The position numbers were made by a program, and so were the translations under genes. From Patescibacteria group bacterium (GTDB lineage Bacteria > Patescibacteriota > Microgenomatia > Levybacterales > UBA12049): a stretch of DNA of 58,895 bases. Positions 1 to 58,895 of the stretch are shown here, one piece after another. Positions within the stretch are counted from its first letter, which is position 1, and each line of letters begins with the position of its first letter. The notes below the pieces were generated by a model. It saw only the letters and a list, made by a program, of their open reading frames with translations. It did not search any database and was not told the origin of the DNA. The DNA lies in the NCBI GenBank assembly GCA_036392095.1, contig DASVYQ010000110.1, forward strand, positions 1-58,895, read 5' to 3'.

Positions 1-41
1 TTTGGATTGATTTAGCAATCTAATTTTTTTATTCAAAAAAA

Positions 42-61
42 TGTGGATAACTTTTGGATAA
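42..61 (-). promoter_or_regulatory. Two adjacent DnaA-box-like 9-mers
   Basis: The plus strand reads TGTGGATAA at 42-50, the reverse complement of the consensus DnaA box TTATCCACA (9/9). It reads TTTGGATAA at 53-61, equal to TTATCCAAA (8/9). The two are 11 bp apart centre to centre and lie in the ORF-free first 304 bp. Confidence 0.45.
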
Positions 62-206
62 CTTAGAGTTGGTAAAATTATTAAGTTTTGTGAAAACTCT
101 TACTTTTTTCTTTTTAAGCTTAAAATGAGGCTAAAAATATAAGCAGAGCAAAGGCGGGCATATTCTAGTGCGAATGTACAATGAATAGAAAAAAAGTTGT
201 TTGGCT

Positions 207-215
207 TGTGGATAC
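207..215 (-). promoter_or_regulatory. Third DnaA-box-like 9-mer (GTATCCACA, 8/9)
   Basis: The plus strand reads TGTGGATAC, in the same orientation as the boxes at 42-61. Confidence 0.3.
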
Positions 216-304
216 AGGCAAAATCAACACATTTTTTAATTATTTACAACTGGATGGCTTTAGGGAGGGAAAGATAAATACTATTTGGAAAAAATTAAGG
301 GTAA

Positions 305-1093
305 TTATTGTGTTGTTGAGGTATTAGCCTTAAAAAAGCCTGTAAACAAATTTTTTAAAGACAGTGCTTCTATTTCATAATCAAATTTTGAAGAGAGCCA
401 AAGTTTCATAAGTGAGAAAGCTTGTTTTGTTGTTGTAGAAAGTGGTGTAGAGGAGTGTTTTCTGTGGAAGTGGAGATATTCAGAAAGATTAGTAATTTCT
501 CCAAACTGAATAAGCTTAACAGCCATATCAGAATAAAGGAAAAAATGCTTAGTAGCTGGGAAGTATAATAAATCCTTTGGAATTTTGTATCTGTTAATCA
601 TAACGCCTTCAAATAGCATAGAAACTCCATGTAAAGGGGATTGAGAAATATGCTCATGTAAAGAAGGGTAATTACTTTTTCCAATTCTTTTGTTTTCATC
701 GTTTAAATAAATACATTGTGTTCCAACTGCAACGGTTTTCTGATTTTTAAGCAAATACTGTATTTGCTTTTGGAATTTATTTTTAGTAACCATGTCACGT
801 GCATCCATAAAAACCAAGAATTTCCCTTTTGCCCGTCGAATTGCTCTATTTAACGTAATAGCTAAGCCATACTTCTTTACATTTCGAGATATTTTGACAC
901 GTTTATCATTTTTCTTGTAAGACTTTAAAATTGCAAAAGAAATGTCGGTAGAATTATCGTCTATGGCAATAATCTCTATGTTTTTATAATTCTGAGTTAA
1001 AAGACTTTCTAAAGAAGTGGGAAGAAAAGAAGCGGCATTACTAACCGGAAAAATAACAGAAATAAGTGGTAATGGTAATTCGTTTGATTTCAT
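305..1093 (-). CDS. Family 2 (GT-A fold) glycosyltransferase
   Basis: 262-aa ORF with an ATG start. The N-terminus ISVIFPVSNAASFL...NIEIIAIDDNSTD and the acidic motif FMDARD are typical of GT2 enzymes. Confidence 0.8.
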   Translation of the reverse strand: MKSNELPLPLISVIFPVSNAASFLPTSLESLLTQNYKNIEIIAIDDNSTDISFAILKSYKKNDKRVKISRNVKKYGLAITLNRAIRRAKGKFLVFMDARDMVTKNKFQKQIQYLLKNQKTVAVGTQCIYLNDENKRIGKSNYPSLHEHISQSPLHGVSMLFEGVMINRYKIPKDLLYFPATKHFFLYSDMAVKLIQFGEITNLSEYLHFHRKHSSTPLSTTTKQAFSLMKLWLSSKFDYEIEALSLKNLFTGFFKANTSTTQ

Positions 1094-1200
1094 AGTTTTT
1101 ATGCACGTATTTCCTAAATTGAAGGTTTGGAGGGCAGAAGATTATCGCATGAATGAAAGCATACCAAAGAGCCTACTCTCTGTCAAATTTTAGCTTCAGT

Positions 1201-1824
1201 CTATGCCTTTTTTGCAAACTTTTTAATTCCAAATCCTGTTAAGGCACTGGCAACAATTGTTATATAAGAAAATGCTTCTGGTCCTGTATCAGGGGTTGTG
1301 GTTGTCTGAACTGGTGCAAAGGTTTTTTGAATACAAAAAGATGCGCTATCTTGAGCATTTTCATTATTGCTTGCAGCCATATCTACTTTATTAGCAACAC
1401 AGGTTACTGTTTGGTTGGTTGGAAGGGAAGTAACATTGTTGACTATTGCTGAAACAGAGAATTGTTGTGTTGTGCCCGGTTTTATATTGTATACAAAGAA
1501 AGAAAGTGTTTTGTTTTGTGGGTTATAGCTTCCAGGCCCTGCGGTAAAGGTAAGATAATCTGGCATAGTATCTTTCATAACAGCTTGATTGACAGTATCT
1601 TTTCCAAGGTTAGCAACTGTTATATGAAAGGTAACAACCTCTCCTGGGTGATACATTGGATCATTTAGTCCTAAGTTATTTACATAGGTATTTGTTTGTG
1701 GATTTAAAACGGTTTTGCTTAGGGCAAGGGTACCCATATTTGCAGTAAGAGCAAAAGCCTTAGATAAAGGCAGGGAAAAAAAAGCTACCAAGAGTAAAAA
1801 GCCTATGGCTGCTTTTCGCATCAT
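1201..1824 (-). CDS. Secreted DUF11-repeat surface protein with a sortase-type C-terminal sorting signal
   Basis: It has a signal peptide (LLLVAFFSLPLSKAFA) and a DUF11-like beta-sandwich (GEVVTFHITVANLGKDTV...YNIKPGTTQQFSVSA). The C-terminus is TPDTG (nt 1296-1282), then a hydrophobic stretch, then KKFAKKA. Confidence 0.65.
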   Translation of the reverse strand: MMRKAAIGFLLLVAFFSLPLSKAFALTANMGTLALSKTVLNPQTNTYVNNLGLNDPMYHPGEVVTFHITVANLGKDTVNQAVMKDTMPDYLTFTAGPGSYNPQNKTLSFFVYNIKPGTTQQFSVSAIVNNVTSLPTNQTVTCVANKVDMAASNNENAQDSASFCIQKTFAPVQTTTTPDTGPEAFSYITIVASALTGFGIKKFAKKA

Positions 1825-1927
1825 TAAACCATTATAACACCCTGTAGTTATGTTTTCAAGCCTTAATAAGTAAGCATTTTTAGCTATGTAGTAATCGGAT
1901 TAGTGCGTGAAAACAGCAATATTGCTA

Positions 1928-1956
1928 TTGACAAGTGTATGAATATATGGTGTAAT
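1928..1956 (+). promoter_or_regulatory. Sigma70-like promoter upstream of rho
   Basis: TTGACA (1928-1933), a 17-nt spacer, then TGTAAT (1951-1956), about 85 nt upstream of the rho ATG. Confidence 0.4.
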
Positions 1957-2040
1957 ACATTCTGGAAACACGATCTTCAGCACTTTTGTACACGTAACAC
2001 ATGAAATTTATCCCATTAATCATTATTAAGTAATTTTCCT

Positions 2041-3366
2041 ATGCCAGTAAAAAAATCAAATACAGCAAATGATTTAGTCGGTACAGCACCGGCTTCTAAA
2101 ACAGTTGAAGAGGCTCCAAAAGCCCCAGTAGAGCCTGTTGTAGCAACAGAACCTGTTGCTCCAGCTCCAGTGCAATTTCAAGCTCAACCACAAGTTGTAT
2201 CACCAAGACCAACATATAATAGATTTCAAGGTAACAATGATTTACCTCCAACACATCAAGGTCCAACAGAAGAAGTATCAGGAATTTTAGACGTTCAGCC
2301 TGAAGGGCATGGATTTTTACGACCAAAGTTTATCCCAAGTAGTAAAGATGTATATATTTCTCAATCTCAAATCAGAAGATTTTTACTTAGACCAGGAGAC
2401 AAGGTAGCTGGTGTCGCACGACCTCCAAAAGACAATGAACGATATTATGGTTTGCTTAAAGTAGAAAAAGTTAACGATGTTCCAGCAGAGGAGTCCATGA
2501 GACGACCTCATTTTGATGACTTAACACCAATCTATCCAAAAAAGCAGGTTACCCTTACAACAGGCAAGTATCCATTATCTTCAAGAATGATAGATTTGGT
2601 AGCTCCAATTGGCTTTGGACAAAGAGGTATGATTGTATCTCCACCAAAGGCCGGAAAAACAACTATTCTTAAAGAAATTGCAGCAGGAATTACCGCTAAT
2701 TTTCCAAAAGCTCATTTAATGGCAGCATTAATTGGAGAAAGACCAGAAGAAGTAACAGATATAAGTATGTCTGTAAAGGGCGATGTTATTGCTTCAAATT
2801 TTGATGAAGCTCCAGAATTCCAAACCAGAGTTGCAGAAATCACACTAGAACGTGCTAAAAGATTAGTTGAAATGGGAATTGACGTTATTATTCTTTTAGA
2901 CTCTATTACAAGATTGGCAAGAGCATACAATTTGTCGGTTGCACCATCCGGAAGAACACTTTCTGGAGGATTTGATCCAGCAGCTTTATGGCCAGCAAAG
3001 AAATTCTTTGGAGCAGCAAGAAATTGCCAAGAAGGCGGAAGTTTAACAATTTTAGCAACCGCATTGGTTGACACAAACTCAAGAATGGATGACTTAATTT
3101 ACGAAGAATTCAAAGGAACAGGTAATATGGAGCTTCATTTAGACAGAAAATTAGCAGAGCGAAGAATTTTCCCTGCAATTAATATTTCCAGATCTGGAAC
3201 AAGACAAGAACAAATGCTATTTACGCCAGAGGATATGAGAAAAATTAACACCATGAGACGAATGATTGATATGTTAAATGAAGATGAAAGAACAGATATT
3301 ATGATTCAACAATTGGAAAGAACCGAAACCAATGAAGATTTCCTCAAAAATCTCGGCAAATCTTAA
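2041..3366 (+). CDS. rho: Transcription termination factor Rho
   Basis: 441 aa. It has a Walker A motif (SPPKAGKTTILKEIA), a RecA-type ATPase core, a conserved C-terminus (RIFPAINISRSGTR) and a low-complexity N-terminal extension. Confidence 0.95.
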   Translation: MPVKKSNTANDLVGTAPASKTVEEAPKAPVEPVVATEPVAPAPVQFQAQPQVVSPRPTYNRFQGNNDLPPTHQGPTEEVSGILDVQPEGHGFLRPKFIPSSKDVYISQSQIRRFLLRPGDKVAGVARPPKDNERYYGLLKVEKVNDVPAEESMRRPHFDDLTPIYPKKQVTLTTGKYPLSSRMIDLVAPIGFGQRGMIVSPPKAGKTTILKEIAAGITANFPKAHLMAALIGERPEEVTDISMSVKGDVIASNFDEAPEFQTRVAEITLERAKRLVEMGIDVIILLDSITRLARAYNLSVAPSGRTLSGGFDPAALWPAKKFFGAARNCQEGGSLTILATALVDTNSRMDDLIYEEFKGTGNMELHLDRKLAERRIFPAINISRSGTRQEQMLFTPEDMRKINTMRRMIDMLNEDERTDIMIQQLERTETNEDFLKNLGKS

Positions 3367-3429
3367 TTATCTAGTTTGACTTGTTAAGGTATCTTTGGTA
3401 CCATCTTTTATACCTCCAGGATTGTATAT

Positions 3430-4548
3430 ATGCAGATTTTTAAAGGTGTTCATGTATTTATTCAAAAAAGACTTCATGACCTGCATTTTTTCGCAGATTA
3501 TTTGTGGTTTTATTTTAAGAAAAAATTAACAAAAGGATTTTCATGGTTTGAAAATAAAAAGGATATTTTAGTTAAATTTTTACTTATGAAACGAGGCCGT
3601 TACAATCGGCCTTTTTTGCATGTTGCTACCATGGGTGTATTGGGAGTTGGCGTATTAGTAGGACCATTTATTGCAGATACGTATCCAATTTTTGCATCAA
3701 GCAATGCATCTATTAATCAATTGCCGACCAATCATTCAGGAGAGCAGCCAATTGCTGTTGATAATAATGTTTTTCAAACCGATGTTTCTCAAAAACCAAG
3801 AGACAGAATTATTGATTATACAGTGCAAAGAGGAGATACGATTTCATCTATTGCAGATAAATTTGGCATTTCAACAGACACTATAAAATGGCAAAATAAT
3901 TTAACATCAAATACCTTAAATGAAGGAGATACATTACAAATTCTTCCCGTTACTGGTATTGCTTACAAGGTACAATCAGGGGATACAGTATACTCAGTTG
4001 CAAAAAAGTTTGGTATTGATGCACAAAACATTGTTAACTATCCGTTTAATGACTATGCAAATCCGGAAACCTTTTCTTTGGTGATTGGTCAATTATTAAT
4101 TGTTCCAAATGGGGTTCCACCAACAGAAGCACCTGCACAACAAAGTTATATTGCCAAAGTGCCAACCAATGTTGTCTCATCTGGCGGTTGGAATTGGCCA
4201 ATCTTTGGAGTTATTACGCAGTATCCGATTTGGTATCACATGGCATATGATTTGGCAGCACCAGTTGGGACACCGATTAAAGCAACCAAAGACGGAGTTG
4301 TTTCCAGAGTTACAGTTGGCGGTTGGAACACAGGTTACGGAACATATGTTATGGTTGATCATGGCGATGGATACAGCAGTTTGTATGCTCATATGTCTGC
4401 AGTTGCAGTTCATGCTGGTCAACAAGTTATTGGCGGACAAACAGTAGTAGGGTATATTGGATTAACTGGAAGAACAACAGGTCCTCACGTTCATTTTGAA
4501 ATTAGAAAAAATGACATAACTATTAATCCTGCAATCTTTGTTCACTAA
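3430..4548 (+). CDS. LysM-domain M23 family metallopeptidase
   Basis: It has an N-terminal TM segment, two LysM repeats (YTVQRGDTISSIADKFGIS and YKVQSGDTVYSVAKKFGID) and an M23 signature (GYIGLTGRTTGPHVHFEIR). Confidence 0.85.
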   Translation: MQIFKGVHVFIQKRLHDLHFFADYLWFYFKKKLTKGFSWFENKKDILVKFLLMKRGRYNRPFLHVATMGVLGVGVLVGPFIADTYPIFASSNASINQLPTNHSGEQPIAVDNNVFQTDVSQKPRDRIIDYTVQRGDTISSIADKFGISTDTIKWQNNLTSNTLNEGDTLQILPVTGIAYKVQSGDTVYSVAKKFGIDAQNIVNYPFNDYANPETFSLVIGQLLIVPNGVPPTEAPAQQSYIAKVPTNVVSSGGWNWPIFGVITQYPIWYHMAYDLAAPVGTPIKATKDGVVSRVTVGGWNTGYGTYVMVDHGDGYSSLYAHMSAVAVHAGQQVIGGQTVVGYIGLTGRTTGPHVHFEIRKNDITINPAIFVH

Positions 4549-4595
4549 ATAGTTGCTTTTTAATTGGCTTCATTTTACTATTAAAAAGCTTTCTC

Positions 4596-5768
4596 ATGGA
4601 AAACACACCGCTTAAAAAAAGTAAAAAAAAATTACTTGGACTTATTGTGTTAGGAATTGTTGGTGCATGTATTCTCTCAATACTTCTCGATAGGGTAATG
4701 GGATGGTATTTGCAAAGCAGCAATTACTACGAAGCATTTAATCCAAATTTAAAGTTACTTTTTAATACACTTGAATATACTGCACAAGCACAAATTAACA
4801 GTATTGGTATAAGAAATGCAGAAATTGCATTACCAAAGCCAAACGGCGTGTATAGAATTTTGGCAGTTGGTGATTCCTTTACCTTTGGGTGGGGAGTAAA
4901 TGTACAAGATACCTGGGAAAAGCAGCTTGAAAAATTGTTTGCGGCAAAGGGCAAAAAAGTAGAAATTGTTAATGCAGGTATTCCCGGTTTAGAACTGGAT
5001 TCCTACGAGCAGGCTTGTCTTGCATATTCTCAGAGAGTGCAGGCCGATGCTATTATCGTAGGATTTGATTCAACAGATGATATTAATCAGCGATTAGAAA
5101 TTTACCACAATTTAGAGCAGGAAACTCCATTTTGGAATACGCTCTATCCAACATTTACTCGTTTGCCGCACAAATATATAAGTCCTGTGATTGATGAGTC
5201 ATATTTGCAAAATCACCCCAATGTTATTGATGAAACTCAGGCATGGCAGCAAGAGGCAAGATCATACGAACAAAAAATACCCAGCATATTATTAAATATG
5301 GATCCAAGTTTACGTCAACCATATTGGGATGGAAAAATAAATCCGGCGCAATTCTATTATGCTGCTGTTGATCCAAAGTTTTATGTGCATATTTTAGATC
5401 AAAAATATTTTTCTGAAGGGATGCAATTAATAGGCGCAAAACTTTTAGAATTTAGGCAGACTTGTTCGGGGAATAAGCCTGTCTATGTGGTAAATTTGCC
5501 GTCATCGGAGCTTGTTTCAAAAGATTATTTTGTTTATAAAAAACAAGAAGGGTTTGCTATGGATGATAAAACCGTAACCTTTGATATGGATGCTTCACTT
5601 TCTCAAGAGGTAACAAAGGCAGGGTTTTCGTATATTTCTGCACTTGCAAATTTCCGCTCAGACGGGTGTCCAGACTGTTTTTATAAGTATGACGGACATC
5701 CAACCCCAGTTGGCACAAAACGCATCGCTCAGGTGCTTTTTAATGCTTTACAGAATAGAATAAAATAA
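4596..5768 (+). CDS. Membrane-anchored SGNH/GDSL-type esterase or acyltransferase, paralog 1
   Basis: It has an N-terminal TM helix and block I RILAVGDSFTFGWGV. The C-terminal CPDCFYKYDGHPTPVG has a D-x-H-P block V-like motif. It is paralogous to 5770-6927 and 9012-10178. Confidence 0.7.
   Translation: MENTPLKKSKKKLLGLIVLGIVGACILSILLDRVMGWYLQSSNYYEAFNPNLKLLFNTLEYTAQAQINSIGIRNAEIALPKPNGVYRILAVGDSFTFGWGVNVQDTWEKQLEKLFAAKGKKVEIVNAGIPGLELDSYEQACLAYSQRVQADAIIVGFDSTDDINQRLEIYHNLEQETPFWNTLYPTFTRLPHKYISPVIDESYLQNHPNVIDETQAWQQEARSYEQKIPSILLNMDPSLRQPYWDGKINPAQFYYAAVDPKFYVHILDQKYFSEGMQLIGAKLLEFRQTCSGNKPVYVVNLPSSELVSKDYFVYKKQEGFAMDDKTVTFDMDASLSQEVTKAGFSYISALANFRSDGCPDCFYKYDGHPTPVGTKRIAQVLFNALQNRIK
4848..4900. 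repeat. 53-nt tract identical to 6013-6065
   Basis: GTGTATAGAATTTTGGCAGTTGGTGATTCCTTTACCTTTGGGTGGGGAGTAAA is identical in both paralogs, while the flanking nucleotides differ. Confidence 0.9.
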
Positions 5769-5769
5769 T

Positions 5770-6927
5770 ATGCAAAAGTCTATACCGTTGTGGCGTAAAC
5801 TTTTATTAATTTGTGTAGGACTTTTTTTTGCTTTTTGTCTTGTAACGCTAGTTGATAGATTTTTAAATTGGTATTTAAATACCTCTGGGTATTTTTTACT
5901 GCTTAAGCCAGGGTTGCATGTACTTTCAGATACAAAAGAGTTTACCGTAACAACTGATATTTCTTCTCAAGGATTACGAAATCAAATGGTTCAGATTCCA
6001 AAACCAAATAATGTGTATAGAATTTTGGCAGTTGGTGATTCCTTTACCTTTGGGTGGGGAGTAAAGCTACAGCAAACATGGATAAAACAACTTGAGCAAA
6101 AACTTCATATTCCGGGGAAAAAAATAGAAATTGTTAATGCTGCAGCACCTGGTATGGAACTTGCTGATGAATTACTTGCATGTAAAGCATATGCAGGCAG
6201 AATGCAGGCTGATGCAGTACTTATTGGAGTAAACAGCACAGAAGATTTTGCACAGCGATATTTACAATCAATAAATGAAGGCAATGAAACAATCTGGCAA
6301 AAATTGTGGCCAACACTTTTTCAAATAAATAAACCGATTATTGCAATGGATTGGCTAAAATCGCAGCAGAATTCCGTTGTCACGTCTTCGTATTGGAGTA
6401 ATTTTAGTCCAGCTTTTGCAGAACAAAATCCTACTATAAAACAAAAACTTTCTGCAAATATGCTGCAGCTTTTTTTATATGGGGAAATAAGTCCTTTCCC
6501 TGCAATAACAGCATATTTTTACCCTGATTATTACACCTATGTTTTGCAGCCGCAAATAAGTCAAAAAGCACAAAGTGAATTTGCTCAAAAAATTGCAGAA
6601 ATAAAGCAAGATTGTATAAAAAACAGACCTGCAGCAGCTATGTTTATTCCTTCAGAAGGATTTATTTCACAAGAGGGAGCAGAAGCTATGCAGCTGTCTG
6701 GTTTTACGTGGGATAAAAAATTACTTAACTTTAATTTTGACAATATATTTAAGCCAATGTTTACGAGAGCAGGCATAGAATATATGTCACCTTTACAGGA
6801 TTTTAGAAAAAACGGTTGCCCTGATTGTTTTTATCCAATTGATGAACATCCTACAGCAACAGGAGATGCTCAGCTCGCTAATTATGCATATCCATTTGTT
6901 GAAGATCTAATTTCAAAAAAGAATTAA
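5770..6927 (+). CDS. Membrane-anchored SGNH/GDSL-type esterase or acyltransferase, paralog 2
   Basis: Same architecture as paralog 1: RILAVGDSFTFGWGV and CPDCFYPIDEHPTATG. It starts 2 nt after the stop of paralog 1. Confidence 0.7.
   Translation: MQKSIPLWRKLLLICVGLFFAFCLVTLVDRFLNWYLNTSGYFLLLKPGLHVLSDTKEFTVTTDISSQGLRNQMVQIPKPNNVYRILAVGDSFTFGWGVKLQQTWIKQLEQKLHIPGKKIEIVNAAAPGMELADELLACKAYAGRMQADAVLIGVNSTEDFAQRYLQSINEGNETIWQKLWPTLFQINKPIIAMDWLKSQQNSVVTSSYWSNFSPAFAEQNPTIKQKLSANMLQLFLYGEISPFPAITAYFYPDYYTYVLQPQISQKAQSEFAQKIAEIKQDCIKNRPAAAMFIPSEGFISQEGAEAMQLSGFTWDKKLLNFNFDNIFKPMFTRAGIEYMSPLQDFRKNGCPDCFYPIDEHPTATGDAQLANYAYPFVEDLISKKN
6013..6065. repeat. 53-nt tract identical to 4848-4900
   Basis: See 4848-4900. 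Confidence 0.9.
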
Positions 6928-6969
6928 TTCTTGCAAATCATAGCTTGCTTTTCTACAATTGGCCTACTT

Positions 6970-7158
6970 ATGAAGGTCATAAAGGAATTTTCCGCAAAAA
7001 TTGTAGCTTTCCAAACAAATATTCTTTTAACGCTAGTTTACATAATAATTCTTCCTATAGTTTGGGTTTTATATAAAATTTTTCAAAATAAAAAACAAGA
7101 TGGATGGAGGCGATGGAGTATAAAATCTGATACATTAATAGATATTTTGAAACAATAA
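6970..7158 (+). CDS. Small membrane protein, possibly SxtJ-like
   Basis: An ATG at 6970 gives 62 aa (MKVIKEFSAKIVAFQTNILLTLVYIIILPIVWVLYKIF...); the track ORF starts at a TTG at 6931. Its stop overlaps the carbamoyltransferase ATG (TAATG). The hydrophobic core plus basic tail resembles the C-terminal half of SxtJ-family proteins that travel with carbamoyltransferases. Confidence 0.35.
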   Translation: MKVIKEFSAKIVAFQTNILLTLVYIIILPIVWVLYKIFQNKKQDGWRRWSIKSDTLIDILKQ

Positions 7159-8819
7159 TGTATATTTTAGGAATTTCTTGTTTTTATCATGACAGTGCAG
7201 CGGCATTGCTGAAGAATGGTCAACTTATAGTTGCTTCTGCAGAGGAGAGATTTTCCCGTAAAAAACATGATACGTCGTTTCCAAAACAGGCAATTGCGTT
7301 TTGTTTACAACAAGCTGGTATTCAGGCAAAGGATATAGCATATGTGGTTTTTTATGAAAAACCCTTTGTTAAGTTTGAGAGAAATCTGATTACTTCTTTA
7401 GAGAATTTTCCACATTCGTTGTCTTTTTTTGTTGACTCCATGCGTAATTTTTTGGCAGAGAAGCTTTGGATTAAAAGTGATATTCAATTACTTGGCATTG
7501 ATTCTACAAAAATTCTGTTTGTGCCGCACCATTTGTCTCATGCTGCTGCTTCTTTTTATCCATCACCTTTTTCTAAAGCTGCATATGTAACTTTTGATGG
7601 AGCTGGAGAATGGACGACAACGTCGTGGGGAATTGGAGAAGAGAATAAATTACTTCCCAAAGAAGAAATACGCTTTCCTGATTCTATTGGATTGTTGTAT
7701 GCAACATTTACCTCGTTTTTGGGCTTTCCAATTAATGATGGAGAATATACGGTAATGGGTATGGCTTCTTTTGGTAAGCCAAAGTATCAAAAGAAGATAC
7801 AAAAGCTATACACGCTAAAAAATGACGGAAGCTTTGTGTTGCATAAAAAATATTTTAGCTTCAATAAAAATGCAACTAAGATGCATTCAGATATTTTTGA
7901 AGCAGAATTTTCTGCTTGTAACAAATTTGATTTAGCAGCAAGCCTCCAAGCATGTACAGAGGAAATTATTTTTACTCTTTTACATTATGTACAAGCACAA
8001 ACAAACACAGAAAATCTTTGTTTGGGAGGAGGAGTTGCATTAAATAGTGTAGTTAATGGCAAAATAAGAGCACGAACAAGATTTAAGAATATTTTTATTT
8101 TTCCAGCCAGTGGAGACGACGGTGCTGCTGCTGGAGCGGCTTTGTATGTATATCATCATATTTTGGGAAATACAAAGCGAAAAAATATTGACAATATGTT
8201 TTTAGGGAAAGCATTCTCTCAAAAAGACATAGAATCATTTTTACAATCAAAACAAATTTCATTTACAAAAATTCCAGATAAAAAATTACTGCCATTTTTG
8301 GCAAAACAGCTTTCTTTAGGAAAAGTTGTAGGTTATATTGAAGGAAGAGCAGAATATGGGCCACGGGCACTAGGACATAGATCTATTTTGGCTGACCCTC
8401 GAAAAAAACAAATGAAAGATATAGTAAATAAAAAAATCAAATTTAGAGAAGAATTTAGACCGTTTGCGCCTGCTGTTTTACAAGAAGATGTAAAAAAATA
8501 CTTTGTTGGTGATGATAGATTACTTTATCCATATATGCTTTCTGTTTGTAAAACAACAACAAATGCTTCAAAAGAAATTCCAGCAGTTTTGCATGTAGAT
8601 AAAACAGCAAGAATTCAAACTGTAAACAAAACGTATAAAGGAAAATTCTATAAACTTCTTAAAGAGTTTAAAAAGCAAACAGGAATAGGAGTTTTATTAA
8701 ATACATCTTTTAATTTAAAAGGAGAGCCGATTGTGAATAGTCCACAAGATGCATACAACACATTTCTAAAAAGCGGAATAGACATTCTTGTGCTTGAAAA
8801 TTGTGTTTTACAAAAGTAG
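7158..8819 (+). CDS. NodU/CmcH-family carbamoyltransferase
   Basis: 553 aa. The N-terminus MYILGISCFYHDSAAALLKNGQLIVASAEERFSRKKHD and the C-terminal VLLNTSFNLKGEPIV are characteristic of this family. Confidence 0.9.
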   Translation: MYILGISCFYHDSAAALLKNGQLIVASAEERFSRKKHDTSFPKQAIAFCLQQAGIQAKDIAYVVFYEKPFVKFERNLITSLENFPHSLSFFVDSMRNFLAEKLWIKSDIQLLGIDSTKILFVPHHLSHAAASFYPSPFSKAAYVTFDGAGEWTTTSWGIGEENKLLPKEEIRFPDSIGLLYATFTSFLGFPINDGEYTVMGMASFGKPKYQKKIQKLYTLKNDGSFVLHKKYFSFNKNATKMHSDIFEAEFSACNKFDLAASLQACTEEIIFTLLHYVQAQTNTENLCLGGGVALNSVVNGKIRARTRFKNIFIFPASGDDGAAAGAALYVYHHILGNTKRKNIDNMFLGKAFSQKDIESFLQSKQISFTKIPDKKLLPFLAKQLSLGKVVGYIEGRAEYGPRALGHRSILADPRKKQMKDIVNKKIKFREEFRPFAPAVLQEDVKKYFVGDDRLLYPYMLSVCKTTTNASKEIPAVLHVDKTARIQTVNKTYKGKFYKLLKEFKKQTGIGVLLNTSFNLKGEPIVNSPQDAYNTFLKSGIDILVLENCVLQK

Positions 8820-8828
8820 ACTAGGAGT

Positions 8829-9008
8829 ATGCAATTTATCAAAAAAATCTTTCACAGAATAGGAATTATTACAGAGCTTCTAGGATTTTTTTGGGAAAAT
8901 AAGTTGTGGTGGGGAATTCCGTTTGTTATTGTGTTGCTTGTTATTTCTTTTTTTATTTTCTTTGGACAATCGGCTCCAATAGTACCATTTGTTTATTCAT
9001 TATTTTAA
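8829..9008 (+). CDS. DUF5989 / SxtK-like small membrane protein (not in the ORF track; 59 aa)
   Basis: My translation is MQFIKKIFHRIGIITELLGFFWENKLWWGIPFVIVLLVISFFIFFGQSAPIVPFVYSLF. The K-x-W-W-x-x-P TM helix and the PF-[IV]-Y-[ST]-LF C-terminus match DUF5989. It sits directly downstream of the carbamoyltransferase. Confidence 0.75.
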   Translation: MQFIKKIFHRIGIITELLGFFWENKLWWGIPFVIVLLVISFFIFFGQSAPIVPFVYSLF

Positions 9009-9011
9009 TCT

Positions 9012-10178
9012 ATGGAAGAAACAGTCGGCAAGCGTAAAACATTTATACAAAAGCTTACTCTTATTTTCATTGGCATTGGGTTTGCTTTTTTACTCTCAGT
9101 CGGCGTGGATAGGTTGTTTGGATGGTATTTGCAAAAAATAAATTATTTCACTGCATTTACTCCTGGATTATCTGTCTCTTATGCTACAACTGAGTATGCT
9201 TCAACAGTAAATATAAATAGCCAAGGAATTAGAAACCAAGAAGTTATTATGCCCAAACCTGCTAACACGTATAGAATTTTGGCGGTTGGAGATTCAACAA
9301 CGTTTGGATGGGGTGTTGATCTTAATCAAACATGGGAAAAACAATTAGAAAAACAGCTTAACATTTCTGGAAAAAATGTAGAAATTATTGATGCCGGAGT
9401 TCCTGGCAACAACATTCCTGCTGATTCTCGTGTCTGTCAGGATTATGCTGACAGATTTAATATAGATGCCGTTATTGTAGGTTTTAACGGACTTGATGAT
9501 ACTGTTCAGGGGGAGGCAGAAATAACTCCATTGGTATTTATAGAATCATTTTTATGGCCAAATATTACCAACTATAGATATATTGGTCGTAGTCTTGAAT
9601 CTGTTGATGCAAGACAATCGCAGTTTATAACTACAGAATATTGGTCATTAAAAGCACGAAATTATGCTTTTAATAACCCGGACGTTTTAAAAAATATCAG
9701 TTTACAAGTTAAGGCGCTTTTTTTAACAGGGAAAATACTTCCGGCAGTAGTTTCATATGCTCATGAGGATCCGAATTTTTTTCTTCATATTTTAGATACT
9801 AATTTTTTCCAACAAAGAAAAAATTTGCTAGAGAATATGTTTGCTTCTCTTAAAAAAGATTGTGCTGGAAACAGGCCACTTTTTGTTCTTTTTATTCCTG
9901 ATTCATCCCTCTTGTCTAAGAGTAATTTTGCCTATCGTGAAGAAGAAGGGTTTATTATGGATCAAAAATTAAATACATTTGATTTTGATACTCCTATGAA
10001 ACAAATAGCAAAAAATGTTGGATTTTATTATATTCCAACACTGCCAGACATGAGGAAGATTACTTGTTCAACTTGTTATTTCCATTATGATGGACATCCA
10101 ACGGCAACGGCTGATGCCTATTTTGCCCAGATTGCTGCACCTCAGGTGCAATCTATTTTAGATAGAATTGTCAAATAG
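9012..10178 (+). CDS. Membrane-anchored SGNH/GDSL-type esterase or acyltransferase, paralog 3
   Basis: It has an N-terminal TM helix, RILAVGDSTTFGWGV and CSTCYFHYDGHPTATA. Confidence 0.7.
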   Translation: MEETVGKRKTFIQKLTLIFIGIGFAFLLSVGVDRLFGWYLQKINYFTAFTPGLSVSYATTEYASTVNINSQGIRNQEVIMPKPANTYRILAVGDSTTFGWGVDLNQTWEKQLEKQLNISGKNVEIIDAGVPGNNIPADSRVCQDYADRFNIDAVIVGFNGLDDTVQGEAEITPLVFIESFLWPNITNYRYIGRSLESVDARQSQFITTEYWSLKARNYAFNNPDVLKNISLQVKALFLTGKILPAVVSYAHEDPNFFLHILDTNFFQQRKNLLENMFASLKKDCAGNRPLFVLFIPDSSLLSKSNFAYREEEGFIMDQKLNTFDFDTPMKQIAKNVGFYYIPTLPDMRKITCSTCYFHYDGHPTATADAYFAQIAAPQVQSILDRIVK

Positions 10179-10196
10179 CGTTTATTTAAGTACAAT
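10168..10196 (+). promoter_or_regulatory. Sigma70-like promoter for the tRNA-Ala pair
   Basis: TTGTCA (10168-10173), a 17-nt spacer, then TACAAT (10191-10196), 13 nt before the first tRNA. Confidence 0.35.
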
Positions 10197-10209
10197 AAAA
10201 AACACTTAC

Positions 10210-10280
10210 GGGCCTATGGTTCAACGGTAGAATACTGCATTCGCATTGCAGTGGTCCGAGTTCAATTCTCGGTAGGTCCA
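10210..10280 (+). tRNA. tRNA-Ala (anticodon CGC)
   Basis: I folded a cloverleaf by hand. The acceptor GGGCCTA/TAGGTCC has a G3:U70 pair. The anticodon stem is CTGCA/TGCAG with loop TTCGCAT. The T arm is CCGAG-TTCAATT-CTCGG. No CCA is encoded. Confidence 0.8.
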
Positions 10281-10320
10281 CTGGCTTGGCTATGTAAATT
10301 TAGGTATAATAATCTCTCAA

Positions 10321-10394
10321 GGGCCCGTAGCTCATTTGGCTAGAGCGTTTCTATGGCATAGAAAAGGTGGTGGGTTCAAATCCCATCGGGTCCA
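10321..10394 (+). tRNA. tRNA-Ala (anticodon GGC)
   Basis: The acceptor GGGCCCG/CGGGTCC has a G3:U70 pair. The D arm is GCTC-ATTTGGCTA-GAGC. The anticodon stem is TTTCT/AGAAA with loop ATGGCAT. The T loop is TTCAAAT. No CCA is encoded. Confidence 0.85.
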
Positions 10395-10449
10395 CACACC
10401 TTCTTCAAGCCTGTTTAAATTATTTTCCAACAAGCTATAATAAACTTGT

Positions 10450-12222
10450 ATGCAAGCAGTTATTAAAAAGCTTGAGAAAATTCCAACAGTTGGCATTGTT
10501 TTTTTCTATATTCTTCTTGGTTTTATTTTGTATGCAGGTTCTTTATTTAGTGCCTTTATGGCAGATGATTTAGAACAGATCGTCAGAAATCCGCTTGTGC
10601 AAACTTTGTCCAATATCCCAAAAGATTTTTTAGCTACGAGTACGTTTAATACCGGTGGAGGACTAAGTCATGGCTTGTATTACAAACCCGTGCTTTTATT
10701 ATTTTTTACAATTTTCTATAACCTTGGCGGAAATGGCTCTTGGTTTTTGCATGTTGTACAGGTCGCAATTCATATTGCCAATGCAATTTTTGTATTTATT
10801 TTACTTAAAAAATTTTTCCCAAAGCTAGGGGCATTGTTAGGCAGTTTTTTGTTTCTGATTCATCCAGTCAATATAGAAACAGTTGTCTATATTTCTAACC
10901 TGCAAGATGTATTATTTTTCTTTTTTGGAATGCTGTCTCTGATTATTTTTCTTTCAAAAAAGTCATATATGTGGCAGGGAGTTGCCCAAGTTTTGCTGTT
11001 ATGCAGTTTACTTTCTAAAGAAACCGGTATTCTATTTTTTGCCGTAATTCCTTTATTACTCTTTTTCTTTGCATCAAAAAAACAAACACTTCAGTTTTTT
11101 CTTGGCATTATTCCAACAATTATTTTGTATGCAGCGCTTCGGTTTGGAGTAGCAGGCATACCAATTGTTAATAAAAGCAATTTTCCGCTCACATCTGTGC
11201 CTTTAGGAATGCGTTTGTTGTACATCCCATATTTGATTCAGTATTATCTAAAAGCATTTTTTTGGCCTTCTGATTTATTTGTTTTTCAATTGTGGGGAAT
11301 AAAAACACTTACATTTACTACATTTTACGGCCCACTTCTGGTAGACAGTATTTTTGTGATACTCGCAGCGCTTATTGGAGTTTTTCTAAAATATAAAAAA
11401 TCTCCATGTACGCTTGCTTTTGTATTCTTTGCTATATGGTTTACTCTTGGCATGTTGTTGCATTTACAAATTGTGCCGCTTGATGCAACAGCTGCAGGAA
11501 GATGGTTTTATTTTCCGGAAGTAGGAATAATCGGCATGCTGTTATGTTTTTTTGCAAGTGTGTCTGTTACAAAAAAAGGAATAAAAACAGCAGGTTTGTA
11601 CGTTATTGCCGTTATTCTTCTTATTCTATTTATTCGTTCTTTTATTCGGGTTTCACAATGGAGTAGTGCCTTAGTGCTGTTTCAAAGAGATTGGAAGGTT
11701 GGTTACAACACTTATACCGGTGATACAAAAGAATTTACTTACTTTAGTCCAATGGAATCTTTATTAGCTGTGGAATTATTAAATAATGGTTTTATAGAAG
11801 AGGCAAAGCAGCACTTTTTGCATGCTGCAATGGTGAGTACAGACAGCTACACAAAAGCAGTCGCATTAAATAATCTTGCAGTAACCTATGAAAAGCTAGG
11901 GGATTATACCAATGCCCAAAAAACATATCAGGAAGAATTGCATATTTCTAATTTTTATATTGGTTACAACAATTATGCAGATTTTTTAACTAGACATGCA
12001 GATGTAAAAGAAGCACAAACATTTATTGTAAAATCGCTTCAGCTTTTTCCAGACAATGCACAGCTATGGTATGACCTTTCAGTTGTAGAAAATGCATTAG
12101 GTAATACTACAGAAGCTCACAATGCATTACAAAAGGCTCTTGCACTTGATAGTACCATTGTCTCTCAAAATCAGAGTATGCAGCTTCCATCAAATGTGCC
12201 TTTATATAATAAAAAACAATGA
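10450..12222 (+). CDS. TMTC-like GT-C membrane glycosyltransferase with C-terminal TPR repeats
   Basis: About 10-12 TM helices. It has the luminal acidic motif FMADDLEQIVRNP and the DUF1736-type motif IHPVNIETVVYISN. The C-terminal TPRs include LNNLAVTYEKLGDYTNAQKTYQE. Confidence 0.75.
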   Translation: MQAVIKKLEKIPTVGIVFFYILLGFILYAGSLFSAFMADDLEQIVRNPLVQTLSNIPKDFLATSTFNTGGGLSHGLYYKPVLLLFFTIFYNLGGNGSWFLHVVQVAIHIANAIFVFILLKKFFPKLGALLGSFLFLIHPVNIETVVYISNLQDVLFFFFGMLSLIIFLSKKSYMWQGVAQVLLLCSLLSKETGILFFAVIPLLLFFFASKKQTLQFFLGIIPTIILYAALRFGVAGIPIVNKSNFPLTSVPLGMRLLYIPYLIQYYLKAFFWPSDLFVFQLWGIKTLTFTTFYGPLLVDSIFVILAALIGVFLKYKKSPCTLAFVFFAIWFTLGMLLHLQIVPLDATAAGRWFYFPEVGIIGMLLCFFASVSVTKKGIKTAGLYVIAVILLILFIRSFIRVSQWSSALVLFQRDWKVGYNTYTGDTKEFTYFSPMESLLAVELLNNGFIEEAKQHFLHAAMVSTDSYTKAVALNNLAVTYEKLGDYTNAQKTYQEELHISNFYIGYNNYADFLTRHADVKEAQTFIVKSLQLFPDNAQLWYDLSVVENALGNTTEAHNALQKALALDSTIVSQNQSMQLPSNVPLYNKKQ

Positions 12223-13379
12223 TTACTGCCTTTTTAAAAAACAGATCTGCACTTTTTTCTTTGGCAACAGTTGTATATATACTGCTGTTTGTTATTTCTC
12301 TTTCCTTAGGGCATAGAGAAACAGATGAGGTGGTGTATCAAACATTAGGGATGCAGTTATTTTTGCATCACAGTTATAGTTTGCAAGGTACAGATATGCT
12401 TAGGTTTTTGCCTAAAGCAATTTATGATACGCCAATCTTTTTCCATCCTCCAGTATTTCCATTTATTTTAGGATTGTTGTACGTTGTTGGTGGAGCATAT
12501 GCAGACTTTCTTATTCCACCGCTTATTTTTGTTTTTATAACCATTTTTATTTATAAGCTGGCTTTTAAAATATCCCAATCAGAAACAACGGCAGTAAAAG
12601 CATATGTGCTTGCGTTATTTTCTCCTATGCTTTTATTGACTGCAACTAAATTGCATTTAGATTTACTTATGACGCTTTTTATAGTCCTAGCATTCTATTT
12701 TGAAGCAGTTTCCTTTGAGACACAAAAGAAAAAAGATATAATTTTTTCCGGCATTTGCATAACACTTGCTTTGCTTACTCGATATACAGCAATCTTAGCA
12801 GTACCTTTTTTACTTTTCTGGGCAATACAGAAAAGAGTAGAGGTAAAAAAGATAGCCTTGTTTTTTTTACCAATGGTTGTATTTGGTTTGTGGCTACTAT
12901 ACTTTTTTGCCAAACAAGGATTTATTGGATTTACTAGTACAGCTCCAACAGCAGAATCTATTCTTCATTATCCGTTTTTATACTTAACAGTAAAAGTAAG
13001 AAAATGGTATTTTTACTTTACTAGTATATTTTTGGTTAATCCGTCTTTGTTATTTTTATTTTGGTATGCAAAGAAGTCTATCTATAAAAAAATAAATTTT
13101 TCTGTAATACTGTTTGGTGCTTTTGCGCTAACGCTTCTTGTTGCAATGACAATTATGGGAGTAGCAGGGTATGGGTTTCAAATGCGCTATATTGTGGCTG
13201 TTGAGCCATTTTTACTAATCATTATTGCCATGCTACCAATTGAGAAGAATAAATCAGTATCATTTTTACTACTTCTTTTTCTTGTCCATAATGTGCTTTT
13301 ATTTTTTTACAACGGAATTATTTTCCAAAGCGCAGATATGACATCATTTTTAGAACGATTGGTTTACCATCTTCACTAA
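12219..13379 (+). CDS. ArnT/PMT_2-like GT-C membrane glycosyltransferase
   Basis: 386 aa, polytopic, with an N-terminal loop HRETDEVVYQTLG...FFHPPVFPF (DE and HPP motifs). It has a 4-nt ATGA overlap with the upstream gene. Confidence 0.6.
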   Translation: MITAFLKNRSALFSLATVVYILLFVISLSLGHRETDEVVYQTLGMQLFLHHSYSLQGTDMLRFLPKAIYDTPIFFHPPVFPFILGLLYVVGGAYADFLIPPLIFVFITIFIYKLAFKISQSETTAVKAYVLALFSPMLLLTATKLHLDLLMTLFIVLAFYFEAVSFETQKKKDIIFSGICITLALLTRYTAILAVPFLLFWAIQKRVEVKKIALFFLPMVVFGLWLLYFFAKQGFIGFTSTAPTAESILHYPFLYLTVKVRKWYFYFTSIFLVNPSLLFLFWYAKKSIYKKINFSVILFGAFALTLLVAMTIMGVAGYGFQMRYIVAVEPFLLIIIAMLPIEKNKSVSFLLLLFLVHNVLLFFYNGIIFQSADMTSFLERLVYHLH

Positions 13380-15325
13380 TTGCCGGCTAAGAGTTGTTGA
13401 AGCTGCTGTAAGTCACTTAATGCTTCTGCATTTTGAACGCCTTTTTGCCAAACTGCATTAGCTTGAGCTGTATCATTTAGTACATTTTTGTAGAGTTGTC
13501 CAAGGCGAATATAGATAATGCCTCGTGTTGGATCAAGAATCAATGCCTTTTTATACATACTAACAGCTTTGTCATACTCGTGACTTAGCGTATAAATTGC
13601 AGCTAGATTTACATAAGGGGATGCAAAGTTTGCGTTTAAATTTACTGCTTTTTCAAAATCTTGTTGGGCTGTTGCATATTGTTTGTCTTGCCAGAGTAAA
13701 AGTCCAAGCGCATTTTCAGAAATAGCCGAGTCAGTAATAGCAATCATACGAGAGTAATCTGCAATCGCTTGTTTTTCTAAGCCCTTTTTATATGGAACAT
13801 CTTCATAAGGAGTTGCCCCAAGGGCAGCATATTGCTTAAGAAGAGCAGTATTCTTATTGTCATTGCGGACAAAGATTTCAAATGAATCATCCCAGTATAC
13901 AAGATTCCAGTTTTTGTCTAAAGAAAGAATATGGGAAACTTTAGTTGTATAGGTGTTTTTCTGTGTTTTAATTAAGATATACGAAATGTTGTATTTGTTC
14001 CATAAATTATTTAAAAGTGTGTGGTATTGATCATCGGGAAGATATTTATTGTCATAAAGTTTTTGGTAATCATATAATTCACAGCACATGTATGGATCCA
14101 TTCTGCCGTCTATAAACACAGTGTGTTTGGGATACAAGTTATAGAGAAGAAAGCCTCCAAAACTGTATTCGTTAAATAAATTGCCCTGTATATTTGTTTT
14201 TTGAATAAATCTCATTGCATTAACCGGATATGCCTGCATAATAGAATTCTCAGGATACATTTGCTTATAGATTAGTTGACCTGCAAATAAACAAAAAATA
14301 AAGCCTGTTGCTATGTAAAAAAGCGGCATGTATTTATTTTTTATTTTCCATAAAGAAAGTGCCCAACCAGCAAGAAAAATAAGGCCCAAATAGCCATAGT
14401 AAGTGTTTCTAATGGCAGTAAAACCAGATAGAGCCATAAGTACAAAAGGAACAAATAACAAATAAGTAAGTGGTTTTTTAAAGTAAATGGTTATACCACT
14501 TGCTATGCCAACAACTCCCAACACAGCAACATAAGGATATAACTTTGCAGGGCTTTGTAATAAAGGTCCCCATTCATACACAAATTCGCTAATAACATGG
14601 TTGTTTTGCAAATATTGTCCTACCAAGACATATTGCAAATAGCCAACAGGGGGGAGAAGACTAAGCAGCAAATTTCCCAATCCAAAAAGAGCAAGTATTT
14701 TTGCCTGCTGTAAACTATAGTCTTGTTTTAGTGCTTTTTTTGCAAATACTAAAAGTACTGCAAAGCCTAAAAACATTGGAACATTTAAAACACTTGATGC
14801 ATGCAAATTCGACCACAACAACGTAATTGGCAGAGAAATCCAGAGTAAGTTTTTCTTCTGAAGTATGTAATAAAGGATAAGGTTAAGATTAGTAATAAAA
14901 AAAATAATGGCAACAATTTGCGTTCTTGCACTAATAAAGCTTTGGGTAATTTCTAAAAATGCAAAGCACAGCAAAAAAGCGAAAATTGGCTTTAGGGTGA
15001 ATGTTTTTCGTAAAAAGAAGTATAAAACAGCAATCTGCAAAAATACAAAAAAACTGACAAAATATACCAAGTTGTTAAGGCTAAATGTATGAACAAACAG
15101 ATACAAAATAACCTGAAAAAGCCATTCAAACGGAATCCACTCCCTTTGTGATGCAAAATTGGAAAACACATCTTTAAATACAATGCCATGGGTTGCAAAA
15201 ATTTCTCCTGATTTTGTGTGATACCAGGTGTCTGCATCTAAGACATGTTGTCCGATAATTCCTGCAACAAAAACATAAGCTAACAAAGCAAGAAATATAT
15301 AGGGGATTAGGCTTCTAAGCTTCAT
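13376..15325 (-). CDS. Polytopic membrane protein (GT-C-like, family unassigned) with C-terminal TPR repeats
   Basis: 649 aa. The N-terminal loop is LDADTWYHTKSGEIFATHGIVFKDVFSNFASQREWIPFEWLFQV. At least 3 TPRs are visible (FEKAVNLNANFASPYVNLAAIY...). It is a paralog of 15344-17062. Confidence 0.5.
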   Translation of the reverse strand: MKLRSLIPYIFLALLAYVFVAGIIGQHVLDADTWYHTKSGEIFATHGIVFKDVFSNFASQREWIPFEWLFQVILYLFVHTFSLNNLVYFVSFFVFLQIAVLYFFLRKTFTLKPIFAFLLCFAFLEITQSFISARTQIVAIIFFITNLNLILYYILQKKNLLWISLPITLLWSNLHASSVLNVPMFLGFAVLLVFAKKALKQDYSLQQAKILALFGLGNLLLSLLPPVGYLQYVLVGQYLQNNHVISEFVYEWGPLLQSPAKLYPYVAVLGVVGIASGITIYFKKPLTYLLFVPFVLMALSGFTAIRNTYYGYLGLIFLAGWALSLWKIKNKYMPLFYIATGFIFCLFAGQLIYKQMYPENSIMQAYPVNAMRFIQKTNIQGNLFNEYSFGGFLLYNLYPKHTVFIDGRMDPYMCCELYDYQKLYDNKYLPDDQYHTLLNNLWNKYNISYILIKTQKNTYTTKVSHILSLDKNWNLVYWDDSFEIFVRNDNKNTALLKQYAALGATPYEDVPYKKGLEKQAIADYSRMIAITDSAISENALGLLLWQDKQYATAQQDFEKAVNLNANFASPYVNLAAIYTLSHEYDKAVSMYKKALILDPTRGIIYIRLGQLYKNVLNDTAQANAVWQKGVQNAEALSDLQQLQQLLAGN

Positions 15326-15343
15326 AGATATATTGTATCAAGA

Positions 15344-17062
15344 CTATTTGCAAAGTGTGCTATATTGTTGTGCATACAATTGCATACTTGTATCATTTGT
15401 TGCATAAAATGCATTTGCCAGTGATTGTAAAGCAGTACAATCTTTAGGATTTAGGCTTAAAACCTGCTTGAGTGCAGCAATTTCAGATTTATTCCATTGC
15501 AGTCTTTGAAAAAGTAAAAGCAAGTTGTACAGCGCTTTTATATTTGTAATTTTTATTGGATTAAATGCATCTGATTTTATAGCAAATTTTTCTATGATTG
15601 CTTTATTTGAAGGTATATCTTTTACAAAAATAATTGTATATCCATCAAGATATACTAAGCGCCAAGAAGAGTCAGCTAAAAGGGAAGTAAAAAGATTTGG
15701 ATTATAATACGGACTTATACCATATTCATAAAACACTGAATTAAATTTGTATTTTGCTTCTTGTTGTTTAAAAGTAGCATAGTTGGCAAGCATAGGGCCA
15801 TATACCTTAGTAAAAAAGCTGGTAGGATAAGCCTCTGGGCGTTCGTCTACAAACACTTTTTCTCTTGGAAAAAGTCTATAAATTAAATAACTGCCAGTGT
15901 CAAAGTTATTGAAGATCGGGCCTGTCAGATTGTTTTTGATAAAAAAATCTACTCCTTGCTTGGGAAAGGTAGATTCAGTAATTCCAAAGCCTTGTGAAGC
16001 TATAACAAAATAAATGCAACTAAGTGTAGTTACTATTCCAATGCAATATAAAACAAGCGTATTTTTCTTTTGCAACATACTTTGTGTGCTTTGTGAAAGA
16101 TACAAAGCAAAAGGAATAAATACTGCGTAGACAAATAAAGGCATGTTTCTAACAGCGGTGGTGGCAATAAGAGTAAAGCTTATTGCCAAAAGCCAGTCGG
16201 CAAGTGAGGTTTTCTTTTTATTCAAATACAAAACCACAAATAATAAAACAGCACTTATTTCAAAAAACCAGATTGCAGGAAGCATAAACCTCATTTGTGC
16301 CAAAAAAATATTTTGATTCTCCTCAAGCACAACTCCGTAGTTGTTAAAAATAAACAAAGGGTAGAGTGCCCCTTTTATCCCAAACGGATTTATAAACAGC
16401 GTTGCACTTGCAATAAAAAGAACAATCAAAAGTTCTATAACCGGCTTTGGTAAGTTCTTTTTCTCAAAAATCTGCTTTTTATTTGTCCACAAAGCATCAA
16501 GTACAAAAATACCAAGAATACCAATTCCTATTGGAAAGTAAATATGCATGTTTGTCCATAAAAGTTGTACGGGAATTAGTAGATAAATTAATCTAGTATG
16601 ATGCTTTTTGAAATAATAAAGTATTGTTATAAAAAAAGTAGTAAACAAAAAACTAAACAACTCAGGTCGTGGGTCTGTGCGCTCAAGTAAAATAAAGATA
16701 CTTAAAAACGTAACTATAGAAAGGGCAAACAAATTTGTTTTTTGTTTTATGCTATAGATAAAAACAACTGCAAACGCTGTTACTCCCAATAAAACACCAA
16801 CATATCCAATACCAAACACGCCAACCACAAGAGAGAGAAGATAAAAAACAACTTCTGAAAACCAATGAGAATTAATAAAAACAAAATGTGGATTGGTATA
16901 TGAAAATAAATTTTCATGAGGAATATGCACAGTCGTAACAATAATTTTGCCAAGAGTTAGATGTCTTGCCAAATCCTGATTTAATGCAGTTAAAGGATGA
17001 AAATACAGAGTAAAGAGTAAAAAAAATAAAAGAAAAATAAAGAAAAATTTGAGCATTCGCAT
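15344..17062 (-). CDS. Polytopic membrane protein (GT-C-like, family unassigned), paralog of 13376-15325
   Basis: The equivalent loop is LNQDLARHLTLGKIIVTTVHIPHENLFSYTNPHFVFINSHWFSEV, and the C-terminus is weakly TPR-like. I prefer the ATG at 17062 (MRMLKFFFIF...). The longest ORF reaches 17152 but would overlap the divergent gene. Confidence 0.5.
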   Translation of the reverse strand: MRMLKFFFIFLLFFLLFTLYFHPLTALNQDLARHLTLGKIIVTTVHIPHENLFSYTNPHFVFINSHWFSEVVFYLLSLVVGVFGIGYVGVLLGVTAFAVVFIYSIKQKTNLFALSIVTFLSIFILLERTDPRPELFSFLFTTFFITILYYFKKHHTRLIYLLIPVQLLWTNMHIYFPIGIGILGIFVLDALWTNKKQIFEKKNLPKPVIELLIVLFIASATLFINPFGIKGALYPLFIFNNYGVVLEENQNIFLAQMRFMLPAIWFFEISAVLLFVVLYLNKKKTSLADWLLAISFTLIATTAVRNMPLFVYAVFIPFALYLSQSTQSMLQKKNTLVLYCIGIVTTLSCIYFVIASQGFGITESTFPKQGVDFFIKNNLTGPIFNNFDTGSYLIYRLFPREKVFVDERPEAYPTSFFTKVYGPMLANYATFKQQEAKYKFNSVFYEYGISPYYNPNLFTSLLADSSWRLVYLDGYTIIFVKDIPSNKAIIEKFAIKSDAFNPIKITNIKALYNLLLLFQRLQWNKSEIAALKQVLSLNPKDCTALQSLANAFYATNDTSMQLYAQQYSTLCK

Positions 17063-17134
17063 ACCTGTACTATACAAGCATTTATGGTAAAAGTGTAGGG
17101 GAGTGATTATAATAAAAAAGTGATAGATAAACTG

Positions 17135-18511
17135 ATGCAAAAAATTGAACATGCCTCTTTGTTAAAGATTTCTTTTGTGTTATGTCTTATTGGATTTTTG
17201 CTTTATGTACGCATGCTTGGCAATAATTTTGCTCTGGGAGATGATAAATATCAGATTCAAGTAAATGCACTTATAAAGCATGTAAATACTATCCCGCAAT
17301 TATTTTTAGGGAGTACTGTCTATGATCCTTCAGGGAAAGAATTAAACGGAGTGTATTACAAACCGCTTATGGAAACTGCATTCGCTCTTATTTATGTAGT
17401 TTTTAAATTGAATCCCTTTGGCTACCATTTATTCGATCTTGTTTTTCACTTGATAAATACCATTTTGTTATTCGTTTTTTTAAGAAAATTATTTGCTTTG
17501 CAAAAAATGCAGCATGAGCAGGTGTTATCATTTTTTATTAGCCTTATTTTCTTAATTCATCCTGCAAACGTAGAAAGTGTGGCATTTATTGCAAGCACAC
17601 AAGAGCTGTTGTATATGTTTTTTCTTTTTATAACCATGCTGGTTAGTTTGCGCTTTTTGGAAAAATCTTCTAAAAAACTTCTGATTATTATTACGGTAAG
17701 CACATTTGCATCACTTTTATCTAAAGAGGCAGGTGTAGTCGCTCTTATTGTTTCACCCTTGGCTGCATATTTATATAATAGGTCAAAAACAATTGCCCTT
17801 TTTTTAGCAAATGCAACTGGGTTTCTTTTATATATACTTTTGCGACTTGGGATTGCTCATGTTCCTTTTGATACAAAAATTCCTGAGCCAATTATGATGG
17901 CTTCATTGCCACAGCGGCTTATTACCATTCCTTATGAACTTTATACTTATATACGTCTCATTTTCTTTCCCAAAGATTTATACATATGGTATTTATGGGT
18001 AGTAAGAAGCATCTCAGATACTCGTTTTGTGCTTTTGTTGCCGTTTGATTTGCTAATTATTGGTTTTTTTGTGCTTTTTCTGTTTAAGCTTAAATCAAAA
18101 CTGTATATATTTTTCTTTATCTGGGCAATGGTTGGTTTTGGGATTGTAAGCAATATCTTCCCAATTGATGCAACCATAGCAGAGCGGTGGGTATATGGCC
18201 CGTTAATAGGTGTTTTAGGCATGCTTGCGTTAATTGCTGCTGCGTGGATTAAAAAATCTCATCAAGCAAAGGTATGGCTGTTGCTTATTTTGGTAATTTT
18301 TTTGCCCTTTTTTGCCATTCGAAGCTATGTGCGAATAGGAGACTGGAAAGACACCTTAACCCTTTTTGGCCACGATGAGCAATATCATCAAGATTCGTCC
18401 ATTTACTACTACCATTATGGCTTATTCCTTAAAGATGCCGGCAAAACAGACATGGCCCAGCAGATGCTTATCCGCTATATCTACAATGCTCATATGTATG
18501 GTCCGCAATAG
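17135..18511 (+). CDS. TMTC-like GT-C membrane glycosyltransferase (no clear TPR region)
   Basis: It has LGDDKYQIQVNALIKH and IHPANVESVAFIAS motifs. I prefer the ATG at 17135; the track uses a GTG at 17120. Confidence 0.7.
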   Translation: MQKIEHASLLKISFVLCLIGFLLYVRMLGNNFALGDDKYQIQVNALIKHVNTIPQLFLGSTVYDPSGKELNGVYYKPLMETAFALIYVVFKLNPFGYHLFDLVFHLINTILLFVFLRKLFALQKMQHEQVLSFFISLIFLIHPANVESVAFIASTQELLYMFFLFITMLVSLRFLEKSSKKLLIIITVSTFASLLSKEAGVVALIVSPLAAYLYNRSKTIALFLANATGFLLYILLRLGIAHVPFDTKIPEPIMMASLPQRLITIPYELYTYIRLIFFPKDLYIWYLWVVRSISDTRFVLLLPFDLLIIGFFVLFLFKLKSKLYIFFFIWAMVGFGIVSNIFPIDATIAERWVYGPLIGVLGMLALIAAAWIKKSHQAKVWLLLILVIFLPFFAIRSYVRIGDWKDTLTLFGHDEQYHQDSSIYYYHYGLFLKDAGKTDMAQQMLIRYIYNAHMYGPQ

Positions 18512-18638
18512 AGAAAAACTTGCTATTTCGGGCTTTTTGCTATATACTACTAGATAGTCAATTAACTCCAAGGTCACCTTCTCTAACAAGAAAAAGGAAC
18601 TCAAGGGGAAAGCGATAAAAGAGGAGGTGAATACTAAA

Positions 18639-18950
18639 ATGGCAAATTTTCAAGATCAAACATTAACTTGCCGCGATTGTGGCAAACCATTTGTTTGGAC
18701 CGCTTCAGAACAAGAATTTTACGCATCTAAAGGATTTCAAAATGCACCAGTTCGATGTGCAGAATGTCGAGCAGCAAAAAAATCCCGAATGGGCGATTCT
18801 CATGGCCGAGGTGGAGGATTTGGTGGAGGACAAAGACAATCTTTCGAGATTACATGTTCTAACTGTGGCAAAAAAGACACAGTACCATTCCAACCAAAAG
18901 GTGATAGACCAGTATTATGTCGAGATTGCTTTAGAGCAAAGCGAGGCTAA
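18639..18950 (+). CDS. Double zinc-ribbon protein (zf-trcl-like plus CxxC-x17-CxxC)
   Basis: MANFQDQTLTCRDCGKPFVWTASEQEFYASKGFQNAPVRCAECR, a Gly-rich linker, then CSNCGKKDTVPFQPKGDRPVLCRDC. An AGGAGG lies shortly upstream of the ATG at 18639. Confidence 0.8.
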   Translation: MANFQDQTLTCRDCGKPFVWTASEQEFYASKGFQNAPVRCAECRAAKKSRMGDSHGRGGGFGGGQRQSFEITCSNCGKKDTVPFQPKGDRPVLCRDCFRAKRG

Positions 18951-19029
18951 TACTCTGTGTCATTCTGGCTAGTCCAGAATCAAACCTGGAGTCCACGATT
19001 GTGGATTTACCAGGATGACACAAACAAAA

Positions 19030-19058
19030 ACACTCCCCAAAAGGGAGTGTTTTTTGTT
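19030..19058 (+). terminator. Rho-independent terminator
   Basis: An 8-bp stem ACACTCCC/GGGAGTGT, a 5-nt loop, then TTTTTGTT. Confidence 0.6.
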
Positions 19059-19158
19059 AGGTGGAAAAAGTTGCTTTTGTGTATAAGAAACAGGAGAAAG
19101 ATAAGGGTAGAAGACAGTTTCTCTTGCTTGCTTGCTTCTTGTTTCGTACACTAAGAGT

Positions 19159-20505
19159 ATGTCGTCTTTATCTGCCCTTAAAGATAAATCGCTTGTTTTG
19201 GTTTTAGCATATTCTCCGTTTGGATTAGGTCATCTGCGCGTTACCGATGCTTTATATCATGGTTTGCCAGAAGAAATAACTCCAATATTGTTAGGCGCAC
19301 AAGATACATCAGTTACTGCTATGTATAGAATTGCCAGTATTCATCCCTTAACCCGTCTCCTCATGCTCGCACTTGAGTACGGAATAGGGGAGGATCTGTT
19401 TACCTATTTTTACAGGCGATATATGAATAATCATTCAGAATTATTGTATCGTCAATTAGAAACTATTTTAGATCAGAGAATTGAAACTCCAAAGACAATG
19501 CTCATAGTTGCCACACATTTTGGCTTGGCTCATCAATTAGCAAAAATCAAAAACCGCATTATGAAAGAGAAAAATGTCAAAATTATTTTGGCAGTACAAA
19601 TAACCGATGACAGTCCTCAGCATATTTGGTATGTGCCCGAAGCAAATGTAATTTTTAGTCCAAGTATGAGAACAGCAGAAAGTTTACTCGCATATGCCAG
19701 AAAAAGTAATTTGCCTCTTACTAAAATAATCGTGAATAGCTATCCAACAAGTCCTTTATTAAGTAAAGAGTTTTCAGAGGAAAAATATAAAAAAAGAATT
19801 GCTCAGGTTGATCCTAAATCAAAGGCAAAAATTCATGTTGCCATACCGTTGTCAGGTGCGGCAGTTGGTATGAGCTATTATCAACTTTTAATGCGGCATT
19901 TATATGCCCATAATGAACGTTTTTTCTTTCATGTTATTGGGAAAAAAACTCCATATACCAAACATTTTTTAGAGAGCAGTGCACAAATGCCGCAAGTAGA
20001 TTTACATATATCACTAACCGATAGAGAAGTTGTGGGAGAATACGAAAAAGCATATCAAAATGAATGTATTGCTCTTGAGGTCACAAAACCGTCAGAACAG
20101 GCTTTTAAAGCACTTTTTTGCCCAAATTATGTTGGTGGATCAATTCTGCTTTTTACAGAGCCTGTGGGTAGACAAGAGCGTGATAATTTGTACTTTTTAA
20201 GACGTCATCATTTAATACCAACAGAAAAAGAACAAGCATATATAGAACACGCCAGTTTGCACAGTGTGCCTCTTGTTCCAAAAGACAATATTTTACCTGC
20301 AGCTTCACATTGGCGGGGTGTAAGACTTCCCAAAGATCCAAAAATAGCAGCTTTATTTATTGAATGGGCATTAAAACAAGGAATTTTTTCCCAAATGGAT
20401 AGTAATTGTCCAAAAGGGCATAGAAGTGATGAAACAGAAATTCATGGTACAGCGCATTTTTGGGAATATATAAACCAGCTAGTCATAAAGGAATCCCTTC
20501 TGTAG
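19159..20505 (+). CDS. Cytoplasmic protein, possibly a GT-B (MGDG-synthase/GT28-like) glycosyltransferase
   Basis: No TM helices. The N-terminus LVLAYSPFGLGHLRVTDALYHGL resembles the G-x-G-H loop of MGDG-synthase-type enzymes. I prefer the ATG at 19159; the track uses a TTG at 19132. Confidence 0.35.
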   Translation: MSSLSALKDKSLVLVLAYSPFGLGHLRVTDALYHGLPEEITPILLGAQDTSVTAMYRIASIHPLTRLLMLALEYGIGEDLFTYFYRRYMNNHSELLYRQLETILDQRIETPKTMLIVATHFGLAHQLAKIKNRIMKEKNVKIILAVQITDDSPQHIWYVPEANVIFSPSMRTAESLLAYARKSNLPLTKIIVNSYPTSPLLSKEFSEEKYKKRIAQVDPKSKAKIHVAIPLSGAAVGMSYYQLLMRHLYAHNERFFFHVIGKKTPYTKHFLESSAQMPQVDLHISLTDREVVGEYEKAYQNECIALEVTKPSEQAFKALFCPNYVGGSILLFTEPVGRQERDNLYFLRRHHLIPTEKEQAYIEHASLHSVPLVPKDNILPAASHWRGVRLPKDPKIAALFIEWALKQGIFSQMDSNCPKGHRSDETEIHGTAHFWEYINQLVIKESLL

Positions 20506-20515
20506 AATAAGGAGT

Positions 20516-22201
20516 ATGAAAAGGCTTGCTCTCTCTTCGTGGATAATGATACTTGTCTCTCTTTTGTTACTTAGTTTCATTGCACTCCCTTTCGTAAATG
20601 CTGGCATTTTTTTTGGTCATGATATTTATTTACACACTGTCTATGTTCAAAAATTTTATGAAGCATTCTCACAAGGACAGTTGCCGGTACGAGTAATAGA
20701 TTGGATTTTTCCAGGATTTAATCAGCCTCTCTTCACCTTTTATCAGCCTGGATTTTATTACCTGACAGTACTTTTTAAACTGCTGCATTTTTCAACAAGT
20801 GATGCTATAAAAATAACTTCATTAGGCTTGTGGGTTGTAGGTGGAGTAGGCATGTTTTTGTTTACAAAAAGAAAAGCAGGATTAGCAGGCGGGCTCATCG
20901 CCTCAATTTTCTATACATTTGCGCCATATCACATTGTAGATATTTTTGTGCGGGCTGCATTGCCAGAATTTGCTGCCTTAAGCATAGTTCCGTTTTTGTT
21001 TTTAGGAATTGACGGTATGTTTACCTCTGCAAATCGTTTTTATTGGTGGCTTACTTCTCTAAGTATTGCTGTCCTTTTGTTATTTCATCCGCCAACCGCA
21101 CTTATGTTTTTGCCATTAGCAGGTTTGTATTGTCTCTATTTTTTGATACAAAAAGATAGAGTACGAAATATTTTGAAGTTGTTGTTGGTAACAAGTATTG
21201 GTTTTTTAATCAGTGCATTTTTTCTACTTCCTGCTTTTTTTGAGAAACAATTTATTTTTTTACAAAAGGCAGCGACAGGGAATTATGATTTTCATAATCA
21301 TTTTGTTTGCTTTTCTCAGTTATTAAAAACAGATTGGGGATATGGGTTTTCAGTTCCTGGGTGCAATGACACCATGCCATTTGCAATTGGATCGCTGCAC
21401 ATATTTTTTGTATTAGTCTTAGTTATTTTTCTTTTAGTGTTTCTTATACAAAAAAAATGGAGAAGAGAATTCTGGTTGCTAGGTATATTTATTGCCATAT
21501 TTTTCTTTTCCCTGTTTATGACCGGATTTTGGTCAAAGCTTGTATGGGAAAAAATTCCTTTCCTTACTTTTGTACAATATCCATGGCGTTTTTTATCTGT
21601 TGGAATTTTTACAGCCTCATTTTTAACAGGGTACGCAGTTTTTCTTTTGCCAGATTCGCTTCGTTTTAGAAGTTTTATCGCAATAGTTGCGCTTGTTTGT
21701 ATTTTATATGTGCCATATGTACATCCATTAACGTATTACTCACAACAATCGCTTGTGTTTGATAAAAATGGATTTACTAACTATTCAGACTACGTTAATG
21801 CAAAACATGATCCTGAGTCATTTTATGACCCCACAACGGCAATAAAACGAGTAACTCCAGCTACCATTTATTCTCAAATCACCTTTGAAAAAAAAGGAAA
21901 CATTTTAGAAGAAAAAACAACTGCTGCTGCTAAAACATTTATAGTTACAATGCCACAAGAGCAATCAATTACACTATATGTTAGATATTTTCCGGGATGG
22001 AATATAACACTTGATGGGAAAGTTTCTCATGTTATGCTTGATTCGTATGGATATGTGCATTTGCACCTTCCAGCAGGAAAGCATACGATTATAGCTTCTT
22101 ATACACAAACGCGTTTAGAAAAACTGAGTAATTATATAACTGTTTTTGCCTTTGTTGCCTCATTCTTATTCTTTCTTCCTATTAAAAGAAAAGTTGTTTA
22201 A
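20516..22201 (+). CDS. PTPS-related (PF10131-like) polytopic membrane protein, GT-C-like
   Basis: GIFFGHDIYLHTVYVQKFYEAFSQGQLPVRVIDWIFPGFNQPLFTFYQPGFYYL matches the family signature. It is followed by more than 10 TM helices and a soluble C-terminal beta domain. Confidence 0.6.
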   Translation: MKRLALSSWIMILVSLLLLSFIALPFVNAGIFFGHDIYLHTVYVQKFYEAFSQGQLPVRVIDWIFPGFNQPLFTFYQPGFYYLTVLFKLLHFSTSDAIKITSLGLWVVGGVGMFLFTKRKAGLAGGLIASIFYTFAPYHIVDIFVRAALPEFAALSIVPFLFLGIDGMFTSANRFYWWLTSLSIAVLLLFHPPTALMFLPLAGLYCLYFLIQKDRVRNILKLLLVTSIGFLISAFFLLPAFFEKQFIFLQKAATGNYDFHNHFVCFSQLLKTDWGYGFSVPGCNDTMPFAIGSLHIFFVLVLVIFLLVFLIQKKWRREFWLLGIFIAIFFFSLFMTGFWSKLVWEKIPFLTFVQYPWRFLSVGIFTASFLTGYAVFLLPDSLRFRSFIAIVALVCILYVPYVHPLTYYSQQSLVFDKNGFTNYSDYVNAKHDPESFYDPTTAIKRVTPATIYSQITFEKKGNILEEKTTAAAKTFIVTMPQEQSITLYVRYFPGWNITLDGKVSHVMLDSYGYVHLHLPAGKHTIIASYTQTRLEKLSNYITVFAFVASFLFFLPIKRKVV

Positions 22202-24231
22202 GGAGCTGGAGTTGGGGATACCGGAAGAGATAATTGTTGATTTGCTGTTGTCTGTACTGGTTTTACTACTGGCGTTGTAGATGTTGTGTTAGATGTTCCT
22301 TGTGCTTTAATTTTATCTTGCAATGCGCTTATTTCTTTATTCACTTTGTTTTCATTATCTTTATTACTTACTACTAATTGTGCAACTATTTGATATTGTG
22401 CAAGAGCATTCTGCAGATCACCTTTTTCTTCATATGCATGGCCCAAATTGTAGTATGCATTTGCAAAATCAGGTTTTAAATTTACTGCCTGTTGGAATAC
22501 TTTGATTGCGTTATCATATTGTTTTAATTGATAGTACAAAGCACCTAATGTCATGTATTCTTGTGGGTAGTTAGGATCTAAAGCAACTGCTTGCTGCATT
22601 CCTTGTATTGCAAACGTATCTGATCCTTGTCCAAATCCTAAGATACTTCTGTAATATGAAGAGTAGTTTTGCCAATTTAAGACATTGTATGGAGAAAGCG
22701 TTGTTGCTGTTTTTGCTGCATTAATACCTTGTTGGATTAAATTAATAACAGTTGATTGTACTTGTTGATCTGGTTTTTGATTTTTTTGAGAGTTTAATGC
22801 AATTACTGAATTAGCAATAGATAAATTTGTTTGAGAAAATGTTCTAAAGAAACTGTCTCTGTAAGGGAAGAGTGAAATTGCCTGAATTTGTTTTTGATAG
22901 GTTGCTGTCCCGTTATTTTGTTGTGCTGCAACAATAGATTGGCTAAAAATAATATCAGAGATAGTATAAATAGTTGCGTAATATCCAATAACACCGGCAA
23001 TTGCAAATAAAAGAACAGAGAAGACAATTGGCATAATCTGACTTGTTTTTGCAGCTTGTACTTTGTGTTCTGCATTAAATAATTCTCTTCTTAATGTAAC
23101 CAAGAATAATTCAAGGTCAAAAGATTTTGTACTGTTTTTTATTCCTTCTTGAGCAACAAACAAACTTAGAATAAAAAAGAATAATGCGATTTCTATAAAA
23201 GAGAAAGGAAAAATAATTGAGCTTATTATTAATATAAGTAGTGATATATAGAGTGGGTTATGGAATGATTTTACCGGTTTAATAACTGTTTTTATAATAA
23301 TAAAGGCAAAAGCTAAAAAGCCTAAAATTCCAGTGGTTGCAATAAGTTCTAAGACATAGCTTGATGATTGGAAAAAGCTTAAGTACCAAAGAGAAGGATA
23401 AGAATTAAAGCTAAGTGGTCTAAATCTGGTAAAGTCCATAAAGAAAGTGCCAGTACCACTGCCAAAGAAAAAGCTTTGAGCAATGCGTGTTGTATCTTGA
23501 GAAATTGTAGAAAATGCAATTTGAAATCCAGTAACAAAGGGAAGAATAACTAAATTATTTTGCATAATGATTTGATAGATAACCAATACGATATCTGCAG
23601 CTAAGATAAGTGTTGCAATTAAAAATGCAATTGATTTTTCATTTATTTTTCTTTTTATTAATGGGTATGCAAAGTATCCGGCAACAGGAAGCATTGCTGC
23701 AAGATATAAGCTGTGTTCTAATAAGCTACCCGTTGTAGTAAAAGAATTGGTATGGGTAAATGCAAAAGGAAGAACATAGACTTTAAAATAAGAGAGCATG
23801 TGAATAATTGCCATTGCACAAGCGCTTAACACTAATGAAGCAGTAAAAAAGAAAACAGATTCTTCTGTTTTAGCTGCATTTACAATTGCAAAGTAACTAA
23901 TCCCTAAAACAACATACATTGTTGCTCCAACAAGTGCGTCAATTCTTGCAATAGAGAATACTGCAGATAAAACAATTACAAGAATAAATAAGAATACCGG
24001 CAAATCTAAGAATGTTTTTCGTAAAAGAATTTTTTTACTAATAATTGCATTAACACCAATAAGCAGAAGTGACACTAAAGCAACTACTGTAATAAGTATT
24101 TGTTTTGGCATTATGTATGTTTCTGTTGTTGCGTTGAAAAAGAGAATAGGGAAGAGTAAAAAACAGATTCCCCAAATAAATTGGAGTGTTGTTTGCAAGT
24201 ATTCTAACACTTGTTTTTTTGAGTTTTGCAT
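22198..24231 (-). CDS. O-antigen ligase/Wzy-like polytopic membrane protein with C-terminal TPR repeats and an S/T/P-rich tail
   Basis: The Wzy_C-like segment is SSSYVLELIATTGILGFLAFAFIII. TPRs include ALDPNYPQEYMTLGALYYQLKQYDNAIKVFQQAVNLKPDFANAYYNLGHAYEEKGD. The tail is TSNTTSTTPVVKPVQTT...PVSPTPAP. Confidence 0.6.
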   Translation of the reverse strand: MQNSKKQVLEYLQTTLQFIWGICFLLFPILFFNATTETYIMPKQILITVVALVSLLLIGVNAIISKKILLRKTFLDLPVFLFILVIVLSAVFSIARIDALVGATMYVVLGISYFAIVNAAKTEESVFFFTASLVLSACAMAIIHMLSYFKVYVLPFAFTHTNSFTTTGSLLEHSLYLAAMLPVAGYFAYPLIKRKINEKSIAFLIATLILAADIVLVIYQIIMQNNLVILPFVTGFQIAFSTISQDTTRIAQSFFFGSGTGTFFMDFTRFRPLSFNSYPSLWYLSFFQSSSYVLELIATTGILGFLAFAFIIIKTVIKPVKSFHNPLYISLLILIISSIIFPFSFIEIALFFFILSLFVAQEGIKNSTKSFDLELFLVTLRRELFNAEHKVQAAKTSQIMPIVFSVLLFAIAGVIGYYATIYTISDIIFSQSIVAAQQNNGTATYQKQIQAISLFPYRDSFFRTFSQTNLSIANSVIALNSQKNQKPDQQVQSTVINLIQQGINAAKTATTLSPYNVLNWQNYSSYYRSILGFGQGSDTFAIQGMQQAVALDPNYPQEYMTLGALYYQLKQYDNAIKVFQQAVNLKPDFANAYYNLGHAYEEKGDLQNALAQYQIVAQLVVSNKDNENKVNKEISALQDKIKAQGTSNTTSTTPVVKPVQTTANQQLSLPVSPTPAP

Positions 24232-24302
24232 AGGCAGGATTAATCTACTGTAACAACCAAAAAATATAATGTCAAGGATAAATTTAGAGAGAAAATACTA
24301 TA

Positions 24303-25028
24303 TTATTTTCCGGAGATCTTTCGTAAGATAAATCCAAGTGGAGTAATGCCTCCTAATACTTCCCAGATAATATCTGGTGTACCTGTTCCAGGCAATTTAG
24401 ATGCATTTGAAGGAGAATAAACTGCGCCCAATACTTGGCTGGCATTAATATTATTGTTGTTTGTGTTGTTATTGTTATTTGTATTGCTTGGATTATTGTT
24501 AATAACCGGGTTAAAGTTAATACTTTGATTTTGATATTGTAATTGCTGTTGGCAAACAACTACTGCAACACCGTTAAGATACACAGTAATTGGTGTGCAA
24601 TTAGTCATATCTGTTGTTGGAGTTGGTGTTGCAGTTGGTACATCGGTTGGACTAACAGTTCCTGTTGGTGTATCTGTTGGAGAATCAGTTGGTGTTATTG
24701 TATCTGTTGGTGTTGGTGAATTTGCTGGGCAATATTCTCCTATTGGAAAAGCAATCTCGCATGCTGGGTGATCGTAGGCACATAATGGCAATGGGATGCA
24801 AGTTGGTGAAGCAGTAGGATCTTCATCAGTTGGTGATGCTGTTGGAGAGGTAGTATCGGTTGGCGCAACAGTATCTGTCGGAACTATTGTATTGGTTGGA
24901 GATTGGGTATCTGTAGCAGTTGGATTATCTGCATTAGCATTTTTTACAGCACTTGGTTGTATTGCATTAATATACAATCCCATAACCACCAAAATGCCAA
25001 AAAATGCTATAGATCTATATAGTTTCAT
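24303..25028 (-). CDS. Thr/Pro-rich LPXTG-anchored surface protein
   Basis: It has a signal peptide, two PT(D/N)T-type low-complexity blocks flanking a 4-Cys core, and an Asn-rich tract. LPGTG (nt 24395-24381) is followed by a hydrophobic stretch and RKISGK. Confidence 0.75.
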   Translation of the reverse strand: MKLYRSIAFFGILVVMGLYINAIQPSAVKNANADNPTATDTQSPTNTIVPTDTVAPTDTTSPTASPTDEDPTASPTCIPLPLCAYDHPACEIAFPIGEYCPANSPTPTDTITPTDSPTDTPTGTVSPTDVPTATPTPTTDMTNCTPITVYLNGVAVVVCQQQLQYQNQSINFNPVINNNPSNTNNNNNTNNNNINASQVLGAVYSPSNASKLPGTGTPDIIWEVLGGITPLGFILRKISGK

Positions 25029-25111
25029 ACAGAAAGCTCATTATATATCGACCTATAATATTTGTCAACAACGTATATAAACATAGGTTTTTTCTATGTT
25101 AGAATTGCTTT

Positions 25112-26815
25112 ATGACCACAAAGAAACTTGTTGCACTTCTTATTGGCATAACTCTTTTTGCCTATGTTTCTTCTTTAAACAATCCTTTTATTTGGGATGA
25201 TGAGCAATTTATCCAAAAAAATGTTTATGTACAAAATTTTGATGTAGAAAAGATTTTTACTACAAATACCGTGGCGGGAGCTGGGCTTGAGAGCAATTAT
25301 TACCGTCCGCTGACATCATTAAGCTTTGCTATAGATACCAAACTGTGGGGACAAAATCCTTTTGGCTTTCATATAACAAATTTTCTGCTTCATGTAGGTG
25401 CGGGAATTATCTTATTTTTTGTATTACAACAACTTGGCCTTTCAAAGCTGTTTTCCTTTGCAGTAAGCAGTATATTTTTAGTTCATCCTATCCAGACAGA
25501 GGCTATAACCTATATTAACTCTCGTGGAGATTCGCAATATACCTTTTTCTTTTTTCTGTCTCTTTTAGTCTTTTTGCATGCAATATCTGCAAAGAAAAAG
25601 CGAGTACTATTATATATTCTTAGCATTGTATCCTACGTGCTAAGTATTTTTTCAAAAGAAACAGCTATGGCTGGATTTCTTGTATTTATAGGAATAATAG
25701 GTTTTCACTATGTGAAAACAAAAAAAATTGCTTTGGTCTCAATTCTAATGGCATCAGTGATAACAGTAATCTCAGTAGGGTATTTCTTGCTTCGATTAAC
25801 GCTGCTTAACTTTAATAACACGCTTAATTTTTATAACACTACAAACTTTTATTCAACACATCTTTTTGTCAGGCTATTTACGTTTACAAAAGTAGTATGG
25901 ATTTATATTGGTCTTCTGCTTTTCCCATATCCGTTGCATATGGAAAGGGAAGTAGGTTTGGTTACAAGCTTTATTTCCGGTTGGGTTGCTGCTTTTATCT
26001 TGCTTATTATTGGCTTAATCATTCTTATTATATGGGAAATAAAGAAATACAAAACAGCAGTTATTGGCTTGGGATTTCTTCTCTCAGCCAGTTTTCTTGT
26101 GCCTGTGTCAGGCATTATTCCTATTAATGGTATTTTGTATGAGCATTGGCTGTATATTCCTATGGTTGGTTTTTTTATTATTCTCTTTAGACTAATCCAA
26201 ATAGCTGCGGGGTTGGTTGGTAAAGCTGCAGCAACTAAGCTTGGAACACTTGGGATAATGTTACTTTGTTGCATTTGTGTTGTTTTGACAATAAGACAAA
26301 ACAACATTTGGTCAGACCCACTTACATTTTATACATATACGCTTGGTTTTGCCCCAAATTCTTCACGTCTTCACAATAATTTAGGTATGACGTATGCAGA
26401 TGCTGGGCACTTAGATGCTTCAATTGTTGAGTACAAAAAAGCCATTGCTTTGACTCCCGATCTGCCTCAAGTGTATAACAATTTGGGAATTTCCTATCAG
26501 AGAAAGGGAGATGTAAAAAATGCAGAAGTTGCCTTACAAAAATCCCTTTCCTTGGCACCGCATTTTGAGGCTGCACAAATTAATCTTATGGCTTTATATT
26601 TAAAAGAAGAGAAGTATGCAAAAGCTCTTCCGCTCTTACAAGCATTAGCTCCATATAGCCAGAATGATGTGAGATTTTTGTACACATATGGAAAAACACT
26701 TTGGAAGTTACAGCAATATGATGCAGCAGAAAAACAATTTGACAAGGCTGTTGCAGCTTCGGGCAATAATGCAGATGTTATAGCTCAAATCAATCAACTG
26801 AAAGCCTCAAGATAG
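25112..26815 (+). CDS. TMTC-like GT-C membrane glycosyltransferase with C-terminal TPR repeats
   Basis: It has FIWDDEQFIQKNVYVQN and VHPIQTEAITYINS motifs. TPRs include HNNLGMTYADAGHLDASIVEYKKAIALTPDLPQVYNNLGISYQRKGD. Confidence 0.75.
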   Translation: MTTKKLVALLIGITLFAYVSSLNNPFIWDDEQFIQKNVYVQNFDVEKIFTTNTVAGAGLESNYYRPLTSLSFAIDTKLWGQNPFGFHITNFLLHVGAGIILFFVLQQLGLSKLFSFAVSSIFLVHPIQTEAITYINSRGDSQYTFFFFLSLLVFLHAISAKKKRVLLYILSIVSYVLSIFSKETAMAGFLVFIGIIGFHYVKTKKIALVSILMASVITVISVGYFLLRLTLLNFNNTLNFYNTTNFYSTHLFVRLFTFTKVVWIYIGLLLFPYPLHMEREVGLVTSFISGWVAAFILLIIGLIILIIWEIKKYKTAVIGLGFLLSASFLVPVSGIIPINGILYEHWLYIPMVGFFIILFRLIQIAAGLVGKAAATKLGTLGIMLLCCICVVLTIRQNNIWSDPLTFYTYTLGFAPNSSRLHNNLGMTYADAGHLDASIVEYKKAIALTPDLPQVYNNLGISYQRKGDVKNAEVALQKSLSLAPHFEAAQINLMALYLKEEKYAKALPLLQALAPYSQNDVRFLYTYGKTLWKLQQYDAAEKQFDKAVAASGNNADVIAQINQLKASR

Positions 26816-26839
26816 ATTTTATACTATATATAGTATCTC

Positions 26840-29800
26840 TTAATTTACAATCAGCCAGTTAAACTGTGTGGCTGTCGCATTTGGCTGTGGAATGCCAACA
26901 GTAAAGCTGATTCCTGGAACTTGCCTCATTAAGACTGGAATCTGGCCAGTATCTCCAACAGGCGTAATGTAGATAAGTGATTTATCGGTAACCAATGGAT
27001 TATCTATGGTAATTTCTTTCTGATAAGAATTAATTTGGGTTGTTCCTGCAGAACCGGTTGCCTGTACTTCTGTATCAGAAACAGCATAGGCAGGTGGGGC
27101 AAGTTCTAGATTAAGTTTGGCAACAGTTGCAGTTCCGCTTGCAACAACATCTCCAAGTTGGTTAACTGCGAAAACAGCAGAACCGGTTGCATTGGTTACT
27201 TTGAATTGAGATGAAGGGTTTGGATTATTACTGTCTCCAAGTTGTACAGACAAGTCTTGGTTAGGAAGTGGAGAAAGAACTTTTACTGCTAGGGAACTAT
27301 TAAAGACTGCTTTTCCATTAACTGTTAAGTTTCCGTTTTGGTCAATTTTTACTTGTCCTGCTGCTATTGAAACGCCTCCTTGTGCCAAAGGCTGCAACTG
27401 TAAGTCTCCTCCTAAGACATTAATACTGTTATCAGAAAGAATAAATTGTGCACCAATAGAGAGTTGTCCTGTAATTGTTGTGTCAGATAGAGATGTTGGA
27501 CCAAGTGACATAAGTCCTTGAGCAAACGTTGCAGTGGTTGCTGACAGTTGTGGAACATATGCCAAATATGCTGAGAAGCTTGCTAAATTGGTATATCCGC
27601 CTGGCAGTGTCGGAGAATAACTGCTAGCGAGATTTTGTGCACTTGCAGTACCAGCATTTGCAATGTCAGAAGACGGAGTTGCGAAATAAATATTCGTGAC
27701 GTTTGTAATGTTTTGAGCAGATAATGTACCCACTGCTGCAGAAAGTCCATCTATTTCATTAGCCACGATTCTTCCGGCATGAAGAGTCCCGGAGACTGTT
27801 GCATCAGAATTTACTGCAAGATTTTCTGAATTTAGCGTTCCGCTGAATGTTGCGTTGCCGGAATTGTCAATTTGGGCAACAACTGCGCTGTTTGTTGTGG
27901 TGCCATTTCTTATAGAAAGTGTATTATCTTCAAAAGAAAGAGAAATATTCCCGGTGTTACTAAGCGGAGAAATTATGTTGGTATGTATGGTATCTATCTC
28001 GGCAAGCGGGGAGATAATGTGAGTGCTACTCACTAACCCGGCATTTTGCACAACAGTAATAATATAATCCTGTAGTGACTGTCCTGCGATAGTAATATTA
28101 TTGGTTGCAACAGCCAAAGAATTGGTTGCAATATGTTGTGCTTGTACAAACCCTGCTTGTAAGGATGCAATAAGTGCTTGACTGTATGTGTCTACATGAG
28201 TCACAACATTTCCAAGGTTATCTAAAATCTGATAGGCAGTTGCGCCAATTTGCTGGAGACTAAATTCATTAGTATTGGCAAGCTGCGAATTAGGGTTATA
28301 TTCTCCAGTTTGCATGTATACATAAATAAGCCCGCAAACAACGCCGGGTGGAGCATCAGACGGACAGACAATTTGCTGCCCCAAGTTATGCGCTGGGTCA
28401 AAGTCTTCTAACGCCGGACCAATAGTAACTCCATCTTGAGTTGCTTTCATACCAATTCCAGGAATACTACTTGAAGTAATTCTATCTCCTGAGTGGATTG
28501 GACCATTTATGGTCGATACTTTGGTTGGAACTTTTCCAATTTCTGCAACGGCTGGATGCAATGGTTCTGCTGTGTAGCCTCCTGCCATAAGTCCTACAGA
28601 ATTTCCTTCAATAGTAATAGCTGGATTAGTAGAAACAACACCTAGCAGCCCTTTGTCATAGGCAACGGCTGCTTTTTTAACTAATTTTCCTGTTGTGTCT
28701 ACGTTTGCAGAAGCTGAGGAATCATTATCTATGGTAATAATATCTCCTTTGTCTGTTGCAGATGATGCATGATAATACTCAGCCACGTCACCGCAGGTGT
28801 TAGAACCAATATTAAGACATGCTGCTCCTACCTGAAGAATCTTAGGATCGGCATTAAAACAGCTAATACAAACATGTTGGTTTTTCTGTACGTTAATGGT
28901 TGGTGGGGAGGTATGTCCGGTATCGGTAATATATAAATTACTGGTTGAGGTAACAAATGCTTCATAAGAAGATCCTGCGCTCCAGACAACTCCCGATGTT
29001 CCTCCAACAGTTACTTTGCCAGAAAAGCTTGCATTTCCAGCTGCAGATATCCAAGCATGTTCGGCGGCATTTGTTGTACCTTGAGAACATCCTCCGTTGG
29101 CACAAGAACCTCCCCAAATACTAAAGGTTTCTGAATCATCATTGTCATCTTGCAAATAGACACGCAAATCAAAAGTATTTGTTGCACAACCACCATTTTG
29201 TGTTGAACAAGCATAAATAAATCCGTTATCATTATCAGAAGATGGGAAGTTAATCATACCGTAGTCCCCGGAGATTGTCCCTGTACCAACAGTTAAGTCT
29301 CCATAGACATCTAACTTACTTCTAGGCGTTCCTGTTGTACCAATACCTACATTGTTTCCTTGGCTGTTAAGAAGCAATGGTTTACTGTTCCAGGTTTGCA
29401 TATAGCCAAAAGATGCATCAGAACCAAGAGTAATATCGCTTGCATTTGTGTTGCCTGCGGAAAAAGCGTATGTACTTGACGTGGCAGCGGTAAGAGTTCC
29501 TCCTTTAACAGTAAGAGGATTTGGTTCACTTGTAGTGCCAATACCTACATTCCCATTACCATCTAATCGTATACCACTTGTAGCATTCATCCATGGAGCA
29601 ATTACTAAGCCATTTGCAGTGCCAATTGATTGGCCGCCATAGATAATTTGATTGTCATTAGCAACAGTAATACTGTTAAAGGAACCTCCACCAACTGCAG
29701 CGCCTACCCAAACTTGTTGCGTTGTACTATTTATATGCATATAAGTTGCACCTGAATTATAAACTTCTAATTTTTGGTCAGGAGCTGTTGTTCCAACACC

Positions 29801-32800
29801 AACACTTCCGGCAACTGCCATAGCTGTAGTAAGAGCGTTAGGATCTAAGAAGTAATTCGTATTATCTAAATCATAAAAGCTTCTTGCTTGCAGTTGTCCA
29901 GAAGATTTAACAGTAAATTCTGTTTGACCAGAGTAAGAAGCTGTAATAATATCTCCATTTGTTCCAGCAAGATTGGGTTGATTAACCACTAATTCAGCAT
30001 TTCCAAGATTTGCTGTTGTGCCTATACCAACGTTGCCTGTTGGATCAACATATAAACGGCTTATACCACTGGTTGCAATATCATAGGTATTATTGTCTTG
30101 CTCAAATGGTCTGTCAGAAATTTCAGGCATAGAAACCTGCATTGTTCCACCGGTATTGTAGTTAACAATAATAAGCGGTTTAATGTACCGTGTTCCAACA
30201 GGGAAGGTTGTATTTGCTGTTCCTTCACCTTGGACCTTGCCATAGTACCAGGTTCCAGAGGCAGTTGGGTTTTGTGCGCTTGCAATAAAGTAGCCATAGG
30301 TACCGCCATTGCCATGTAAAACGTTTAGATTTTGGTCGTATGCAATATATCCTGCATAAAATGTACCAGTCCCAGATGTTCTTACCGCCCAAATACGGCC
30401 ATAATAGGTTCTTTGAGGATCAACTGGAATAAGTTGATCAATATAATACCAGCCCGCTAAAGAAGAATTAGTAAATTGATGCACAATGCCTGTTGGAACA
30501 GCACTGTTTGTAGCAACTGTTGTAATTGTTGCTGCTTGTCCGGTAATAAGTTTCCAGAAAGAAGTTGAATTGCTCCAACCATCTGCAGATAGTGGGATCA
30601 TGTTTGCTCCAGCTACGCCTCCAATTTGATCTCTCGTGTAGCCGGTTGATCGAATATCTCCGTTTACATCAAGTGTATATTGTGCGCTATTTGTAGCAAT
30701 ACCAACTTTTCCTGCAAAAATTGCACTACCAGTTGCATTAATAACTAGTCCTGCATTATATCCAGCAGGTGAGGGAACAACAGGAGATGATGTAGTTGCA
30801 ATATATACTCCTGGATAATTTCTTCTTTCAGCTTGTGCGCCCCATAGATAGTAGGTTGAGTTTAAAGACCATAGCTTTATTTGGAATCCTCGTGGAGAGC
30901 CTGATGCTGTAAGATTATTTGTTGAATAGGTATATCTTTTCCATGTGGTTGTAAGTGTAAATATATTGCCAGAATTAGAATCATTGGCTCCAAGTTGAAC
31001 CGATTCGCCACCAACAGCCCCTTTAAGCCAGATAGAAACGGTATATGGTCCGGAATTAGGGAATGATGTTATATTTTGAACATATCCTTGCGATGATCCA
31101 ACCGGCCAAGAGCTAGGTGTAATTGCTTGCGTTGCAGTATAGGTTCCATCTGGTGCAGCACTTTGTGTTGCATTGTCAGTTGTTGTTGGTAAACTCCAAT
31201 ACCCTGAATATGCAGATCCGCTAAATGCTCCTTGTGAATAAATCATAAGGTTTTCATAATTTCCAATTCCTCCAAATGGAGTATTTTGTCCGCCAATTTG
31301 TTCTATGCCTCCAGTTGCGGTTACTCTAAAAAGATTAGTAAATGTTGAATCATCAAATGCTGCTAAATCTGTTGTATTGCCATTAGCCAAACTTAAGGAG
31401 GTATTACCGGCAACTTCTAATTTTGCTATTGGACTTGCAATACCAATACCTACAGTACCGTTGGTAACAGGTGTTGAAGAAACTGTGTTTCCGTTATATA
31501 GTCCTGTACCATATATTAAGTTACCAATATTTAACTGTTGATTGCTTGTATTGGATGGCAAATCTACATTTTGGCCTAAGGCAATGTTATAATTTCCAGA
31601 GCTAAGATCATATCCTGCTTGATAACCTAAAAGAGTATTGGCTGTACCTCCAGTATTATAACCTGCTTTATAACCAAGCTGGGTTGAATTAGTGGGTAAA
31701 GAATTTGCCGCCCAACTTGTTTCATAACCGACAAATACATCATTAGAATAAGCTCCAGTCACATTTCCATAACCTGCTCCATAACCAACTGCTACTGAAT
31801 TTGCACCTGCTGTATTTATATTGAGGGCTAACGATCCAATAGCTGTATTATAACTTCCAGTTGTATTTCCATTTAAGGATTGTTGACCAATGGCAGTATT
31901 GTCTTGACCCGAAGTATTTAGGGTAAGTGCTGTAGCTCCTACTGCAGTATTATCAATCCCACTCGTATTAAGCTTTAATGCCTGATATCCTATTGCAGCA
32001 TTAAGTTGCCCAGAGGTGTTATTTTGAAGTGAGTAATTTCCAAGCCCAACATTATCATTACCTGTTGTAACAGATAATCCAGAATTGACACCAATAAATG
32101 AATTATTAAGTCCCGAGCCACCTGAGCGTAATTCTAAACCGGCTGTACCATCGCTATTTAAAAGTTTTGCAACAGGAGCTGAGTTACTTGTTAATTGTTT
32201 TACAGAAACACTGGTTATTGTTCCATACCAATTATTACTTGGCTGAAAAATTAATGAACCAGCTCCTGCAGCAGTAATTATTTCTGTATCTGTACCTGAT
32301 TGACTAGGTCCGTCTGCATAAGCGTTATTTGCAGCTGTTGACCCAAAGCTAAAAGTAATACTTCCCGATGAAGAAGCAGTTGATGTATAGGCAAATGAAA
32401 TCTGATAGGTATTACCCGAGGCAGGTGCTGCACTTAGTGCACTATTTGTAAGTGTTAAATTGTTTGCTCCAACAGTATCTTTTTGTGCAAATCCGTTCCC
32501 AATAATATGCCATGAAGTTGAGTCAGTCCAATTGCCGGTATTAGAAGAGAATGTCCGGTCAGCTGCATTGGTAATCATTTCAGCGCCTAAACCTGCTATT
32601 GAATTTGCATTCCCCTGAACAGTTAAATTTGCCGTCGGATTGGTTGTTCCGAGGCCAACATAACCGGTATTTGCAATGTAAAGTGCCGGTTTACTTGTTG
32701 TAATGCCTGCATTGCCTCCAACTGAGTTATAAAAACCAAGAGATCCGTTATTAAGCAGGTTAACCTGACTTGCGCTTCCTGTAAAAGTCAAATAGCCAGA

Positions 32801-35800
32801 GGTGGAGGCTGTACCTGCAGGAATACTGCCATTTGCCAGGCCAAATACTTGGAATGCACTTCCTGTACCCGTTCCGCCAACAGCTAGATCAAGTGCAGAC
32901 CATGTTGGGGAGAGAACTGATCCATTTAATTGCCAATATCCATCGGTTCCTCCTGTAATTGGTGTATGGATGTTTTTTACATATAAATTGTTCCATGCAT
33001 CGCCAGGTGCGCCAATATTTGCAGAGCCATCACTTCCGGGTAAGATATTGCCAGAGGTATCGATAGATGTTTTTACAGCTGTTGCACCTGTACTGTTAAC
33101 TAAAAGACCTGAATTTACCTGCAACTGTGTTGCAACACCTTGTAAAACTACACTGTTTGGTAGGGTAAAGGAGCCTCCGATAGTCAAGCTGCCTGCATTG
33201 GTAATAAAGTTGGTTCCGCTAAAGAATTGAATATTACCTCCGCTTGAGGTTGTGCCAAGAGTAACTGTGCCTGTTCCTGCATAAATAGCTAAAGGATTAT
33301 TACTAGTTGTTGTTAAAACAGGATTTGTGCCAGAGAAGGTGGTTGTTAAACTATTTATGAATAAGTTACTTCCTGTACCCCCATTAAGAGGTGAAAGTGT
33401 TATGTTTCCGGTTGTATTACCACCAATAGTTATATTATTATTTTGTGCTCCTTGAATTGTTCCATTCCCAATAAGAGAAAGAGCTCTGTTTGTTCCATCT
33501 TGTGCAGAAACAGATGCTGTTGGTGTGCCTCCTGAAATATTCAATACTGCAAATTTAGCTGATTGGGTTGCATTAGTTGTATCTGTTACTCCAACTAAAA
33601 CATCTAATGTATTATTAATAGGATATAAGGTTCCATTTGCAGAATTTAAGACCCAATTGGAACCTCCGGTTCCAGATCCGCAAGCACCCCAGGTTGGTGT
33701 ACCTCCGCCAGTTGATTGCAAACATTGATTTGTTCCGCCTGCAGTTGTTTGTGTAAATACACCATTTGAATCTGTAAAGAATATTCCGCCACCAGTTTTG
33801 TATTTGGTCGATGCTAATGTGCCGTCATTTTCAATAGTAAATCTGGTTGTTCCAGAAGAGGAAGCAGAGAATATGTCTCCACTCCCAGAAAGATTTTGTT
33901 GATTAACAACTAATGCTCCATTGCCATAGGTAGTTGTACCAATGGTTACTGTTCCATAAGGTTGCAACGTTACAAGGGTGCCAGAATCCCATGTATTGCC
34001 ATATGTGGTTTGTAATCTAATCCCATGGCTGCTAGCTCCTTGAAATATTGCATACTGTCCATCATATCCAATAAATGCTCTATTATTAGCGCTTATATAC
34101 GTTGTTGAATTTGTATTATCTCCCAAAAATACACTATTGCCTGTTTTAGCCACTTGAAGCGGTGCATTAGGAATTGCAGTTCCTACGCCAATATTGCCTG
34201 ATTGGGTTATTACGAATCGTGTTTGGCCAGAAGAAGAGGCAGTAATTAGATCTCCTAAGGTATTTGTAACAATAAAGCCAGCAAAGTTTGTGGTGGCAGC
34301 AACAGTTGCTGCAGGACCGTTAAGATCGCTTCCAAAGGCTTGGAAAGTGGCGGATGCTGTTCCATTTCCACCAACTGCTAAGTCATTGGCAACATTTGAT
34401 GGGGTAATAACATTGTTTGCCAATTGCCAGAAGCCTTCTGTTCCTCCTGCAACCGGCAAATAAATATTATTTGTATTAATCGCTACGCCATAAATATTTC
34501 TCCATCGCAAAGTAGAGGAGCCTAAGTCAAAAAGATTGTCGTTGTTTGGACCAACATGTCCTGCAACTTGTAATTTAAAACTGGAAGGATTTGTTGTTCC
34601 AATACCAACTGAGCCTGCAACAACCAAAGAATTCCCGACAGAATTAGGATCTAAGAAATATGCGGTATTATTAATATCATAAAAGCTTGCTGCTTGTACT
34701 TGTCCGGTGTTATCTACAGTGAATTTAGCAGTTCCAGAGACAGAAGCGCTAATGAGCGGACCTGTTGAATCCTGCTCTATAGTAAAGGCTGATTGACCAC
34801 TTGATGTAGCAAGGATTGAGGCAATAGAGTCGATTTCTACTGCTCCTAAGGCAGTACTTATATTTCCGGTAAATGATGTATTTTGTAATGGTCTGAATAC
34901 GTCTATTTTCCCGAGGCCGTCTGGATTTAATTGTATGTCTCCATTGCTTCCTGCATTGGTTGCAAGTATTGTCGTTTGACCGGTTAATTTAATATTGCTT
35001 GATGTTGCTTGAATGGTCGTTGTTGGATTAGTTGAACCTGGAATAGCCACAACTCCGGAGGAGTTAAGGGCTAGCACTGCATTTGCATTACTGACAACTG
35101 AAGCATCTGTAATGGGCGGCAAGCCTTGTAGGACTTCGGCATTCGTTGCATAGGCAACTGTTGCAATTTGTTGTCTGGGGGTTAATTCTGGTGTGCTTTC
35201 TACGGTTACTCCCATGTATAATCCACTATTTTGCGCAAAAAGACTTTGCGGGATTCCACAAGCTCCAGTTGCCGGACTGCTTGGAGGATTGCCGCTGTTG
35301 CAAAGGGTAGCATTGCCGCCGGTACCGTTACTTCCTAAAAGCAAAGAAAAAATTCCGTCTGTATCTGGACTTACTCTATCGACCTCTTCCCATAAACGGG
35401 CACCAGCTGAGGCTGTCGGATCGTTGTAGATAACAAATCTTAAGTTGGTTGCAGTGGTAATAGGGTTACCGTTATTGTCAGTCAGTCTTCCTTGAAAAGA
35501 TAAAATTCGCAAAGGCGCCACTGGGGCAGCTGCCAAAACAGGTGATTTAGCACCTCGGCTTCCAATAAGAGCATAGTAAGCAGTAAATCCAATAACTGTT
35601 GAAAGAACAATTAAGACAGCCAAATTAAAATATCTGGCTAATGCTAGAGTATGATATCTTCTATACCATTCTGGTCTAGTAAATCTTACATGAAACCATA
35701 CTTTTTGAAACCAAGTAAAGTTTTTGGTAGACATTTTGGTTGGAGCATATAATTCTTTTGGTAAATTAGTAACCCGAGATGGCTTTTTTATAACAAAGCG

Positions 35801-36730
35801 TGATAATTTTCTGTCAAAAACAGGTTTGCCTCGTAATTCCCAGATTCGATTTGAGGCCAAATTTATCAGAGAGAACAGCCAAGTGACAATAATTTTTTCA
35901 ATCAAGAAATCTAGTCCTGACAGGCTTTTTTGAAGTAATCGAATTGGAGGAAATGGAGAATAGCTTGGTGCAGCTTGCTCTTCTTTAACCCTTGGTTTCT
36001 CAGTTACTATAACAGGTGTTTCCTTAGATAAAATAGCCTCAATTGTGCTCTGAGAAAGGGTTGTTACTTCTGGTTTTTTCACAAAACTAATATGTGCTTT
36101 AGAATCAGTAATGATTCCTTGTTCTTTTGCCCATGAAAGATATTTGCGTAAAGAAGAAAGTTTTCTGTTGATTGAGCTTGCAGAGAAGATGTTTTGACTA
36201 TACAAACGATCTCTGTATGTCTCTAACAGCTTATTAGAAACACTGTTTAATATTTCTTGATCAGTTACGTCTTGTCCGTTTTCATTTTTTGCAACTTCTT
36301 TTGCCCAGGCAAAAAATTGTTTTACATCAATGATATAGTTTTTTATAGTTAGAGCAGAAGCGTTATAGACATACAAAAAGTTTTTAAAAGCTTTTAGCCT
36401 AAAAGGATCTGCTTCTTCAATTGTTTCTTTCGGAGTGTCAGAAAAAGGATCATGTGAAATAATTCCTTCGATTTTTAAGAAGTGAAAAAACTTACGAAGC
36501 GAAGAAACGTAGCGCTCAATAGAACTGATTGCTGTTTCTGAAGCAAAAGCATCTTTAAACTGTTGGATTGTCTCATAAGAGACTTCTTGTGCTTTAAATT
36601 CTTGGTTAAATGTGTTCTGAAACCAAGAAATAAATTTTCTAATATCTGCCAAATAATTTTTCACAGTTAATTGTGACGGAGAATTTTGTTGAGAAAGTAA
36701 ATATTTTTTAAAAAGATCTAGTAAATACAT
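26840..36730 (-). CDS. Giant (~3,300 aa) single-pass membrane / surface fibre protein
   Basis: The reading frame is uninterrupted. The longest ORF starts at a TTG at 36847. I prefer the ATG at 36730 (MYLLDLFKKYLL...) because two TATAAT hexamers (36787-36782 and 36778-36773) lie inside the extension. Residue numbers below count from 36847. The layout is two Phage_int_SAM-like domains (aa 40-250), a TM helix (aa ~404-429), then Gly/Thr/Asn/Ser-rich tail-fibre-like repeats. Confidence 0.9.
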   Translation of the reverse strand: MYLLDLFKKYLLSQQNSPSQLTVKNYLADIRKFISWFQNTFNQEFKAQEVSYETIQQFKDAFASETAISSIERYVSSLRKFFHFLKIEGIISHDPFSDTPKETIEEADPFRLKAFKNFLYVYNASALTIKNYIIDVKQFFAWAKEVAKNENGQDVTDQEILNSVSNKLLETYRDRLYSQNIFSASSINRKLSSLRKYLSWAKEQGIITDSKAHISFVKKPEVTTLSQSTIEAILSKETPVIVTEKPRVKEEQAAPSYSPFPPIRLLQKSLSGLDFLIEKIIVTWLFSLINLASNRIWELRGKPVFDRKLSRFVIKKPSRVTNLPKELYAPTKMSTKNFTWFQKVWFHVRFTRPEWYRRYHTLALARYFNLAVLIVLSTVIGFTAYYALIGSRGAKSPVLAAAPVAPLRILSFQGRLTDNNGNPITTATNLRFVIYNDPTASAGARLWEEVDRVSPDTDGIFSLLLGSNGTGGNATLCNSGNPPSSPATGACGIPQSLFAQNSGLYMGVTVESTPELTPRQQIATVAYATNAEVLQGLPPITDASVVSNANAVLALNSSGVVAIPGSTNPTTTIQATSSNIKLTGQTTILATNAGSNGDIQLNPDGLGKIDVFRPLQNTSFTGNISTALGAVEIDSIASILATSSGQSAFTIEQDSTGPLISASVSGTAKFTVDNTGQVQAASFYDINNTAYFLDPNSVGNSLVVAGSVGIGTTNPSSFKLQVAGHVGPNNDNLFDLGSSTLRWRNIYGVAINTNNIYLPVAGGTEGFWQLANNVITPSNVANDLAVGGNGTASATFQAFGSDLNGPAATVAATTNFAGFIVTNTLGDLITASSSGQTRFVITQSGNIGVGTAIPNAPLQVAKTGNSVFLGDNTNSTTYISANNRAFIGYDGQYAIFQGASSHGIRLQTTYGNTWDSGTLVTLQPYGTVTIGTTTYGNGALVVNQQNLSGSGDIFSASSSGTTRFTIENDGTLASTKYKTGGGIFFTDSNGVFTQTTAGGTNQCLQSTGGGTPTWGACGSGTGGSNWVLNSANGTLYPINNTLDVLVGVTDTTNATQSAKFAVLNISGGTPTASVSAQDGTNRALSLIGNGTIQGAQNNNITIGGNTTGNITLSPLNGGTGSNLFINSLTTTFSGTNPVLTTTSNNPLAIYAGTGTVTLGTTSSGGNIQFFSGTNFITNAGSLTIGGSFTLPNSVVLQGVATQLQVNSGLLVNSTGATAVKTSIDTSGNILPGSDGSANIGAPGDAWNNLYVKNIHTPITGGTDGYWQLNGSVLSPTWSALDLAVGGTGTGSAFQVFGLANGSIPAGTASTSGYLTFTGSASQVNLLNNGSLGFYNSVGGNAGITTSKPALYIANTGYVGLGTTNPTANLTVQGNANSIAGLGAEMITNAADRTFSSNTGNWTDSTSWHIIGNGFAQKDTVGANNLTLTNSALSAAPASGNTYQISFAYTSTASSSGSITFSFGSTAANNAYADGPSQSGTDTEIITAAGAGSLIFQPSNNWYGTITSVSVKQLTSNSAPVAKLLNSDGTAGLELRSGGSGLNNSFIGVNSGLSVTTGNDNVGLGNYSLQNNTSGQLNAAIGYQALKLNTSGIDNTAVGATALTLNTSGQDNTAIGQQSLNGNTTGSYNTAIGSLALNINTAGANSVAVGYGAGYGNVTGAYSNDVFVGYETSWAANSLPTNSTQLGYKAGYNTGGTANTLLGYQAGYDLSSGNYNIALGQNVDLPSNTSNQQLNIGNLIYGTGLYNGNTVSSTPVTNGTVGIGIASPIAKLEVAGNTSLSLANGNTTDLAAFDDSTFTNLFRVTATGGIEQIGGQNTPFGGIGNYENLMIYSQGAFSGSAYSGYWSLPTTTDNATQSAAPDGTYTATQAITPSSWPVGSSQGYVQNITSFPNSGPYTVSIWLKGAVGGESVQLGANDSNSGNIFTLTTTWKRYTYSTNNLTASGSPRGFQIKLWSLNSTYYLWGAQAERRNYPGVYIATTSSPVVPSPAGYNAGLVINATGSAIFAGKVGIATNSAQYTLDVNGDIRSTGYTRDQIGGVAGANMIPLSADGWSNSTSFWKLITGQAATITTVATNSAVPTGIVHQFTNSSLAGWYYIDQLIPVDPQRTYYGRIWAVRTSGTGTFYAGYIAYDQNLNVLHGNGGTYGYFIASAQNPTASGTWYYGKVQGEGTANTTFPVGTRYIKPLIIVNYNTGGTMQVSMPEISDRPFEQDNNTYDIATSGISRLYVDPTGNVGIGTTANLGNAELVVNQPNLAGTNGDIITASYSGQTEFTVKSSGQLQARSFYDLDNTNYFLDPNALTTAMAVAGSVGVGTTAPDQKLEVYNSGATYMHINSTTQQVWVGAAVGGGSFNSITVANDNQIIYGGQSIGTANGLVIAPWMNATSGIRLDGNGNVGIGTTSEPNPLTVKGGTLTAATSSTYAFSAGNTNASDITLGSDASFGYMQTWNSKPLLLNSQGNNVGIGTTGTPRSKLDVYGDLTVGTGTISGDYGMINFPSSDNDNGFIYACSTQNGGCATNTFDLRVYLQDDNDDSETFSIWGGSCANGGCSQGTTNAAEHAWISAAGNASFSGKVTVGGTSGVVWSAGSSYEAFVTSTSNLYITDTGHTSPPTINVQKNQHVCISCFNADPKILQVGAACLNIGSNTCGDVAEYYHASSATDKGDIITIDNDSSASANVDTTGKLVKKAAVAYDKGLLGVVSTNPAITIEGNSVGLMAGGYTAEPLHPAVAEIGKVPTKVSTINGPIHSGDRITSSSIPGIGMKATQDGVTIGPALEDFDPAHNLGQQIVCPSDAPPGVVCGLIYVYMQTGEYNPNSQLANTNEFSLQQIGATAYQILDNLGNVVTHVDTYSQALIASLQAGFVQAQHIATNSLAVATNNITIAGQSLQDYIITVVQNAGLVSSTHIISPLAEIDTIHTNIISPLSNTGNISLSFEDNTLSIRNGTTTNSAVVAQIDNSGNATFSGTLNSENLAVNSDATVSGTLHAGRIVANEIDGLSAAVGTLSAQNITNVTNIYFATPSSDIANAGTASAQNLASSYSPTLPGGYTNLASFSAYLAYVPQLSATTATFAQGLMSLGPTSLSDTTITGQLSIGAQFILSDNSINVLGGDLQLQPLAQGGVSIAAGQVKIDQNGNLTVNGKAVFNSSLAVKVLSPLPNQDLSVQLGDSNNPNPSSQFKVTNATGSAVFAVNQLGDVVASGTATVAKLNLELAPPAYAVSDTEVQATGSAGTTQINSYQKEITIDNPLVTDKSLIYITPVGDTGQIPVLMRQVPGISFTVGIPQPNATATQFNWLIVN

Positions 36731-37378
36731 AGGGCAGTGTGAAAATTGTGAAAATAAGTAGCTAGCTTCAAAATTATACAGATTATACGTTTTATCATGA
36801 AACCTACTACTATTAATAAGCGTAGAAAGTATACACCTAGTTGTCAAGAACCTAGAGTGAAAACAGATTCAAAATAATTGAATGCAGATTTATATATTTT
36901 GATACGGTTGTGAAAAGGGAGGGACAGGCATTAAATCTTGTAAAAAGTGTAAAAAAATTAGAATAGGTAATTCGGGAATTCGATAAATGTTATACTTTTA
37001 CAATATCTAAATATATCATTGAATATCAAATATAAAGAAAATTTAAATGATAGGGAATGATATAGTTATTTTACTCTTTTTGCTAAATTGTAAAGTTGTT
37101 CTTGTTTTATTCGATTTTTTCTTAAGAAAAATTAATTATGAACACTGTTTTTTAAACTAATTTTAATTGCTTATTGGGTCTAAAAAATAATATGAGATAG
37201 TAATTAGCAAAAGAAGAAAGACAGTGACAAAAAATGGCACTAGTAGTTTTGGCCTATTCGTATTATCTAAAATTAATGCTAAGAGAGAAAAGTGGATTAA
37301 GAAAGAATAGTGAAGGAATTTACTATTGAATTATTGTACTTTGGCTTCTTTCTCTATACAATAAGAGTAACCTAATCT

Positions 37379-38254
37379 ATGAAAAATAACAAGCTGCCCC
37401 TTGTTAACCTATTTATTGCTATTTTGTTCGCATTTTTAACTGCGGTGCCAGCATATGCAAGTAGCACTGGCAATGCTTCCTCAGATGTAAGCGCAACTGT
37501 TGGTCAATATTACTTAGATGTTTCCGGATATATTGCCCCTTTTGCATCAATTGTGCTTCTCTCTAATGATCAGCCTCTTCGAACAACAGTCGCAGATTCT
37601 CAAGGATATTTTTCTTTGTCTCAAGTATTGGTTAGTAAAGGGTTTTCTGGATTTTGTTTAGATGCAGTGGATGTAAAGAGGCTAGGAGAGTCCTACAAGT
37701 GTTTTACATTTGCGCCTTTAACCAACAGCCTTTCTATGAAGAATTTGTTTTTACCGCCAACCTTGGGGCTTCAAAGAACCGAAATTACCCAGGGTGACCA
37801 AGCTGTTATCTGGGGATACAGCATGCCTAATGCTACCGTGGTCGTTCACTTAAGCAATGGACAAACATTTACAACTACTGCAGATAACACAGGATATTAT
37901 GAAGTAAAAACAACCATAGCGAAGGCTGGTCAATATGAATTGTATGCCGATGCTACATTCCAGAATAAAAAGTCTCTTATTCCGGACAGAAAAGTCACAC
38001 TTTTAGCACTCTCAACAAGCGAGCAAATAGCAAAAGCAGGATTAAATTGGCTTACCAATCTAATCAATTTCTTGCTTGGCAGCCCATGGGGAATAGTGCT
38101 AGCTATTTTACCTATTTTTATCCTTATTCTTATACTTATTTACAAGCTCAAGCCCGAATGGTTTACGGTTATTGACCAAAAATTTCACCAAGTAGCCTCG
38201 CATATTCCATTTTTCCCTCATAGGTTGCACCATTGGTGGTTTGTAGGGTATTGA
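37379..38254 (+). CDS. Secreted protein with two Ig-like / carboxypeptidase-regulatory-like domains and a C-terminal TM anchor
   Basis: It has a signal peptide (AILFAFLTAVPAYA). Two repeats are VSGYIAPFASIVLLSNDQPLRTTVADSQGYFSL and IWGYSMPNATVVVHLSNGQTFTTTADNTGYYEV. The TM helix is GIVLAILPIFILILILIY. Confidence 0.6.
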   Translation: MKNNKLPLVNLFIAILFAFLTAVPAYASSTGNASSDVSATVGQYYLDVSGYIAPFASIVLLSNDQPLRTTVADSQGYFSLSQVLVSKGFSGFCLDAVDVKRLGESYKCFTFAPLTNSLSMKNLFLPPTLGLQRTEITQGDQAVIWGYSMPNATVVVHLSNGQTFTTTADNTGYYEVKTTIAKAGQYELYADATFQNKKSLIPDRKVTLLALSTSEQIAKAGLNWLTNLINFLLGSPWGIVLAILPIFILILILIYKLKPEWFTVIDQKFHQVASHIPFFPHRLHHWWFVGY

Positions 38255-38780
38255 TTTATTTTTTAAAGCGGAAAATAGATATCTTACTCAATCTTCTAAA
38301 TAAAAAAATCGTATCTAAAATCAGAAGTAAATAATTAAGGTTGAAGATAGCTAGCATCATAATTGTGAATATGTATTCGATGTGCATAGATCATTAACAT
38401 TATGGCTTCGCCAAATTGTAACTGTTAAAAATGAAATTCCACACGAAACAAGAATAAAAATAATAGAAAAAAGTGTCTTCATGTTTTTATGAAGAATAAA
38501 AGTAATTATTATTAGCCTTAAAAGACTTGTAGTAAATAAAAAAGGACGTAGTAAAATTTTTTGTGGACAACTCTAAAATTATAGGGGATAACTTTATAGT
38601 CTTATAATATTTTCACGCCTAAAAACAATATTTCACACCTTAAGAGGCAACAACAATTTGTTTTTCTTGATACTCGGGAATGTTGTTTACCGAATGTATG
38701 TAATGGGGAAATTAGGTAAAAGTACAATAATAGCCTTGAAAGAAATATATTGTGAAATCTGTGAAAATAGTCAAAAATTG

Positions 38781-38801
38781 TAAGCGTCTAGAATGCCCTA
38801 G
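38781..38801. repeat. 21-bp repeat, inverted copy of 48117-48137
   Basis: TAAGCGTCTAGAATGCCCTAG is the exact reverse complement of CTAGGGCATTCTAGACGCTTA at 48117-48137. It contains the TAG stop codon of the 38798-39766 gene. Confidence 0.9.
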
Positions 38802-39766
38802 AACGCGTTTTCATGAGGATCAAGGGAAGATAGGTCATCTTCATGTTTGTTTTTTCTCCTTCTATATAATAGGAATGCCAGAACGATTGCTATGAGTACT
38901 AATGCAATAACAGTTGCGGCTCTCCATGGAAATACCCAGAAAACAAGTGTTGCGCTAAGTGGTAAATTGCCTCCTGTGCCATAACTTCCTAAAAGTGTTG
39001 CCGTAAAACGGCCTATCATAAGCTTTGTCCCGAGCGTATTTATATAATCACGTGCAATGCCTCCTGGAAAAATATTCCCCTGAGGCAATTCAGCAGTTGC
39101 AACAACTCTTCCAAGCATGTCTTTTACTGTAATTGTTGCTTGGGGAGTAATATGCAAATCCCCAAAATTTTTAATTTCGGTTTGTATTTTAATAGGGCCA
39201 TATTCAGAAAAATTAGGTGCGGTAAATTTGGTTACTTTGGCAGATTCATTAATGGTTCCTTTTATGTCAATATAGACAAGTGTAGCTATCTGTGTTTGGA
39301 TTTTTGCTCCAACTGATGGCTGACCAGATTGATTAACCGGTTGATAGATAAGTGCTGCATAATGGCCACCGGCTCCGGCATCTTGTGGAACTTGAATGTA
39401 GTAATTAAAGTCAAATCGTTGGTGTCTCTTTACGGTAAATTCTTCAGGGTACACGGCAATCCAGTTAGCTGCACTGTATTTGTTATTTAGTATGGTGTTT
39501 CGTGGCAAAACTTGAGGTGTTCCATTATTGTCAGTAACAATAAAGTCATAGACTCCTGTTATAAAGGTCATATCGGTATCTGAATCATTAATAATTCCGA
39601 GTCTTCCTTCTGTTTTGTCTCCAGGGTTAAGCGTAACTTCAATCTTGGGTGGGGTTATAGTAACTTGTTGTAACTCTTGTGCATTTGTTTGAGAAACAAA
39701 CAAAAGTATGGCAAGTCCCATGGCTATAATTGATATTGTTTCTCCAATTATTTTTATAATTTTCAT
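38798..39766 (-). CDS. Signal-peptide, C-terminally TM-anchored surface protein (DUF916/DUF3324-like layout), paralog B
   Basis: I prefer the ATG at 39766 (MKIIKIIG...), 1 nt after the upstream stop (TAA-T-ATG). Motifs are QQVTITPPKIEV, IINDSDTD, GGHYAALIY, GPIKIQTEIKN and VKDMLGR. The TM helix is followed by a basic YRRRKNK tail. Confidence 0.6.
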   Translation of the reverse strand: MKIIKIIGETISIIAMGLAILLFVSQTNAQELQQVTITPPKIEVTLNPGDKTEGRLGIINDSDTDMTFITGVYDFIVTDNNGTPQVLPRNTILNNKYSAANWIAVYPEEFTVKRHQRFDFNYYIQVPQDAGAGGHYAALIYQPVNQSGQPSVGAKIQTQIATLVYIDIKGTINESAKVTKFTAPNFSEYGPIKIQTEIKNFGDLHITPQATITVKDMLGRVVATAELPQGNIFPGGIARDYINTLGTKLMIGRFTATLLGSYGTGGNLPLSATLVFWVFPWRAATVIALVLIAIVLAFLLYRRRKNKHEDDLSSLDPHENAF

Positions 39767-39767
39767 A

Positions 39768-41207
39768 TTAGAACGTGGTCGATGCCACATATGTTATTGT
39801 TGTATGGTAATCGCCAGGTGGTGTTGTTCCTTGAGGTGAAGCTGCATATTCAATATAGAATGTGTCTCCGCTGGTTGCCGGTCCTGAGACAGAACTAACA
39901 AGCGTGTAATAATATTGAGCAGAAGGATTAGCATAAAAATTGCTGCTTCCTGTTCCTGCACCCCACTTAGTTGTATTAATCTTTGCTTGAGCACTTAAAT
40001 CGCAAGGGTGAATACCAAACCTATTGCTTCCAGCTGTAATTGTGGCTGTAGCAGTATTTGGAGCAGGCGTGTCATTATTGGTTGGTGTTCCTTGAGCATC
40101 TTGAATAGCATATCCGTTAGCAGGATTAAGCAAATGTCCAGATGAAGTGGCAGTAATGGTATAGCCATTAATTGCATTAGAGGTTATAACCATTTTTTGG
40201 GCTGCAATATTAACATTTGTTGCCAAAAGAGTGCCTAAGTTAACATTAGTAGAAGTAGATGCAAAGCCGGAATTTGTTGTGTCATTGTTGGTTCCTCCGT
40301 CTGTACATAAAGAAGTAAGTGAAGTGCCGTTAGCAACTCCTGTAATAACAAAAGTAAATGTTGGATCAATATGAGCAGTAACTGTTACAGATTCAACCGT
40401 TCCGACTTTAATTTTTGTATTGTCTAATACATTACTTGAAGCATCGGTTGTATTAATATTTACTGCCCAGGTGTCTGCTGTTCCTGCGGTTGCTGACTTA
40501 GTTGGATTAATAAGTGTTGGTACCTGGTTTGCAACTGCGCAAGACGTTCCGGCAGTTGTACAGCCAACAAGAATTGTTACTGTTGTTCCTGCAGAAACAG
40601 CTGCTGTTCCAACAGTGCAGGTAATTGTTGGAGCAGAGCCTGCTGCTGTTCCGGTTATTGCAAAAGTACATGTAGATGTGCCGGTAGAGAAATTAGCTTT
40701 AATATTACTCGTAGAAAGTCCGTTAAACATAAATGTAGAAGCAGAAGGAGAAGCTTGATTAGTATCAGAGCTGTTAGAAGTGGGGAATGAAATAACAATT
40801 GTTCCACTGGTTGGAATATTTGTTTGCGTTGTAAACTGAATTGCGTGTACAGCTGTTATTGCAGTAGAAACAACAGTTCCATTGGCATGGGCTTGCGTTG
40901 CAGTTGCCGTAAAGTAAAGAGTTGTTGCTGCGGCAGATACTGTTGCAACATTCAAACTTTCTCCTGTTTGACCCCAAAAATGTGCAGAATCTGATGCTAA
41001 AAACGTTGAGCCATTATTAACAATACTTGCTTGAGCATCTCCTACACTGACATTTGCAGATAGAGGAGTGGAAGGCGAAGGGCGTGAAGTTGTAATGGTG
41101 TCTGATGCCGATCCCAGCGTTGCAGCATGTGCTTTAGGCACAGCAGCAAAAAATATTGCAAAGATTCCCAATAGCAAAAATCCCCATTTATGGGCAAGCA
41201 AGGACAT
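39768..41207 (-). CDS. Secreted Thr/Ala/Ser-rich beta protein with a shared C-terminal domain ending YVASTTF
   Basis: It has a signal peptide (FFAAVPKAHA). Its C-terminal half is homologous to the 42260-43003 product (FTFVITG, VNLGTL, NGYTITA, HLLNP, FGIHPCD, PPGDYHTTITYVASTTF). Confidence 0.6.
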   Translation of the reverse strand: MSLLAHKWGFLLLGIFAIFFAAVPKAHAATLGSASDTITTSRPSPSTPLSANVSVGDAQASIVNNGSTFLASDSAHFWGQTGESLNVATVSAAATTLYFTATATQAHANGTVVSTAITAVHAIQFTTQTNIPTSGTIVISFPTSNSSDTNQASPSASTFMFNGLSTSNIKANFSTGTSTCTFAITGTAAGSAPTITCTVGTAAVSAGTTVTILVGCTTAGTSCAVANQVPTLINPTKSATAGTADTWAVNINTTDASSNVLDNTKIKVGTVESVTVTAHIDPTFTFVITGVANGTSLTSLCTDGGTNNDTTNSGFASTSTNVNLGTLLATNVNIAAQKMVITSNAINGYTITATSSGHLLNPANGYAIQDAQGTPTNNDTPAPNTATATITAGSNRFGIHPCDLSAQAKINTTKWGAGTGSSNFYANPSAQYYYTLVSSVSGPATSGDTFYIEYAASPQGTTPPGDYHTTITYVASTTF

Positions 41208-41275
41208 ATATTATTATATGGAGAAAATAAGACTATCTGTCAAGTATATATGTGATAATAAAAATTAAAAATTTA

Positions 41276-42256
41276 TTAAATTTTTTTGTTTTCGCGGATT
41301 TTTCGTTTTATATGATAGAAAATAGCGGCTCCAATAAGACACAGCAAGATTAGTATAATAAAAAAACTAATAGGAAATGCAACAAAATATATCGTTTTAG
41401 TAAAAAGTGGACCAGTACTTGATAGAGCTACTGTTAGCGTTGCAGAATAGAGTCCAAAAACAAATGTTTCTGGCCAAATAGCTTTTTCTAAAGATCCAGA
41501 TTTATTATCTGGTAAAAACCGATTTGTGTTTGCCAATATATTTACAGGTAAAAGTTGTATATGACCAACAGCTTGTCCAAACATATTTTTTACAACAATG
41601 TCGCCTTTAGGTACAATGAAAAAATTGCTTGTATTTTGTACGCTTGTGGTAAATGCAATTGGGCCATGTGTTGTAAACCATGGGGTAGAGAACTCGTTTA
41701 ACAATCCTGTTGTATTGCCTTTTGGTCCAATAGAAAGCAGCACATTTATACCAATGCCCGCTGTCGTTGAGGCTGTTGTCGCATTTGCTAAATTTTGTCC
41801 ATGTGAAAGGAAAAGAATGGTAAAGTAATAATCCGAAGGAGGTTCATCTGAAGGAATACCAATATGCAGTAATAAGTTCTTTTGTTGCTGGGGAGCAAGC
41901 GTTAGCTTTGTTATAACACTTGAGCCATCATAAATCTGCATTTTTGAAAAAATATCTGGATCTGCTCCGGGCATTTGTTGACCATCTGGTAAAAAAGATA
42001 CTTCACCATTTCCTTTTTCAGATGAAGTAAATGGTTTAAGCACAATATCTAAATCAATTGGAGCATCACTGCTGTTAACGATGGTAAATGGAGCCTTGAC
42101 ACTTGCGGGAGCATCGGTATTAATTTGTAAAATTGGCGGATATACCTCTAATGATACTTGCTGTGCGAAAGCAGGACGTATAAAAAATGGGATAATCATT
42201 GGTACGCCAAGCAAAACAATCAAATTTTTTATAATAAAAATTTTCATAGTTCTCAT
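41276..42256 (-). CDS. Signal-peptide, C-terminally TM-anchored surface protein (DUF916/DUF3324-like layout), paralog A
   Basis: Motifs are QQVSLEVYPPILQI, IVNSSDAPID, PPSDYYFTILF, GPIAFTTSVQN and VKNMFGQ. The TM helix is followed by an HIKRKIRENKKI tail. Confidence 0.6.
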   Translation of the reverse strand: MRTMKIFIIKNLIVLLGVPMIIPFFIRPAFAQQVSLEVYPPILQINTDAPASVKAPFTIVNSSDAPIDLDIVLKPFTSSEKGNGEVSFLPDGQQMPGADPDIFSKMQIYDGSSVITKLTLAPQQQKNLLLHIGIPSDEPPSDYYFTILFLSHGQNLANATTASTTAGIGINVLLSIGPKGNTTGLLNEFSTPWFTTHGPIAFTTSVQNTSNFFIVPKGDIVVKNMFGQAVGHIQLLPVNILANTNRFLPDNKSGSLEKAIWPETFVFGLYSATLTVALSSTGPLFTKTIYFVAFPISFFIILILLCLIGAAIFYHIKRKIRENKKI

Positions 42257-42259
42257 ATA

Positions 42260-43003
42260 TTAAAATGTAGGCGTTGCTACATAATTAATTTGATTTAGAT
42301 AATTTCCCGGCGCTTGTGTGCCAGAAATGTTAGCCTTAAATGTAATTGTTGCTTGTGCATTCTTAACAAGATTAGTTCCTGATAATACACTTTGCGGTGT
42401 TTGCGAAAATTCTTTATTTGCAAATGGGGCATAGTAGTTGGCAGTAGTAAATACACATGGAGTGCCGCTGACATTATCGCATCTGTATCCAAAACCATAC
42501 GTGAGAGGATTGGTCCAAGTTGAAGGAGTAGAAGCAGTACATGTTCCGCTGTCACAAGTTGTATCGGGAATTCTTGAACCAGAATCCGGGCGAAGTAATT
42601 GATGATTTTCTTGAGCAGTTACGCTATATCCATATGCCGAACCATTGGTTATGGTTAGTGTTTGGGTTCTGGTAACAGGATTGCTGGCAGTTAGCGTACC
42701 AAAATCTATGACTTGGGACGAAACAATAAATTTAAATCTGACAATTGAGGAAATGTATTGAAATCCTGCCTTAATAATATAATTTGTTCCGGTATATTGC
42801 CCTGCCCCTAATTGTCCGCCTGTATCCTGCAGCACAAATCCAGAACCTGATTTTCTTCCTGCAAAGCTATTTAAATTGCCCATTTGCAGCAAATAAAGGG
42901 AGTTAGACATATTGAGAGCATGTGCATGCAACGTAGTTGCAATAAAAAATCCAAAAAAAGAAAGAATTCCTATTGTAATTTTTAGGCGGGCAGAGTGTTT
43001 CAT
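42260..43003 (-). CDS. Secreted beta protein with a shared C-terminal domain ending YVATPTF
   Basis: I prefer the ATG at 43003 (MKHSARLK...), 1 nt after the upstream stop (TAA-T-ATG); the track start is 43024. It has a signal peptide (ATTLHAHA), three SxxY/FxL-type N-terminal repeats and four Cys. It ends APGNYLNQINYVATPTF. Confidence 0.6.
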   Translation of the reverse strand: MKHSARLKITIGILSFFGFFIATTLHAHALNMSNSLYLLQMGNLNSFAGRKSGSGFVLQDTGGQLGAGQYTGTNYIIKAGFQYISSIVRFKFIVSSQVIDFGTLTASNPVTRTQTLTITNGSAYGYSVTAQENHQLLRPDSGSRIPDTTCDSGTCTASTPSTWTNPLTYGFGYRCDNVSGTPCVFTTANYYAPFANKEFSQTPQSVLSGTNLVKNAQATITFKANISGTQAPGNYLNQINYVATPTF

Positions 43004-43004
43004 A

Positions 43005-43640
43005 TTACTTTTTTGATTCTTCACGGAGTTCTTCTGTTTCTTCTAAGATTTCATTTAATTTTTCTATATCTTTGTCTTTCAAAACTTTTTTTTCTTCCTG
43101 CAAAACATGTTCTATATCTTTAGAAATGGTATCTGCTGCATCTTTTGTTCTTTCTTCCATGGATTCAATAATTTGTTCTTCTTTATCTCGGTCTTGATAT
43201 TCACGGCCAAAAAAGTAAGCAAGAGGAGAGATAAGTAAAATAGAGCCAAGACGAACAAAGCTTTCTATTGACCCGTTTTTTATTGCTTCAGGCATAAATA
43301 CTGCTATGGTTCCAAGTGCAAAAATAAAAACAGAAACAGGCTCAAAAATAAAGGTTATGCCAAACCCTAAAAAGTATAACAAGAAAAAGAGTGGAGAATA
43401 GATATTTCCGGTGATCCCAATTATAAGTAGTATAGCGGTGTTAAGAATAAAAATATCAGAACTGCTGCTAAATCTTTCGGCATGAGGGTTTCTTTTGCTT
43501 CGAATAAAAGAAATAACCATATATGCTAACACCAAAATACCCAGTGCCTGAACAGTAAAATCAGACAAAAGTGTTTGCTTCCAAATAAATACAATAATAA
43601 AAGAAACAACTAAAATAACTCCATGCCAAAGTGTCTTCAT
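43005..43640 (-). CDS. Polytopic (~5 TM) membrane protein with an acidic coiled-coil C-terminal tail
   Basis: 211 aa and the first gene of the operon. The tail is DRDKEEQIIESMEERTKDAADTISKDIEHVLQEEKKVLKDKDIEKLNEILEETEELREESKK. Confidence 0.55.
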   Translation of the reverse strand: MKTLWHGVILVVSFIIVFIWKQTLLSDFTVQALGILVLAYMVISFIRSKRNPHAERFSSSSDIFILNTAILLIIGITGNIYSPLFFLLYFLGFGITFIFEPVSVFIFALGTIAVFMPEAIKNGSIESFVRLGSILLISPLAYFFGREYQDRDKEEQIIESMEERTKDAADTISKDIEHVLQEEKKVLKDKDIEKLNEILEETEELREESKK

Positions 43641-43699
43641 ATTTGTATAGTAGGGAAAAATGACTTCAAAAGCAAGAATTTTATGCTATACTTACAGGT

Positions 43700-46177
43700 A
43701 TGAAAAACAAAAAAACCTTGCCAGCAAAGTATGAACCAACAATTTTGGAAGAAAAATGGCAAAAAGTCTGGGAAGAGAAAGGCGTCTATCATGTAGACAT
43801 AGAAAATGCAAAAAATCCTTTTTATAACCTTATGATGTTTCCTTATCCATCTGCAGAAGGATTACATGTAGGCAATATGTATGCATTTACCGGAACAGAT
43901 ATCTATGGTAGGTTTCAGCGAATGAATGGCAAAGACGTGTTAGAGCCGATTGGATTAGACGGTTTTGGTATTCATTCAGAAAATTATGCTATTAAAGTTG
44001 GCAGAACTCCAAAAGAACATGCTGCAATTTCAGAAAAAAACTTTTACAGACAGCTTCATTTAATTGGAAACGGTTTTGATTGGGAAAGAAAAGTGGAAAC
44101 ATATGACCCAAAATACTATAAATGGACACAGTGGCTCTTTATTCAATTATTTAACCAAGGTTTGGCATACAGAAAAAAAGCTCCGGTTAACTTTTGTCCA
44201 AAAGATCTAACTGTGTTGGCAGACGAGCAGGTAATAGATGGCAAATGCGAGCGCTGTGGTACAGAAGTAGAAAAGAGAAATCTGGAACAATGGTTTTTCC
44301 AAATTACCAAATATGCAGATCGCTTGTTGGAAAACATTGAAGGACTCGATTGGTCAGACAAAGTAAGAATTGCCCAAAGAAACTGGATTGGTAAAAAAGA
44401 AGGAATTAACATAACTTACCCAATTGAAGGTACAAAAGAAACAGTAACTGTATTTACTACAAGGCCTGACACAAATTTTGGCGCAACCTTTATTGCACTT
44501 GCTCCAGAAAATCCATTGATTACTAAAATTACAACTTCAGAGCACAAACAAGAAGTAGAGGAATATATTAAGGCTGCTTCTCAAAAATCAGATATAGAAA
44601 GACAAGCAGAAGGTAAAGAAAAAACAGGAGTATTTACTGGCAGTTATGCAATAAATCACTTAACAGGGTACAAAATGCCAATTTGGGTTTCTGATTTTGT
44701 CTTAATGGGATTTGGAACAGGCGCATTGGTTGGAGTTCCAGGTCACGATAAAAGAGATTTTGAATTTGCAACTAAGTTTCATTTAGAGATTAAGCGAGTT
44801 GTTGTTGGATCTGACAATGATAAAAGTTCTATCACTACCATGGAGCAAGTACAAGAAGACGAAGGGACAATGATTAATTCAGATTTCTTAAACGGCATGG
44901 ATATACATAAGGCAACAGAAAAGATTATGGACTACATAGAAGAAAAAGGTTGGGGAGAACGAGTTGCAACGTATCACTTAAGAGACTGGCTTATTTCAAG
45001 ACAGAGATATTGGGGTCCACCAATTCCATTAATTAATTGTCCAAAGTGTGGTTGGCAGCCAGTGCCGGAAAAAGATTTGCCTGTTTTACTTCCAGATGTT
45101 GAAAATTGGAAACCAACAGGAACAGGAGAATCACCACTTGCGCAATTAACAGACTGGATTAATACAACTTGTCCAAAATGTTTGGGAGCGGCAAAACGGG
45201 AAACAGATGTGTCAGATACTTTCCTAGATAGTGCCTGGTATTTCTTTCGATACACGTCAACTGATATAGATAGTGCAGCTTTTGATACAAAAAGGGTAAA
45301 AAAATGGTTGCCTGTCACTATGTATATTGGCGGAGCGGAGCATTCAGTGCTACATCTATTGTATTCTCGTTTCGTCACCATGGTTTTATCAGACATGAAG
45401 TTAATAGGTTTTGAAGAACCTTTTGCCAAATTTAGAGCTCATGGCTTAATTATTAAAGACGGCGCAAAGATGAGTAAGTCAAAGGGGAATGTGGTTGTGC
45501 CAGATGCATATATTAAAAAGTTCGGTGCAGACACACTTAGATCCTACTTAATGTTTTTAGGCCCGTTCTCTCAAGGAGGGGATTTTTCTGATAGCGGAAT
45601 TGAAGGAATGCATAGGTTCTTAAAGCGAGTTTGGTTTTTGGCTCATGAGTTTACAGAAAATCCATCAGAAGAACAATTATCAGATGACTCTTTGCGAATC
45701 ATGCATAAGACAATTAAAAAAGCTACAGAAGAAATTAGCAGTTTGCGCTACAACACTGCTATTGCCGCACTTATGGAGTGGTATAACTTTTTAAGTTCCA
45801 GAATAAAAACTGAAGGCAAATTATTAACAAAACAAGAATTAGCAACCTTTGTAAAGCTGTTAGCTCCTTTTGCGCCGCACATGACAGAGGAGATTTGGCA
45901 ATCAGTATCTATAAATGATAGCCAATTTAGCTCTTTGCATAAGCAATCATGGCCAACCTTTGAAGAAAAATACTTGGCAGAAAGCAGCATAACAGTAGTT
46001 ATTCAGGTAAATGGAAAAGTTAGAGACAATATGATAATTGCTTCGGGGATGGATAAAAAACAAGTAGAAGAACAGGCATTATCCTTAGAAAGGATTAAAA
46101 AATATACAGAAGGAAAGCAAATTGTAAAAATAATTTATGTACAAAATAAGCTTATAAATATTGTTATAAAAGAGTAA
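43700..46177 (+). CDS. leuS: Leucine--tRNA ligase
   Basis: 825 aa, with a class I HIGH-type motif (GLHVGNMYAF), KMSKSKGN and a CP1 editing domain. Confidence 0.97.
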   Translation: MKNKKTLPAKYEPTILEEKWQKVWEEKGVYHVDIENAKNPFYNLMMFPYPSAEGLHVGNMYAFTGTDIYGRFQRMNGKDVLEPIGLDGFGIHSENYAIKVGRTPKEHAAISEKNFYRQLHLIGNGFDWERKVETYDPKYYKWTQWLFIQLFNQGLAYRKKAPVNFCPKDLTVLADEQVIDGKCERCGTEVEKRNLEQWFFQITKYADRLLENIEGLDWSDKVRIAQRNWIGKKEGINITYPIEGTKETVTVFTTRPDTNFGATFIALAPENPLITKITTSEHKQEVEEYIKAASQKSDIERQAEGKEKTGVFTGSYAINHLTGYKMPIWVSDFVLMGFGTGALVGVPGHDKRDFEFATKFHLEIKRVVVGSDNDKSSITTMEQVQEDEGTMINSDFLNGMDIHKATEKIMDYIEEKGWGERVATYHLRDWLISRQRYWGPPIPLINCPKCGWQPVPEKDLPVLLPDVENWKPTGTGESPLAQLTDWINTTCPKCLGAAKRETDVSDTFLDSAWYFFRYTSTDIDSAAFDTKRVKKWLPVTMYIGGAEHSVLHLLYSRFVTMVLSDMKLIGFEEPFAKFRAHGLIIKDGAKMSKSKGNVVVPDAYIKKFGADTLRSYLMFLGPFSQGGDFSDSGIEGMHRFLKRVWFLAHEFTENPSEEQLSDDSLRIMHKTIKKATEEISSLRYNTAIAALMEWYNFLSSRIKTEGKLLTKQELATFVKLLAPFAPHMTEEIWQSVSINDSQFSSLHKQSWPTFEEKYLAESSITVVIQVNGKVRDNMIIASGMDKKQVEEQALSLERIKKYTEGKQIVKIIYVQNKLINIVIKE

Positions 46178-46232
46178 TATCTTCTTAAAGGCATGGCTTG
46201 CAATCTCTCTAAAAAAGTCCTATATTACACAA

Positions 46233-47459
46233 ATGCAACAGAATACTTCAGGGAAACAAGTAGGTTCGCTCGGTGCTGAACGAGAGACAAGGACCCCACG
46301 TGTAAATGGTACGCAGTTAAATTTATCTCCCCTTGCTCAACAGGTTTTAACTTTTGATGAAATTGCCTCTTTAGGCAGAATGACTGAAATTCCGGTACGT
46401 CCCAATTTTACTACAGATGCTCTGAATGATTTAAATAGAGCATTATTTGCATTGCCTGCTGATACTGCATTTGGCGGATCTGGATTATCTCCGTTTTTCG
46501 TAGAAATTCCATCAGTACAACTCGCCTTAGTGCATGCAATTGAGTCGCATTTGACGCATAGAGGTAGAAAACCAATTAGAGTTTTAGAAATAGCAGCCGG
46601 GGTAAGAAATCGCTGGCGACATCTGACTCAAACAAGAAGTAGATTTGATGTAACTTTAACCGATTTTGCTCCTCATATATTACCGCTAAATGCAGAAAGA
46701 GAAGTGGGAAGTAATATAACGCTTACAACTGGAGCATATGATTTGAATCAAAACTTACAGGTTTCTCATGCAGATGGTGGGCGTTTTGACGTAGTATTGG
46801 GTACTTATGCATTTGATAGCGTTTGGTTACCTGGAGACAGAAGATATGTAAAAACGAAAAATGGCCAATGGCATGTTTCTTCTTACAGAATTAATGTTCC
46901 AGATTATTTTGATGCACAAGAAAAAGCAGCTGTTTTAGTGGCATTAAGAACAGGAGTTTGGGAAAACACAGAGGGACTCTCTTTATTGGGACTTTTAAAA
47001 AAACTTGAAATTGCAGAAAGGCTGGAGCCTGTTGATATGCAACAAGTTCCTTTTGGTCAAGAAATTTTACAGCGGTATGATAATTTGACAACTGTAGAAA
47101 TAAATTTTCCTGGCGGTCTTATCCAACGAGTGCAAGAAGCCTTTGAAACCACAATAGCTTCAGGTGGAATCTTTGTAATAGGTGATGTAGCAGTCATTAA
47201 TGATCAGTGCTACACAGAATTGTCTGGTAGCTCAAATCATCAACTTACAAGGCAGTATATTAAGGGCTATTATACTAGCGGAAGTGCCGAAAAATATAAT
47301 GTACAAGACTTTGGTTTGGCAAAACAAATTTTAGAAGCCCAAGGATTCAGAGTAAATATTTATAATGCCAGAGAGTATGCTATGCGCTTTGCAGATAGGG
47401 AGCAGAGAAACCAATTGCAGGTCGAAGGAAATCAGTATATTATGGTGGTAAGTAAATAA
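46233..47459 (+). CDS. Hypothetical protein, possibly a class I SAM-dependent methyltransferase (MidA/DUF185-like layout)
   Basis: VLEIAAGVRNRW is motif-I-like, followed by FDVVLGTYAFDSVWLPGDRRYVK. By eye it is more GC-rich than its neighbours. Confidence 0.35.
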   Translation: MQQNTSGKQVGSLGAERETRTPRVNGTQLNLSPLAQQVLTFDEIASLGRMTEIPVRPNFTTDALNDLNRALFALPADTAFGGSGLSPFFVEIPSVQLALVHAIESHLTHRGRKPIRVLEIAAGVRNRWRHLTQTRSRFDVTLTDFAPHILPLNAEREVGSNITLTTGAYDLNQNLQVSHADGGRFDVVLGTYAFDSVWLPGDRRYVKTKNGQWHVSSYRINVPDYFDAQEKAAVLVALRTGVWENTEGLSLLGLLKKLEIAERLEPVDMQQVPFGQEILQRYDNLTTVEINFPGGLIQRVQEAFETTIASGGIFVIGDVAVINDQCYTELSGSSNHQLTRQYIKGYYTSGSAEKYNVQDFGLAKQILEAQGFRVNIYNAREYAMRFADREQRNQLQVEGNQYIMVVSK

Positions 47460-48085
47460 TGGAAACTATATTCTTAAAACTAGTTTCCCTTCTGAAAAAA
47501 GTTCCAAAATACTATTTTTTACCCCTTGGAGTTGCTTGTATTGGTTTGATCCTTTTTGTACAGGGTATGATAGTATATTTCCAAAATCCACAAGGCGAAG
47601 AAATGACAATTCCCGAAACAAAAATTGCCGAAAAAAGTTCTGTGAAAACCGTGAAAACAATAATTGTAGATGTGGAAGGAGCTGTTTTTAAAAGCGGTGC
47701 ATACACAATTCCCGAAAATAGCCGTGTGCAAGATGCGCTCATTGCAGCTGGTGGAATTAGTGTAGATGCAGACCAAAAATATTTTGAGCAAAAAATAAAT
47801 TTGGCTGCTAAATTAGTTGATGGTGCAAAAATTTATATTCCAAGAACTGGAGAAAGTATCTTAGATAGTGGCGCAGAAACAGCAACCGTGGGGCAGCAGC
47901 AAACACCAATAAATATTAATACTGCTTCTTTGGCTGTCTTAGACAGCTTGCCAGGCATTGGGCAAACATTAGCACAAAGGATAATTGATAGCAGGCCTTA
48001 CCAGGCTATAGAAGATTTGGTAACAAAAAAAGTTTTAGGGCAGAAAGTATTTGACAAAATTAAGGATCAATTAAGCGTTTATTAG
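47459..48085 (+). CDS. comEA: ComEA-family DNA receptor (SLBB plus helix-hairpin-helix)
   Basis: It has an N-terminal TM helix, an SLBB-like region (IVDVEGAVFKSGAYTIPENSRVQDALIAAGG) and an HhH motif (ININTASLAVLDSLPGIGQTLAQRIIDSRPY). The start overlaps the upstream stop (TAATG). Confidence 0.85.
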   Translation: METIFLKLVSLLKKVPKYYFLPLGVACIGLILFVQGMIVYFQNPQGEEMTIPETKIAEKSSVKTVKTIIVDVEGAVFKSGAYTIPENSRVQDALIAAGGISVDADQKYFEQKINLAAKLVDGAKIYIPRTGESILDSGAETATVGQQQTPININTASLAVLDSLPGIGQTLAQRIIDSRPYQAIEDLVTKKVLGQKVFDKIKDQLSVY

Positions 48086-48116
48086 TCTATAGTCGCTTTT
48101 TGCAGAAAATCGTTTC

Positions 48117-48137
48117 CTAGGGCATTCTAGACGCTTA
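48117..48137. repeat. 21-bp repeat, inverted copy of 38781-38801
   Basis: CTAGGGCATTCTAGACGCTTA lies in the comEA-comEC spacer. Confidence 0.9.
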
Positions 48138-48152
48138 AAAAAACTTTGTAGT

Positions 48153-49403
48153 ATGCCAAGGAAACTCTTATTTGCTCATTTGGTTTTATTATTCCTTTTT
48201 GGAATACGATTGTATCTGTTTTCTGCATTTTATCCTCAACTAGCTACAAATCAAGAAGTAATTTTTACCACAGCTATTCTTTCTCAGCCATCAGAATTTA
48301 GCAATTATAATATGCTTACTGCTAATTACGGGAATTTATTTAGTAAAAAGATTGTTACAGTAATCTATTCCAAAAATATTAGCTTGAATTATGGGCAGGT
48401 GGTGCGTATTTCTGGCAGAATAAGCAATAGAGTGATAAATACTAACCAGATTAGATCTACGATCTATTTTGCCAAAATTGAAGCTATTTCTGAAAATGCT
48501 AATTTTGTATTAGCAGTCTCTAATTTTATTCGCCAAAATGCAAAAAAAATCTTCCAAAAATACCTTTCGCCAAAAGAAACAGGACTTTTATTGGGGATTA
48601 TATTAGGGGAGAAAACAACTTTTTCAAAAGACTTTTTGCATAGCTTACAAGTTGCGGGAGTAATGCATGTTATAGCAGCATCAGGAATGAATGTTAGTTT
48701 AGTGGCAGGATTTTTGTTTTGGATGTTCTCTTCTTTTCTCAGTAGAAAAGCAGCTGTCTTGCTGACGCTTTTGGGAATTGTATTCTATGCTGTTTTGTCT
48801 GGCCTTGCAGCCTCAATTATACGAGCCACACTTATGGGAGTTGCAGCGCTTTTGGCACAACTGTGGGGAAGGCAATACAGCAGTCTATGGGGAATTGTGC
48901 TTGCGGTTTTTATAATGATTTTTGTAAATCCAAATTTTATACAAGATGTTGGGTTTCAGCTTTCAGTATTGGCAACAATAGGTATTTTTGGCATAAAACC
49001 TCTTTTTCCAAAGCATATATTTTTTGAAGATATCGAAACAACTATTAGCGCTCAAATTGCAACATTGCCAATTTTACTCTCAAATTTTGGAAATTTTGGC
49101 TTATTGTCTATTTTGGCAAATGCACTGGTACTTTGGATGATTCCAATACTTATGATTTTGGGATGTTTATCTGTTGCTGTTGGATTACTTATTCTGCCAT
49201 TGGGGAGTTTGCTTACTTTTATTGCAAAGCCGTTTTTACTATTCTTTATTTTTATTGTAGAAAACGTTGCAGCTGTTAGTCCATTAGTTTCAGTTGGTAC
49301 TTTACCGCAAATTTTGATAGTAGGTTACTACCTCTTGCTTTTTGCAACTATGTTGCTTCTAAATAAAAAGCCAAAATTAATTAACCAAGATACTGGCATG
49401 TAG
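48153..49403 (+). CDS. comEC: ComEC/Rec2 DNA-uptake channel (short form, no metallo-beta-lactamase domain)
   Basis: The competence-domain signature is GLLLGIILGEKTTFSKDFLHSLQVAGVMHVIAASGMNVSL. It is polytopic, only 416 aa, and ends inside the convergent kinase gene. Confidence 0.85.
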   Translation: MPRKLLFAHLVLLFLFGIRLYLFSAFYPQLATNQEVIFTTAILSQPSEFSNYNMLTANYGNLFSKKIVTVIYSKNISLNYGQVVRISGRISNRVINTNQIRSTIYFAKIEAISENANFVLAVSNFIRQNAKKIFQKYLSPKETGLLLGIILGEKTTFSKDFLHSLQVAGVMHVIAASGMNVSLVAGFLFWMFSSFLSRKAAVLLTLLGIVFYAVLSGLAASIIRATLMGVAALLAQLWGRQYSSLWGIVLAVFIMIFVNPNFIQDVGFQLSVLATIGIFGIKPLFPKHIFFEDIETTISAQIATLPILLSNFGNFGLLSILANALVLWMIPILMILGCLSVAVGLLILPLGSLLTFIAKPFLLFFIFIVENVAAVSPLVSVGTLPQILIVGYYLLLFATMLLLNKKPKLINQDTGM

Positions 49404-51140
49404 GGGAACAGAAATCGTTGGAATATTTTTTACTGGACTAACATCAATTTCTTTGGCAATAGGTAAGGTAAAACTAACCGTTGTGCCGTGATTTGGAATT
49501 GACTGCAAGAAAATATTACCTCCATGAGCTTCAATAATCCCTTTAGAAATATATAACCCTAAACCTGTACCACCGGCTCCATGAATATATCCCAAATTTT
49601 CTATTTGAGCAAACTTAGAGAAGAGTAGACCTTGCTTATCTTTAGGAATGCCAATACCAGTATCTGAAACCGCAATAAGAATGCCTGGATTTGTTTTTGT
49701 TTTGGGTAAATATTCATTTAAGTATTTTCTTGCATGGATAATAACAGAGCCACCGGCAGGGGTAAATTTAAGGCTGTTAGAGATAAGATTATTTAATACC
49801 TGAGCAATCCTGTTTGCATCAAAAAATCCTCTTGGTAAATCAGGATCAACATCAAAAGAAATGGTGATTTGTTTTTTCTTTGCCTGAGCTGCAAAAAGCT
49901 CTGCTGATTGCTGAATTGCTTCTGTAATATTTCCTCCTTTTTGAAATACCGTAAAGTGTCCGGACTCCAATTTTGCAGCATCAAGCAGTGAATTAATATC
50001 ATTAAGCATTCTATCTGATTGTTCATGGATAATTTCTATTAACTTTGTTTGTTGTGTTTCATCTAACTTGTCTTTTTCGGTGAGCATTAATTCACTACCT
50101 GCTTTAAGGGCAGTTAACGGGGATCGTAATTCATGCACAATGCTTGAAGTAAATTCTTCTTTAAGTTTTGCCAAAGCTTTTTCTGCTGTTACATCATGCA
50201 ACGTAATAGTTGCACCTAGAACAATATTTTTTTGATCTTCGTTTGGCATAGTAACTGGTGTAATAACCACTTGTACTGATTTGTTACCAAGTTGCAATTC
50301 CTTTTGCTCTATAATTTTATTTTGCACTAGGGCTTCTTCTATTTTTGCACTAAAGTCATAATCATGAGAAAGGCTACTAATAACATCAAAAATTGTTGGT
50401 TGTCCTTTTAATCCTAAAATTTCTTTTGCAGTATCGTTAATAAGCGTGAGCTGATTGTTTTGATCCACCATTAATACGCCATCAGACATGTTACTAATCA
50501 TGGCTAAAAGTTTACTTTCTTCAGCAGATAATACTTCTTTTAGCTTAGAAAGAGCAGTTGAGGCCTGATTGGTCATCTGATACAAAATGGTCATATCTGC
50601 CTCTTTATAAAGCCCAGGTTTGGTTGACGAAACATTAATAAGCCCGACAATCTTGCCGTTAACAACCAATGGAATATGAAAAAATGAAGCTAGAATTTTA
50701 GTATTTGTATCATCGGGGGCTTGTCCTTGGCGGATTTCTTCTAATTTATCAGGTAATTTTCTATCTATAATAGTACCCAAAGATGCAACCATGCTTTTTT
50801 TGACCTGTTCTATAAAGCGGGAATTTACTCTTTCATCAACATAGATTTTAAAAACAACTTTCTCGTTTTCTAAGACGATTGATGACACAGTTGAATAGGG
50901 AATAAGGTTTTTCAGACTATTAGTAATGGTGTCAATAATATGCTCTATATTTAGTGAGTAGCTGATTCTATCTTGAATTGCCTTTAACATGGAGATTTCA
51001 TAGATTCTTCTTTTTGCCAATTCGTCTCTCTCTTTAAGATCTTTTTTTGTTTTATCTAAAAGAACAGAAAATACAATAGTACAGGCACCAAAGCCAATTG
51101 TCATAGCAAACAATATATATGTATATACGGGCAGGTTCAT
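49377..51140 (-). CDS. Sensor histidine kinase (TM-GAF-PAS-HisKA-HATPase)
   Basis: H box HELRSPLTALKAG, N box NLISNSLKFTPAGG, G1 DTGIGIPKD and G2 GTGLGLYISKGIIEAHGG. Confidence 0.9.
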   Translation of the reverse strand: MNLPVYTYILFAMTIGFGACTIVFSVLLDKTKKDLKERDELAKRRIYEISMLKAIQDRISYSLNIEHIIDTITNSLKNLIPYSTVSSIVLENEKVVFKIYVDERVNSRFIEQVKKSMVASLGTIIDRKLPDKLEEIRQGQAPDDTNTKILASFFHIPLVVNGKIVGLINVSSTKPGLYKEADMTILYQMTNQASTALSKLKEVLSAEESKLLAMISNMSDGVLMVDQNNQLTLINDTAKEILGLKGQPTIFDVISSLSHDYDFSAKIEEALVQNKIIEQKELQLGNKSVQVVITPVTMPNEDQKNIVLGATITLHDVTAEKALAKLKEEFTSSIVHELRSPLTALKAGSELMLTEKDKLDETQQTKLIEIIHEQSDRMLNDINSLLDAAKLESGHFTVFQKGGNITEAIQQSAELFAAQAKKKQITISFDVDPDLPRGFFDANRIAQVLNNLISNSLKFTPAGGSVIIHARKYLNEYLPKTKTNPGILIAVSDTGIGIPKDKQGLLFSKFAQIENLGYIHGAGGTGLGLYISKGIIEAHGGNIFLQSIPNHGTTVSFTLPIAKEIDVSPVKNIPTISVPLHASILVN

Positions 51141-51171
51141 ATGATTTTAAAAAACGTTGAAGGCAGTAACG

Positions 51172-51525
51172 CTACTTAGTTAAAGATTCAATTTTATCAC
51201 CAGTTTTTTTACTGCCGATAACAATAATGTAGGTTCCAATAACAAAGAAGGCCTCTTTAACCAATAAAATGCCAATAATAAAAATGCCTGGGATAATTGC
51301 GTAATAGCCGCTGACTTGCATATACGAATTTACAGCATCAATAATAATACCAACTGCAATACATAAAACACCGATTGAGTTTGTTTTAAAGCCGCTCGCT
51401 AAAATTCCTGTACCAAACTTTTTGGTGACTGAAGCCATCATAATTCCAGCAGCAATAGCAGCAAACGCAGAGATAAAAGAACCTGCTTCAACTAAAACTG
51501 TAAATAATCTGCTTGTATCTATCAT
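51172..51525 (-). CDS. Small 4-TM membrane protein
   Basis: 117 aa, hydrophobic, with a 4-nt overlap with the upstream gene. Confidence 0.55.
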   Translation of the reverse strand: MIDTSRLFTVLVEAGSFISAFAAIAAGIMMASVTKKFGTGILASGFKTNSIGVLCIAVGIIIDAVNSYMQVSGYYAIIPGIFIIGILLVKEAFFVIGTYIIVIGSKKTGDKIESLTK

Positions 51526-52067
51526 ACTTGTTGTAATGCCTCGTTAATAATTTTTTGTGTATTCATATCTATTTCTGGACTTGTAGGTGTTGCAACTGGA
51601 GCAGGATCTACTGCTGGTTGAGAAGCGATTAGAGGTTGTGTTCCTTGTGATTGTACAAGCGGTTGAGCAGATGTCGGTTGTACAATTGGTTGTGTTCCTT
51701 GCGGCATAGGCGGAGTAACAGGTTGGATTGGAGTTGCTGTTGGTTGTTGTTGCACAACTGGCTCTGCAGCCGGAGCTGCTGGCGCTGGGGTTTGAGTACT
51801 TGGTGCTCCATCGGGATGATACATAAGTAAAGGTTCCATTGTTTTTTTAACAATAAGTCCTGAAAGCTGTACAAATTGATCAATTAGTGCTTGCGTTATT
51901 GCTTGTGGTTCACCGCTGATTGCTGTTACGGTCCCGTCATCTATAACCGTTAATCCTGGAACATTTCTTGCTTTAATAAGCGTAATATCAGGTCCTAAAA
52001 TAACGATCTGTTTTTTTATAACATCTGTTAATAATTGTTTGTACTCTGCGTCTGATTGTGGTTGCAT
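51522..52067 (-). CDS. Hypothetical protein: ~85-aa globular head plus a Pro/Gln/Ala-rich tail
   Basis: 181 aa. The tail is TQTPAPAAPAAEPVVQQQPTATPIQPVTPPMPQGTQPIVQPTSAQPLVQSQ. Confidence 0.55.
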   Translation of the reverse strand: MQPQSDAEYKQLLTDVIKKQIVILGPDITLIKARNVPGLTVIDDGTVTAISGEPQAITQALIDQFVQLSGLIVKKTMEPLLMYHPDGAPSTQTPAPAAPAAEPVVQQQPTATPIQPVTPPMPQGTQPIVQPTSAQPLVQSQGTQPLIASQPAVDPAPVATPTSPEIDMNTQKIINEALQQV

Positions 52068-52068
52068 A

Positions 52069-52761
52069 TTAATTAATATTTAATAACTTATTTAAATCAA
52101 TCGGCTCATCAGAAGGTGGAGGAGTTGGTATTGCTGGTTGAGCTGGAGTGGATGCAACAGGTGTTGGTTGCTGCACAGGTGGTAAGGAGGAGACCTCTTT
52201 TACTGGAGTTGGAGTTACCTGTGTTGGAGCAGTAATTGGAGTTGTTGAAACAGTTGGTTGAACAATATTTGGCGTTGGTATTATTGGTGCAGGAGTTACA
52301 GGTGTAGGTTGTGGAGCAGTAACAACTGGTGCTGCTAATTTTTCTTCTTTTGGCATAAGAGGTACTGCATTTTCAATTGCTGGTTGTTTTACGTTTTCTT
52401 TAATTAATTTATTTACTTTTGCTACTAAGTCTTCTGGTTCTACTTGGTATTTTAAAATATAATCCAAAGCGCCAAGATTTATTGCCTCTTGCACTAGATT
52501 ATCTTGATTAAAGTTAGAAAGCATAGCAACGGGAATATTTTTTGTACTTGGATCTTGTTTAATCATTTGCAAAATTTGATTGCCGTTAATGTCTGGTAAA
52601 ACTTGGTCAAGTAATACTAAATCAGGCTGCAGGCTTCTTACTTTTTCCATTCCATCATTGCCTGTTTCTGCAGTTTCTACTTCAAAATGGCCAAGTGCTT
52701 GCAGTGTCTCAGTAAAGACTTTTAAGAGGGCTTGTTCATCATCAATAAGTAGTATCTTCAT
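52069..52761 (-). CDS. Response regulator, receiver domain only, with a Pro/Thr-rich C-terminal tail
   Basis: The REC domain is MKILLIDDEQ...PDLVLLDQVLPDINGNQIL...PVAMLSNF. About 100 aa of low complexity follow (PQPTPVTPAPIIPTPNIVQPTVSTTPITAPTQVTPTPV). There is no output domain. Confidence 0.85.
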   Translation of the reverse strand: MKILLIDDEQALLKVFTETLQALGHFEVETAETGNDGMEKVRSLQPDLVLLDQVLPDINGNQILQMIKQDPSTKNIPVAMLSNFNQDNLVQEAINLGALDYILKYQVEPEDLVAKVNKLIKENVKQPAIENAVPLMPKEEKLAAPVVTAPQPTPVTPAPIIPTPNIVQPTVSTTPITAPTQVTPTPVKEVSSLPPVQQPTPVASTPAQPAIPTPPPSDEPIDLNKLLNIN

Positions 52762-52833
52762 ACTTCTATATTTTACGCTATCAGGTATAAAGATAGGTTG
52801 TCAAGAAGCACTTCTTCATGTTATGCTTATTCC

Positions 52834-54648
52834 ATGGAAATACAACAAAAAGTAGAACAAATTATTAAAAAAATTAGTGGGGAAGATGTAACAGCTACGT
52901 TAACAATTCCAGAAGACGTTACCCATGGGGATTACACAACTAACGTAGCCTTTGGGTTATCTAAAATTTTAAAGAAAAATCCTTTTGAAATTGCTCAGGA
53001 TATTGCAACACAGTTGCAAAAAGAAATGGGAGAAGAATTCTCAAAAATAGAAGCAGTAAAACCTGGGTTTATTAACTTTTGGTTTTCAAACATATTTTTA
53101 TTTCAAAAAGCAACACAAATTGCAGAAAATAAAGAAACGGTTGGGAAGACAAGTGCTCTTGCAGGTAAAAAAATAGTTGTTGAATTTACAGATCCAAATC
53201 CTTTTAAAGAATTCCACATTGGTCACTTATATACAAATACTGTTGGAGAATCATTGGCTAGAATTTTGCAGACAAACAGTGCAATTGTATGGCGCGCAGA
53301 TTACTTTGGAGATGTTGGTATGCATGTTGCAAAAGCATTATGGGGACTTGAGACCATGTTTAAAGAAGATAGTACTTCAATGCAGGATTTAGCTCAAAAA
53401 GACTTAAAACAAAGAATTGAATATTTTGGAAAAGCATATGCAAAAGGCGCTACAGCATATGAAGAAGACAAAACTGCAGCAGAAGAAATGAAAAAATTAA
53501 ATAAATTAATCTATATTGCTGCACAACGCATGTGGCAAAAAGAAAAAAATCTTGTTCCACAAATTGATTATGTTAAAGGAGAACAATTAGATGAGACTCG
53601 ATTGCAGCAAGTGTATGACATGTATGTGCAGGGTAGAAAATGGAGTCTTGCATATTTTGACAGCATTTACGCACGAGTACATATGCAATTTGACGGCTAT
53701 TACCCAGAGAGTATTGCCGGAGAAAAAGGCTACACATTGGTAAAAGAACATATTGCAGACGGTGTTTTTGAAATGCATGACGGTGCAGTTGTATTTAGAG
53801 GAGAAGGTCAAGGACTGCACACCCGTGTGTTTATCAACTCACTTGATTTACCAACTTATGAAGCCAAAGAGTTAGGCCTTGCTCCATGGAAGTACGAAGA
53901 TTTTAAGTACGACCAATCAATTATTGTCACAGGCAATGAAATTAGAGAGTATTTTAAAGTACTCATTGCAGCAATGCTCAAGGTCGCACCGGAATTAGGC
54001 AAAAAAACCCAGCATTTGCCTCATGGCATGGTCAGACTTCCTGAGGGCAAGATGAGTAGTAGAACCGGTAAAATTATAACCGGTGAGTGGCTTCTAGATG
54101 AGGCTCACAAAAGAGCTTTAGAAAAAATTGCAGAGGCAAAGCATAACCAAACACAAATCCCAACAGCAGAGCAAGATGCTGTGGCAGAATTGGTTGGGGT
54201 TGGGGCAATAAAGTATGCATTCTTAAAAAGTGCCATTGGCAAAGATATTGAGTTTAATTTTGATGAGTCCGTTAGCTTTGAAGGCAATGCAGGACCATAT
54301 TTGCAGTACAGCTATGTAAGAACCCAAAGTATCTTAGACAAAGCGCCAAAAAACCTTTCTATGCCTCAAAATTACCAAACAAACGCAGACGAGGAGTTGC
54401 TTTTGAGAAGACTTATTCAGTTTGACTCAATTGTTCATGACGCAGGAAAGCACTTGTCTCCAAGCTTAATTGCAGGGTATATTTATGAGCTTGCCAAAGA
54501 GTTTAGTGTGTTTTACCAGAACAACAGAATTGCCGACGCAAGCCAAGAAAACCAGGTTAGCTTTAGGGTTTTGTTAACCCAGGCTGTTGGCAATGTGTTA
54601 GAGAAGGGGTTATCTCTTTTGGGCATTGAAGCCCCAAAACACATGTGA
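52834..54648 (+). CDS. argS: Arginine--tRNA ligase
   Basis: It has a HIGH motif (FHIGHLYTNTVGE), the MSSRTGK variant of KMSK and an anticodon-binding C-terminus. I prefer the ATG at 52834 (MEIQQKVEQI); the track uses 52798. Confidence 0.95.
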   Translation: MEIQQKVEQIIKKISGEDVTATLTIPEDVTHGDYTTNVAFGLSKILKKNPFEIAQDIATQLQKEMGEEFSKIEAVKPGFINFWFSNIFLFQKATQIAENKETVGKTSALAGKKIVVEFTDPNPFKEFHIGHLYTNTVGESLARILQTNSAIVWRADYFGDVGMHVAKALWGLETMFKEDSTSMQDLAQKDLKQRIEYFGKAYAKGATAYEEDKTAAEEMKKLNKLIYIAAQRMWQKEKNLVPQIDYVKGEQLDETRLQQVYDMYVQGRKWSLAYFDSIYARVHMQFDGYYPESIAGEKGYTLVKEHIADGVFEMHDGAVVFRGEGQGLHTRVFINSLDLPTYEAKELGLAPWKYEDFKYDQSIIVTGNEIREYFKVLIAAMLKVAPELGKKTQHLPHGMVRLPEGKMSSRTGKIITGEWLLDEAHKRALEKIAEAKHNQTQIPTAEQDAVAELVGVGAIKYAFLKSAIGKDIEFNFDESVSFEGNAGPYLQYSYVRTQSILDKAPKNLSMPQNYQTNADEELLLRRLIQFDSIVHDAGKHLSPSLIAGYIYELAKEFSVFYQNNRIADASQENQVSFRVLLTQAVGNVLEKGLSLLGIEAPKHM

Positions 54649-54703
54649 TAAAATGGCTCATACAAGCTCAAACTAGAGCAAAGTAAGTAATACTTACCTT
54701 CAT

Positions 54704-55978
54704 ATGCAGTATACAAAAAAGGTTCTAAAAAATGGATTAAGGCTCATTGTAGTCCCTATGGAATCTTTTGAAAGTGCAACAGTCCTCGTTATGGTTGGAG
54801 CAGGAGCCCGCTTTGAAAACAAACAAAATAATGGAATTTCTCACTTCTTAGAACACATGGCATTTAAAGGAACAGAAAAACGTCCAAGTGCTATTGCAAT
54901 TGCCGGAGCAATTGATGGTATTGGCGGGGAATTTAATGCCTTTACAGACAAAGAAATAACCGGTTACTACGTAAAAGCAAACGCAGCACATGTAGAACTT
55001 TGTATAGATATTTTGTCTGACATGTTGCAAAATTCAAAATTTGATGCAACAGAATTAGACAAAGAGCGGGGAGTTATTATTGAAGAAATTAACATGTACG
55101 AAGATTCTCCAATGCAAAAGCTTTCAGATATTTATGAGGAACTTTTGTATGGAGACACACCAATGGGTTGGGATGTTGCCGGAACAAAAGACGTTATTAG
55201 AAGTGTTAAGCGAGAAGATTTTCTTTCCTATATGAATTCTTTATATAGTCCAAGTAACATGACTGTTGTTGTTGCAGGAGGAGTAAAAGTAGAAGAAGTA
55301 GAAAAAATGGTAGAGAAATATTTCTCAAAAATGAAAGCTTTTGATACTGTACGATACGATAAAGTTATAGATAGTCAGGAAGAGCCAAAGGTTTTGTTAA
55401 AGCCTAAAAAAACAGAACAGGTCCATATTGCAGTTGGAGTCAGAACTGTTTCTATGCACCATGAAGATAGATATGCATTGCAGGTTTTAGCATCACTTCT
55501 AGGTGGAGGAATGAGTAGCAGATTGTTTGAAGAAGTCAGAGAAAAACGAGGGTTAGCATATTATGTGTACAGTAGATCAATGATGTTCTCAGATTGCGGA
55601 AGTTTTGTTTCTCAAGCAGGAGTTGACCCAAAACGAGTTAAAGATGCAATTGAGGTTATTGTTGCCGAATATAAAAGAATAACAAAACCAGGCAACATTA
55701 CTGCACAAGAATTAAAAAAAGCAAAAGAATATCTTAAAGGCCATTTTGTTTTAGGGTTAGAAGATTCAGAAACAGTTGCAAACTACTATGCAAAACAAGA
55801 AATCTTAGAAGGCGGAAAATTACAAACTCCAGTTGAAAAATTAGAAAAAATTGATAGCGTTACTGCAGAGCAGGTAGAAAAAGTTGCACAAAAATACTTT
55901 ACAGAAAAAACACTTAATTTAGCTGTAATTGGTAATTTTGAGGATGGACAGGAATTTAAATCCCTGTTAAAATTATAA
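54704..55978 (+). CDS. M16 family (pitrilysin-like) zinc peptidase
   Basis: It has the HxxEH motif in GISHFLEHMAFKGT and is 424 aa. Confidence 0.9.
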   Translation: MQYTKKVLKNGLRLIVVPMESFESATVLVMVGAGARFENKQNNGISHFLEHMAFKGTEKRPSAIAIAGAIDGIGGEFNAFTDKEITGYYVKANAAHVELCIDILSDMLQNSKFDATELDKERGVIIEEINMYEDSPMQKLSDIYEELLYGDTPMGWDVAGTKDVIRSVKREDFLSYMNSLYSPSNMTVVVAGGVKVEEVEKMVEKYFSKMKAFDTVRYDKVIDSQEEPKVLLKPKKTEQVHIAVGVRTVSMHHEDRYALQVLASLLGGGMSSRLFEEVREKRGLAYYVYSRSMMFSDCGSFVSQAGVDPKRVKDAIEVIVAEYKRITKPGNITAQELKKAKEYLKGHFVLGLEDSETVANYYAKQEILEGGKLQTPVEKLEKIDSVTAEQVEKVAQKYFTEKTLNLAVIGNFEDGQEFKSLLKL

Positions 55979-55984
55979 ACATAT

Positions 55985-56452
55985 ATGATGGGTCGAAGTG
56001 TTGTATTAATAAAACCAGATGGAGTCCAAAGAGGATTAGTCGGCGAAGTAATTAAACGATTTGAACAAAAAGGTCTTCACTTAGTTGGCCTTAAAATGAT
56101 CTCCTTAACAGATGCAATTTTAGATGAATGGTATGTGCATCACAAAGACAAGCCATTTTTCCCAAGTCTTAAAGCATACATGATGAGTTATCCAGTTGTC
56201 GCAATGCTTTGGGAAGGAATAGAGGCAGCAACAACAATTAGAACTCTTTTAGGTGTTACCAAAGGTCGAGCAGCAGCAGCAGGAACAATTAGAGGAGACT
56301 TTGCAATGAGTCAACAATATAATTTAGTTCATGCATCAGAATCAGATGAAGCAGCAGAAAAAGAACAAAGTCTTATTTTTACAGAAGAAGAAATCTTTCC
56401 ATGGATGAAAATTGATCTTTCTCAAATCTACGCAGAAGAAGAACTAAAATAA
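55985..56452 (+). CDS. ndk: Nucleoside-diphosphate kinase
   Basis: Motifs are RSVVLIKPDGVQRGLVGEVIKRFEQKGL and NLVHASES, the latter containing the catalytic His. Confidence 0.95.
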   Translation: MMGRSVVLIKPDGVQRGLVGEVIKRFEQKGLHLVGLKMISLTDAILDEWYVHHKDKPFFPSLKAYMMSYPVVAMLWEGIEAATTIRTLLGVTKGRAAAAGTIRGDFAMSQQYNLVHASESDEAAEKEQSLIFTEEEIFPWMKIDLSQIYAEEELK

Positions 56453-56488
56453 GATACGCTCAATCTTCGATTATCTTTCTTAAAAACG

Positions 56489-56971
56489 CTATTCGGATTT
56501 TGCCGCTTTATAGTGTCTGTATAAAATAATTCCTACCACGAAAAGTATGGTATTTATTGCCTCAGAGAGTAGGCAATATTGACAAAATGCATGCAAAACA
56601 AATGCTTGAATTGCAACTAAAATAATAGAAATAACCATGGCACTAGAAACAAAAAGCAGCACTAGTTGAAGCCAAATTTTATGTTTTTCTTGCCACAAAA
56701 GCAATAAAGTTGCAATAAGAGCAGCATAATACAACGCCCCAATTAGTGCTATTGGAATTCCAAAAAATGTTGCATACTGACTGGTTAACACAACCTCACA
56801 ATTGGTAACTGCAGAGCAGGGAGGAATAACGTTTTTGTAATGTTCAATTGTTAAATATGTTGCATCTAAGAAGCCAGCAAAACCAAAAAAGACCATGAAA
56901 AAGAGTAGTCTAAGAGTGCTTTTATTTAGATGTGTCAAGCGCGTCTTGAATATGCTGTTTAAATGCATCAT
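56489..56971 (-). CDS. Vitamin K epoxide reductase (VKOR) family membrane protein
   Basis: It has a loop Cys pair (PPCSAVTNCEVV) and a CQYC redox motif in the last TM helix. The start is uncertain. The ATG at 56971 overlaps the end of the DsbA gene by 50 nt, and the longest ORF reaches 57049. Confidence 0.7.
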   Translation of the reverse strand: MMHLNSIFKTRLTHLNKSTLRLLFFMVFFGFAGFLDATYLTIEHYKNVIPPCSAVTNCEVVLTSQYATFFGIPIALIGALYYAALIATLLLLWQEKHKIWLQLVLLFVSSAMVISIILVAIQAFVLHAFCQYCLLSEAINTILFVVGIILYRHYKAAKSE

Positions 56972-57668
56972 AGCTTTGTGGATTTTGAATGGATTTGCCG
57001 TTAATAAAGAAGGTAGGTGTTGAATTAATGCCAATTGCAGTACCAGCATCTTCTTCTTTATTAATAAAATCTTTTGTACTTTGTGCTTGCATATCGGCTG
57101 TAAATTTAGCTGTATCCATGCCTAAATCTTTTGCATAGCCCACATAAATATTGGTTGGATCAGTAACTTCTGCCCAATCATTTTGGTGATTAAATAATTG
57201 GTCATCCATTTGCCAGAACTTGCCTTGTAAATATGCCGCATAACCTGCTGTTGCAGAGGCAAAACCATTTCTATGGATTGTTGTTAGCGGGAAAAATCTA
57301 TAGACAAACAAGACTTTGCCGTCATAATCTTTCATAAGTTGATTAATTAATGGGTGATAGGCAGCACAAGCAGGGCATTGAAAGTCTGCATATTCAATTA
57401 AGGTAACTTTTGCGTTTTTAGGTCCGAGTGTCATGTCAGAACTGGTAACTGCAGGCGCTGTCATGGTAGGAGTAGTGGGAGCTGATGGTGCATTAACTAA
57501 GGCTATTAATCCCCAAACGCTTACTGCAACAATTGCTAATGCGCCAACCCAAATACCAAGCTTTTTTAATCCTTTCATTTGTTGATCTTTAGCCATTTTT
57601 TGTTCCCATTCTTGGCGTTCTTGCTTTCGTTGCTCTTTCATTTGTGCTTTAGTAAGTTTTTCGTCCAT
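56922..57668 (-). CDS. DsbA-family thioredoxin-fold thiol:disulfide oxidoreductase, membrane anchored
   Basis: It has an N-terminal TM helix, a CPAC active site (YADFQCPACAAYHP) and a DsbA-like C-terminus (INSTPTFFINGK). Confidence 0.85.
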   Translation of the reverse strand: MDEKLTKAQMKEQRKQERQEWEQKMAKDQQMKGLKKLGIWVGALAIVAVSVWGLIALVNAPSAPTTPTMTAPAVTSSDMTLGPKNAKVTLIEYADFQCPACAAYHPLINQLMKDYDGKVLFVYRFFPLTTIHRNGFASATAGYAAYLQGKFWQMDDQLFNHQNDWAEVTDPTNIYVGYAKDLGMDTAKFTADMQAQSTKDFINKEEDAGTAIGINSTPTFFINGKSIQNPQSYDAFKQHIQDALDTSK

Positions 57669-57749
57669 GTGAGTACTATAATTGCAAGTTTTTTAAAAAA
57701 ATGCAACCAGGAAGTTATATGGGAGTTTTTGTACATATACAATATAGAG

Positions 57750-57821
57750 TCGGGGTGCTGGGAATTGAACCCAGTGGCTCTGCGTCCCGAACGCAGCATG
57801 ATACCGATTCACTACACCCCG
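57750..57821 (-). tRNA. tRNA-Pro (anticodon CGG)
   Basis: The minus strand reads CGGGGTG-TA-GTGA...TCAT-G-CTGCG-TTCGGGA-CGCAG-AGCCA-CTGGG-TTCAATT-CCCAG-CACCCCG-A. No CCA is encoded. Confidence 0.9.
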
Positions 57822-57866
57822 AGTGTTTCTAATTTTACAATTACCTATGTTACAATACAACAGCAG

Positions 57867-57943
57867 GTCCTCGTAGCTCAGTTGGATAGAGCAGGCCCGT
57901 CCTAAGGGCAAGATCGGAGGTTCGACTCCTCTCGAGGACGCCA
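57867..57943 (+). tRNA. tRNA-Arg (anticodon CCU), CCA encoded
   Basis: The sequence reads GTCCTCG-TA-GCTC-AGTTGGATA-GAGC-A-GGCCC-GTCCTAA-GGGCA-AGATC-GGAGG-TTCGACT-CCTCT-CGAGGAC-G-CCA. The anticodon stem has a 27:43 G/A mismatch. Confidence 0.88.
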
Positions 57944-57948
57944 GACAT

Positions 57949-58656
57949 ATGCAACCAATGACAAAAGCAGAAATAATCAGATTCTTGGTGCTTCGAAGCA
58001 TTGGAAATTTTCTCATTCTTTTTGCTTGTTTTGGTGTCGCATTTACCTTTGGTCCTGCAATTTACCAAGAAGCACGTTTTAGAATAAATCAAGCTCGGGG
58101 AGTGACCTATGTTGTTGGGGATCCAACAACCACATCTGCGCAAACAGCACAATCACAAGGATCAACAGATCAATTAAACAGTTTGTTTGTTAATTCAAAT
58201 CAAGTTGTCATGATTCCAAAGGATACGAATTTTTCCGTTTTAATTCCAAAAATAGGAGCAAATGCAGAGGTCATTGCAAATGTTGATCCTTCAAATGAAA
58301 AAGAATATTTAGATGCTCTTAAAAAAGGAGTTGCTCATGCAAAAGGAACGGTTTTTCCGGGTATGCAGGGAACAACGTATTTATTTGCTCACTCAACTGA
58401 CAGCTTTTTAGATGTAAGCCGTTATAATGCAATTTTCTTCTTGCTTAAAGATTTGGTTCCTGGCGATGCAGTATCGGTTTTCTTTGCTAATAAACGCTAT
58501 GATTATACTGTTGAAAAAACCGTAATTATTGATCCAACAGATGTTTCATACTTAACTAATGCACAAAATACATCAGAACAACTTATTCTGCAAACATGTT
58601 GGCCTCCGGGGACAACATTTAAACGACTTCTTGTTATCGCAAAGCCGGTTCACTAA
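57949..58656 (+). CDS. Sortase family transpeptidase
   Basis: It has an N-terminal TM anchor, the catalytic His in YLFAHS, the Cys in LILQTCWPPG and the Arg in FKRLLVIAKP. Confidence 0.8.
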   Translation: MQPMTKAEIIRFLVLRSIGNFLILFACFGVAFTFGPAIYQEARFRINQARGVTYVVGDPTTTSAQTAQSQGSTDQLNSLFVNSNQVVMIPKDTNFSVLIPKIGANAEVIANVDPSNEKEYLDALKKGVAHAKGTVFPGMQGTTYLFAHSTDSFLDVSRYNAIFFLLKDLVPGDAVSVFFANKRYDYTVEKTVIIDPTDVSYLTNAQNTSEQLILQTCWPPGTTFKRLLVIAKPVH

Positions 58657-58775
58657 ACAAGTTCTTGTTGTCTTTTACACGGTCATTTCTAAGAAACGAA
58701 ATGTCGTATTTGCACTTCGCTAGATTTCTCGATAGACCTCAAATGACAAAAAGTAATTAGATGAACAAAAGAGGA

Positions 58776-58895
58776 TTACTGTAGTCCTACGGTGTAGAGG
58801 TTTGGAGTTGTATCTGTATTTCCAAGATTTGTTAACATAACAAATTTGCCACCTGTTGGCCATGGGAAAACAAAGTGATCAAAAAATGGACCTGC
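58776..58895 (-). CDS. 3' end of an unidentified gene running off the window
   Basis: The minus strand is open from the window edge and translates as AGPFFDHFVFPWPTGGKFVMLTNLGNTDTTPNLYTVGLQ, then stop (TAA at 58778-58776). Only 39 codons are visible. Confidence 0.3.
   Translation of the reverse strand, partial: AGPFFDHFVFPWPTGGKFVMLTNLGNTDTTPNLYTVGLQ

Follow-up and report, generated by a model that had tools for sequence, protein, structure and literature searches.

The six genes described here, which lie in the window (the whole 58,895-nt stretch of DNA analysed), may form one four-component system that O-carbamoylates an extracytoplasmic envelope glycan or glycoconjugate, with carbamoyl groups passing from a carbamoyltransferase (CT) to two microproteins (J and K), then to SGNH proteins and finally to the glycan, a reading to which we assign a probability of about 0.5. 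By analogy, the chances are about even that this system follows the plan of the Dlt, Pat and Alg acylation pathways while dispensing with an MBOAT or AT3 protein. It is a more tentative suggestion that the CT-J-K-SGNH set adds a third class of machinery for modifying envelope polymers in bacteria and archaea, one that needs neither MBOAT nor AT3 and works through O-carbamoyl-tyrosine; no published statement of such a tyrosine-shuttle carbamoyl relay was found. An earlier note on this DNA had suggested O-carbamoylation together with O-acylation or de-acylation of an envelope glycan, and our analysis supports this in part, with the SGNH proteins now read as carbamoyl transferases in a relay.

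The gene order, spacing and motifs reported in that note were all found in the open reading frames of the window (Table 1). All six genes are on the forward strand and are separated, in order, by 1, 3 (or 42), -1 (a TAATG overlap), 9 and 3 nt, and an alignment of homologues favoured the ATG at 6970 over the TTG at 6931 as the start of J. The genome, that of an ultra-small patescibacterium, has 1.36 Mb and is 95.9% complete.

Table 1. Features of the carbamoyltransferase cassette (positions in the window).
Feature	Position	Strand	Description
SGNH-1	4596..5768	+	N-terminal membrane anchor and SGNH domain; 'SGNH-A', the putative AlgX-like D-x-H subfamily
SGNH-2	5770..6927	+	Paralog, 37% identical to SGNH-1; Ser, Asp and His intact; CPDC, IDEHPT
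J, small membrane protein	6970..7158 (ATG; 62 aa) or from TTG 6931 (75 aa)	+	
CT, predicted O-carbamoyltransferase	7158..8819	+	NodU/CmcH/TobZ/GdmN family; Kae1-like N domain and YrdC-like C domain
K, DUF5989 / SxtK-type microprotein, 59 aa	8829..9008	+	
C-terminal hexapeptide of K, F-V-Y-S-L-F-COOH	8988..9005	+	Fits FXYXXF, the acyl-shuttle motif known from DltX and PatA
SGNH-3	9012..10178	+	Paralog, 40% identical to SGNH-1; catalytic residues intact; CSTC, YDGHPT
53-nt tract in SGNH-1	4848..4900	+	Identical to 6013-6065 in SGNH-2; encodes VYRILAVGDSFTFGWGV (block I)
53-nt tract, other copy, in SGNH-2	6013..6065	+	

The assignment of the central enzyme to the NodU/CmcH carbamoyltransferases was confirmed by matches to both Pfam domains (Carbam_trans_N, 3e-84, 283.8 bits; Carbam_trans_C, 4.7e-70, 235 bits) and by alignment with GdmN over residues 8-551 (3.6e-87), while NovN and TobZ (4e-68) were also matched. 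The motifs HHLSHAA and GDDG were invariant in alignment A2 of CT sequences, and from family and motifs the enzyme is predicted to be a carbamoyl-phosphate- and ATP-dependent O-carbamoyltransferase. Carbamoyl phosphate is plausibly available, since a CarB-like gene was found in the genome. The CT shares full-length homology and both domains with TobZ, GdmN, NovN and NodU; however, each of these works unaided on soluble small molecules or Nod factors, whereas the clade of the window CT is locked to two membrane microproteins.

The 59-aa protein K belongs to DUF5989 (PF19451; 4.6e-13, 49.4 bits against a cut-off of 27, and 48.2 bits in a second search), as had been proposed. Its N-terminus is cationic and amphipathic, and is followed by one transmembrane helix and a tail of 13 aa. 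DltX, the ~50-aa microprotein of teichoic acid D-alanylation, likewise combines a cationic N-terminus and a single transmembrane helix with an outside tail that ends in FxYxxF (PMC5541007, PMC12148441), the acyl-shuttle motif of DltX and PatA being taken as defined in PMC12148441. K shares this layout (about 50 aa, one transmembrane helix, a tail of 13-15 aa with FXYXXF), and differs from DltX in an extra conserved cytoplasmic amphipathic segment. An FxYxx[FILM]-COOH ending was present in 76 of 81 DUF5989 domains against 5 of 10,073 control ORFs, and the tyrosine at position -4 from the C-terminus in 80 of the 81. Aligned by hhalign, DUF5989 and DltX were in register, but with a probability of 1.1% and an E-value of 0.048, and K had no match to the DltX family (DUF3687) in Pfam at E<=10; the likeness is one of layout and tail, and sequence homology could not be demonstrated. 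With its FxYxxF tail, this small partner acquires a testable role. No MBOAT, the usual partner of DltX-type proteins, was found in its own 95.9%-complete genome.

The identification of the small upstream protein as SxtJ did not hold, as J had no match to the Pfam SxtJ profile (PF19588, gathering cut-off 24.4 bits) even at E<=10. Across the J family, 14 of 50 members matched this profile at E<=0.01, the best (1.7e-4, 22.7 bits) falling under the cut-off, and matches with inspected coordinates lay at model positions 32-98, mostly 50-98, which is the C-terminal two-thirds. Judged by sequence, J seems to resemble the C-terminal half or core of SxtJ; it belongs to a large, unnamed family outside Pfam, the profile of which found 8,116 representative proteins. 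Like SxtJ, it is a small membrane protein encoded beside CT and DUF5989 genes. Its single hydrophobic segment has positive charge on either side, and J may form a re-entrant structure instead of a pore.

The three SGNH proteins are indeed paralogs (SGNH-2 and SGNH-3 are 37-40% identical to SGNH-1), and carry the C-x-x-C (CPDC, CPDC, CSTC) and block V (YDGHPT, IDEHPT, YDGHPT) motifs previously described. GDS[FT]TFGWG is common to all of them, and only this block I region matched Lipase_GDSL_2 in Pfam, slightly under the cut-off in each case. The GDS motif (residues 92-94 of SGNH-1) was conserved in 33/33 family members and D-x-H (D366-G-H368) in 32/33, while four cysteines were conserved in 28-29 of the 33. 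Each protein has one N-terminal hydrophobic helix preceded by a Lys-rich start, in line with the membrane anchor proposed earlier, and the helix and the conserved cysteines suggest an outward orientation. The AlphaFold2 model of SGNH-1 (pLDDT 92.8) has an SGNH fold, the putative triad of this protein being Ser94-His368-Asp366, and Foldseek returned 60 matches at E<=1e-3, those listed being SGNH esterases. Block V had been described as D-x-H-P in place of the textbook D-x-x-H; the motif is present, but as the D-x-H of AlgX and AlgJ rather than a degenerate D-x-x-H. The C-terminal half of SGNH-1 aligned with AlgX (4knc, 7ula; E 1.9e-6), placing yDgHlTpeG over gDhHWTPHG and D366/H368 in register with the catalytic D-x-H, while the match of AlgJ (4o8v) to the C-terminal SGNH profile was weaker. 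The correspondence with the catalytic D-x-H-W-T-x-x-G motif of AlgX/AlgJ suggests that transferase activity is more probable for these proteins than esterase activity. Pfam ALGX (PF16822) was not matched by the three window proteins, and was matched by 21 of 32 partner SGNH proteins at other loci, most of which combine GDS with D-x-H-W-x-x-x-G. In contrast to AlgX and AlgJ, where the serine lies downstream, the catalytic serine is upstream of D-x-H in a classical GDS block.

The comparison set of 75 related CT loci, drawn from many phyla, confirmed that the association of a CT with two small membrane proteins of the sxtI/J/K type is widespread: DUF5989 was present at 57 loci, J at 56 and both at 44. 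The view of SGNH proteins as a local addition to this trio was rejected in favour of a regular fourth component. The earlier note had asked how often SGNH genes flank the trio, and at 27/75 loci one was found at most four genes away on the same strand. Moreover, among 41 related genomes, K over the cut-off, an AlgX-like SGNH protein and a high-scoring CT occurred in exactly the same seven, in three of which the SGNH gene is not adjacent to that of the CT. Natural SGNH-DUF5989 fusions were found at seven loci, the C-terminal DUF5989 domain ending in PFIYTL[FI]. By hydropathy, six of the seven have an even number of hydrophobic segments between the two domains, with four in each of five proteins and two in that of L039; an even number would place the SGNH domain and the FxYxxF tail on one side of the membrane; in L083 three segments exceeded the threshold and one is assumed to have been missed. 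The membrane part of an AlphaFold2 model of such a fusion was too poor to show docking of the tail. The envelope-glycan-like setting was also supported, as GT4, epimerase and sugar-transferase genes recur beside CT loci, while the GT-C neighbourhood is not a conserved feature, being seen at 8 of 20 loci of CPR type and at 17 of the 63 remaining ones.

In the relay that we favour, the cytoplasmic TobZ/GdmN-type CT, whose family membership is established, would convert carbamoyl phosphate and ATP into carbamoyl-AMP, in keeping with the known chemistry of that family, and would act at the membrane with J and K, with which it is observed to be associated. By analogy with DltX and PatA, the invariant tyrosine in the outside tail of K would hold the carbamoyl group in the form of an aryl carbamate, and the outward AlgX-like SGNH protein would take it on its serine (in SGNH-1, that of the Ser94-His368-Asp366 triad) and pass it to a sugar hydroxyl; the three paralogs may serve three acceptors or positions. 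The passage of the group through the membrane, between the CT and the outer tyrosine, is not accounted for by the proposal, and no MBOAT- or AT3-like conduit was found for the relay. Dlt (DltA/DltC/DltB/DltX/DltD) likewise has a cytoplasmic ATP-dependent activating enzyme and an outside membrane-anchored SGNH-type transferase (PMC12148441, PMC5541007); the window system differs in lacking the MBOAT (DltB) and a carrier protein, and would move carbamoyl instead of D-alanyl. Among the MBOAT-SGNH O-acetylation systems (AlgI/AlgJ/AlgX, PatA/PatB, WssH/WssI), the AlgX/AlgJ motif recurs in the SGNH partners described here and the FxYxxF tail of PatA is fused to its MBOAT, whereas here some SGNH partners carry the tail through extra transmembrane helices and a soluble carbamoyltransferase serves as donor enzyme.

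Part of the evidence points elsewhere. Since CT homologues of known substrate act directly on soluble small molecules and on hydroxyl acceptors, J and K might simply tether the CT to the membrane, a lipid-linked or nucleotide-activated sugar being modified on the inner face while the SGNH proteins, as de-O-acetylases or decarbamoylases, trim the exported polymer. This combination is unlikely, although it has weight: SxtL was proposed as a decarbamoylase (PMC2885083), the SGNH fold matches are mostly esterases and J looks monotopic or re-entrant. It leaves unexplained, however, the nearly invariant FxYxxF at the outer C-terminus, the fusions that place SGNH domain and tail together and the AlgX/AlgJ-type D-x-H signature. 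Less probable still is that two unrelated kits adjoin, with CT-J-K carbamoylating and the SGNH proteins acting as independent O-acetyl esterases or transferases with another donor, such as the single AT3 found elsewhere in the genome (contig C161). The 48 of 75 loci without an adjacent SGNH gene, which also count against the relay, and SGNH arrays without a nearby CT (e.g., L028) would fit such independence, whereas the perfect co-occurrence of K, CT and SGNH in 7 of 41 genomes, non-adjacent cases included, the natural fusions and the lack of linkage between the AT3 gene and the cassette argue against it.

The saxitoxin clusters raise another alternative, as the same block is assigned there to a small-molecule pathway, which speaks against the relay. 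The sxtI-J-K-L block, compared by gene content and Pfam profiles, also holds a CT, two short membrane ORFs and a GDSL/SGNH neighbour (PMC2679770, PMC2885083, PMC2684587), sxtL, the gene next after sxtIJK, encoding a GDSL lipase (PMC2679770, PMC2684587). Besides, the best fold match of SGNH-1 was the crocagin hydrolase CgnD, and the crocagin pathway also uses a carbamoyltransferase. Tailoring of a secreted saxitoxin-, crocagin- or aminoglycoside-like natural product is nevertheless very improbable, given the 1.36-Mb genome, no scaffold-forming biosynthetic genes nearby, flanks made up of Rho, an M23/LysM peptidase, tRNAs and GT-C membrane enzymes, and the sugar-related genes that recur as neighbours elsewhere. 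The window also differs from the sxt block in that no toxin pathway surrounds it, J is short (62 aa) and under the SxtJ cut-off, the order is J-CT-K instead of sxtI-sxtJ-sxtK and there are three SGNH paralogs rather than one.

If the carbamoyl relay is true, it would provide the first function for SxtJ, SxtK and SxtL. To our knowledge, SxtJ and SxtK have had no function assigned to them in the years following the 2008 description of the saxitoxin cluster. Carbamoylation through a tyrosine shuttle would explain these genes, whose relatives are very common, would join a short list of extracellular envelope modifications and would indicate that the acyl-Tyr/SGNH logic of Dlt, Pat and Alg works without MBOAT or AT3. 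The surfaces of Patescibacteria are almost unstudied; under the relay, their glycans are expected to be carbamoylated, perhaps including those made by the neighbouring GT-C enzymes.

Finally, the 53-nt tract shared by SGNH-1 and SGNH-2 is, from its sequence, probably a gene-conversion patch: overall identity between these genes is 55.6%, and identical runs in the remaining two SGNH gene pairs extend to at most 15-16 nt.

The six co-directional ORFs at 4596-10178 succeed one another at gaps of 1, 3 (or 42, with the later start of the small membrane protein J), -1, 9 and 3 nt, and the gene order, spacing and motifs quoted in the earlier note were borne out by the ORF coordinates, Pfam searches and comparison of the SGNH paralogs. 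Rho and an M23/LysM peptidase lie upstream of the block, and two tRNA-Ala genes form a spacer before the GT-C genes, which start at 10450; scans for promoters and terminators found no enrichment. The assembly (1.36 Mb, 95.9% complete, 186 contigs; relatives' genomes measure 0.6-1.8 Mb) holds the module in a single copy. A genome of the same genus (G001, 86% complete) is without the carbamoyltransferase (CT), the 59-aa DUF5989 protein (K) and this SGNH type, which indicates that the cassette is accessory and patchy in distribution.

Coordinates of the cassette genes and adjoining tRNA genes in the window, and of a single-pass protein in other fetched CT loci (L-prefixed)
Feature	Position	Pfam match
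SGNH-1	4596-5768	
SGNH-2	5770-6927	
Small membrane protein J	6931 (TTG) or 6970 (ATG) to 7158	
Carbamoyltransferase CT	7158-8819	Carbam_trans_N 3e-84, Carbam_trans_C 4.7e-70
59-aa protein K	8829-9008	DUF5989 4.6e-13, above cut-off
SGNH-3	9012-10178	
tRNA-Ala pair, anticodons CGC and GGC	10210-10281 and 10321-10395	
Single-pass protein, PTVATVT motif	L029:15599-16021	
Single-pass protein, PTVATVT motif	L030:4526-4984	
Single-pass protein, PTVATVT motif	L029:12741-13436	
Single-pass protein, PTVATVT motif	L032:2077-2817	

An SGNH gene is a regular fourth component of the J-CT-K trio. Eighty loci with a CT alignment were fetched from Patescibacteria, Chloroflexota, Planctomycetota, Omnitrophota, Acidobacteriota, Binatia, Aminicenantes and an Aenigmarchaeote and scored with HMMs built in this analysis. 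Among the 75 with a full CT, K was present in 57, J in 56 and both in 44, while 27 had an SGNH gene on the same strand within four genes, showing that the association proposed from the window recurs elsewhere. The SGNH gene mostly abuts the trio (SGNH-J-CT-K, J-CT-SGNH-K, J-CT-K-SGNH or SGNH-K-J-CT), and the partner proteins, with a Pfam ALGX match in 21 of 32, mostly carry GDS near the N-terminus and D-x-H-W-x-x-x-G near the C-terminus. The same arrangement is seen in the sxt clusters, where sxtI, sxtJ, sxtK and sxtL follow one another and the last of them encodes a GDSL lipase (PMC2679770, PMC2684587). Moreover, seven loci (L039, L057, L063, L073, L083, L093, and L110) carry SGNH-DUF5989 fusions, in which additional transmembrane helices lead from an AlgX-like SGNH domain to a DUF5989 domain with PFIYTL[FI] at its end. 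By hydropathy, the hydrophobic segments that follow the SGNH domain are even in number in six of the seven (four in five fusions, two in L039), suggesting that this domain and the tail face the same compartment; the L083 fusion has three at the threshold, one being assumed missed. An AF2 model of a natural fusion reached a pLDDT of 50-60 in the membrane part, too low to judge tail docking.

Across 41 related genomes, K (over cut-off), an AlgX-like SGNH (profile E<=1e-8) and a high-scoring CT (E<=1e-83) were found in exactly the same seven (G000, the genome of the window, and G003, G017, G025, G027, G036, and G040), also where the SGNH gene sits 18 kb off or on a different contig, and three further genomes have a divergent CT with neither K nor SGNH. 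This perfect co-occurrence is suggestive and is not given as a statistic, since related genomes are non-independent samples.

The C-terminus of every DUF5989 protein adjoining these CTs reads PF[IVLM]Y[TS][LI]F, in the window PFVYSLF. The ending FxYxx[FILM] occurs in 76 of 81 DUF5989 domains, FxYxxF in 68 and a Tyr at -4 in 80, against 5 of 10,073 other ORFs with the FxYxx[FILM] end; the other FxYxxF-ending ORFs of the window's genome were dismissed as antisense or non-membrane chance ORFs. FXYXXF is the "acyl shuttle" hexapeptide of DltX and of the PatA C-terminus, whose Tyr receives an acyl group at the outer face and donates to the Ser of DltD or PatB (PMC12148441). In DltX of B. thuringiensis, a transmembrane helix of 22 residues separates 11 residues on the cytoplasmic side from 15 outside, which end in FIYNEF (PMC5541007); the corresponding lengths in K are 27, 19 and 13, with the end FVYSLF and all charges N-terminal. 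Alignment of DUF5989 with DltX by hhalign was in register at a probability of 1.1%, which is not significant, and the likeness is therefore one of motif and architecture, to be read without a claim of homology.

The three SGNH paralogs (37-40% identity to SGNH-1) share the motifs GDS[FT]TFGWG, CPDC/CPDC/CSTC and YDGHPT/IDEHPT/YDGHPT, and in Pfam reach only a block-I Lipase_GDSL_2 match slightly below cut-off. Their subfamily, SGNH-A (about 30 close relatives), scores 1e-22 to 1e-30 against an HMM built from the ALGX-type partners. A profile of its C-terminal third shows homology to AlgX (E about 2e-6 for 4knc and 7ula) and a weaker alignment with AlgJ; yDgHlTpeG falls on gDhHWTPHG, which holds the catalytic D-x-H of AlgX. 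The D-x-H-P motif, correctly quoted in the earlier note, is therefore the AlgX/AlgJ signature rather than a variant of the textbook D-x-x-H; unlike in AlgX, the catalytic Ser precedes this motif, within a GDS block of the classical type. In the AF2 model of SGNH-1 (33-sequence alignment; pLDDT 92.8, pTM 0.90), residues 10-41 form a long N-terminal helix that leads into an SGNH alpha/beta domain bearing a large helical insert. The Foldseek matches listed were SGNH esterases, headed by CgnD of crocagin biosynthesis, with TesA and Axe2 next. Within the family, G92-D93-S94 is invariant, N126, G128, D366 and H368 are conserved in at least 90%, and four Cys including the CxxC occur in 28-29 of 33 sequences; conservation and predicted fold together make the proposed Ser-His-Asp triad plausible. 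SGNH-1 (4848-4900) and SGNH-2 (6013-6065) share a 53-nt identical tract across block I (VYRILAVGDSFTFGWGV), in genes that are only 55.6% identical overall, and no stretch of identity in the other paralog pairs exceeds 15-16 nt; the tract is probably a short gene-conversion patch. At L028:4561-9161, on a 51-kb contig, two ALGX-type genes and two of the SGNH-A type form another array, adjoining a methyltransferase and sensor kinases, with no CT within 8 kb.

The description of J as SxtJ-like did not hold at the level of Pfam, as the window J had no SxtJ match even at E<=10; a word-based homologue search with the 62-aa protein returned itself only, and PF19588 had no match in five other genomes carrying J-like genes. 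Relatives encode a 66-82-aa protein at the same site before CT, which aligns with the window J and has in common with it a hydrophobic core with a near-invariant Tyr and the C-terminal tail ...W...L..L.KQ[YFW]. Matches of this family to SxtJ were all below threshold (14 of 50 at E<=0.01, best 1.7e-4) and, where coordinates were seen, fell at model positions 32-98 of 99, mostly 50-98, so that J is, on profile evidence, better termed SxtJ-core-like and placed outside Pfam SxtJ. A J profile of 68 members matched 8,116 representative proteins at E<=0.001, of which 1,225 reached E<=1e-10, in length classes of about 72-110 aa (~75) and about 165-190 aa (~170), and the domain was C-terminal in nearly all of the 150 matches listed. 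The longer class has three additional N-terminal hydrophobic segments; across the family the extreme C-terminus [RK]-Q-[FYWG] is conserved, as is the core Tyr (at least 90%). The core of ~20 residues has a central P-x-G and positive charge on either side, and may for that reason be re-entrant. High-GC loci (L105, L073, L050, and others) gave apparent long "fusions" of J, CT or K, which were rejected as ORF-calling artefacts.

Along its entire length the CT is homologous to GdmN (3.6e-87), NovN and TobZ, which are soluble enzymes that convert carbamoyl phosphate and ATP to carbamoyl-AMP and then move the group to a hydroxyl. Supply of carbamoyl phosphate is plausible, judging from a CarB-like gene in the window's genome (C-terminal half on contig C30, with a further CPSase_L_D2 match on C164); a search for carbamate kinase there found none. 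A genuine CT-methyltransferase fusion from the same clade occurs at L089:3971-7213, its C-terminal extension resembling, by eye, a Trm112-like zinc ribbon and a class I SAM methyltransferase.

The best-supported reading, to which we assign a probability of about 0.5, is a carbamoyl relay from CT through J/K and SGNH to a glycan. The cytoplasmic CT would feed the J/K pair in the membrane, the carbamoyl group would be carried on the outward-facing Tyr of K, and the SGNH Ser, acting as a transferase rather than an esterase, would pass it to an extracytoplasmic glycan, the three paralogs possibly serving three acceptor specificities. Passage of the carbamoyl group across the membrane is the step that this relay leaves unexplained. 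The main rival would keep carbamoylation in the cytoplasm, with J/K as tethers and the SGNH proteins as editing esterases, and we consider it unlikely, if clearly worth retaining; a natural-product role was rejected on genomic context.

A glycan target fits the recurrent neighbors across phyla, which include GT4 (13 loci), NAD-dependent epimerases (12 loci) and sugar transferases. The GT-C island adjoins the cassette as previously described, but large polytopic membrane proteins within five genes occur in 8/20 CPR-type and 17/63 other loci, and the island is thus a local candidate source of acceptors, not a conserved partner of the module; such neighbors in relatives mostly belong to no Pfam family, only that of locus L034 being YfhO. 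No MBOAT was found in the 95.9% complete genome, and its one stand-alone AT3 acyltransferase (C161:9000-9914) is unlinked to the cassette.

Our literature search found no paper mentioning DUF5989, nor any that connects a carbamoyltransferase with a microprotein and an SGNH enzyme in such a manner, and SxtJ and SxtK are termed uncharacterised in the sxt literature (PMC2885083). Specific to the window are the array of three SGNH-A paralogs with D-x-H-P and four Cys, the short form of J, the exact K/CT/SGNH co-occurrence among relatives and the conversion-like patch across the SGNH-1/SGNH-2 catalytic block. Absent from the window and without a Pfam family, a conserved single-pass protein of 140-231 aa with the motif PTVATVT...QPFF...NGD.VLIY follows DUF5989 or precedes J in several Patescibacteria-type loci.

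Follow-up and report, generated by a model that had tools for sequence, protein, structure and literature searches.

The interval 10450-26815 of the window, by which we mean the whole 58.9-kb stretch of DNA analysed here, encodes eight polytopic membrane enzymes (A, B, C, D, E, G, H and I; Table 1). They sort into five families (A/E/I, B, C/D, G and H) and accumulated piecemeal in the lineage, with H and the giant gene as the conserved pair in their midst. Our preferred prediction, to which we assign a probability of about 55%, is that they form a variable system that glycosylates surface acceptors, mainly Ser/Thr-rich proteins, outside the cytoplasm and with lipid-linked sugars. A preliminary description had placed eight large multi-pass proteins in this interval, and all eight ORFs are present as located, each with at least 8-10 hydrophobic segments by a crude count. 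ComEC is the sole further protein with at least eight TM segments in the whole window. Within about 10 kb of gene F, eight polytopic ORFs are found here vs zero to three in 80 other F-carrying genomes; this density is far above background. The family calls of that description (TMTC-like for A/E/I, PMT_2 for B, PTPS-related for G, O-antigen-ligase-like for H) were borne out, for H at the level of its family. It had also counted at least four C-terminal TPR arrays; A, C, H and I, and none of the others, have significant ones. The source of the DNA is an uncultivated Patescibacteria MAG.

Table 1. Features of the window, in order of position.
Feature	Position	Strand	Description	Evidence
Accessory block 1	4596..10281	+	three membrane-anchored SGNH/GDSL paralogues (4596, 5770, 9012), NodU-like carbamoyltransferase (7158-8819), DUF5989 gene, tRNA-Ala(CGC)	Pfam, NCBIfam, gene calls
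tRNA-Ala(GGC)	10321..10396	+	conserved backbone gene	ARAGORN, Rfam
A	10450..12222	+	TMTC-like GT-C, 11 TM, C-terminal extracytoplasmic TPR array (predicted)	PMT_2 26.2 bits, TPR, TMTC HMM
B	12219..13379	+	PMT_2/ArnT-like GT-C without TPR; start overlaps end of A by 4 nt	Pfam
C	13376..15325	-	11 TM, periplasmic alpha/beta domain (~357-510), TPR (517-648)	homologues, model, Foldseek
D	15344..17152	-	paralogue of C without significant TPR	blastp, CDfam HMM
E	17120..18511	+	TMTC-like GT-C without TPR	31% identical to A, TMTC HMM
F	19132..20505	+	soluble GT28-like GT-B	homologues, MGDG_synth
G	20516..22201	+	PTPS_related/YfhO-type GT-C between F and H	Pfam, synteny
H	22198..24231	-	divergent Wzy_C (O-antigen-ligase/PglL)-like protein, TPR, S/T/P-rich tail	family profile matches, synteny
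PT	24303..25028	-	secreted Thr/Pro-rich protein, LPGTG sorting signal, candidate acceptor	composition, motif
I	25112..26815	+	most TMTC-like GT-C, with TPR	TMTC HMM, motif alignment
Giant	26840..36847	-	surface protein, 3,335 aa, candidate acceptor	composition, Pfam, TM segments
Sortase	57949..58656	+		Pfam Sortase 4.7e-20, NCBIfam sortase models

Judged by sequence, A, E and I are true TMTC homologues. Pairwise identities are 31% (A and E), 26% (A and I) and 29% (E and I). Human and fly TMTCs score 88-132 bits against an HMM of A/E/I, and in the reciprocal search a eukaryotic TMTC HMM matches only I (105.5 bits, E 2e-28), E (62 bits, E 3e-15) and A (52 bits, E 3.5e-12). The Pfam PMT_2 score of A is 26.2 bits (cut-off 26.1); several of its homologues are named 'glycosyltransferase family 39 protein' by NCBI. 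The preliminary description, in which E began at an internal ATG (17135), had reported a TMTC-like DD loop and HPxxxE motif in these proteins. Both were found (FMADDLEQI and HPVNIETV in A, GDD and HPANVESV in E, FIWDDEQFI and HPIQTEAI in I), and they agree with F[VC]xDDxxAI and HP[IV]HTE[AC]V of real TMTC sequences. It took these motifs to define the eukaryotic TMTC O-mannosyltransferases (DUF1736); they sit, however, in EL1 and EL2, whereas DUF1736 is the TM7-TM8 loop. This loop (EL4) is shorter in A/E/I than in eukaryotic TMTC1-4 (GT-C/PMT clan; TMTC_DUF1736 plus TPR) and has no DW motif. In the Pfam profile search, PF08409 (DUF1736) matched no island protein. Shared with TMTC1-4 are the homologous 11-TM domain and EL1 FxxDDxxxI, (S/Y)Y(R/K)P, EL2 HPxxxE, EL3 KE(T/Q) and EL5 (E/D)RxxY; the motifs that align are M1, M2, M4 and M7. 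In I, FIWDD, YYRPLT, HPIQTEA, SRGD and KET align with TMTC motifs, but the M7 Arg is replaced by His. A further likeness of A and I is a C-terminal TPR array, predicted to face away from the cytoplasm in A and probably doing so in I; E lacks such an array, and the carrier of A/E/I would be bacterial polyprenyl-P, not dolichyl-P. Full-length prokaryotic TMTC-like proteins have been noted in the literature, none of them characterised there.

C and D form a rare, previously unmodelled family, as far as sequence searches tell: the membrane part is covered by Pfam in none of 38 C homologues. C and D are 22% identical (blastp 9e-12), and D, which matches the CDfam HMM, is 36.5% identical to a gene of another genome (L002:6832-8547). 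The first 30 residues of D fail to align with the family, and its true start is probably M31 (17062). In its structure model (pLDDT 91.9, pTM 0.90), C looks like a GT-C fold nearest to protein-glycosylating STT3/PglB/DPY19. The best non-TPR matches are STT3A (Foldseek E 9e-7, TM 0.51), STT3B, yeast STT3, DPY19 (TM 0.47) and PglB (TM 0.43). STT3, PglB and DPY19 act on proteins. C resembles STT3/PglB/AglB (GT66) and DPY19 (TM-score 0.43-0.51 over ~580 columns) in its N-in polytopic core with an extracytoplasmic alpha/beta domain behind it, in EL1 DxD and in an Arg that is conserved in a late outer loop. This likeness is one of fold, and C has no sequence-level match to PDB chains or Pfam families. 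It differs in having YxWGGYL and VFVDGR instead of WWDYG, 11 rather than 13 TM helices (our own count) and an appended TPR array.

The invariant residues of C (D32, H36, G40, W171, N173, H175, D406, R408) are all placed at the outer face; those of A are DD39-40, P80, H138-P139, K190-E191, W352 and Y354. A and C are each predicted to have 11 TM, N-in, with KK/KR clusters in each cytoplasmic loop. The outward orientation of the TPRs, for which the preliminary description had proposed topology prediction, is thus predicted for A and C; for I and H it would follow by inference, for H solely from a hand-made positive-inside argument. It is very improbable that some or all of the proteins are inactive as transferases and serve as scaffolds or chaperones, or are decaying paralogues in a variable region. 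The missing TPRs of E and D, the His in I, the score of H below the Wzy_C threshold and the high variability of the region would fit this reading. However, every ORF is intact, catalytic-loop residues are invariant over 36-50 homologues per family, and the models of A (pLDDT 91.5) and C are confident and well packed. Each paralogue has orthologues elsewhere at 36-44% identity, which indicates purifying selection.

The remaining membrane enzymes recall known glycosylation systems. B matches PMT_2 in Pfam (1.5e-12, 48.4 bits; cut-off 26.1). Like Actinobacteria GT39 PMTs and Caldicellulosiruptor bescii Cbes_1864, the window has PMT_2/GT39-type GT-Cs. Those enzymes carry out lipid-phospho-sugar O-glycosylation of secreted proteins, including Pro/Thr linkers, which resemble those of PT and are glycosylated by a GT39 enzyme (PMC6151902). 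One enzyme acts there vs four PMT_2-clan genes (A, B, E, I) here, and TPR arrays stand here in place of MIR or loop-1 domains. G passes PTPS_related barely (28.3 bits; cut-off 26.4) and falls under the YfhO cut-off (26.9 bits; 28.5). Experimental precedent exists for O-glycosylation of Ser/Thr-rich regions by YfhO-type GT-Cs, whose Pgf cluster adjoins its adhesins (PMC11092751). With Gram-positive GtrB/PgtC2 and S. mutans Pgf (PgfS-PgfM1/M2), the window shares a YfhO-type GT-C (G) that would work at the outer side on Ser/Thr-rich extracytoplasmic segments, and enzyme genes that adjoin LPXTG-type Ser/Thr-rich surface proteins. Unlike them, it has no clear GtrB/PgfS-type Und-P-sugar synthase, holds seven further enzymes from other families, and carries TPR fusions, which the streptococcal enzymes lack. 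H has 1,404 representative homologues, mostly of ~700 aa. A profile search gave no Wzy_C match for H itself, but 6 of 31 members of its family match (best 1e-13) this family of PglL/PilO/WsaB O-oligosaccharyltransferases and WaaL/Wzy. H differs from these also in its C-terminal TPR array and S/T/P-rich tail. LPS is expected to be absent from Patescibacteria, so a WaaL role for H is unlikely; it may be a polymerase or an O-OTase, which are indistinguishable here. H adjoins a candidate target protein, as many pglL genes adjoin their targets (PMC3643930).

Synteny shows how the eight genes came together. The backbone common to relatives is GT2-DUF11-Rho-M23-tRNA-Ala-zf-F-H-giant. A-E start directly 3' of the conserved tRNA-Ala(GGC), which is 100% identical over 76 nt in L004/L007 and flanked there by M23 and zf_Tbcl. 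At these positions, A-E and G are missing from L004/L007 (~83% nt identity) and from L008 (in L004 and L008, G is missing between F and H), L008 also lacks PT and I between H and the giant gene, and accessory block 1 is missing from all three. A-E, G and PT+I were each inserted separately. Among the eight, only H keeps conserved synteny in the closest relatives, with zf, F and the giant; its orthologue in L005/L008 is 52% identical and adjoins a giant homologue. The preliminary description had regarded the interval as one coherent 16-kb island, which these relatives do not support. That a single co-inherited factory exists, in which F and neighbours supply eight enzymes of one pathway, is improbable and already contradicted by synteny. 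The tight packing, with 4-nt overlaps tying A/B, B/C and G/H, the glycosyltransferase type of all eight and the adjacent I, C and H orthologues of L093 (at family level also in L091) would fit it. In a Sumerlaeota contig, Wzy_C, PMT_2+TPR, GT4 and C-family+TPR occur together; the trio of Wzy_C-like, TMTC-like/PMT_2+TPR and C-family+TPR proteins recurs there and in a relative. Against one factory, the paralogues are old, each nearer to genes of other genomes than to its own neighbour, and both strands are used, with the genes split over at least five transcription units.

Gene F argues in the same direction. As described before, the interval encodes a cytoplasmic GT-B-like protein: F has 1,144 homologues at 46-50% identity, MGDG_synth/GT28 is matched by 16 of 27 of them, and its true start is probably 19159. 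Apart from one TMTC-like gene in L019, the neighbourhood of F had no island-family GT-C in 78 of 80 genomes. F is a conserved Microgenomates backbone gene unlinked to the GT-C genes.

A possible though less favoured reading is that the enzymes build or decorate an envelope glycopolymer or lipoglycan (teichoic-acid-like, secondary cell-wall polysaccharide or lipoglycan) rather than proteins. H would be a Wzy-type polymerase/ligase, the GT-Cs would use polyprenyl-P-sugars to attach branch sugars, and SGNH/carbamoyltransferase enzymes would tailor the glycan. Mycobacterial Emb/Aft/PimE arrays act so on arabinogalactan/LAM and YfhO on teichoic acids; TPRs are known also from polysaccharide-export machinery. 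SGNH and carbamoyltransferase genes are typical of glycan tailoring, and accessory block 1 probably encodes such enzymes. Teichoic acids are glycosylated by YfhO homologues in Bacillus and Listeria, as cited in PMC11092751. C-family genes elsewhere lie in arrays with Bac_transf and YfhO (L088), PMT/PMT_2 (L089), GT87 (L090) or Wzy_C and GT4 (L091), which fit polysaccharide or lipoglycan assembly equally, and L002 has A and D homologues beside Polysacc_deac_1, GDSL and Acyl_transf_3 genes. The backbone GT2 resembles TuaG/EpsE/WcaA/PglI; it seems to be of the glycan-elongating kind rather than a polyprenyl-phosphate-sugar synthase. On the other side, the closest characterised relatives of A/E/I (TMTC, GT39 PMT) and the best fold matches of C are all enzymes with protein acceptors, orthologues of C and H are repeatedly neighbours of Thr/Ser-rich giant genes and of the gene for the PT-rich LPGTG protein, and the window has no initiating phosphoglycosyltransferase, Wzx flippase or ABC exporter.

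The protein glycosylation that we prefer had been proposed before. Its family calls, the outward TPRs predicted for A and C, and candidate acceptors with a sortase stand, whereas the single island, the linkage of F and DUF1736 do not. Neither a GtrB/DPM1-type polyprenyl-phosphate-sugar synthase nor a GtrA-type flippase was found in the window. Products of genes outside the window would attach sugars to polyprenyl phosphate in the cytoplasm and then flip them across the membrane. The GT-Cs would then transfer them at the outer face, where motifs and topology place conserved acidic/basic loop residues (EL1 DD, KE and (D)RxxY in A/E/I; DxD, NxH, EW and R in C/D). The TPRs may hold extended acceptors or partner proteins. 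Acceptors are probably Ser/Thr-rich proteins, mainly the giant fibre, PT and other nearby T/S-rich proteins, and the several old paralogues may differ in sugar or acceptor specificity. Compared with close relatives, all of the eight genes but one are accessory, and therefore this would be a locus for surface glycosylation that varies between genomes rather than a single inherited factory. The Thr/Pro-rich LPGTG protein and adjoining Ser/Thr/Asn-rich giant described before were both recovered. The giant (T 11%, G 11%, S 10%, N 9%) has two N-terminal Phage_int_SAM-like domains (Pfam 5e-18), and its TM segments lie around residues 314 and 400. The closest C homologue, in L087, adjoins another T/G/S-rich giant gene (at least 2,998 aa), with no detectable homology between that giant and the one in the window. 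In PT (T 15%, P 12%, PTDT repeats), the LPGTG at 212 comes before a hydrophobic stretch and a tail of RKISGK, and the sortase is expected to be the anchoring enzyme of PT.

The interval from 10450 to 26815 contains 11 genes. All eight proteins that the preliminary description had listed as polytopic membrane enzymes are polytopic, and elsewhere in the window only ComEC has at least eight transmembrane (TM) segments. Eight polytopic ORFs of at least 350 aa lie within ~10 kb of F, the gene of a putative GT28-like GT-B protein, versus zero to three in 80 other F-carrying genomes. The eight-enzyme observation is real and far from chance. Two annotated starts are doubtful: D probably starts at M31 (17062), because its first 30 residues do not align with the family and overlap the start of E, and the TTG start of F at 19132 is probably wrong, M10 (19159) being more plausible because F homologues begin at its equivalent.

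Genes of the interval and the gene that follows it
Gene	Position	Strand	Assignment
A	10450-12222	+	TMTC-like with TPR
B	12219-13379	+	PMT_2
C	13376-15325	-	C/D family with TPR
D	15344-17152	-	C/D family
E	17120-18511	+	TMTC-like core, no TPR
zf_Tbcl	18627-18950	+	double treble-clef zinc-finger protein, 107 aa
F	19132-20505	+	soluble
G	20516-22201	+	PTPS_related
H	22198-24231	-	TM+TPR
PT	24303-25028	-	Thr/Pro-rich, LPGTG
I	25112-26815	+	TMTC-like
giant	26840-36847	-	3,335 aa; next after I

A, E and I are mutually paralogous at 26-31% identity, versus 36-42% between A and its closest homologues in other genomes, which are mostly Microgenomates such as Daviesbacteria and Levybacteria. In Pfam, A gives TPRs and a borderline PMT_2 match (PF13231, 26.2 bits against a cut-off of 26.1), and many A homologues carry PF13231. 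PF08409 (DUF1736) matches no protein of the interval even at E<=10 and is carried by none of the 120 A homologues listed. An A/E/I HMM built without TPRs was compared with the TMTC membrane-domain sequences that accompany Eisenhaber et al. 2021 (PMC7801869). Human TMTC1-4 and fly TMTC1/4 reached 88-132 bits with this HMM (E 3e-23 to 1.5e-36 when scaled to a nominal 10^6 sequences), and HMMs of the C/D, H and F families gave no score against the same sequences. Reciprocally, a eukaryotic TMTC HMM matched I (105.5 bits), E (62.3 bits) and A (52.1 bits) and no other protein of the interval. By these profile scores, the A/E/I membrane domain is homologous to the N-terminal domain of TMTC1-4; such homology, quantitatively demonstrated for three paralogues in a Patescibacteria MAG, is new here.

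The motifs agree in part. The published TMTC table gives M1 DD in the first extracytoplasmic loop (EL1), M2 SHKSYRP, M4 KE(T/Q)xxT and M7 ERxxY (PMC7801869, Table 4). DD39-40, K190-E191, W352 and Y354 are invariant in the A/E/I family, and its YYKP/YYRP aligns to the SYRP of TMTCs. At M7, the family consensus DRWFY aligns to ERxxY, with EHWLY in I (His for Arg) and GRWFY in A. The motifs common to A/E/I and TMTCs are M1 DD, M2 (S/Y)Y(R/K)P, HPxxxE in EL2, M4 KE(T/Q) and M7 (E/D)RxxY, and I retains M3 (SRGD) too. M5, the DW motif of the DUF1736 loop (EL4, TM7-8), is absent; where TMTCs have it, I has ER and A has FQ..W. The two motifs by which these proteins had been recognized from sequence do occur in real TMTCs, as F[VC]xDDxxAI and HP[IV]HTE[AC]V, but they are sited in EL1 and EL2 and not, as had been stated, in DUF1736, the TM7-TM8 loop. 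Because full-length TMTC-like proteins bearing TPRs have been noted in many uncharacterised prokaryotes (PMC7801869), the class is known already but unstudied. A single-sequence PDB search with A returned TPR proteins only, and the TPR-free A/E/I profile had no significant match among PDB sequences. The best 50 Foldseek matches of the A model were all TPR structures, leaving the membrane domain unplaced; it was the TMTC sequence comparison that placed it.

C and D are the most interesting proteins of the interval. Their family is rare (38 matches in 5.8 billion clusters), and neither Pfam nor NCBIfam covers the membrane part of any member. A TPR-free family profile found no sequence relative in the PDB, and a single-sequence search with C returned TPR proteins only. 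A confident AlphaFold model of C (pLDDT 91.9, pTM 0.90) was obtained from an alignment of 36 sequences. Its best non-TPR Foldseek matches were STT3A (E 9e-7, TM 0.51), STT3B, yeast STT3, DPY19 (TM 0.47) and PglB (E 3e-4, TM 0.43); ArnT and PMT were not among the 50 matches listed. In this model, C has a polytopic GT-C core and an extracytoplasmic domain, the overall fold of GT66 STT3/PglB/AglB. The first outer loop of the family contains the conserved motif DxDxWWHLxxGE, further conserved motifs are RPQ, LWSNLHGG, IxEWxSP and AxRN, and the extracytoplasmic alpha/beta domain contains FNxYxWGGYLxW and VFVDGRTDLY. There was no significant Pfam STT3 match, and C/D were not filed under GT66 because its WWDYG motif is absent. 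C/D are a family with a GT-C fold that, by the model of C, is similar to the OST/DPY19 branch, and such a family, for which Pfam has no model, is also new here.

The other proteins could be assigned with differing clarity. B is clearly a PMT_2 protein by its profile match (PF13231, 1.5e-12, 48.4 bits against a cut-off of 26.1). G is above the cut-off for PTPS_related (PF10131, 28.3 bits against 26.4) and just below that for YfhO (PF09586, 26.9 bits against 28.5). Wzy_C (PF04932) matches 6 of 31 members of the H family (best 1e-13) but not H itself. The TM+TPR architecture of H is conserved, since most of the 1,404 representative homologues of its membrane domain are ~700 aa; a metagenome scan with H alone found one short locus. 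F has 1,144 homologues, with 46-50% identity across Microgenomates. MGDG_synth/GT28 (PF06925) matches 16 of 27 of these homologues (best 2.2e-7) but not F itself, and F found nothing among PDB sequences by single sequence or by family profile. Because hhalign comparisons between families (A/E/I with C/D, A/E/I with B, C/D with G) were not significant, a common origin of the five families is not shown here.

Topology was derived from the DSSP helices of the A and C models, hydrophobicity and the positive-inside rule. Both proteins are modelled with 11 TM helices and a cytoplasmic N-terminus; each loop predicted to be cytoplasmic carries a KK/KR cluster, and the invariant polar residues are all placed in outer loops. 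E has the 11-TM core. The preliminary description had proposed action outside the membrane, which cytoplasmic TPRs would contradict; the arrays of A (after TM11) and C are predicted to lie outside. An outward TPR array in I should follow by alignment to A, and for H it is consistent with a hand count but unproven. Arrays facing outward would serve to bind either the acceptor or a protein partner. That the proteins are inactive is highly unlikely, with invariant residues conserved on the predicted outer face.

Related loci share a backbone of GT2 - DUF11 - Rho - M23/LysM - tRNA-Ala(GGC) - zf_Tbcl - F - H - giant. The relatives compared were L004/L007 (~83% nt and 81-98% aa identity) and L005, which equals L008 (42-79% aa identity); L004 and L007 end inside H or F, and H and the giant are visible together in L005/L008 only. 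Relative to this backbone, the window has three insertions. The first (4558-10320) comprises three SGNH/GDSL paralogues, a NodU-like carbamoyltransferase, a DUF5989 gene and a second tRNA-Ala. The second (10397-18508) comprises A to E and starts directly 3' of tRNA-Ala(GGC); L004 and L007, relatives without the A-E block, have the same tRNA gene at 100% identity over 76 nt. The third comprises G between F and H, and PT plus I between H and the giant. H alone of the eight is conserved in place, and the others are accessory. No integrase, att-like direct repeat or GC/compositional shift was found at the insertion edges. In a survey of 80 species-representative genomes with F, of 227 found, the backbone occurred in the two nearest relatives only, and one other locus had one TMTC-like gene in reach. 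F is unlinked to GT-C genes, and it was rejected on synteny as the pathway's cytoplasmic glycosyltransferase.

C shares 44% identity with a homologue from elsewhere (P0122) versus 22% with D; D shares 36.5% with a protein of L002, and I has a strong orthologue in L093. The paralogues are old, and local tandem duplication was rejected as their origin because A/E/I and C/D are each closer to genes of other genomes than to each other. The eight enzymes neither arose nor travelled together; they are distinct, long-diverged enzymes that accumulated at a variable surface locus. The view of one 16-kb island is therefore not borne out, and a single co-inherited factory, contradicted by synteny, is very unlikely. 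The question of why eight such enzymes stand side by side is answered by accumulation, as old paralogues and separate insertions indicate. Also new here is that the locus forms a hot spot of accretion next to a tRNA gene.

Several smaller differences were also observed in and around this backbone. The zf_Tbcl gene and its flanks (18509-19059, including ~118 nt upstream and ~109 nt downstream of the gene) are 94% identical in nucleotides to L004/L007, versus 78-84% for neighbour genes, and Rfam found nothing in this stretch. The three SGNH/GDSL-like paralogues (4596-5768, 5770-6927 and 9012-10178) are membrane-anchored, and the first two share patches of 85% nt identity (4833-4930 versus 5998-6095), which indicates their recent tandem duplication inside the accessory block. 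L004 has a 638-aa ORF at 5896-7812 between Rho and M23 (same place in L007), with no TM segment and no Pfam match on record; it is missing from the window and is therefore another indel in the same backbone. A 675-aa protein of L093 (6654-8681, minus strand), again with no TM segment and no Pfam match on record, lies where the window has F, flanked by the H orthologue and zf_Tbcl, and no F-family match was found in the L093 locus. Many MAG records of F genes are titled 'uncultured Gammaproteobacteria/Pseudomonadales bacterium' (TPA_asm), and every record with an informative name belongs to Microgenomates, WWE3 or another Patescibacteria group; the Gammaproteobacteria labels seem to be placeholders or taxonomic errors.

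Although the whole set is not conserved, certain families co-occur in a recurring PARTNERSHIPS. In L093, another relative, I-, C- and H-orthologues are side by side, near zf_Tbcl and M23. A Sumerlaeota contig carries Wzy_C - PMT_2+TPR - GT4 - C-family+TPR on a single strand, and in a Microgenomates contig a TMTC-like gene is adjoined by two C/D-family genes. In three more contigs, at least one from Chloroflexi, the C family is arrayed with Bac_transf and YfhO (L088), PMT/PMT_2 (L089) or GT87 (L090). The closest C homologue adjoins a gene that encodes 2,998 aa or more (T 16%, G 13%, S 12%, with a PS/PT linker at its end). The H orthologue adjoins the giant homologue in L005/L008, and H would be a conserved partner of the giant fibre. 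Across three phyla, the C/D family is found in the company of Wzy_C-like and TMTC-like enzymes; its recurrence with these and PMT_2 TPR enzymes, and beside giant Thr/Ser-rich genes, is new here. Proteins of the C/D family, with their STT3/PglB/DPY19-like modelled fold, periplasmic domain and often a TPR array, might be an unrecognised class of bacterial protein glycosyltransferase or oligosaccharyltransferase. Together with a Wzy_C-like+TPR and a TMTC-like+TPR enzyme, they would form a recurrent three-enzyme module that glycosylates giant Thr/Ser-rich fibres on the surface of Patescibacteria, Sumerlaeota and Chloroflexi, the TPR arrays recognising acceptors as proposed for animal TMTCs. We regard this as a speculative and rather improbable proposal.

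Systems for extracytoplasmic glycosylation that depend on a lipid carrier are known already. We consider, with a probability of roughly 55%, that these enzymes perform extracytoplasmic glycosylation dependent on polyprenyl-linked sugars and act on surface molecules, among which Ser/Thr-rich proteins are the probable acceptors. The analysis itself establishes the families, the conserved residues of the outer face, the topology of A and C, the accessory status of the genes and their adjacency, while donors, sugars and acceptors are inferred. PT combines an N-terminal signal/anchor with PTDT repeats and a full sortase signal, and a sortase gene is located at 57949-58656. The giant is T/G/S/N-rich past about residue 400. 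YfhO-type GT-Cs O-glycosylate Ser/Thr-rich regions, and the Pgf cluster adjoins its adhesins (PMC11092751). Pro/Thr linkers are glycosylated by a GT39 enzyme (PMC6151902), and pglL genes adjoin their targets (PMC3643930). As in the Pgf and GtrB-PgtC2 systems, genes of Ser/Thr-rich candidate acceptors adjoin the enzymes, with PT between H and I, the giant next door and the sortase in the window. Those systems, however, encode a GT2 polyprenyl-phosphate-sugar synthase with the GT-C, which is not so in the window, where no GtrB/DPM1-type synthase or flippase is evident. The only GT2 of the window has its best matches in TuaG, EpsE, WcaA, PglI and heparosan synthase, and its matches to polyprenyl-P-sugar synthases are far weaker (PgfS 4e-5, DPMS 8e-5, ArnC 5e-4). 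As it resembles the former enzymes, its candidacy as the Und-P-sugar synthase was rejected as unsupported. The main rival is that a wall glycopolymer or lipoglycan is assembled or decorated. The Bac_transf/GT4/GT87 contexts of the C family and the SGNH and carbamoyltransferase genes speak for it; we think it possible but less probable.

To our knowledge, nothing experimental is known of the surface chemistry of Patescibacteria, which are attached to host cells in life and rely on contacts made by their surface. The locus is a concrete candidate for how this surface is glycosylated and varied between close relatives. If the enzymes decorate a wall polymer instead, it still marks a hypervariable glycan locus, and such loci usually reflect phage or host pressure. 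It also offers compact bacterial TMTC homologues (460-590 aa) that are confidently modelled, with or without TPRs, for the question of how TMTCs recognise substrates through their TPRs, a matter relevant to human disease.

Nearby surface genes show further features. The N-terminal ~400 residues of the giant contain two Phage_int_SAM-like domains (Pfam 5e-18), which the L005 homologue also has, and after them TM segments near 314 and 400. It is odd for a T/G/S/N-rich fibre of this length to carry a cytoplasmic, integrase-type SAM-like module. The five genes at 37379-43640 have no or weak Pfam matches, several of their products have N-terminal signal-like and C-terminal TM segments, and one (39768-41207) is a secreted T/S/A/G-rich protein of 479 aa. 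The run, which includes further T/S-rich proteins that are secreted or anchored, resembles a cluster of surface-protein genes, and its products could also be targets of glycosylation. At 56489-57668, a VKOR gene overlaps a DsbA-like thioredoxin gene beside tRNA-Pro, tRNA-Arg and the sortase gene, and therefore an extracytoplasmic disulfide-forming pair lies beside the wall-anchoring enzyme.

Follow-up and report, generated by a model that had tools for sequence, protein, structure and literature searches.

A giant protein of Levybacteria with integrase core-binding domains, a membrane anchor, and a predicted surface fiber built from phage-tail-fiber modules

The window (i.e., the whole 58,895-nt stretch of DNA that was analyzed) carries on its minus strand a single open reading frame (ORF; positions 26840 to 36847) that comprises 3,335 codons when counted from a TTG and, as stated in an earlier note on this DNA, contains no internal stop. 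The ATG at 36730 (aa 40) is the sole alternative start codon within the first 60 codons and is likely the start of the gene, as in the NCBI record (HEX8965598.1; 3,296 aa); the coding sequence would then span 26840 to 36730 (3,296 aa plus stop), with the ORF open upstream to the TTG at 36847. Amino acid positions are numbered throughout from this TTG (i.e., 39 is subtracted for numbering from the ATG), and all features of the gene given below lie on the minus strand. The G+C content of the 10-kb gene is uniform (~0.40), and a repeat search detected neither DNA repeats longer than 38 nt nor tandem repeats within it. The protein is named "site-specific integrase" at NCBI. Its transmembrane (TM) helix is followed by ~2,900 residues rich in G, T, S, A, and N, none of which gave a significant match to Pfam, PHROGs, or NCBIfam; the domain assignments in this ectodomain rest on family profiles, orthologs, and structure prediction.

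A genome scan revealed that relatives of this protein are encoded at at least 189 genome loci, mostly of Levybacteria, and the best 80 of these 189 loci are almost all from Levybacteria or other Patescibacteria MAGs. The 33 complete orthologs range from 1,380 to 3,784 aa, while ten more relatives exceed 3,750 aa and run to the edge of the fetched DNA. Most database homologs are labeled "partial" because contigs break inside the fiber gene. The upstream genes, including that for leucyl-tRNA synthetase (LeuRS), are syntenic in 30 to 62 of the best 80 loci, while 23 of these loci have a TPR gene downstream of the fiber gene. Given this synteny with housekeeping genes, the locus is not a prophage, and it is not a chimera either. 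The fiber gene adjoins an array of GT-C/PMT_2 and TPR membrane glycosyltransferase-like genes, in agreement with the previously noted position beside a glycosylation island. Genes for ComEA and ComEC are present ~10 kb from the fiber gene, with unrelated genes between.

The N-terminal part of the protein matches Pfam Phage_int_SAM_1 in two stretches (whole-protein E value, 5.3e-18). The first SAM-like/core-binding domain (aa 43 to 128; 36464 to 36721) also shows partial XerC/XerD matches, and the second (aa 151 to 242; 36122 to 36397) was detected by Pfam and NCBIfam and is conserved in the family alignment; both are assigned to the cytoplasm. The NCBIfam XerC/XerD models matched at model positions ~1 to 100 of ~295 only (65 to 67 bits versus cutoffs of 330 to 335), and no tyrosine recombinase catalytic domain (R-H-R-Y active site) was found in the protein by Pfam or NCBIfam. 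The presence of two core-binding domains without a catalytic domain explains the erroneous database label, and recombination by the fiber protein is not expected, given the absence of the catalytic domain. The core-binding domain binds DNA in recombinases of the XerC/XerD family. Both SAM-like domains show a median identity of 45% across the family, on par with the ectodomain base and the C terminus, and a sequence search matched them to no solved structure. One family member (P0077) apparently has no SAM domains.

Only two hydrophobic peaks occur in the protein, i.e., a strong one at aa 400 to 430 (Kyte-Doolittle score, up to 2.13) and a borderline one at aa 312 to 333 (score, 1.6; 35849 to 35914), the hydrophobicity of which is not conserved across the family. 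The single TM helix reported previously at aa 404 to 429 (35561 to 35638) is confirmed as a signal-anchor candidate by hydropathy and by comparison with homologs. It is preceded by a basic juxtamembrane stretch (aa 345 to 403; 35639 to 35815; 14 K+R versus 3 D+E) with a TRPxWY motif conserved in the family alignment, and this strongly basic charge places the aa 345-to-403 side in the cytoplasm. Since 13 of the 16 scorable homologs have a single hydrophobic segment before the ectodomain and a basic stretch precedes the helix, a single-pass, N-in/C-out topology represents the family consensus. The 14 ectodomain cysteines form seven close pairs, while aa 40 to 440 are cysteine free; this distribution would favor an extracytoplasmic location of the ectodomain.

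The ectodomain begins with a membrane-proximal β-sandwich (aa 445 to 565; 35153 to 35515; AF2 pLDDT, 84 to 96) carrying the motif ILSFQGRL (aa 448)...LWEE...GIFSLLLG. The AF2 model of this base has no significant PDB neighbor. The same domain (ILSFQGRL...LW.E...G.F..LG) occurs directly after a classical signal peptide in many unrelated fiber proteins, which supports the earlier view of the motif as typical of fiber proteins. The adjacent proximal fiber (aa 566 to 900; 34148 to 35152), delimited by the family alignment, is conserved in the family and contains capping loops at aa 745 and 884, together with the first of two copies of a G-S-x-x-x-W-x-N-[IL]-Y...GGTxG[FY]WQL...DLAVGG unit (aa 776 to 827; W-x-N-I-Y/GGTEGFWQL/DLAVGG). 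The second copy, located by its motif (aa 1279 to 1325; 32873 to 33013; W-x-N-L-Y/GGTDGYWQL/DLAVGG), brings the count to the two already described.

The core motif of the capping loops, G-x-[VI]-G-[IVL]-G-T, is present in nine copies (aa 745, 884, 1395, 1797, 2046, 2271, 2347, 2432, and 2497), while the full composite with F-Y-D-x-x-N-T-x-Y-F-L-D-P-N occurs twice only, at aa 722 (FYDINNTAYFLDPN, inside the conserved proximal fiber) and aa 2324. The earlier note had counted at least six repeats of the composite and quoted six examples; all six are found in the protein, but the count holds for the core and not for the full composite. A profile built from eight of the nine copies (the aa 2046 copy was omitted) matched in the PDB only the Bdellovibrio MAT fibers (8ond, 8oml, 8ol4, 8ojn, and 8on4; E values, 5e-17 to 2e-5), in which a G-x-V-G-I-G-T-type motif forms the capping loops of trimeric β-helices (PMC10769870); the general form of the capping-loop motif is V-G-x-G/N-small-x-x-P-x-x-x-L. 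Since the motif copies retrieve solved fiber structures with E values down to 5e-17, the repeats are not a product of chance. The copy at aa 1395 to 1412 lies at 32612 to 32665, with further copies at 31406 to 31459, 30659 to 30712, 29984 to 30037, 29756 to 29809, 29501 to 29554, and 29306 to 29359.

Five modules make up the variable middle. For a presumed jelly-roll insert of ~140 aa (JR1; aa 1411 to 1548; 32204 to 32617), five relatives were found. Period analysis and relatives define an array of 17-residue repeats (aa 1591 to 1790; 31478 to 32077; x-x-N-T-[ST]-G-x-x-N-T-A-[IV]-G-x-x-[AS]-L), which has more than 3,500 relatives, many with Peptidase_S74, and matches phage tail fiber/tailspike genes and Bacteroidota "tail fiber domain-containing" proteins. 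The array resembles YadA heads in its repeat pattern, as had been suggested, but its period is 17 rather than 14, Pfam YadA_head gave no match on the whole protein (E ≤ 1) or on 420-aa tiles (E ≤ 5), and the array profile gave no PDB match, to a solved YadA head structure or otherwise; the likeness is thus a resemblance and no more. A distant relative (P0136) just passes Pfam YadA_head. Pfam searches of the whole protein and of tiles also detected no C-terminal β-barrel anchor domain.

The second insert (JR2; aa 1870 to 2030; 30758 to 31240) carries a W-G-A-Q motif and is classed as a jelly roll of phage type that resembles carbohydrate-binding modules. On the basis of its profile matches to the RcGTA head spike fiber (6tb9; E value, 2.3e-7) and to the xylanase carbohydrate-binding modules (CBMs) 3jxs and 1k42 (E values, 2e-3 to 6e-3), JR2 is related to these proteins and is of a putative sugar-binding type. 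A GH5 cellulase and a pectate-lyase-like β-helix bear relatives of JR2 as appendages, and one relative shows a subthreshold match to CBM_4_9. The third insert (JR3; aa 2080 to 2255; 30083 to 30610) is β-rich and has 37 relatives among the retrieved proteins but no PDB match in a profile search, so that the former description of the fiber as lectin-like finds partial support in JR2 and none in JR3. A Cys-rich module (aa 2530 to 2686; 28790 to 29260), recognized from its cysteine pairs and relatives, directly precedes a Peptidase_S74 domain in the relative P0220 and would form the tip of the mature fiber, given the predicted cleavage described below. Among the best 80 of the 189 loci, JR1, the array, JR2, JR3, and the Cys-rich module are found only in the window protein, while each has hundreds to thousands of relatives outside these 80 loci. 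The SAM, base, chaperone, postchaperone, and C-terminal modules recur in almost all 33 complete orthologs, about half of which (~1,400 aa) are almost without variable modules. Across the lineage, both ends of the protein are conserved; between species, its middle is exchanged and varies in length.

Profiles and AF2/Foldseek comparisons assign aa 2687 to 2855 (28283 to 28789) to an intramolecular chaperone/autoprotease of the phi29 gp12 (Peptidase G2) type. Pfam Peptidase_G2 (PF11962) does not match the window protein itself, whole or tiled; it is passed by an ortholog (E value, 9.7e-10; 38.7 bits versus a cutoff of 25) that shares 34% identity with the C terminus of the window protein (E value, 8e-77). 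In the PDB, the family profile matched the C-terminal fragment of phi29 gp12 (3gqh; E value, 7.6e-5) and a tailspike chaperone domain (28nb; E value, 4.7e-6). Residue 1 of 3gqh is the D of DFAEYFE, which aligns with the D of G|DVAEYY in the window protein, and the D, A, and E of D-x-A-E are kept without exception in all 27 of the G2-type sequences (those of the window protein and 26 orthologs). These invariant residues predict a cut at G2686|D2687, with D2687 and E2690 as the catalytic residues. The AF2 model of the domain (pLDDT, ~80 to 95) has 3gqh_A and 3suc as its best Foldseek PDB matches (prob, 1.00; borderline E value, 1.2e-3; TM, 0.56 on target). The two monomer AF2 models have mean pLDDT values of 58 and 63 and are for the most part of low confidence, as is expected for the fiber regions of obligate trimers. 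In some orthologs, this position is taken by the S74 chaperone-protease, which is unrelated and keeps its Ser...Lys pair, and neither chaperone type was detected in 5 of the 33 complete orthologs at the sensitivity used.

The chaperone domain is the last domain of the protein in phages. The G2-type domain of the window protein is internal; it starts 649 residues from the C terminus, and ~480 conserved residues come after it. These comprise a fiber-like region (aa 2856 to 3248; 27104 to 28282), identified in the family alignment and modeled with low confidence by monomer AF2, and a terminal β-sandwich that ends in FNWLIVN-COOH (aa 3249 to 3335; 26843 to 27103; AF2 pLDDT, ~67 to 91) and shows weak Foldseek similarity to the C-terminal domains of tailspikes and pyocin fibers and to an H-type lectin. 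With the HMM threshold applied, the terminal module was matched in 32 of the 33 complete orthologs; the last residues of every one of the 33 read [F/L/V/I]-N-[W/F]-x-x-x-N. Self-cleavage would throw away this best-conserved distal part, for which an adhesion model gives no reason.

According to the earlier note, the giant protein crosses the membrane once and exposes a very large region of phage-tail-fiber-type modules outside the cytoplasm, and the profile and structure matches support this description. The note had left the cytoplasmic head unassigned, thus missing the tandem integrase core-binding domains, and it had likewise missed the assignment of the G-x-V-G-I-G-T repeats to the MAT capping-loop module, the conserved module at the C terminus, and the internal autoproteolytic chaperone-type domain. 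Absent from it, too, was the architecture of the family as a whole, in which the ends are kept and the middle varies, as the comparison of orthologs shows.

We consider it probable that the gene encodes a membrane-anchored, self-processing surface fiber made of phage-tail-fiber parts. Judging from its modules, the fiber is of the same structural class as phage tail fibers and Bdellovibrio MAT fibers and is presumably homotrimeric. The N-terminal ~360 residues with the two core-binding domains would remain cytoplasmic, the helix at aa 404 to 429 would act as an uncleaved signal-anchor, and ~2,900 residues would be exported. Outside the cell, the G2-type chaperone would bring three chains into register from the C-terminal side and, as its invariant catalytic residues suggest, cut itself off at the predicted site, leaving a ~2,250-residue ectodomain anchored by its N terminus. 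The stalk would consist of the β-sandwich base, nine MAT-type β-helix/capping-loop modules, and the 17-residue-repeat array, and it would also hold three globular inserts (at least one of a putative carbohydrate-binding type) and the Cys-rich tip. When scaled from the MAT fiber Bd2133 (~0.4 Å per residue), its length may be several tens of nanometers, up to ~90 nm. The neighboring GT-C/TPR enzymes may glycosylate the fiber. Since the ends are conserved while the middle is swapped and resized, the fiber most likely serves to bind particular glycans or proteins on a surface or on a partner cell. To our knowledge, no host of Levybacteria is known. The fiber would be the best candidate so far for the contact of ultrasmall Levybacteria/CPR cells with other cells or surfaces.

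The NCBI name, the integrase N-terminal domains, and the phage-type fiber and chaperone modules could also be read as the remnant of a prophage or mobile element in which an integrase was fused to or lay beside a phage tail-fiber gene. This origin is highly improbable, given that the recombinase catalytic domain is missing (Xer models, 65 to 67 bits versus cutoffs above 320), that a membrane anchor lies between the integrase-type and fiber parts, that no phage structural genes lie nearby in the neighborhood examined, and that LeuRS and other chromosomal genes keep their syntenic positions in dozens of species. An assembly error, be it a chimera, as considered previously, or a collapsed repeat, might be read from the "partial" homologs with contigs broken inside the gene, but the lack of long or tandem repeats, the uniform G+C content, and the 33 independently assembled complete orthologs, which carry matching N- and C-terminal modules in a single frame (some of them being longer than the window protein), render it scarcely credible.

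A different function is easier to envisage than a different origin, i.e., the fiber may be mainly a structural or protective envelope element (a coat, spacer, or phage decoy), the variable middle of which serves escape from phages or grazers and not host choice. A single, syntenic, and apparently vertically inherited locus with conserved ends in nearly all sampled Levybacteria is what a housekeeping component would show, the short orthologs have almost no variable modules, and the adjacent GT-C/TPR array points to surface material that is heavily glycosylated. However, the closest characterized relatives are adhesins or receptor-binding proteins (MAT fibers, phage tail fibers/tailspikes, and a GTA head spike), receptor-binding proteins typically contain inserts of carbohydrate-binding type and exchange whole modules, and no lattice-forming or cell-wall-binding domain was found by Pfam on the whole protein or tiles; we therefore regard a mainly structural role as unlikely. 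We are more doubtful still that contact of the fiber is relayed to the core-binding domains, or that these hold DNA under the fiber, in which case the protein would be more than an adhesin, acting as a sensor, as a DNA-binding factor tethered to the membrane, or as an aid in DNA handling. The SAM-like domains are as conserved as the base and the C terminus, the corresponding domain binds DNA in recombinases, and the ComEA and ComEC genes are ~10 kb away. A precedent is MyRF, in which a phage-type, self-cleaving chaperone is likewise joined to a membrane span and a DNA-binding domain (PMC10769870). On the other hand, DNA binding by the SAM-like copies is putative and they match no solved structure by sequence, at least one family member (P0077) apparently lacks them, unrelated genes separate ComEA/ComEC from the fiber gene, and a chaperone on the outer side of the membrane cannot free the cytoplasmic head by its cleavage, unlike that of MyRF. 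It is similarly doubtful that the protein is a two-sided machine. In such a machine, DNA or a DNA-bound partner would be held by the conserved core-binding domains at the fiber base, contact tens of nanometers away would be coupled to gene regulation or to DNA handling where contact is made, and the conserved C-terminal 649 residues, once released by cleavage, would have a function of their own rather than being a spent chaperone; if true, this would represent a kind of bacterial surface organelle without a described counterpart.

The probable surface fiber has features in common with several known systems. It shares with XerC/XerD their N-terminal SAM-like core-binding domain, in two copies, but has no recombinase catalytic domain. 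The phi29 preneck appendage (tailspike) gp12 (MEROPS/Pfam Peptidase G2; 3gqh and 3suc) provides the best Foldseek match, and the window protein has D-x-A-E-Y at the position where the released gp12 fragment starts, but gp12 is a virion protein with the chaperone last, while the G2-type domain of the window protein lies inside a cellular membrane protein and its cleavage is a prediction. Phage and Bacteroidota "tail fiber domain-containing proteins" with Peptidase_S74 (an endosialidase-type chaperone) resemble the window protein in the 17-residue N-T-A-[IV]-G array and share S74 with some orthologs; however, they are typically 0.9 to 1.5 k aa long, and secreted or virion borne, and they possess neither the cytoplasmic head nor the C-terminal module conserved in the window family. 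YadA-family trimeric autotransporters are likewise elongated, adhesin-like proteins with a repetitive N-[ST]-x-A-[IV]-G pattern, but their period is 14 versus 17 in the window protein, which is anchored N-terminally and has no C-terminal β-barrel; an anchor of the YadA type would need an outer membrane, which its monoderm-type cell does not have. Eukaryotic MyRF, a membrane-bound transcription factor with a phage-type ICA/S74 domain (mentioned in PMC10769870), likewise carries in one polypeptide a trimerizing, self-cleaving chaperone domain derived from phages, along with a membrane span and a domain of the DNA-binding type, but its chaperone lies on the same side as the DNA-binding domain, which it releases, while that of the window protein lies on the opposite, outer side.

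Bdellovibrio MAT ("mosaic adhesive trimer") fibers are ~1,000 aa long, have a cleaved signal peptide, and depend for their attachment on a separate, as yet unknown component of the cell (Caulton et al. 2024, PMC10769870); CPR bacteria are absent from the list of MAT-bearing lineages given there. The window protein differs from them in its length (3,296 aa), in a membrane helix of its own, predicted to be uncleaved, after ~360 cytoplasmic residues, in the cytoplasmic head of two integrase core-binding domains, in its monoderm-type CPR host, and in a chaperone that is of the G2 type (S74 in a few orthologs), internal, and followed by a conserved ~480-aa module. Like Bd2133 and Bd3182, however, it is a cell-encoded, phage-tail-fiber-like protein with the repeated capping-loop module and is predicted to form a surface fiber. 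By description and position, its β-sandwich base may correspond to the conserved β-rich domain of ~120 to 130 aa right after the export signal of the MATs, which is likewise reported to have no PDB neighbor (PMC10769870). Mosaic, exchangeable distal modules and, in many members, a chaperone of a self-cleaving type complete the likeness.

The window comprises an entire contig (58,895 bp) from the MAG of a "Patescibacteria group bacterium." The fibre gene occupies positions 26840 to 36847 of the minus strand as a single 3,335-codon ORF that begins at TTG and contains no internal stop codons, which confirms the uninterrupted giant ORF described in the earlier note. The only other start codon within the first 60 codons is ATG 36730, where the NCBI entry begins (HEX8965598.1; 3,296 aa; named "site-specific integrase"); residue numbers below are counted from the TTG (i.e., 39 higher than in the entry). 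The G+C content of the gene is approximately 0.40 and even throughout, while that of its surroundings is approximately 0.33 to 0.36. With DNA repeat finders, no tandem repeat was detected in the gene and no direct repeat exceeded 38 nt (i.e., only motif matches of approximately 30 nt), and self-BLAST of the protein detected no long internal repeats. Since tandem and long direct DNA repeats are absent, the repetition lies at the level of protein motifs and does not reflect assembly collapse. An assembly chimera was thus rejected for this ORF. A 142-aa antisense ORF within the gene (32802 to 33230, plus strand) is most likely spurious.

Two Phage_int_SAM_1 domains (aa 43 to 128 and aa 151 to 242; Pfam; minus strand) make up part of the cytoplasmic head (~360 aa). 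Their K-N-Y...D...W and R..SS.R signatures are invariant in both copies across the family alignment, and the median identity of the head to its orthologues is 45%; a search of the head against PDB returned no match. The NCBIfam XerC/XerD models were matched over their first ~100 positions only (65 to 67 bits versus cutoffs of >320), and neither Pfam nor NCBIfam revealed a recombinase catalytic domain in the protein. Because this domain is missing, the database name is wrong, and we rejected the reading of the protein as a true integrase. Hydropathy analysis revealed one strong peak (aa 400 to 430) and one borderline peak (aa 312 to 333). The 59 residues preceding the strong helix (aa 404 to 429) are basic (14 K+R versus 3 D+E), and a single hydrophobic segment lies ahead of the ectodomain in 13 of 16 scorable homologues. 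On the basis of these three features, a single-pass, N-in/C-out topology is the family consensus, and the single transmembrane helix proposed earlier is borne out. Only 3 of the 16 homologues that could be scored have the second, weakly hydrophobic helix of the cytoplasmic linker (aa 312 to 333; 35849 to 35914, minus strand); the helix is rather strong in P0019, and it may associate with the membrane or form a re-entrant segment.

In the ~2,900 residues following the helix, G, T, S, A, and N account for 54% of the composition. The 14 cysteines of the ectodomain fall into seven close pairs, 2 to 13 residues apart (516/530, 1042/1056, 2547/2554, 2582/2587, 2660/2663, 2677/2685, and 2828/2838; within 28790 to 35300, minus strand), and aa 40 to 440 are cysteine-free. 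The pairing suggests local disulfide staples, and the composition and cysteine pattern together fit a predicted extracytoplasmic location. One pair (2677/2685) stops one residue short of the predicted cleavage site of the chaperone domain.

No PDB sequence matched the full-length protein, ten 420-aa tiles of the ectodomain gave nothing significant against Pfam, and PHROGs recognized only the integrase-like head, with a nonsignificant tail-fibre match (E = 0.086). A Foldseek search against viral models gave nothing beyond weak, nondecisive matches of low TM to extended phage fibres. All the motifs quoted in the earlier note were found, including two copies of the W-x-N-[IL]-Y/GGTxG[FY]WQL/DLAVGG unit (the W-N-Y unit); the long composite F-Y-D-x-x-N-T-x-Y-F-L-D-P-N, counted there at least six times, occurs only twice, and its G-x-V-G-I-G-T core occurs nine times. 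A 44-column profile was built from eight of the nine core copies (all but that at aa 2046) and compared with the whole PDB. It yielded exactly five matches, all of them Bdellovibrio mosaic adhesive trimer (MAT) fibre fragments (Bd2133 8ond, E = 5e-17; 8oml, 8ol4, 8ojn, and 8on4). In the MAT structures, the trimeric beta-helices are intertwined and their capping loops are made by this motif (PMC10769870).

In the large homology search, three subregions of the protein served as queries. In many further fibre proteins, the membrane-proximal base domain (aa 445 to 565) comes directly behind a classical signal peptide. The repeat array at aa 1591 to 1790 has a period of 17 residues and more than 3,500 relatives, mainly Bacteroidota "tail fiber domain-containing" proteins, many with Peptidase_S74. 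It is the sole part of the protein that matches cultured-phage genomes, where the matching genes bear the annotation tail fibre, tailspike, or endosialidase. The YadA-head-like modules reported earlier are not YadA heads by three criteria: Pfam YadA_head gave no match, the period is 17, and the repeat profile had no meaningful match in the PDB. A trimeric autotransporter was rejected, as the repeat period is wrong and a barrel anchor is absent. An exhaustive search with aa 1850 to 2690 recovered 2,711 relatives, each matched through one module. The suggestion of lectin-like modules gains partial support from one globular insert, JR2 (aa 1870 to 2030), which shows a relationship to the RcGTA head spike fibre and a weaker one to carbohydrate-binding modules of xylanases. 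Relatives of JR2 form appendages of a GH5 cellulase and of a pectate-lyase-like beta-helix. The profile of another insert, JR3 (aa 2080 to 2255), has no solved relative in the PDB. In a relative, the Cys-rich module (aa 2530 to 2686) lies ahead of a Peptidase_S74 domain, which makes it a typical prechaperone tip.

For the C-terminal region, which holds the predicted chaperone domain (aa 2687 to 2855), a profile built from eight family members matched the tailspike "chaperone domain D4" (28nb; E = 4.7e-6) and the C-terminal fragment of phi29 gp12 (3gqh; E = 7.6e-5). The 3gqh chain starts with DFAEYFE, and its first residue is aligned to D2687 in the C-G-D-V-A-E-Y-Y of the fibre protein. In gp12, the corresponding Asp comes after the point of self-cleavage, and a catalytic Glu lies three residues further on. 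Every one of the 27 family sequences of this G2 type that were examined, the fibre protein among them, retains D, A, and E. Structure prediction followed by Foldseek, a check proposed in the earlier note, was applied to the N-terminal ectodomain and to the C-terminal part. AlphaFold2 modeled aa 445 to 565 with confidence as a beta-sandwich, for which the search of the N-terminal ectodomain model against the PDB found no significant neighbor (i.e., generic beta-sandwiches only; E ≥ 0.01). In the model of the last 696 residues, the chaperone is confident (pLDDT, ~80 to 95), as are the final ~87 residues, and the best PDB matches of the chaperone are 3gqh_A and premature gp12 (3suc). In some orthologues and homologues, Peptidase_S74, with its Ser...Lys pair kept, replaces the G2 domain at the same site; among 33 complete orthologues, 25 carry G2, 3 carry S74, and 5 carry neither at the sensitivity used. 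The occurrence of two nonhomologous self-cleaving trimerization chaperones at one conserved position argues strongly, if indirectly, for trimer assembly and for the importance of cleavage.

The chaperone is followed by ~480 conserved residues, first a stretch that is fibre-like and then, at the terminus, a beta-sandwich that ends in FNWLIVN and only weakly resembles, by Foldseek, tailspike/pyocin fibre C-terminal domains and an H-type lectin. A polymorphic toxin was rejected, since the C-terminus is conserved rather than variable and lacks a toxin domain. On the 1.14-Mb Levybacteria chromosome OY970292.1, a short orthologue is divided between two ORFs (677 and 868 aa), the latter passing the Pfam Peptidase_G2 threshold (E = 9.7e-10) and aligning with the last 650 residues of the fibre protein (34% identity; E = 8e-77). 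The two ORFs overlap (loci L001 and L075 of the family scan; 10001 to 14627 and 1712 to 6494), and the split could stem from a frameshift or a sequencing error, or the orthologue could be a pseudogene. Just upstream are a 649-aa ORF with a Peptidase_G2 match and a 928-aa ORF, which suggest a paralogous fibre.

A search with aa 40 to 700 retrieved 59 proteins, nearly all from Levybacteria or other Patescibacteria and nearly all named "site-specific integrase, partial" and cut off by contig ends; dozens of fibre fragments bear this annotation. Scanning a single genome of each species with a profile, we detected 189 loci and examined the best 80. Among these 80, uninterrupted ORFs range from 1,380 to >3,800 aa, so the fibre protein is not a family outlier. 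Thirty-three of the loci hold complete orthologues, all terminating in [F/L/V/I]-N-[W/F]-x-x-x-N; ten further ORFs exceed 3,750 aa at the edge of the fetched DNA, and the remainder run off contig ends. In a module census with local HMMs, nearly every complete orthologue had the head, base, chaperone, postchaperone region, and C-terminus, with a few long divergent ones falling below the HMM thresholds. Copy numbers per orthologue range from 0 to 16 for capping loops and from 0 to 10 for W-N-Y units. The 17-residue array, the three globular inserts (JR1, at aa 1411 to 1548, JR2, and JR3), and the Cys-rich tip were found in the fibre protein only, among the best 80 of the 189 loci. Median identities to orthologues are 55% (base), 52% (proximal fibre), 47% (C-terminus), and 36% (chaperone). 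The orthologue comparison that had been proposed thus revealed conserved ends and middle modules that vary or are absent. Conserved anchoring and assembly ends around a mosaic middle that is swapped between species are the signature of a receptor-binding protein. The record titles of many contigs (e.g., L006, L008, and L010) read "uncultured Gammaproteobacteria bacterium" (TPA assemblies), and those of others name Eisenbacteria or Sulfotelmatobacter; these contigs carry a Levybacteria-type fibre gene with its syntenic neighbors, and their taxonomic titles look wrong.

Six small or medium genes at 37379 to 43640 (a small Ig/CarboxypepD_reg-like gene divergent from the fibre gene and five hypotheticals without a significant Pfam family) and leucyl-tRNA synthetase are syntenic with the 5' end of the fibre gene in 30 to 62 of the 80 Levybacteria loci. 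The six may encode functional partners of the fibre. A TPR protein homologous to the product of 22198 to 24231 lies 3' of the fibre gene in 23 of the 80. Because of this synteny with housekeeping genes, the locus is a core chromosomal one, and a prophage was rejected. On the other side of the gene, 10450 to 26815 (both strands) encodes about nine paralogous-looking membrane proteins (460 to 680 aa), several with PMT_2 (GT-C) and/or C-terminal TPR domains, one YfhO-like, and several without any Pfam match. GT-C enzymes act on the outer face of the membrane, and those of the array could glycosylate the Ser/Thr-rich fibre. Approximately 10 kb upstream of the fibre gene, beyond leucyl-tRNA synthetase and an unannotated 408-aa ORF, are a ComEA-like gene (SLBB and HHH_3) and ComEC (Competence) (47459 to 49403, plus strand); CPR genomes typically carry this DNA uptake pair. 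The window also contains two tRNA-Ala genes side by side (CGC and GGC anticodons; 10210 to 10395, plus strand) and a divergent tRNA-Pro/tRNA-Arg pair (57749 to 57943).

That the protein is an N-anchored fibre of the tail-fibre/MAT class with an autoproteolytic chaperone is well supported and highly probable. The functional reading, in which the fibre adheres specifically to a partner cell or to some surface, is suggested by analogy and by the pattern of variation and is slightly favored, and the structural and functional readings combined are reasonably likely to be correct. Scaled from Bd2133, in which 370 residues span about 142 to 150 Å, the 2,250-residue mature ectodomain could extend several tens of nanometers, up to about 90 nm. 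CPR/Patescibacteria constitute a large part of bacterial diversity, and the majority presumably live attached to other cells. To our knowledge, neither the hosts nor the attachment apparatus of Microgenomates such as Levybacteria is known. With its lineage-wide syntenic occurrence, conserved ends, and swapped middle, the locus offers handles, i.e., a protein to seek in proteomes and tomograms, binding modules that can be expressed and screened against glycans or candidate hosts, and a variable region as a host range marker. Fragments of such fibres account for hundreds of database entries misnamed "site-specific integrase," which also matters for counts of mobile elements in CPR genomes.

Cellular tail-fibre-like adhesins were described as the MAT family in 2024, in a survey whose other lineages include no Patescibacteria (PMC10769870), and many "tail fiber domain-containing" proteins are further examples. 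On very large surface proteins of other Patescibacteria, our literature searches yielded general remarks only (PMC13059738), and we found no description in the literature of this fibre family or its architecture in CPR. The class, so far known mainly from predators such as Bdellovibrio, is hereby extended to ultrasmall bacteria. MAT proteins have a conserved ~130-aa N-terminal domain, and the base domain of the fibre protein appears to mirror its position after the export signal. In phages the protein ends with the chaperone, unlike here, where a conserved tail of ~480 residues comes after it. The new features are the anchoring solution (i.e., a membrane helix of the protein's own, joined to a cytoplasmic head of DNA-binding type that consists of two tandem integrase core-binding domains), a chaperone placed internally, the conserved C-terminal module, the lineage-wide syntenic distribution, and lengths of up to >3,800 aa.

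Follow-up and report, generated by a model that had tools for sequence, protein, structure and literature searches.

On the minus strand of the window (the whole 58,895-nucleotide stretch of DNA that was analyzed), a Levybacteria-type bacterium of the candidate phyla radiation encodes a giant protein in which a head of two tandem tyrosine-recombinase core-binding (CB) domains, predicted to be cytoplasmic, is followed by a linker, a transmembrane (TM) helix, and a giant fiber, without any enzyme domain. Its function is less settled than its layout. We propose that the head is a membrane-tethered, noncatalytic DNA-binding module comparable to that of ToxR or CadC, possibly acting on its own promoter; both the DNA binding and its target are inferred, there are no binding data, and we regard this reading as being as likely wrong as right. 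The gene and the domains of its head lie as follows.

26840..36730, minus strand: giant gene, 3,296 aa plus stop, starting with the ATG at 36730
36464..36721, minus strand: CB (Phage_int_SAM_1) domain 1, aa 4-89, recognized with Pfam, AlphaFold2, and Foldseek
36122..36397, minus strand: CB (Phage_int_SAM_1) domain 2, aa 112-203, recognized with Pfam, NCBIfam, and AlphaFold2

The open reading frame (ORF) is unbroken in the window from 26840 to 36847 on the minus strand. Homologs begin at the Met encoded by the ATG at 36730, and a TTG upstream of it, at 36847, sits within a conserved TTGACA promoter box; hence, we assign the real start to the ATG. The first-pass annotation, made from the sequence alone, had placed the head correctly at 36104-36730, which corresponds to aa 1-209, with residue numbers that were 39 too high. 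A cluster representative of 3,296 aa (P0074) probably stands for the window protein.

The identity of the head is supported by both profile and structure comparisons. The Pfam model PF02899 (Phage_int_SAM_1) yields a significant match at 72 bits (cut-off 22.3; E 5e-20) over two stretches, aa 4-89 and about 112-203, and the NCBIfam XerC/XerD models score 72-75 bits versus cut-offs of 330-335, aligning only over their first ~100 positions. Aligned with one another, the two domains show 35% identity (E 5e-14). AlphaFold2 models both as helical bundles with pLDDT above 90, the helices spanning aa 2-13, 20-41, 52-63, and 68-87 in the first and aa 112-121, 126-151, 157-162, 166-178, and 184-203 in the second. 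The top Foldseek matches in the PDB are all CB domains of tyrosine recombinases, namely, those of lambda Int, XerD (1a0p), XerA, Brujita Int, and IntI, with an RMSD of 2.1-2.4 Å over 96-101 residues at probability 1.0 and a TM-score of 0.71 to an isolated CB domain (2oxo); the E-values of these matches are just 0.05-0.3. Each head domain thus shares its fold and its PF02899 assignment with XerC, XerD, XerA, and lambda Int, along with the tyrosine-recombinase patterns T-x-x-x-Y-x-x-D...F in helix B and S-x-x-R-x-x-S-x-L-R-x-F in helix D. Family-invariant residues are K24, N25, Y26, D29, R73, S76, and L78 in the first domain and T128, K130, Y132, D135, W142, Y172, R189, S193, and R195 in the second. 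As a side observation, the PDB match 9i5v_14, labeled “RaiA,” has a Xer-like CB domain at its N terminus, which looks like a labeling or fusion oddity.

The catalytic domain of the tyrosine recombinases (Pfam Phage_integrase) has no match in aa 1-410 or in the whole protein by Pfam, and in the AlphaFold2 models the chain after CB domain 2 is a disordered linker that leads to the TM helix. The head lacks a catalytic domain and hence performs no DNA recombination; the giant protein is not a recombinase, and the name “site-specific integrase,” under which members of the family are filed in databases, is a misannotation. Tyrosine recombinases are soluble, cytoplasmic proteins of ~300-400 aa with an R-K-H-R-H-Y active site, whereas this protein of 3,296 aa lacks that site, carries the CB domain as a tandem duplicate, and has a TM helix and a 2,900-aa ectodomain. 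The first-pass claim of two tandem CB domains without a catalytic domain therefore holds by Pfam, NCBIfam, AlphaFold2, and Foldseek. The nearby xerC or xerD donor that it proposed to look for is absent from the window, and tblastn searches with the head domains turned up no further copy. With XerD as the query, one weak match appeared in the window, at 19213-19326 (E 0.042), in an ORF without a Pfam family.

Between the head and the fiber lie the following elements.

35966..36103, minus strand: variable linker, predicted disordered, aa 210-255, containing LSQSTIEAILSKE
35831..35965, minus strand: conserved motif YSxFPPxRLxQK and a long amphipathic helix, aa 256-300
35645..35713, minus strand: basic/aromatic juxtamembrane motif (R/K)xTRPxWY(K/R)xYH, aa 340-362
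35552..35644, minus strand: single TM helix, a signal anchor with the N terminus predicted inside, aa 363-393

The stretch LSQSTIEAILSKE had been read as resembling the start of a catalytic domain. This part of the first-pass annotation fails, as the stretch belongs to the variable linker, which has pLDDT below 50 at aa 221-252 in AlphaFold2 and is unconserved in the family alignment. The single TM helix is supported by a Kyte-Doolittle maximum of 2.13 and by AlphaFold2, which models a helix over aa 363-393. We rejected the alternative of an additional TM helix at aa 270-293, with which head and fiber would end up on the same side: the window protein has D, E, and K in this region, homologs have P and charged residues there, the region is modeled as a long amphipathic helix, and the aa 256-300 segment is dispensable in some members, being absent from P0182, for example. 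The N-terminal flank (aa 263-380) has a net charge of +15 and a pI of 10.4, and the ectodomain is acidic, with a pI of 4.4; hence, the N terminus is predicted to be inside and the C-terminal part outside, a topology that is inferred from charge bias only. With that proviso, one TM helix, a cytoplasmic head, and an ectodomain of ~2,900 aa hold as first described.

The outer part of the protein comprises three recognizable features.

26843..35551, minus strand: acidic ectodomain, aa 394-3296, 2,903 aa, pI 4.4
31373..32116, minus strand: segment like tail-spike and virion-structural proteins, about aa 1539-1786, from PHROG matches
26843..28795, minus strand: conserved C-terminal module, aa 2646-3296, ending ...FNWLIVN

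The ectodomain opens with the family signature PxRILSFQGRLTD and continues as a repetitive, G/T/S/N-rich sequence typical of fibers. Its PHROG matches range from E 3e-19 to 1e-15 and comprise phrog_23837 (E 3e-19), phrog_6002, and the tail-spike family phrog_4636 (E 1e-15). The 650-aa C-terminal module is homologous to a Peptidase_G2-annotated ORF that follows the head ORF at one locus, L001 (34% identity, E 9e-77), and that has a recorded PF11962 match; the C-terminal end is also kept in P0156, P0163, P0182, and P0188. Neither Peptidase_S74 nor Peptidase_G2 (PF11962) was detected directly in the window protein by Pfam; the family member P0156 has Peptidase_S74 (PF13884, E 8e-12). Taken together, the protein is likely a type-II membrane-anchored surface fiber built of modules like those of phage tail fibers and tail spikes; that it would be a trimer is inferred only by analogy with phage fibers. 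In its PHROG tail-spike and virion families, and in the Peptidase_S74 or Peptidase_G2 domains of its relatives, it resembles both phage tail fibers or spikes and bacterial giant adhesins. Unlike phage fibers, it is anchored by a signal-anchor helix near its N terminus, preceded by a 360-aa domain predicted to be cytoplasmic, and its gene is chromosomal and vertically inherited rather than encoding part of a virion.

Head and fiber are truly fused, and the fusion is under selection. The head-linker-TM profile recovers at least 713 clusters of proteins (at 50% identity) at E<=1e-30; the best 150 of the cluster representatives, which are 1,200-6,048 aa long, have head, TM helix, and fiber in one ORF, and in almost all of them the match begins at residue 1. 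Confirmed genome loci number at least 223, and 80 loci, mostly from Levybacteria, were fetched; wherever a fetched locus extends far enough downstream, the three parts share a single ORF, and the encoded proteins range from 1,300 to more than 3,800 aa. The gene occupies a fixed chromosomal position adjoining leuS, inside a conserved surface-protein cluster. These data bear on the reading that the head is a nonfunctional prophage or integrase remnant fused to a tail-fiber gene, or else an assembly or frameshift artifact. In its favor, both halves have phage-like relatives (the integrase CB domain and the tail-spike modules), and the gene is split into two ORFs in some assemblies (L001 and L002). 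Against it, the ORF is unbroken in the window and in dozens of independent genomes, head residues are invariant among proteins sharing only 31-45% identity, the position beside leuS is fixed, and the scanned neighboring ORFs include no integrase or other mobile-element gene. We consider this reading all but excluded. A frameshift or misassembly concealing a separate upstream integrase, which the first-pass annotation had named as a possible refutation, was likewise rejected on the one-ORF layout; in the long-read contigs L001 and L002 the second ORF simply overlaps the first. The further suggestion of a domesticated fragment of an integrated element fits poorly with a gene that is vertically conserved across the lineage at a fixed place by leuS.

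We propose that the head most likely would still bind DNA, through helices B and D of each CB domain. In the DNA complexes of Cre, XerD, and lambda Int, these helices enter the major groove. In the family, they retain invariant polar and basic residues (T-x-K-N-Y-x-x-D and N-R-K-L-S-S-L-R-K), and both CB domains are basic throughout, with mean net charges of +4.8 and +3.6 and median pIs of 9.6 and 9.3. It remains possible that the conserved basic residues equally serve contacts with acidic lipids, RNA, or another protein. Further evidence comes from head-swapped relatives: in P0060 and P0200 a MerR/HTH_17 head (43.8 and 48.1 bits; cut-off 28.2) replaces the CB domains, while the juxtamembrane motif, the TM helix, and the fiber start PPRILSFQGRLTD are kept; P0060 and the tandem-CB protein P0055 share 65% identity over the 147 residues that span these three elements. 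The presence of a MerR/excisionase-type HTH in place of the CB domains thus points to DNA binding as the job of the head, and coupling to DNA, one of several functions offered by the first-pass annotation, gains support from it, the binding itself still being inferred. These MerR-headed variants are represented by only two short fragments, of 238 and 262 aa. Also known only from short fragments are relatives with a single CB domain (P0057 and P0058) and distant relatives with half of one (P0059 and P0061), which likewise share the juxtamembrane motif, the TM helix, and PPRILSFQGRLTD.

A possible alternative is that the CB domains no longer bind nucleic acid and form a cytoplasmic protein-protein adaptor or structural anchor, which might, for instance, localize the fiber, connect it to a partner in the cytoskeleton or divisome, or help in its export. 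Several observations favor this. The head lacks the catalytic partner domain with which the clamp on DNA is normally closed. The family has not retained the Arg pair that helix B carries in XerD: where XerC/XerD have Arg residues after the conserved Tyr (“AYRRDL,” as in E. coli XerD), the family has K-N-Y-x-x-D. The mutual orientation of the two CB domains is not fixed in the AlphaFold2 models (pTM 0.42 and 0.54), and in P0059 and P0061 only half-length CB remnants persist. Against the adaptor reading stand the dedicated DNA-binding fold that heads close fiber relatives, the basic character of both CB domains across the family, and the recombinase-family consensus kept in helices B and D.

If the head binds DNA, candidate targets are at hand immediately upstream of the gene.

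36762..36796, minus strand: gene-specific cis-element GATAAAAC-GTATAATCT-GTATAAT-TTTGAAGCTAG, with 2-3 tandem 9-bp units
36819..36858, minus strand: conserved sigma-70-like promoter block, ACTCTAGGttcTTGACA, a 17-nt spacer, and TACGCT
36739..36754, minus strand: pair of TTTCAC motifs in the leader, spaced 9 nt apart (TTTTCACAATTTTCAC)

The units of the cis-element are tandem 9-bp GTATAATC(C) repeats, each with a TATAAT hexamer. As delimited here, the element stops 31 nt short of the ATG, and its core 16-mer (36773-36788) stops 42 nt short of it. This 16-mer, GTATAATCYGTATAAT, is found once in the window, where 0.1 occurrences are expected by chance. Allowing up to 2 mismatches, it is present in all 80 of the loci with upstream DNA, always upstream of the gene and on the coding strand, and in the reverse test a head gene lies downstream in 105 of 113 informative motif-carrying metagenome contigs; on one contig, L153, the element precedes a headless membrane protein. 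The tandem TATAAT element was rejected as a general promoter of these genomes, since the 16-mer (with up to 2 mismatches) has just one further match elsewhere in 1.27 Mb. No inverted copy that could form an arm of an invertible switch was found in the window or the loci. Possibly, the element merely serves a highly expressed surface protein as a strong promoter with multiple start sites. The promoter block has the family consensus ACTcTAgGttcTTGACA-N17/18-TAttCT. In the 300 nt that precede the gene, TTTCAC on the coding strand shows a 13-fold enrichment across 79 loci, with spacings that cluster at 9-11, 19-22, and 30-32 nt.

The same region is relevant to a further rival, in which the ligand of the head is not duplex DNA but RNA (its own 5' leader, for instance) or acidic lipids of the membrane, and the head would be a posttranscriptional or membrane-surface module. 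In support of this, transcription from the upstream TTGACA promoter, if that one is active, would include the conserved repeat and TTTCAC elements in the leader, and the head and juxtamembrane region are strongly basic. Against it, analysis of the leader yielded neither an RNA structure nor an Rfam family, the leader varies in length and sequence between its short conserved motifs, and CB domains and MerR HTH domains are duplex-DNA binders. We hold this rival to be very unlikely.

Returning to the DNA-binding reading, the protein would work like ToxR, TcpP, and CadC, with another DNA-binding fold and with the fiber in place of the periplasmic sensor. Like these proteins and VtrA and ChiS/TfoS, it has an N-terminal cytoplasmic module of a DNA-binding type (topology being predicted and binding inferred here), a single TM helix, and an extracytoplasmic C-terminal part. 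Several transmembrane regulators of the ToxR/CadC type bind direct repeats in promoters while resident in the membrane (PMC11856585, PMC7888679, PMC8546550). In contrast to that type, the head has a tandem recombinase CB fold and no OmpR-type winged helix, Pfam and NCBIfam giving only SAM-like domains in it, and the outer part is a giant tail-fiber-like protein, not a small periplasmic sensor. The most likely target would be the invariant tandem 9-bp repeat element, the phased TTTCAC motifs, or both, in the protein's own promoter and leader, which may be within reach because the gene would be held at the membrane while its product is inserted cotranslationally. The claim that this is not a described architecture holds only within the searchable literature, where we found no description; the library is incomplete, so this is no proof, and the proteins themselves are already in databases.

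A bolder reading, which we consider unlikely, is that a single polypeptide provides a signaling path from cell contact to DNA, running from the fiber to its own promoter in cis. Under it, the probably trimeric fiber would report attachment, tension, or completion of export through the TM helix to the clustered CB domains; the sites bound by these domains in the promoter of the fiber gene would be the tandem 9-bp GTATAATC(C) repeats, the phased TTTCAC motifs, or both, and the action would be in cis, with the gene held at the membrane during insertion of the nascent protein.

Levybacteria and other bacteria of the candidate phyla radiation are ultra-small, most of them have not been cultured, and a life attached to other cells is presumed for them. 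In this lineage, a giant surface fiber is physically joined to a tandem module of a DNA-binding type and may put the cell surface in direct connection with DNA; the cis-element, invariant and specific to the gene, is a ready candidate target whose binding is inferred. Several hundred “site-specific integrase” entries do not represent recombinases, a point of importance when mobile elements are counted in these genomes. If the DNA-binding reading is true, the family would be a second example, beyond the winged-helix ToxR type, of a DNA-binding fold in a membrane-tethered protein; if the bolder reading is true, the DNA-binding domain of recombinases would underlie an unrecognized class of membrane-tethered regulators in bacteria of the candidate phyla radiation.

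The window carries a minus-strand ORF of 10 kb (26840-36847). Its listed TTG start at 36847 was rejected, as it sits within a conserved TTGACA promoter box; the Met at 36730 (MYLLDLFKKYLL...) is the first residue of homologues from many genomes, and from this ATG the giant protein is 3,296 residues long. The coordinates at which the first-pass annotation had placed the head, 36104-36730, correspond to residues 1-209 from this start, and its residue numbering was wrong, being 39 too high. The N-terminal part is laid out as follows.

aa 4-89: CB1, the first of two Phage_int_SAM_1 (core-binding) stretches found by Pfam
aa ~112-203: CB2, the second such stretch
aa ~210-255: linker after CB2, variable and disordered
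aa 261-300: long amphipathic helix, opened by the conserved motif YSxFPPxRLxQK
preceding the TM helix: RxTRPxWYxxYH, a basic and aromatic juxtamembrane motif
aa 363-393: single TM helix

The giant protein contains members of the Phage_int_SAM_1 family (Pfam code PF02899; 72 bits against a cut-off of 22.3, E 5e-20), with the Pfam SAM_4 and SAM_5 models giving weaker matches. The XerC/XerD equivalog models of NCBIfam align over their first ~100 positions only, scoring 72-75 bits against the 330-335 required. CB1 and CB2 share 35% identity (E 5e-14), and both of the AlphaFold2 models that were built (aa 1-430 from 39 sequences and aa 1-215 from 48 sequences) fold them as two helical bundles with pLDDT >90. 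The top Foldseek matches in the PDB are exclusively the CB domains of tyrosine recombinases, namely, lambda Int, XerD (1a0p), XerA, phage Brujita Int, IntI, and Cre, with superpositions of 2.1-2.4 Å over 96-101 residues at probability 1.0 and a TM-score of 0.71 against the isolated lambda CB domain (2oxo). The accompanying E-values reach only 0.05-0.3, which is not unusual when a domain is small and helical. Across the whole protein, Pfam detected no catalytic domain. As this is the domain that defines a tyrosine recombinase, the giant protein does not count as one. Hence, the reading of the head from sequence alone as two tandem CB domains without a catalytic domain held by Pfam, NCBIfam, AlphaFold2, and Foldseek. 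The further claim that a catalytic domain begins at LSQSTIEAILSKE failed; this is a linker stretch that varies across the family and is modeled with pLDDT <50.

The 118 residues preceding the TM helix have a net charge of +15 and a pI of 10.4, against a pI of 4.4 for the 2,903 residues that follow it. The positive-inside rule therefore predicts a cytoplasmic head and an external fibre. The hydrophobic stretch at aa 270-293 was rejected as a second TM helix, as it includes D, E, and K and has Pro or charged residues in homologues; one family member, P0182, is without the entire region.

The ectodomain opens with the family signature PxRILSFQGRLTD. Residues ~1539-1786 match tail-spike and virion-structural families in PHROG (E 1e-15 to 3e-19), the last 650 residues are homologous (34% identity, E 9e-77) to an ORF with a Peptidase_G2 match in a complete Levybacteria chromosome, and another family member has the Peptidase_S74 chaperone domain (E 8e-12). 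Taken together, these findings indicate that the outer part is a tail-fibre-like protein, which, by analogy with phage fibres, would form a trimer.

The fusion of head and fibre is widespread. A word-indexed search with aa 1-420 recovered 61 proteins, most of them from short contigs and named “site-specific integrase, partial” at NCBI, and 713 clusters passed E<=1e-30 when 1.84 billion cluster representatives were searched exhaustively with a profile. Nearly all of the best 150 of these (1,200-6,048 aa) align from residue 1 through the head, linker, and TM helix to the start of the fibre. When one genome per species was scanned, at least 223 loci were confirmed; the 80 that were fetched are labeled mostly as Levybacteria/Levyibacteriota or Patescibacteria. 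In every fetched locus with sufficient downstream DNA, the head lies within one continuous ORF of 1,300 to >3,800 codons, falling into two size classes (~1.35-1.6 thousand and 2.2-3.8+ thousand codons). This single ORF across loci excludes a frameshift that conceals a separate integrase gene, an outcome that the first-pass annotation had named as grounds for refutation. Neither another CB domain or recognizable integrase nor a xerC/xerD paralog that could have donated the head, for which a check had been suggested, was found in the window.

Several side observations accompany these searches. By tblastn, 19213-19326 (+) gives a weak match to the region of the C-terminal catalytic motif of XerD (E 0.042, 39% over 38 aa) within a 457-aa ORF with no Pfam family; it is probably due to chance. 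In two loci on long-read contigs of 1.14 Mb and 434 kb (L001, 10001-14627, and L002, 10001-15822), a head ORF and a second ORF overlapping it take the place of the single gene, probably through a frameshift (a sequencing error or a pseudogene) and not because the head is a separate gene. The title “uncultured Gammaproteobacteria bacterium” is given to many TPA metagenome-assembled genomes (loci L005, L007, L008, and others) that have a Levybacteria-type locus with the same synteny; these labels look wrong. Finally, PDB 9i5v chain 14 (401 aa), labeled “Ribosome-associated translation inhibitor RaiA,” has an N-terminal Xer-like CB domain and matches the family profile (E 1.8e-9); its sequence may have been misjoined or mislabeled.

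Gene order is kept in most loci, running through comEC and comEA, a 408-aa ORF, leuS, five membrane- or secreted-protein genes, an opposite-strand Ig-domain membrane protein, the giant gene, and a multi-TM TPR protein. The neighboring features are given below.

13376-15325, 22198-24231, and 25112-26815: three large proteins, each multi-TM with TPR repeats at its C-terminus, near the locus
37379-43640: envelope-protein gene cluster upstream of the giant gene, conserved in the homologous locus L003 (3400-9358) and most other loci
within this cluster, 211 aa: 4-TM protein with an acidic tail
within this cluster, 254 and 479 aa: two S/T-rich secreted proteins with C-termini of the form G-x-Y-x3-I-x-Y-V-A-x2-T-F, WxL-like by eye
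within this cluster, 326 and 330 aa: two paralogues, each bearing a signal peptide and anchored by a C-terminal TM segment
within this cluster, 291 aa: Ig-domain membrane protein, in opposite orientation
46233-49403 (+) and 43700-46177 (+): comEA (HHH_3/SLBB) and comEC (Competence), adjoining leuS

A TPR677-like gene comes after the giant gene in many loci. The envelope cluster resembles the WxL surface-complex loci of Firmicutes, and one relative of the 326- and 330-aa paralogues has a weak WxLIP_PGBD match. As housekeeping genes share the synteny, gene order alone is no proof of a functional link. The position of comEA/comEC a few kilobases upstream of the surface-protein cluster and ~10 kb from the giant gene, as also in L003, probably reflects lineage-wide synteny and not a functional link. 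Every gene in the interval from leuS to the giant gene encodes an envelope protein, which is consistent with a locus concerned with the cell surface and not with a mobile element. The rival view, that the gene is a decaying prophage remnant or an artefact, is largely countered by conservation and synteny and can be all but dismissed.

As to what the head does, residue conservation was derived from 41-48 family members sharing 31-50% identity. Among the positions kept invariant or nearly so are the polar and basic ones of helix B (T22/T128, K24/K130, N25/N131, Y26/Y132, D29/D135) and helix D (R73/R189, S76-S77/S192-S193, R79/R195, K80). In the solved complexes of Cre, XerD, and lambda Int, helices B and D enter the major groove. 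CB1 and CB2 are basic throughout the family (mean net charge +4.8 and +3.6, median pI 9.6 and 9.3, respectively). Further, the type of head varies within a single fibre sub-clade: P0055 has the tandem CB module, P0057 and P0058 a single CB domain, and P0060 and P0200 an excisionase-type helix-turn-helix (MerR/HTH_17; 43.8 and 48.1 bits against a cut-off of 28.2) in place of CB domains. P0060 and P0055 have unrelated heads but are 65% identical over 147 residues, from the linker through the juxtamembrane motif and TM helix to the fibre start. That one DNA-binding fold has taken the place of another at this point of the protein argues for DNA binding as the selected function. It is the strongest indication of head function, resting on two short fragments for the MerR-headed proteins. 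Half-CB heads were also seen in two fibre-family relatives (P0059 and P0061). We infer DNA binding by the head with no more confidence than its absence. A protein-protein adaptor whose head binds no nucleic acid remains possible; binding of RNA or lipid by the head is improbable.

The DNA preceding the giant gene contains a conserved cis-element and further motifs.

36819-36858 (-): conserved promoter-like block ACTCTAGGttcTTGACA-N17/18-TAttCT, upstream of the repeats
36762-36796 (-): tandem 9-bp repeat element, (c)GTATAATC(c) two to three times, with a perfect TATAAT in each unit
36773-36788 (-): core 16-mer GTATAATCTGTATAAT, ending 42 nt before the ATG
36739-36754 (-): TTTCAC motifs in the leader

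The 16-mer, embedded in GATAAAAC-GTATAATCT-GTATAAT-TTTGAAGCTAG, occurs once in the window, against 0.1 expected by chance. It is present exactly, in one copy each, in 45 loci and with <=2 mismatches in all 80 loci having upstream DNA, where every copy is on the coding strand and none lies farther than 1.2 kb upstream of the head; elsewhere, 1.27 Mb gave a single other match at <=2 mismatches. Conversely, when metagenomes were scanned for the motif, 120 contigs were recovered, 7 of which were too short to judge; a head gene lies downstream in 105 of the 113 informative ones, most often with 48-51 nt between the 16-mer end and the ATG. Among the other eight, five resemble chance matches in unrelated DNA, L153 has the motif before a headless TM protein, L107 ends before any head gene, with a small ORF after the motif resembling a four-helix-bundle (23S rRNA IVS-type) protein, and L191 is ambiguous. 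In some loci (among L037, L053, L062, and L107), 0.2-1.1 kb separates the element from the giant gene, leaving space for an extra small ORF. TTTCAC is 13-fold enriched in the leader on the coding strand, at spacings of 9-11, 19-22, and 30-32 nt, near multiples of 10 nt; the leader matches no Rfam family. That the element is so strictly conserved, next to proteins sharing only 31-45% identity, points to a regulatory element under constraint. It might be an operator for the tandem head, a site for another factor, or just an unusual strong promoter.

Our preferred explanation is that the giant protein would be a membrane-tethered, non-catalytic DNA-binding protein, with a tandem recombinase CB module inside and a giant fibre outside; the most obvious candidate target of the head would be the gene's own promoter. 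The full model, from contact to promoter, is unlikely as it stands. The protein is proposed to work like ToxR, TcpP, and CadC but differs from them in its tandem recombinase CB module and giant-fibre outer part, and, because the fold differs, it is not a member of the ToxR family. No description of this head-TM-fibre architecture was found in the literature searched, and databases name the family proteins integrases. With DNA binding inferred, the finding would constitute a variant among transmembrane DNA-binding proteins, for which a ready experimental test exists, in a family that is large and lineage-defining.
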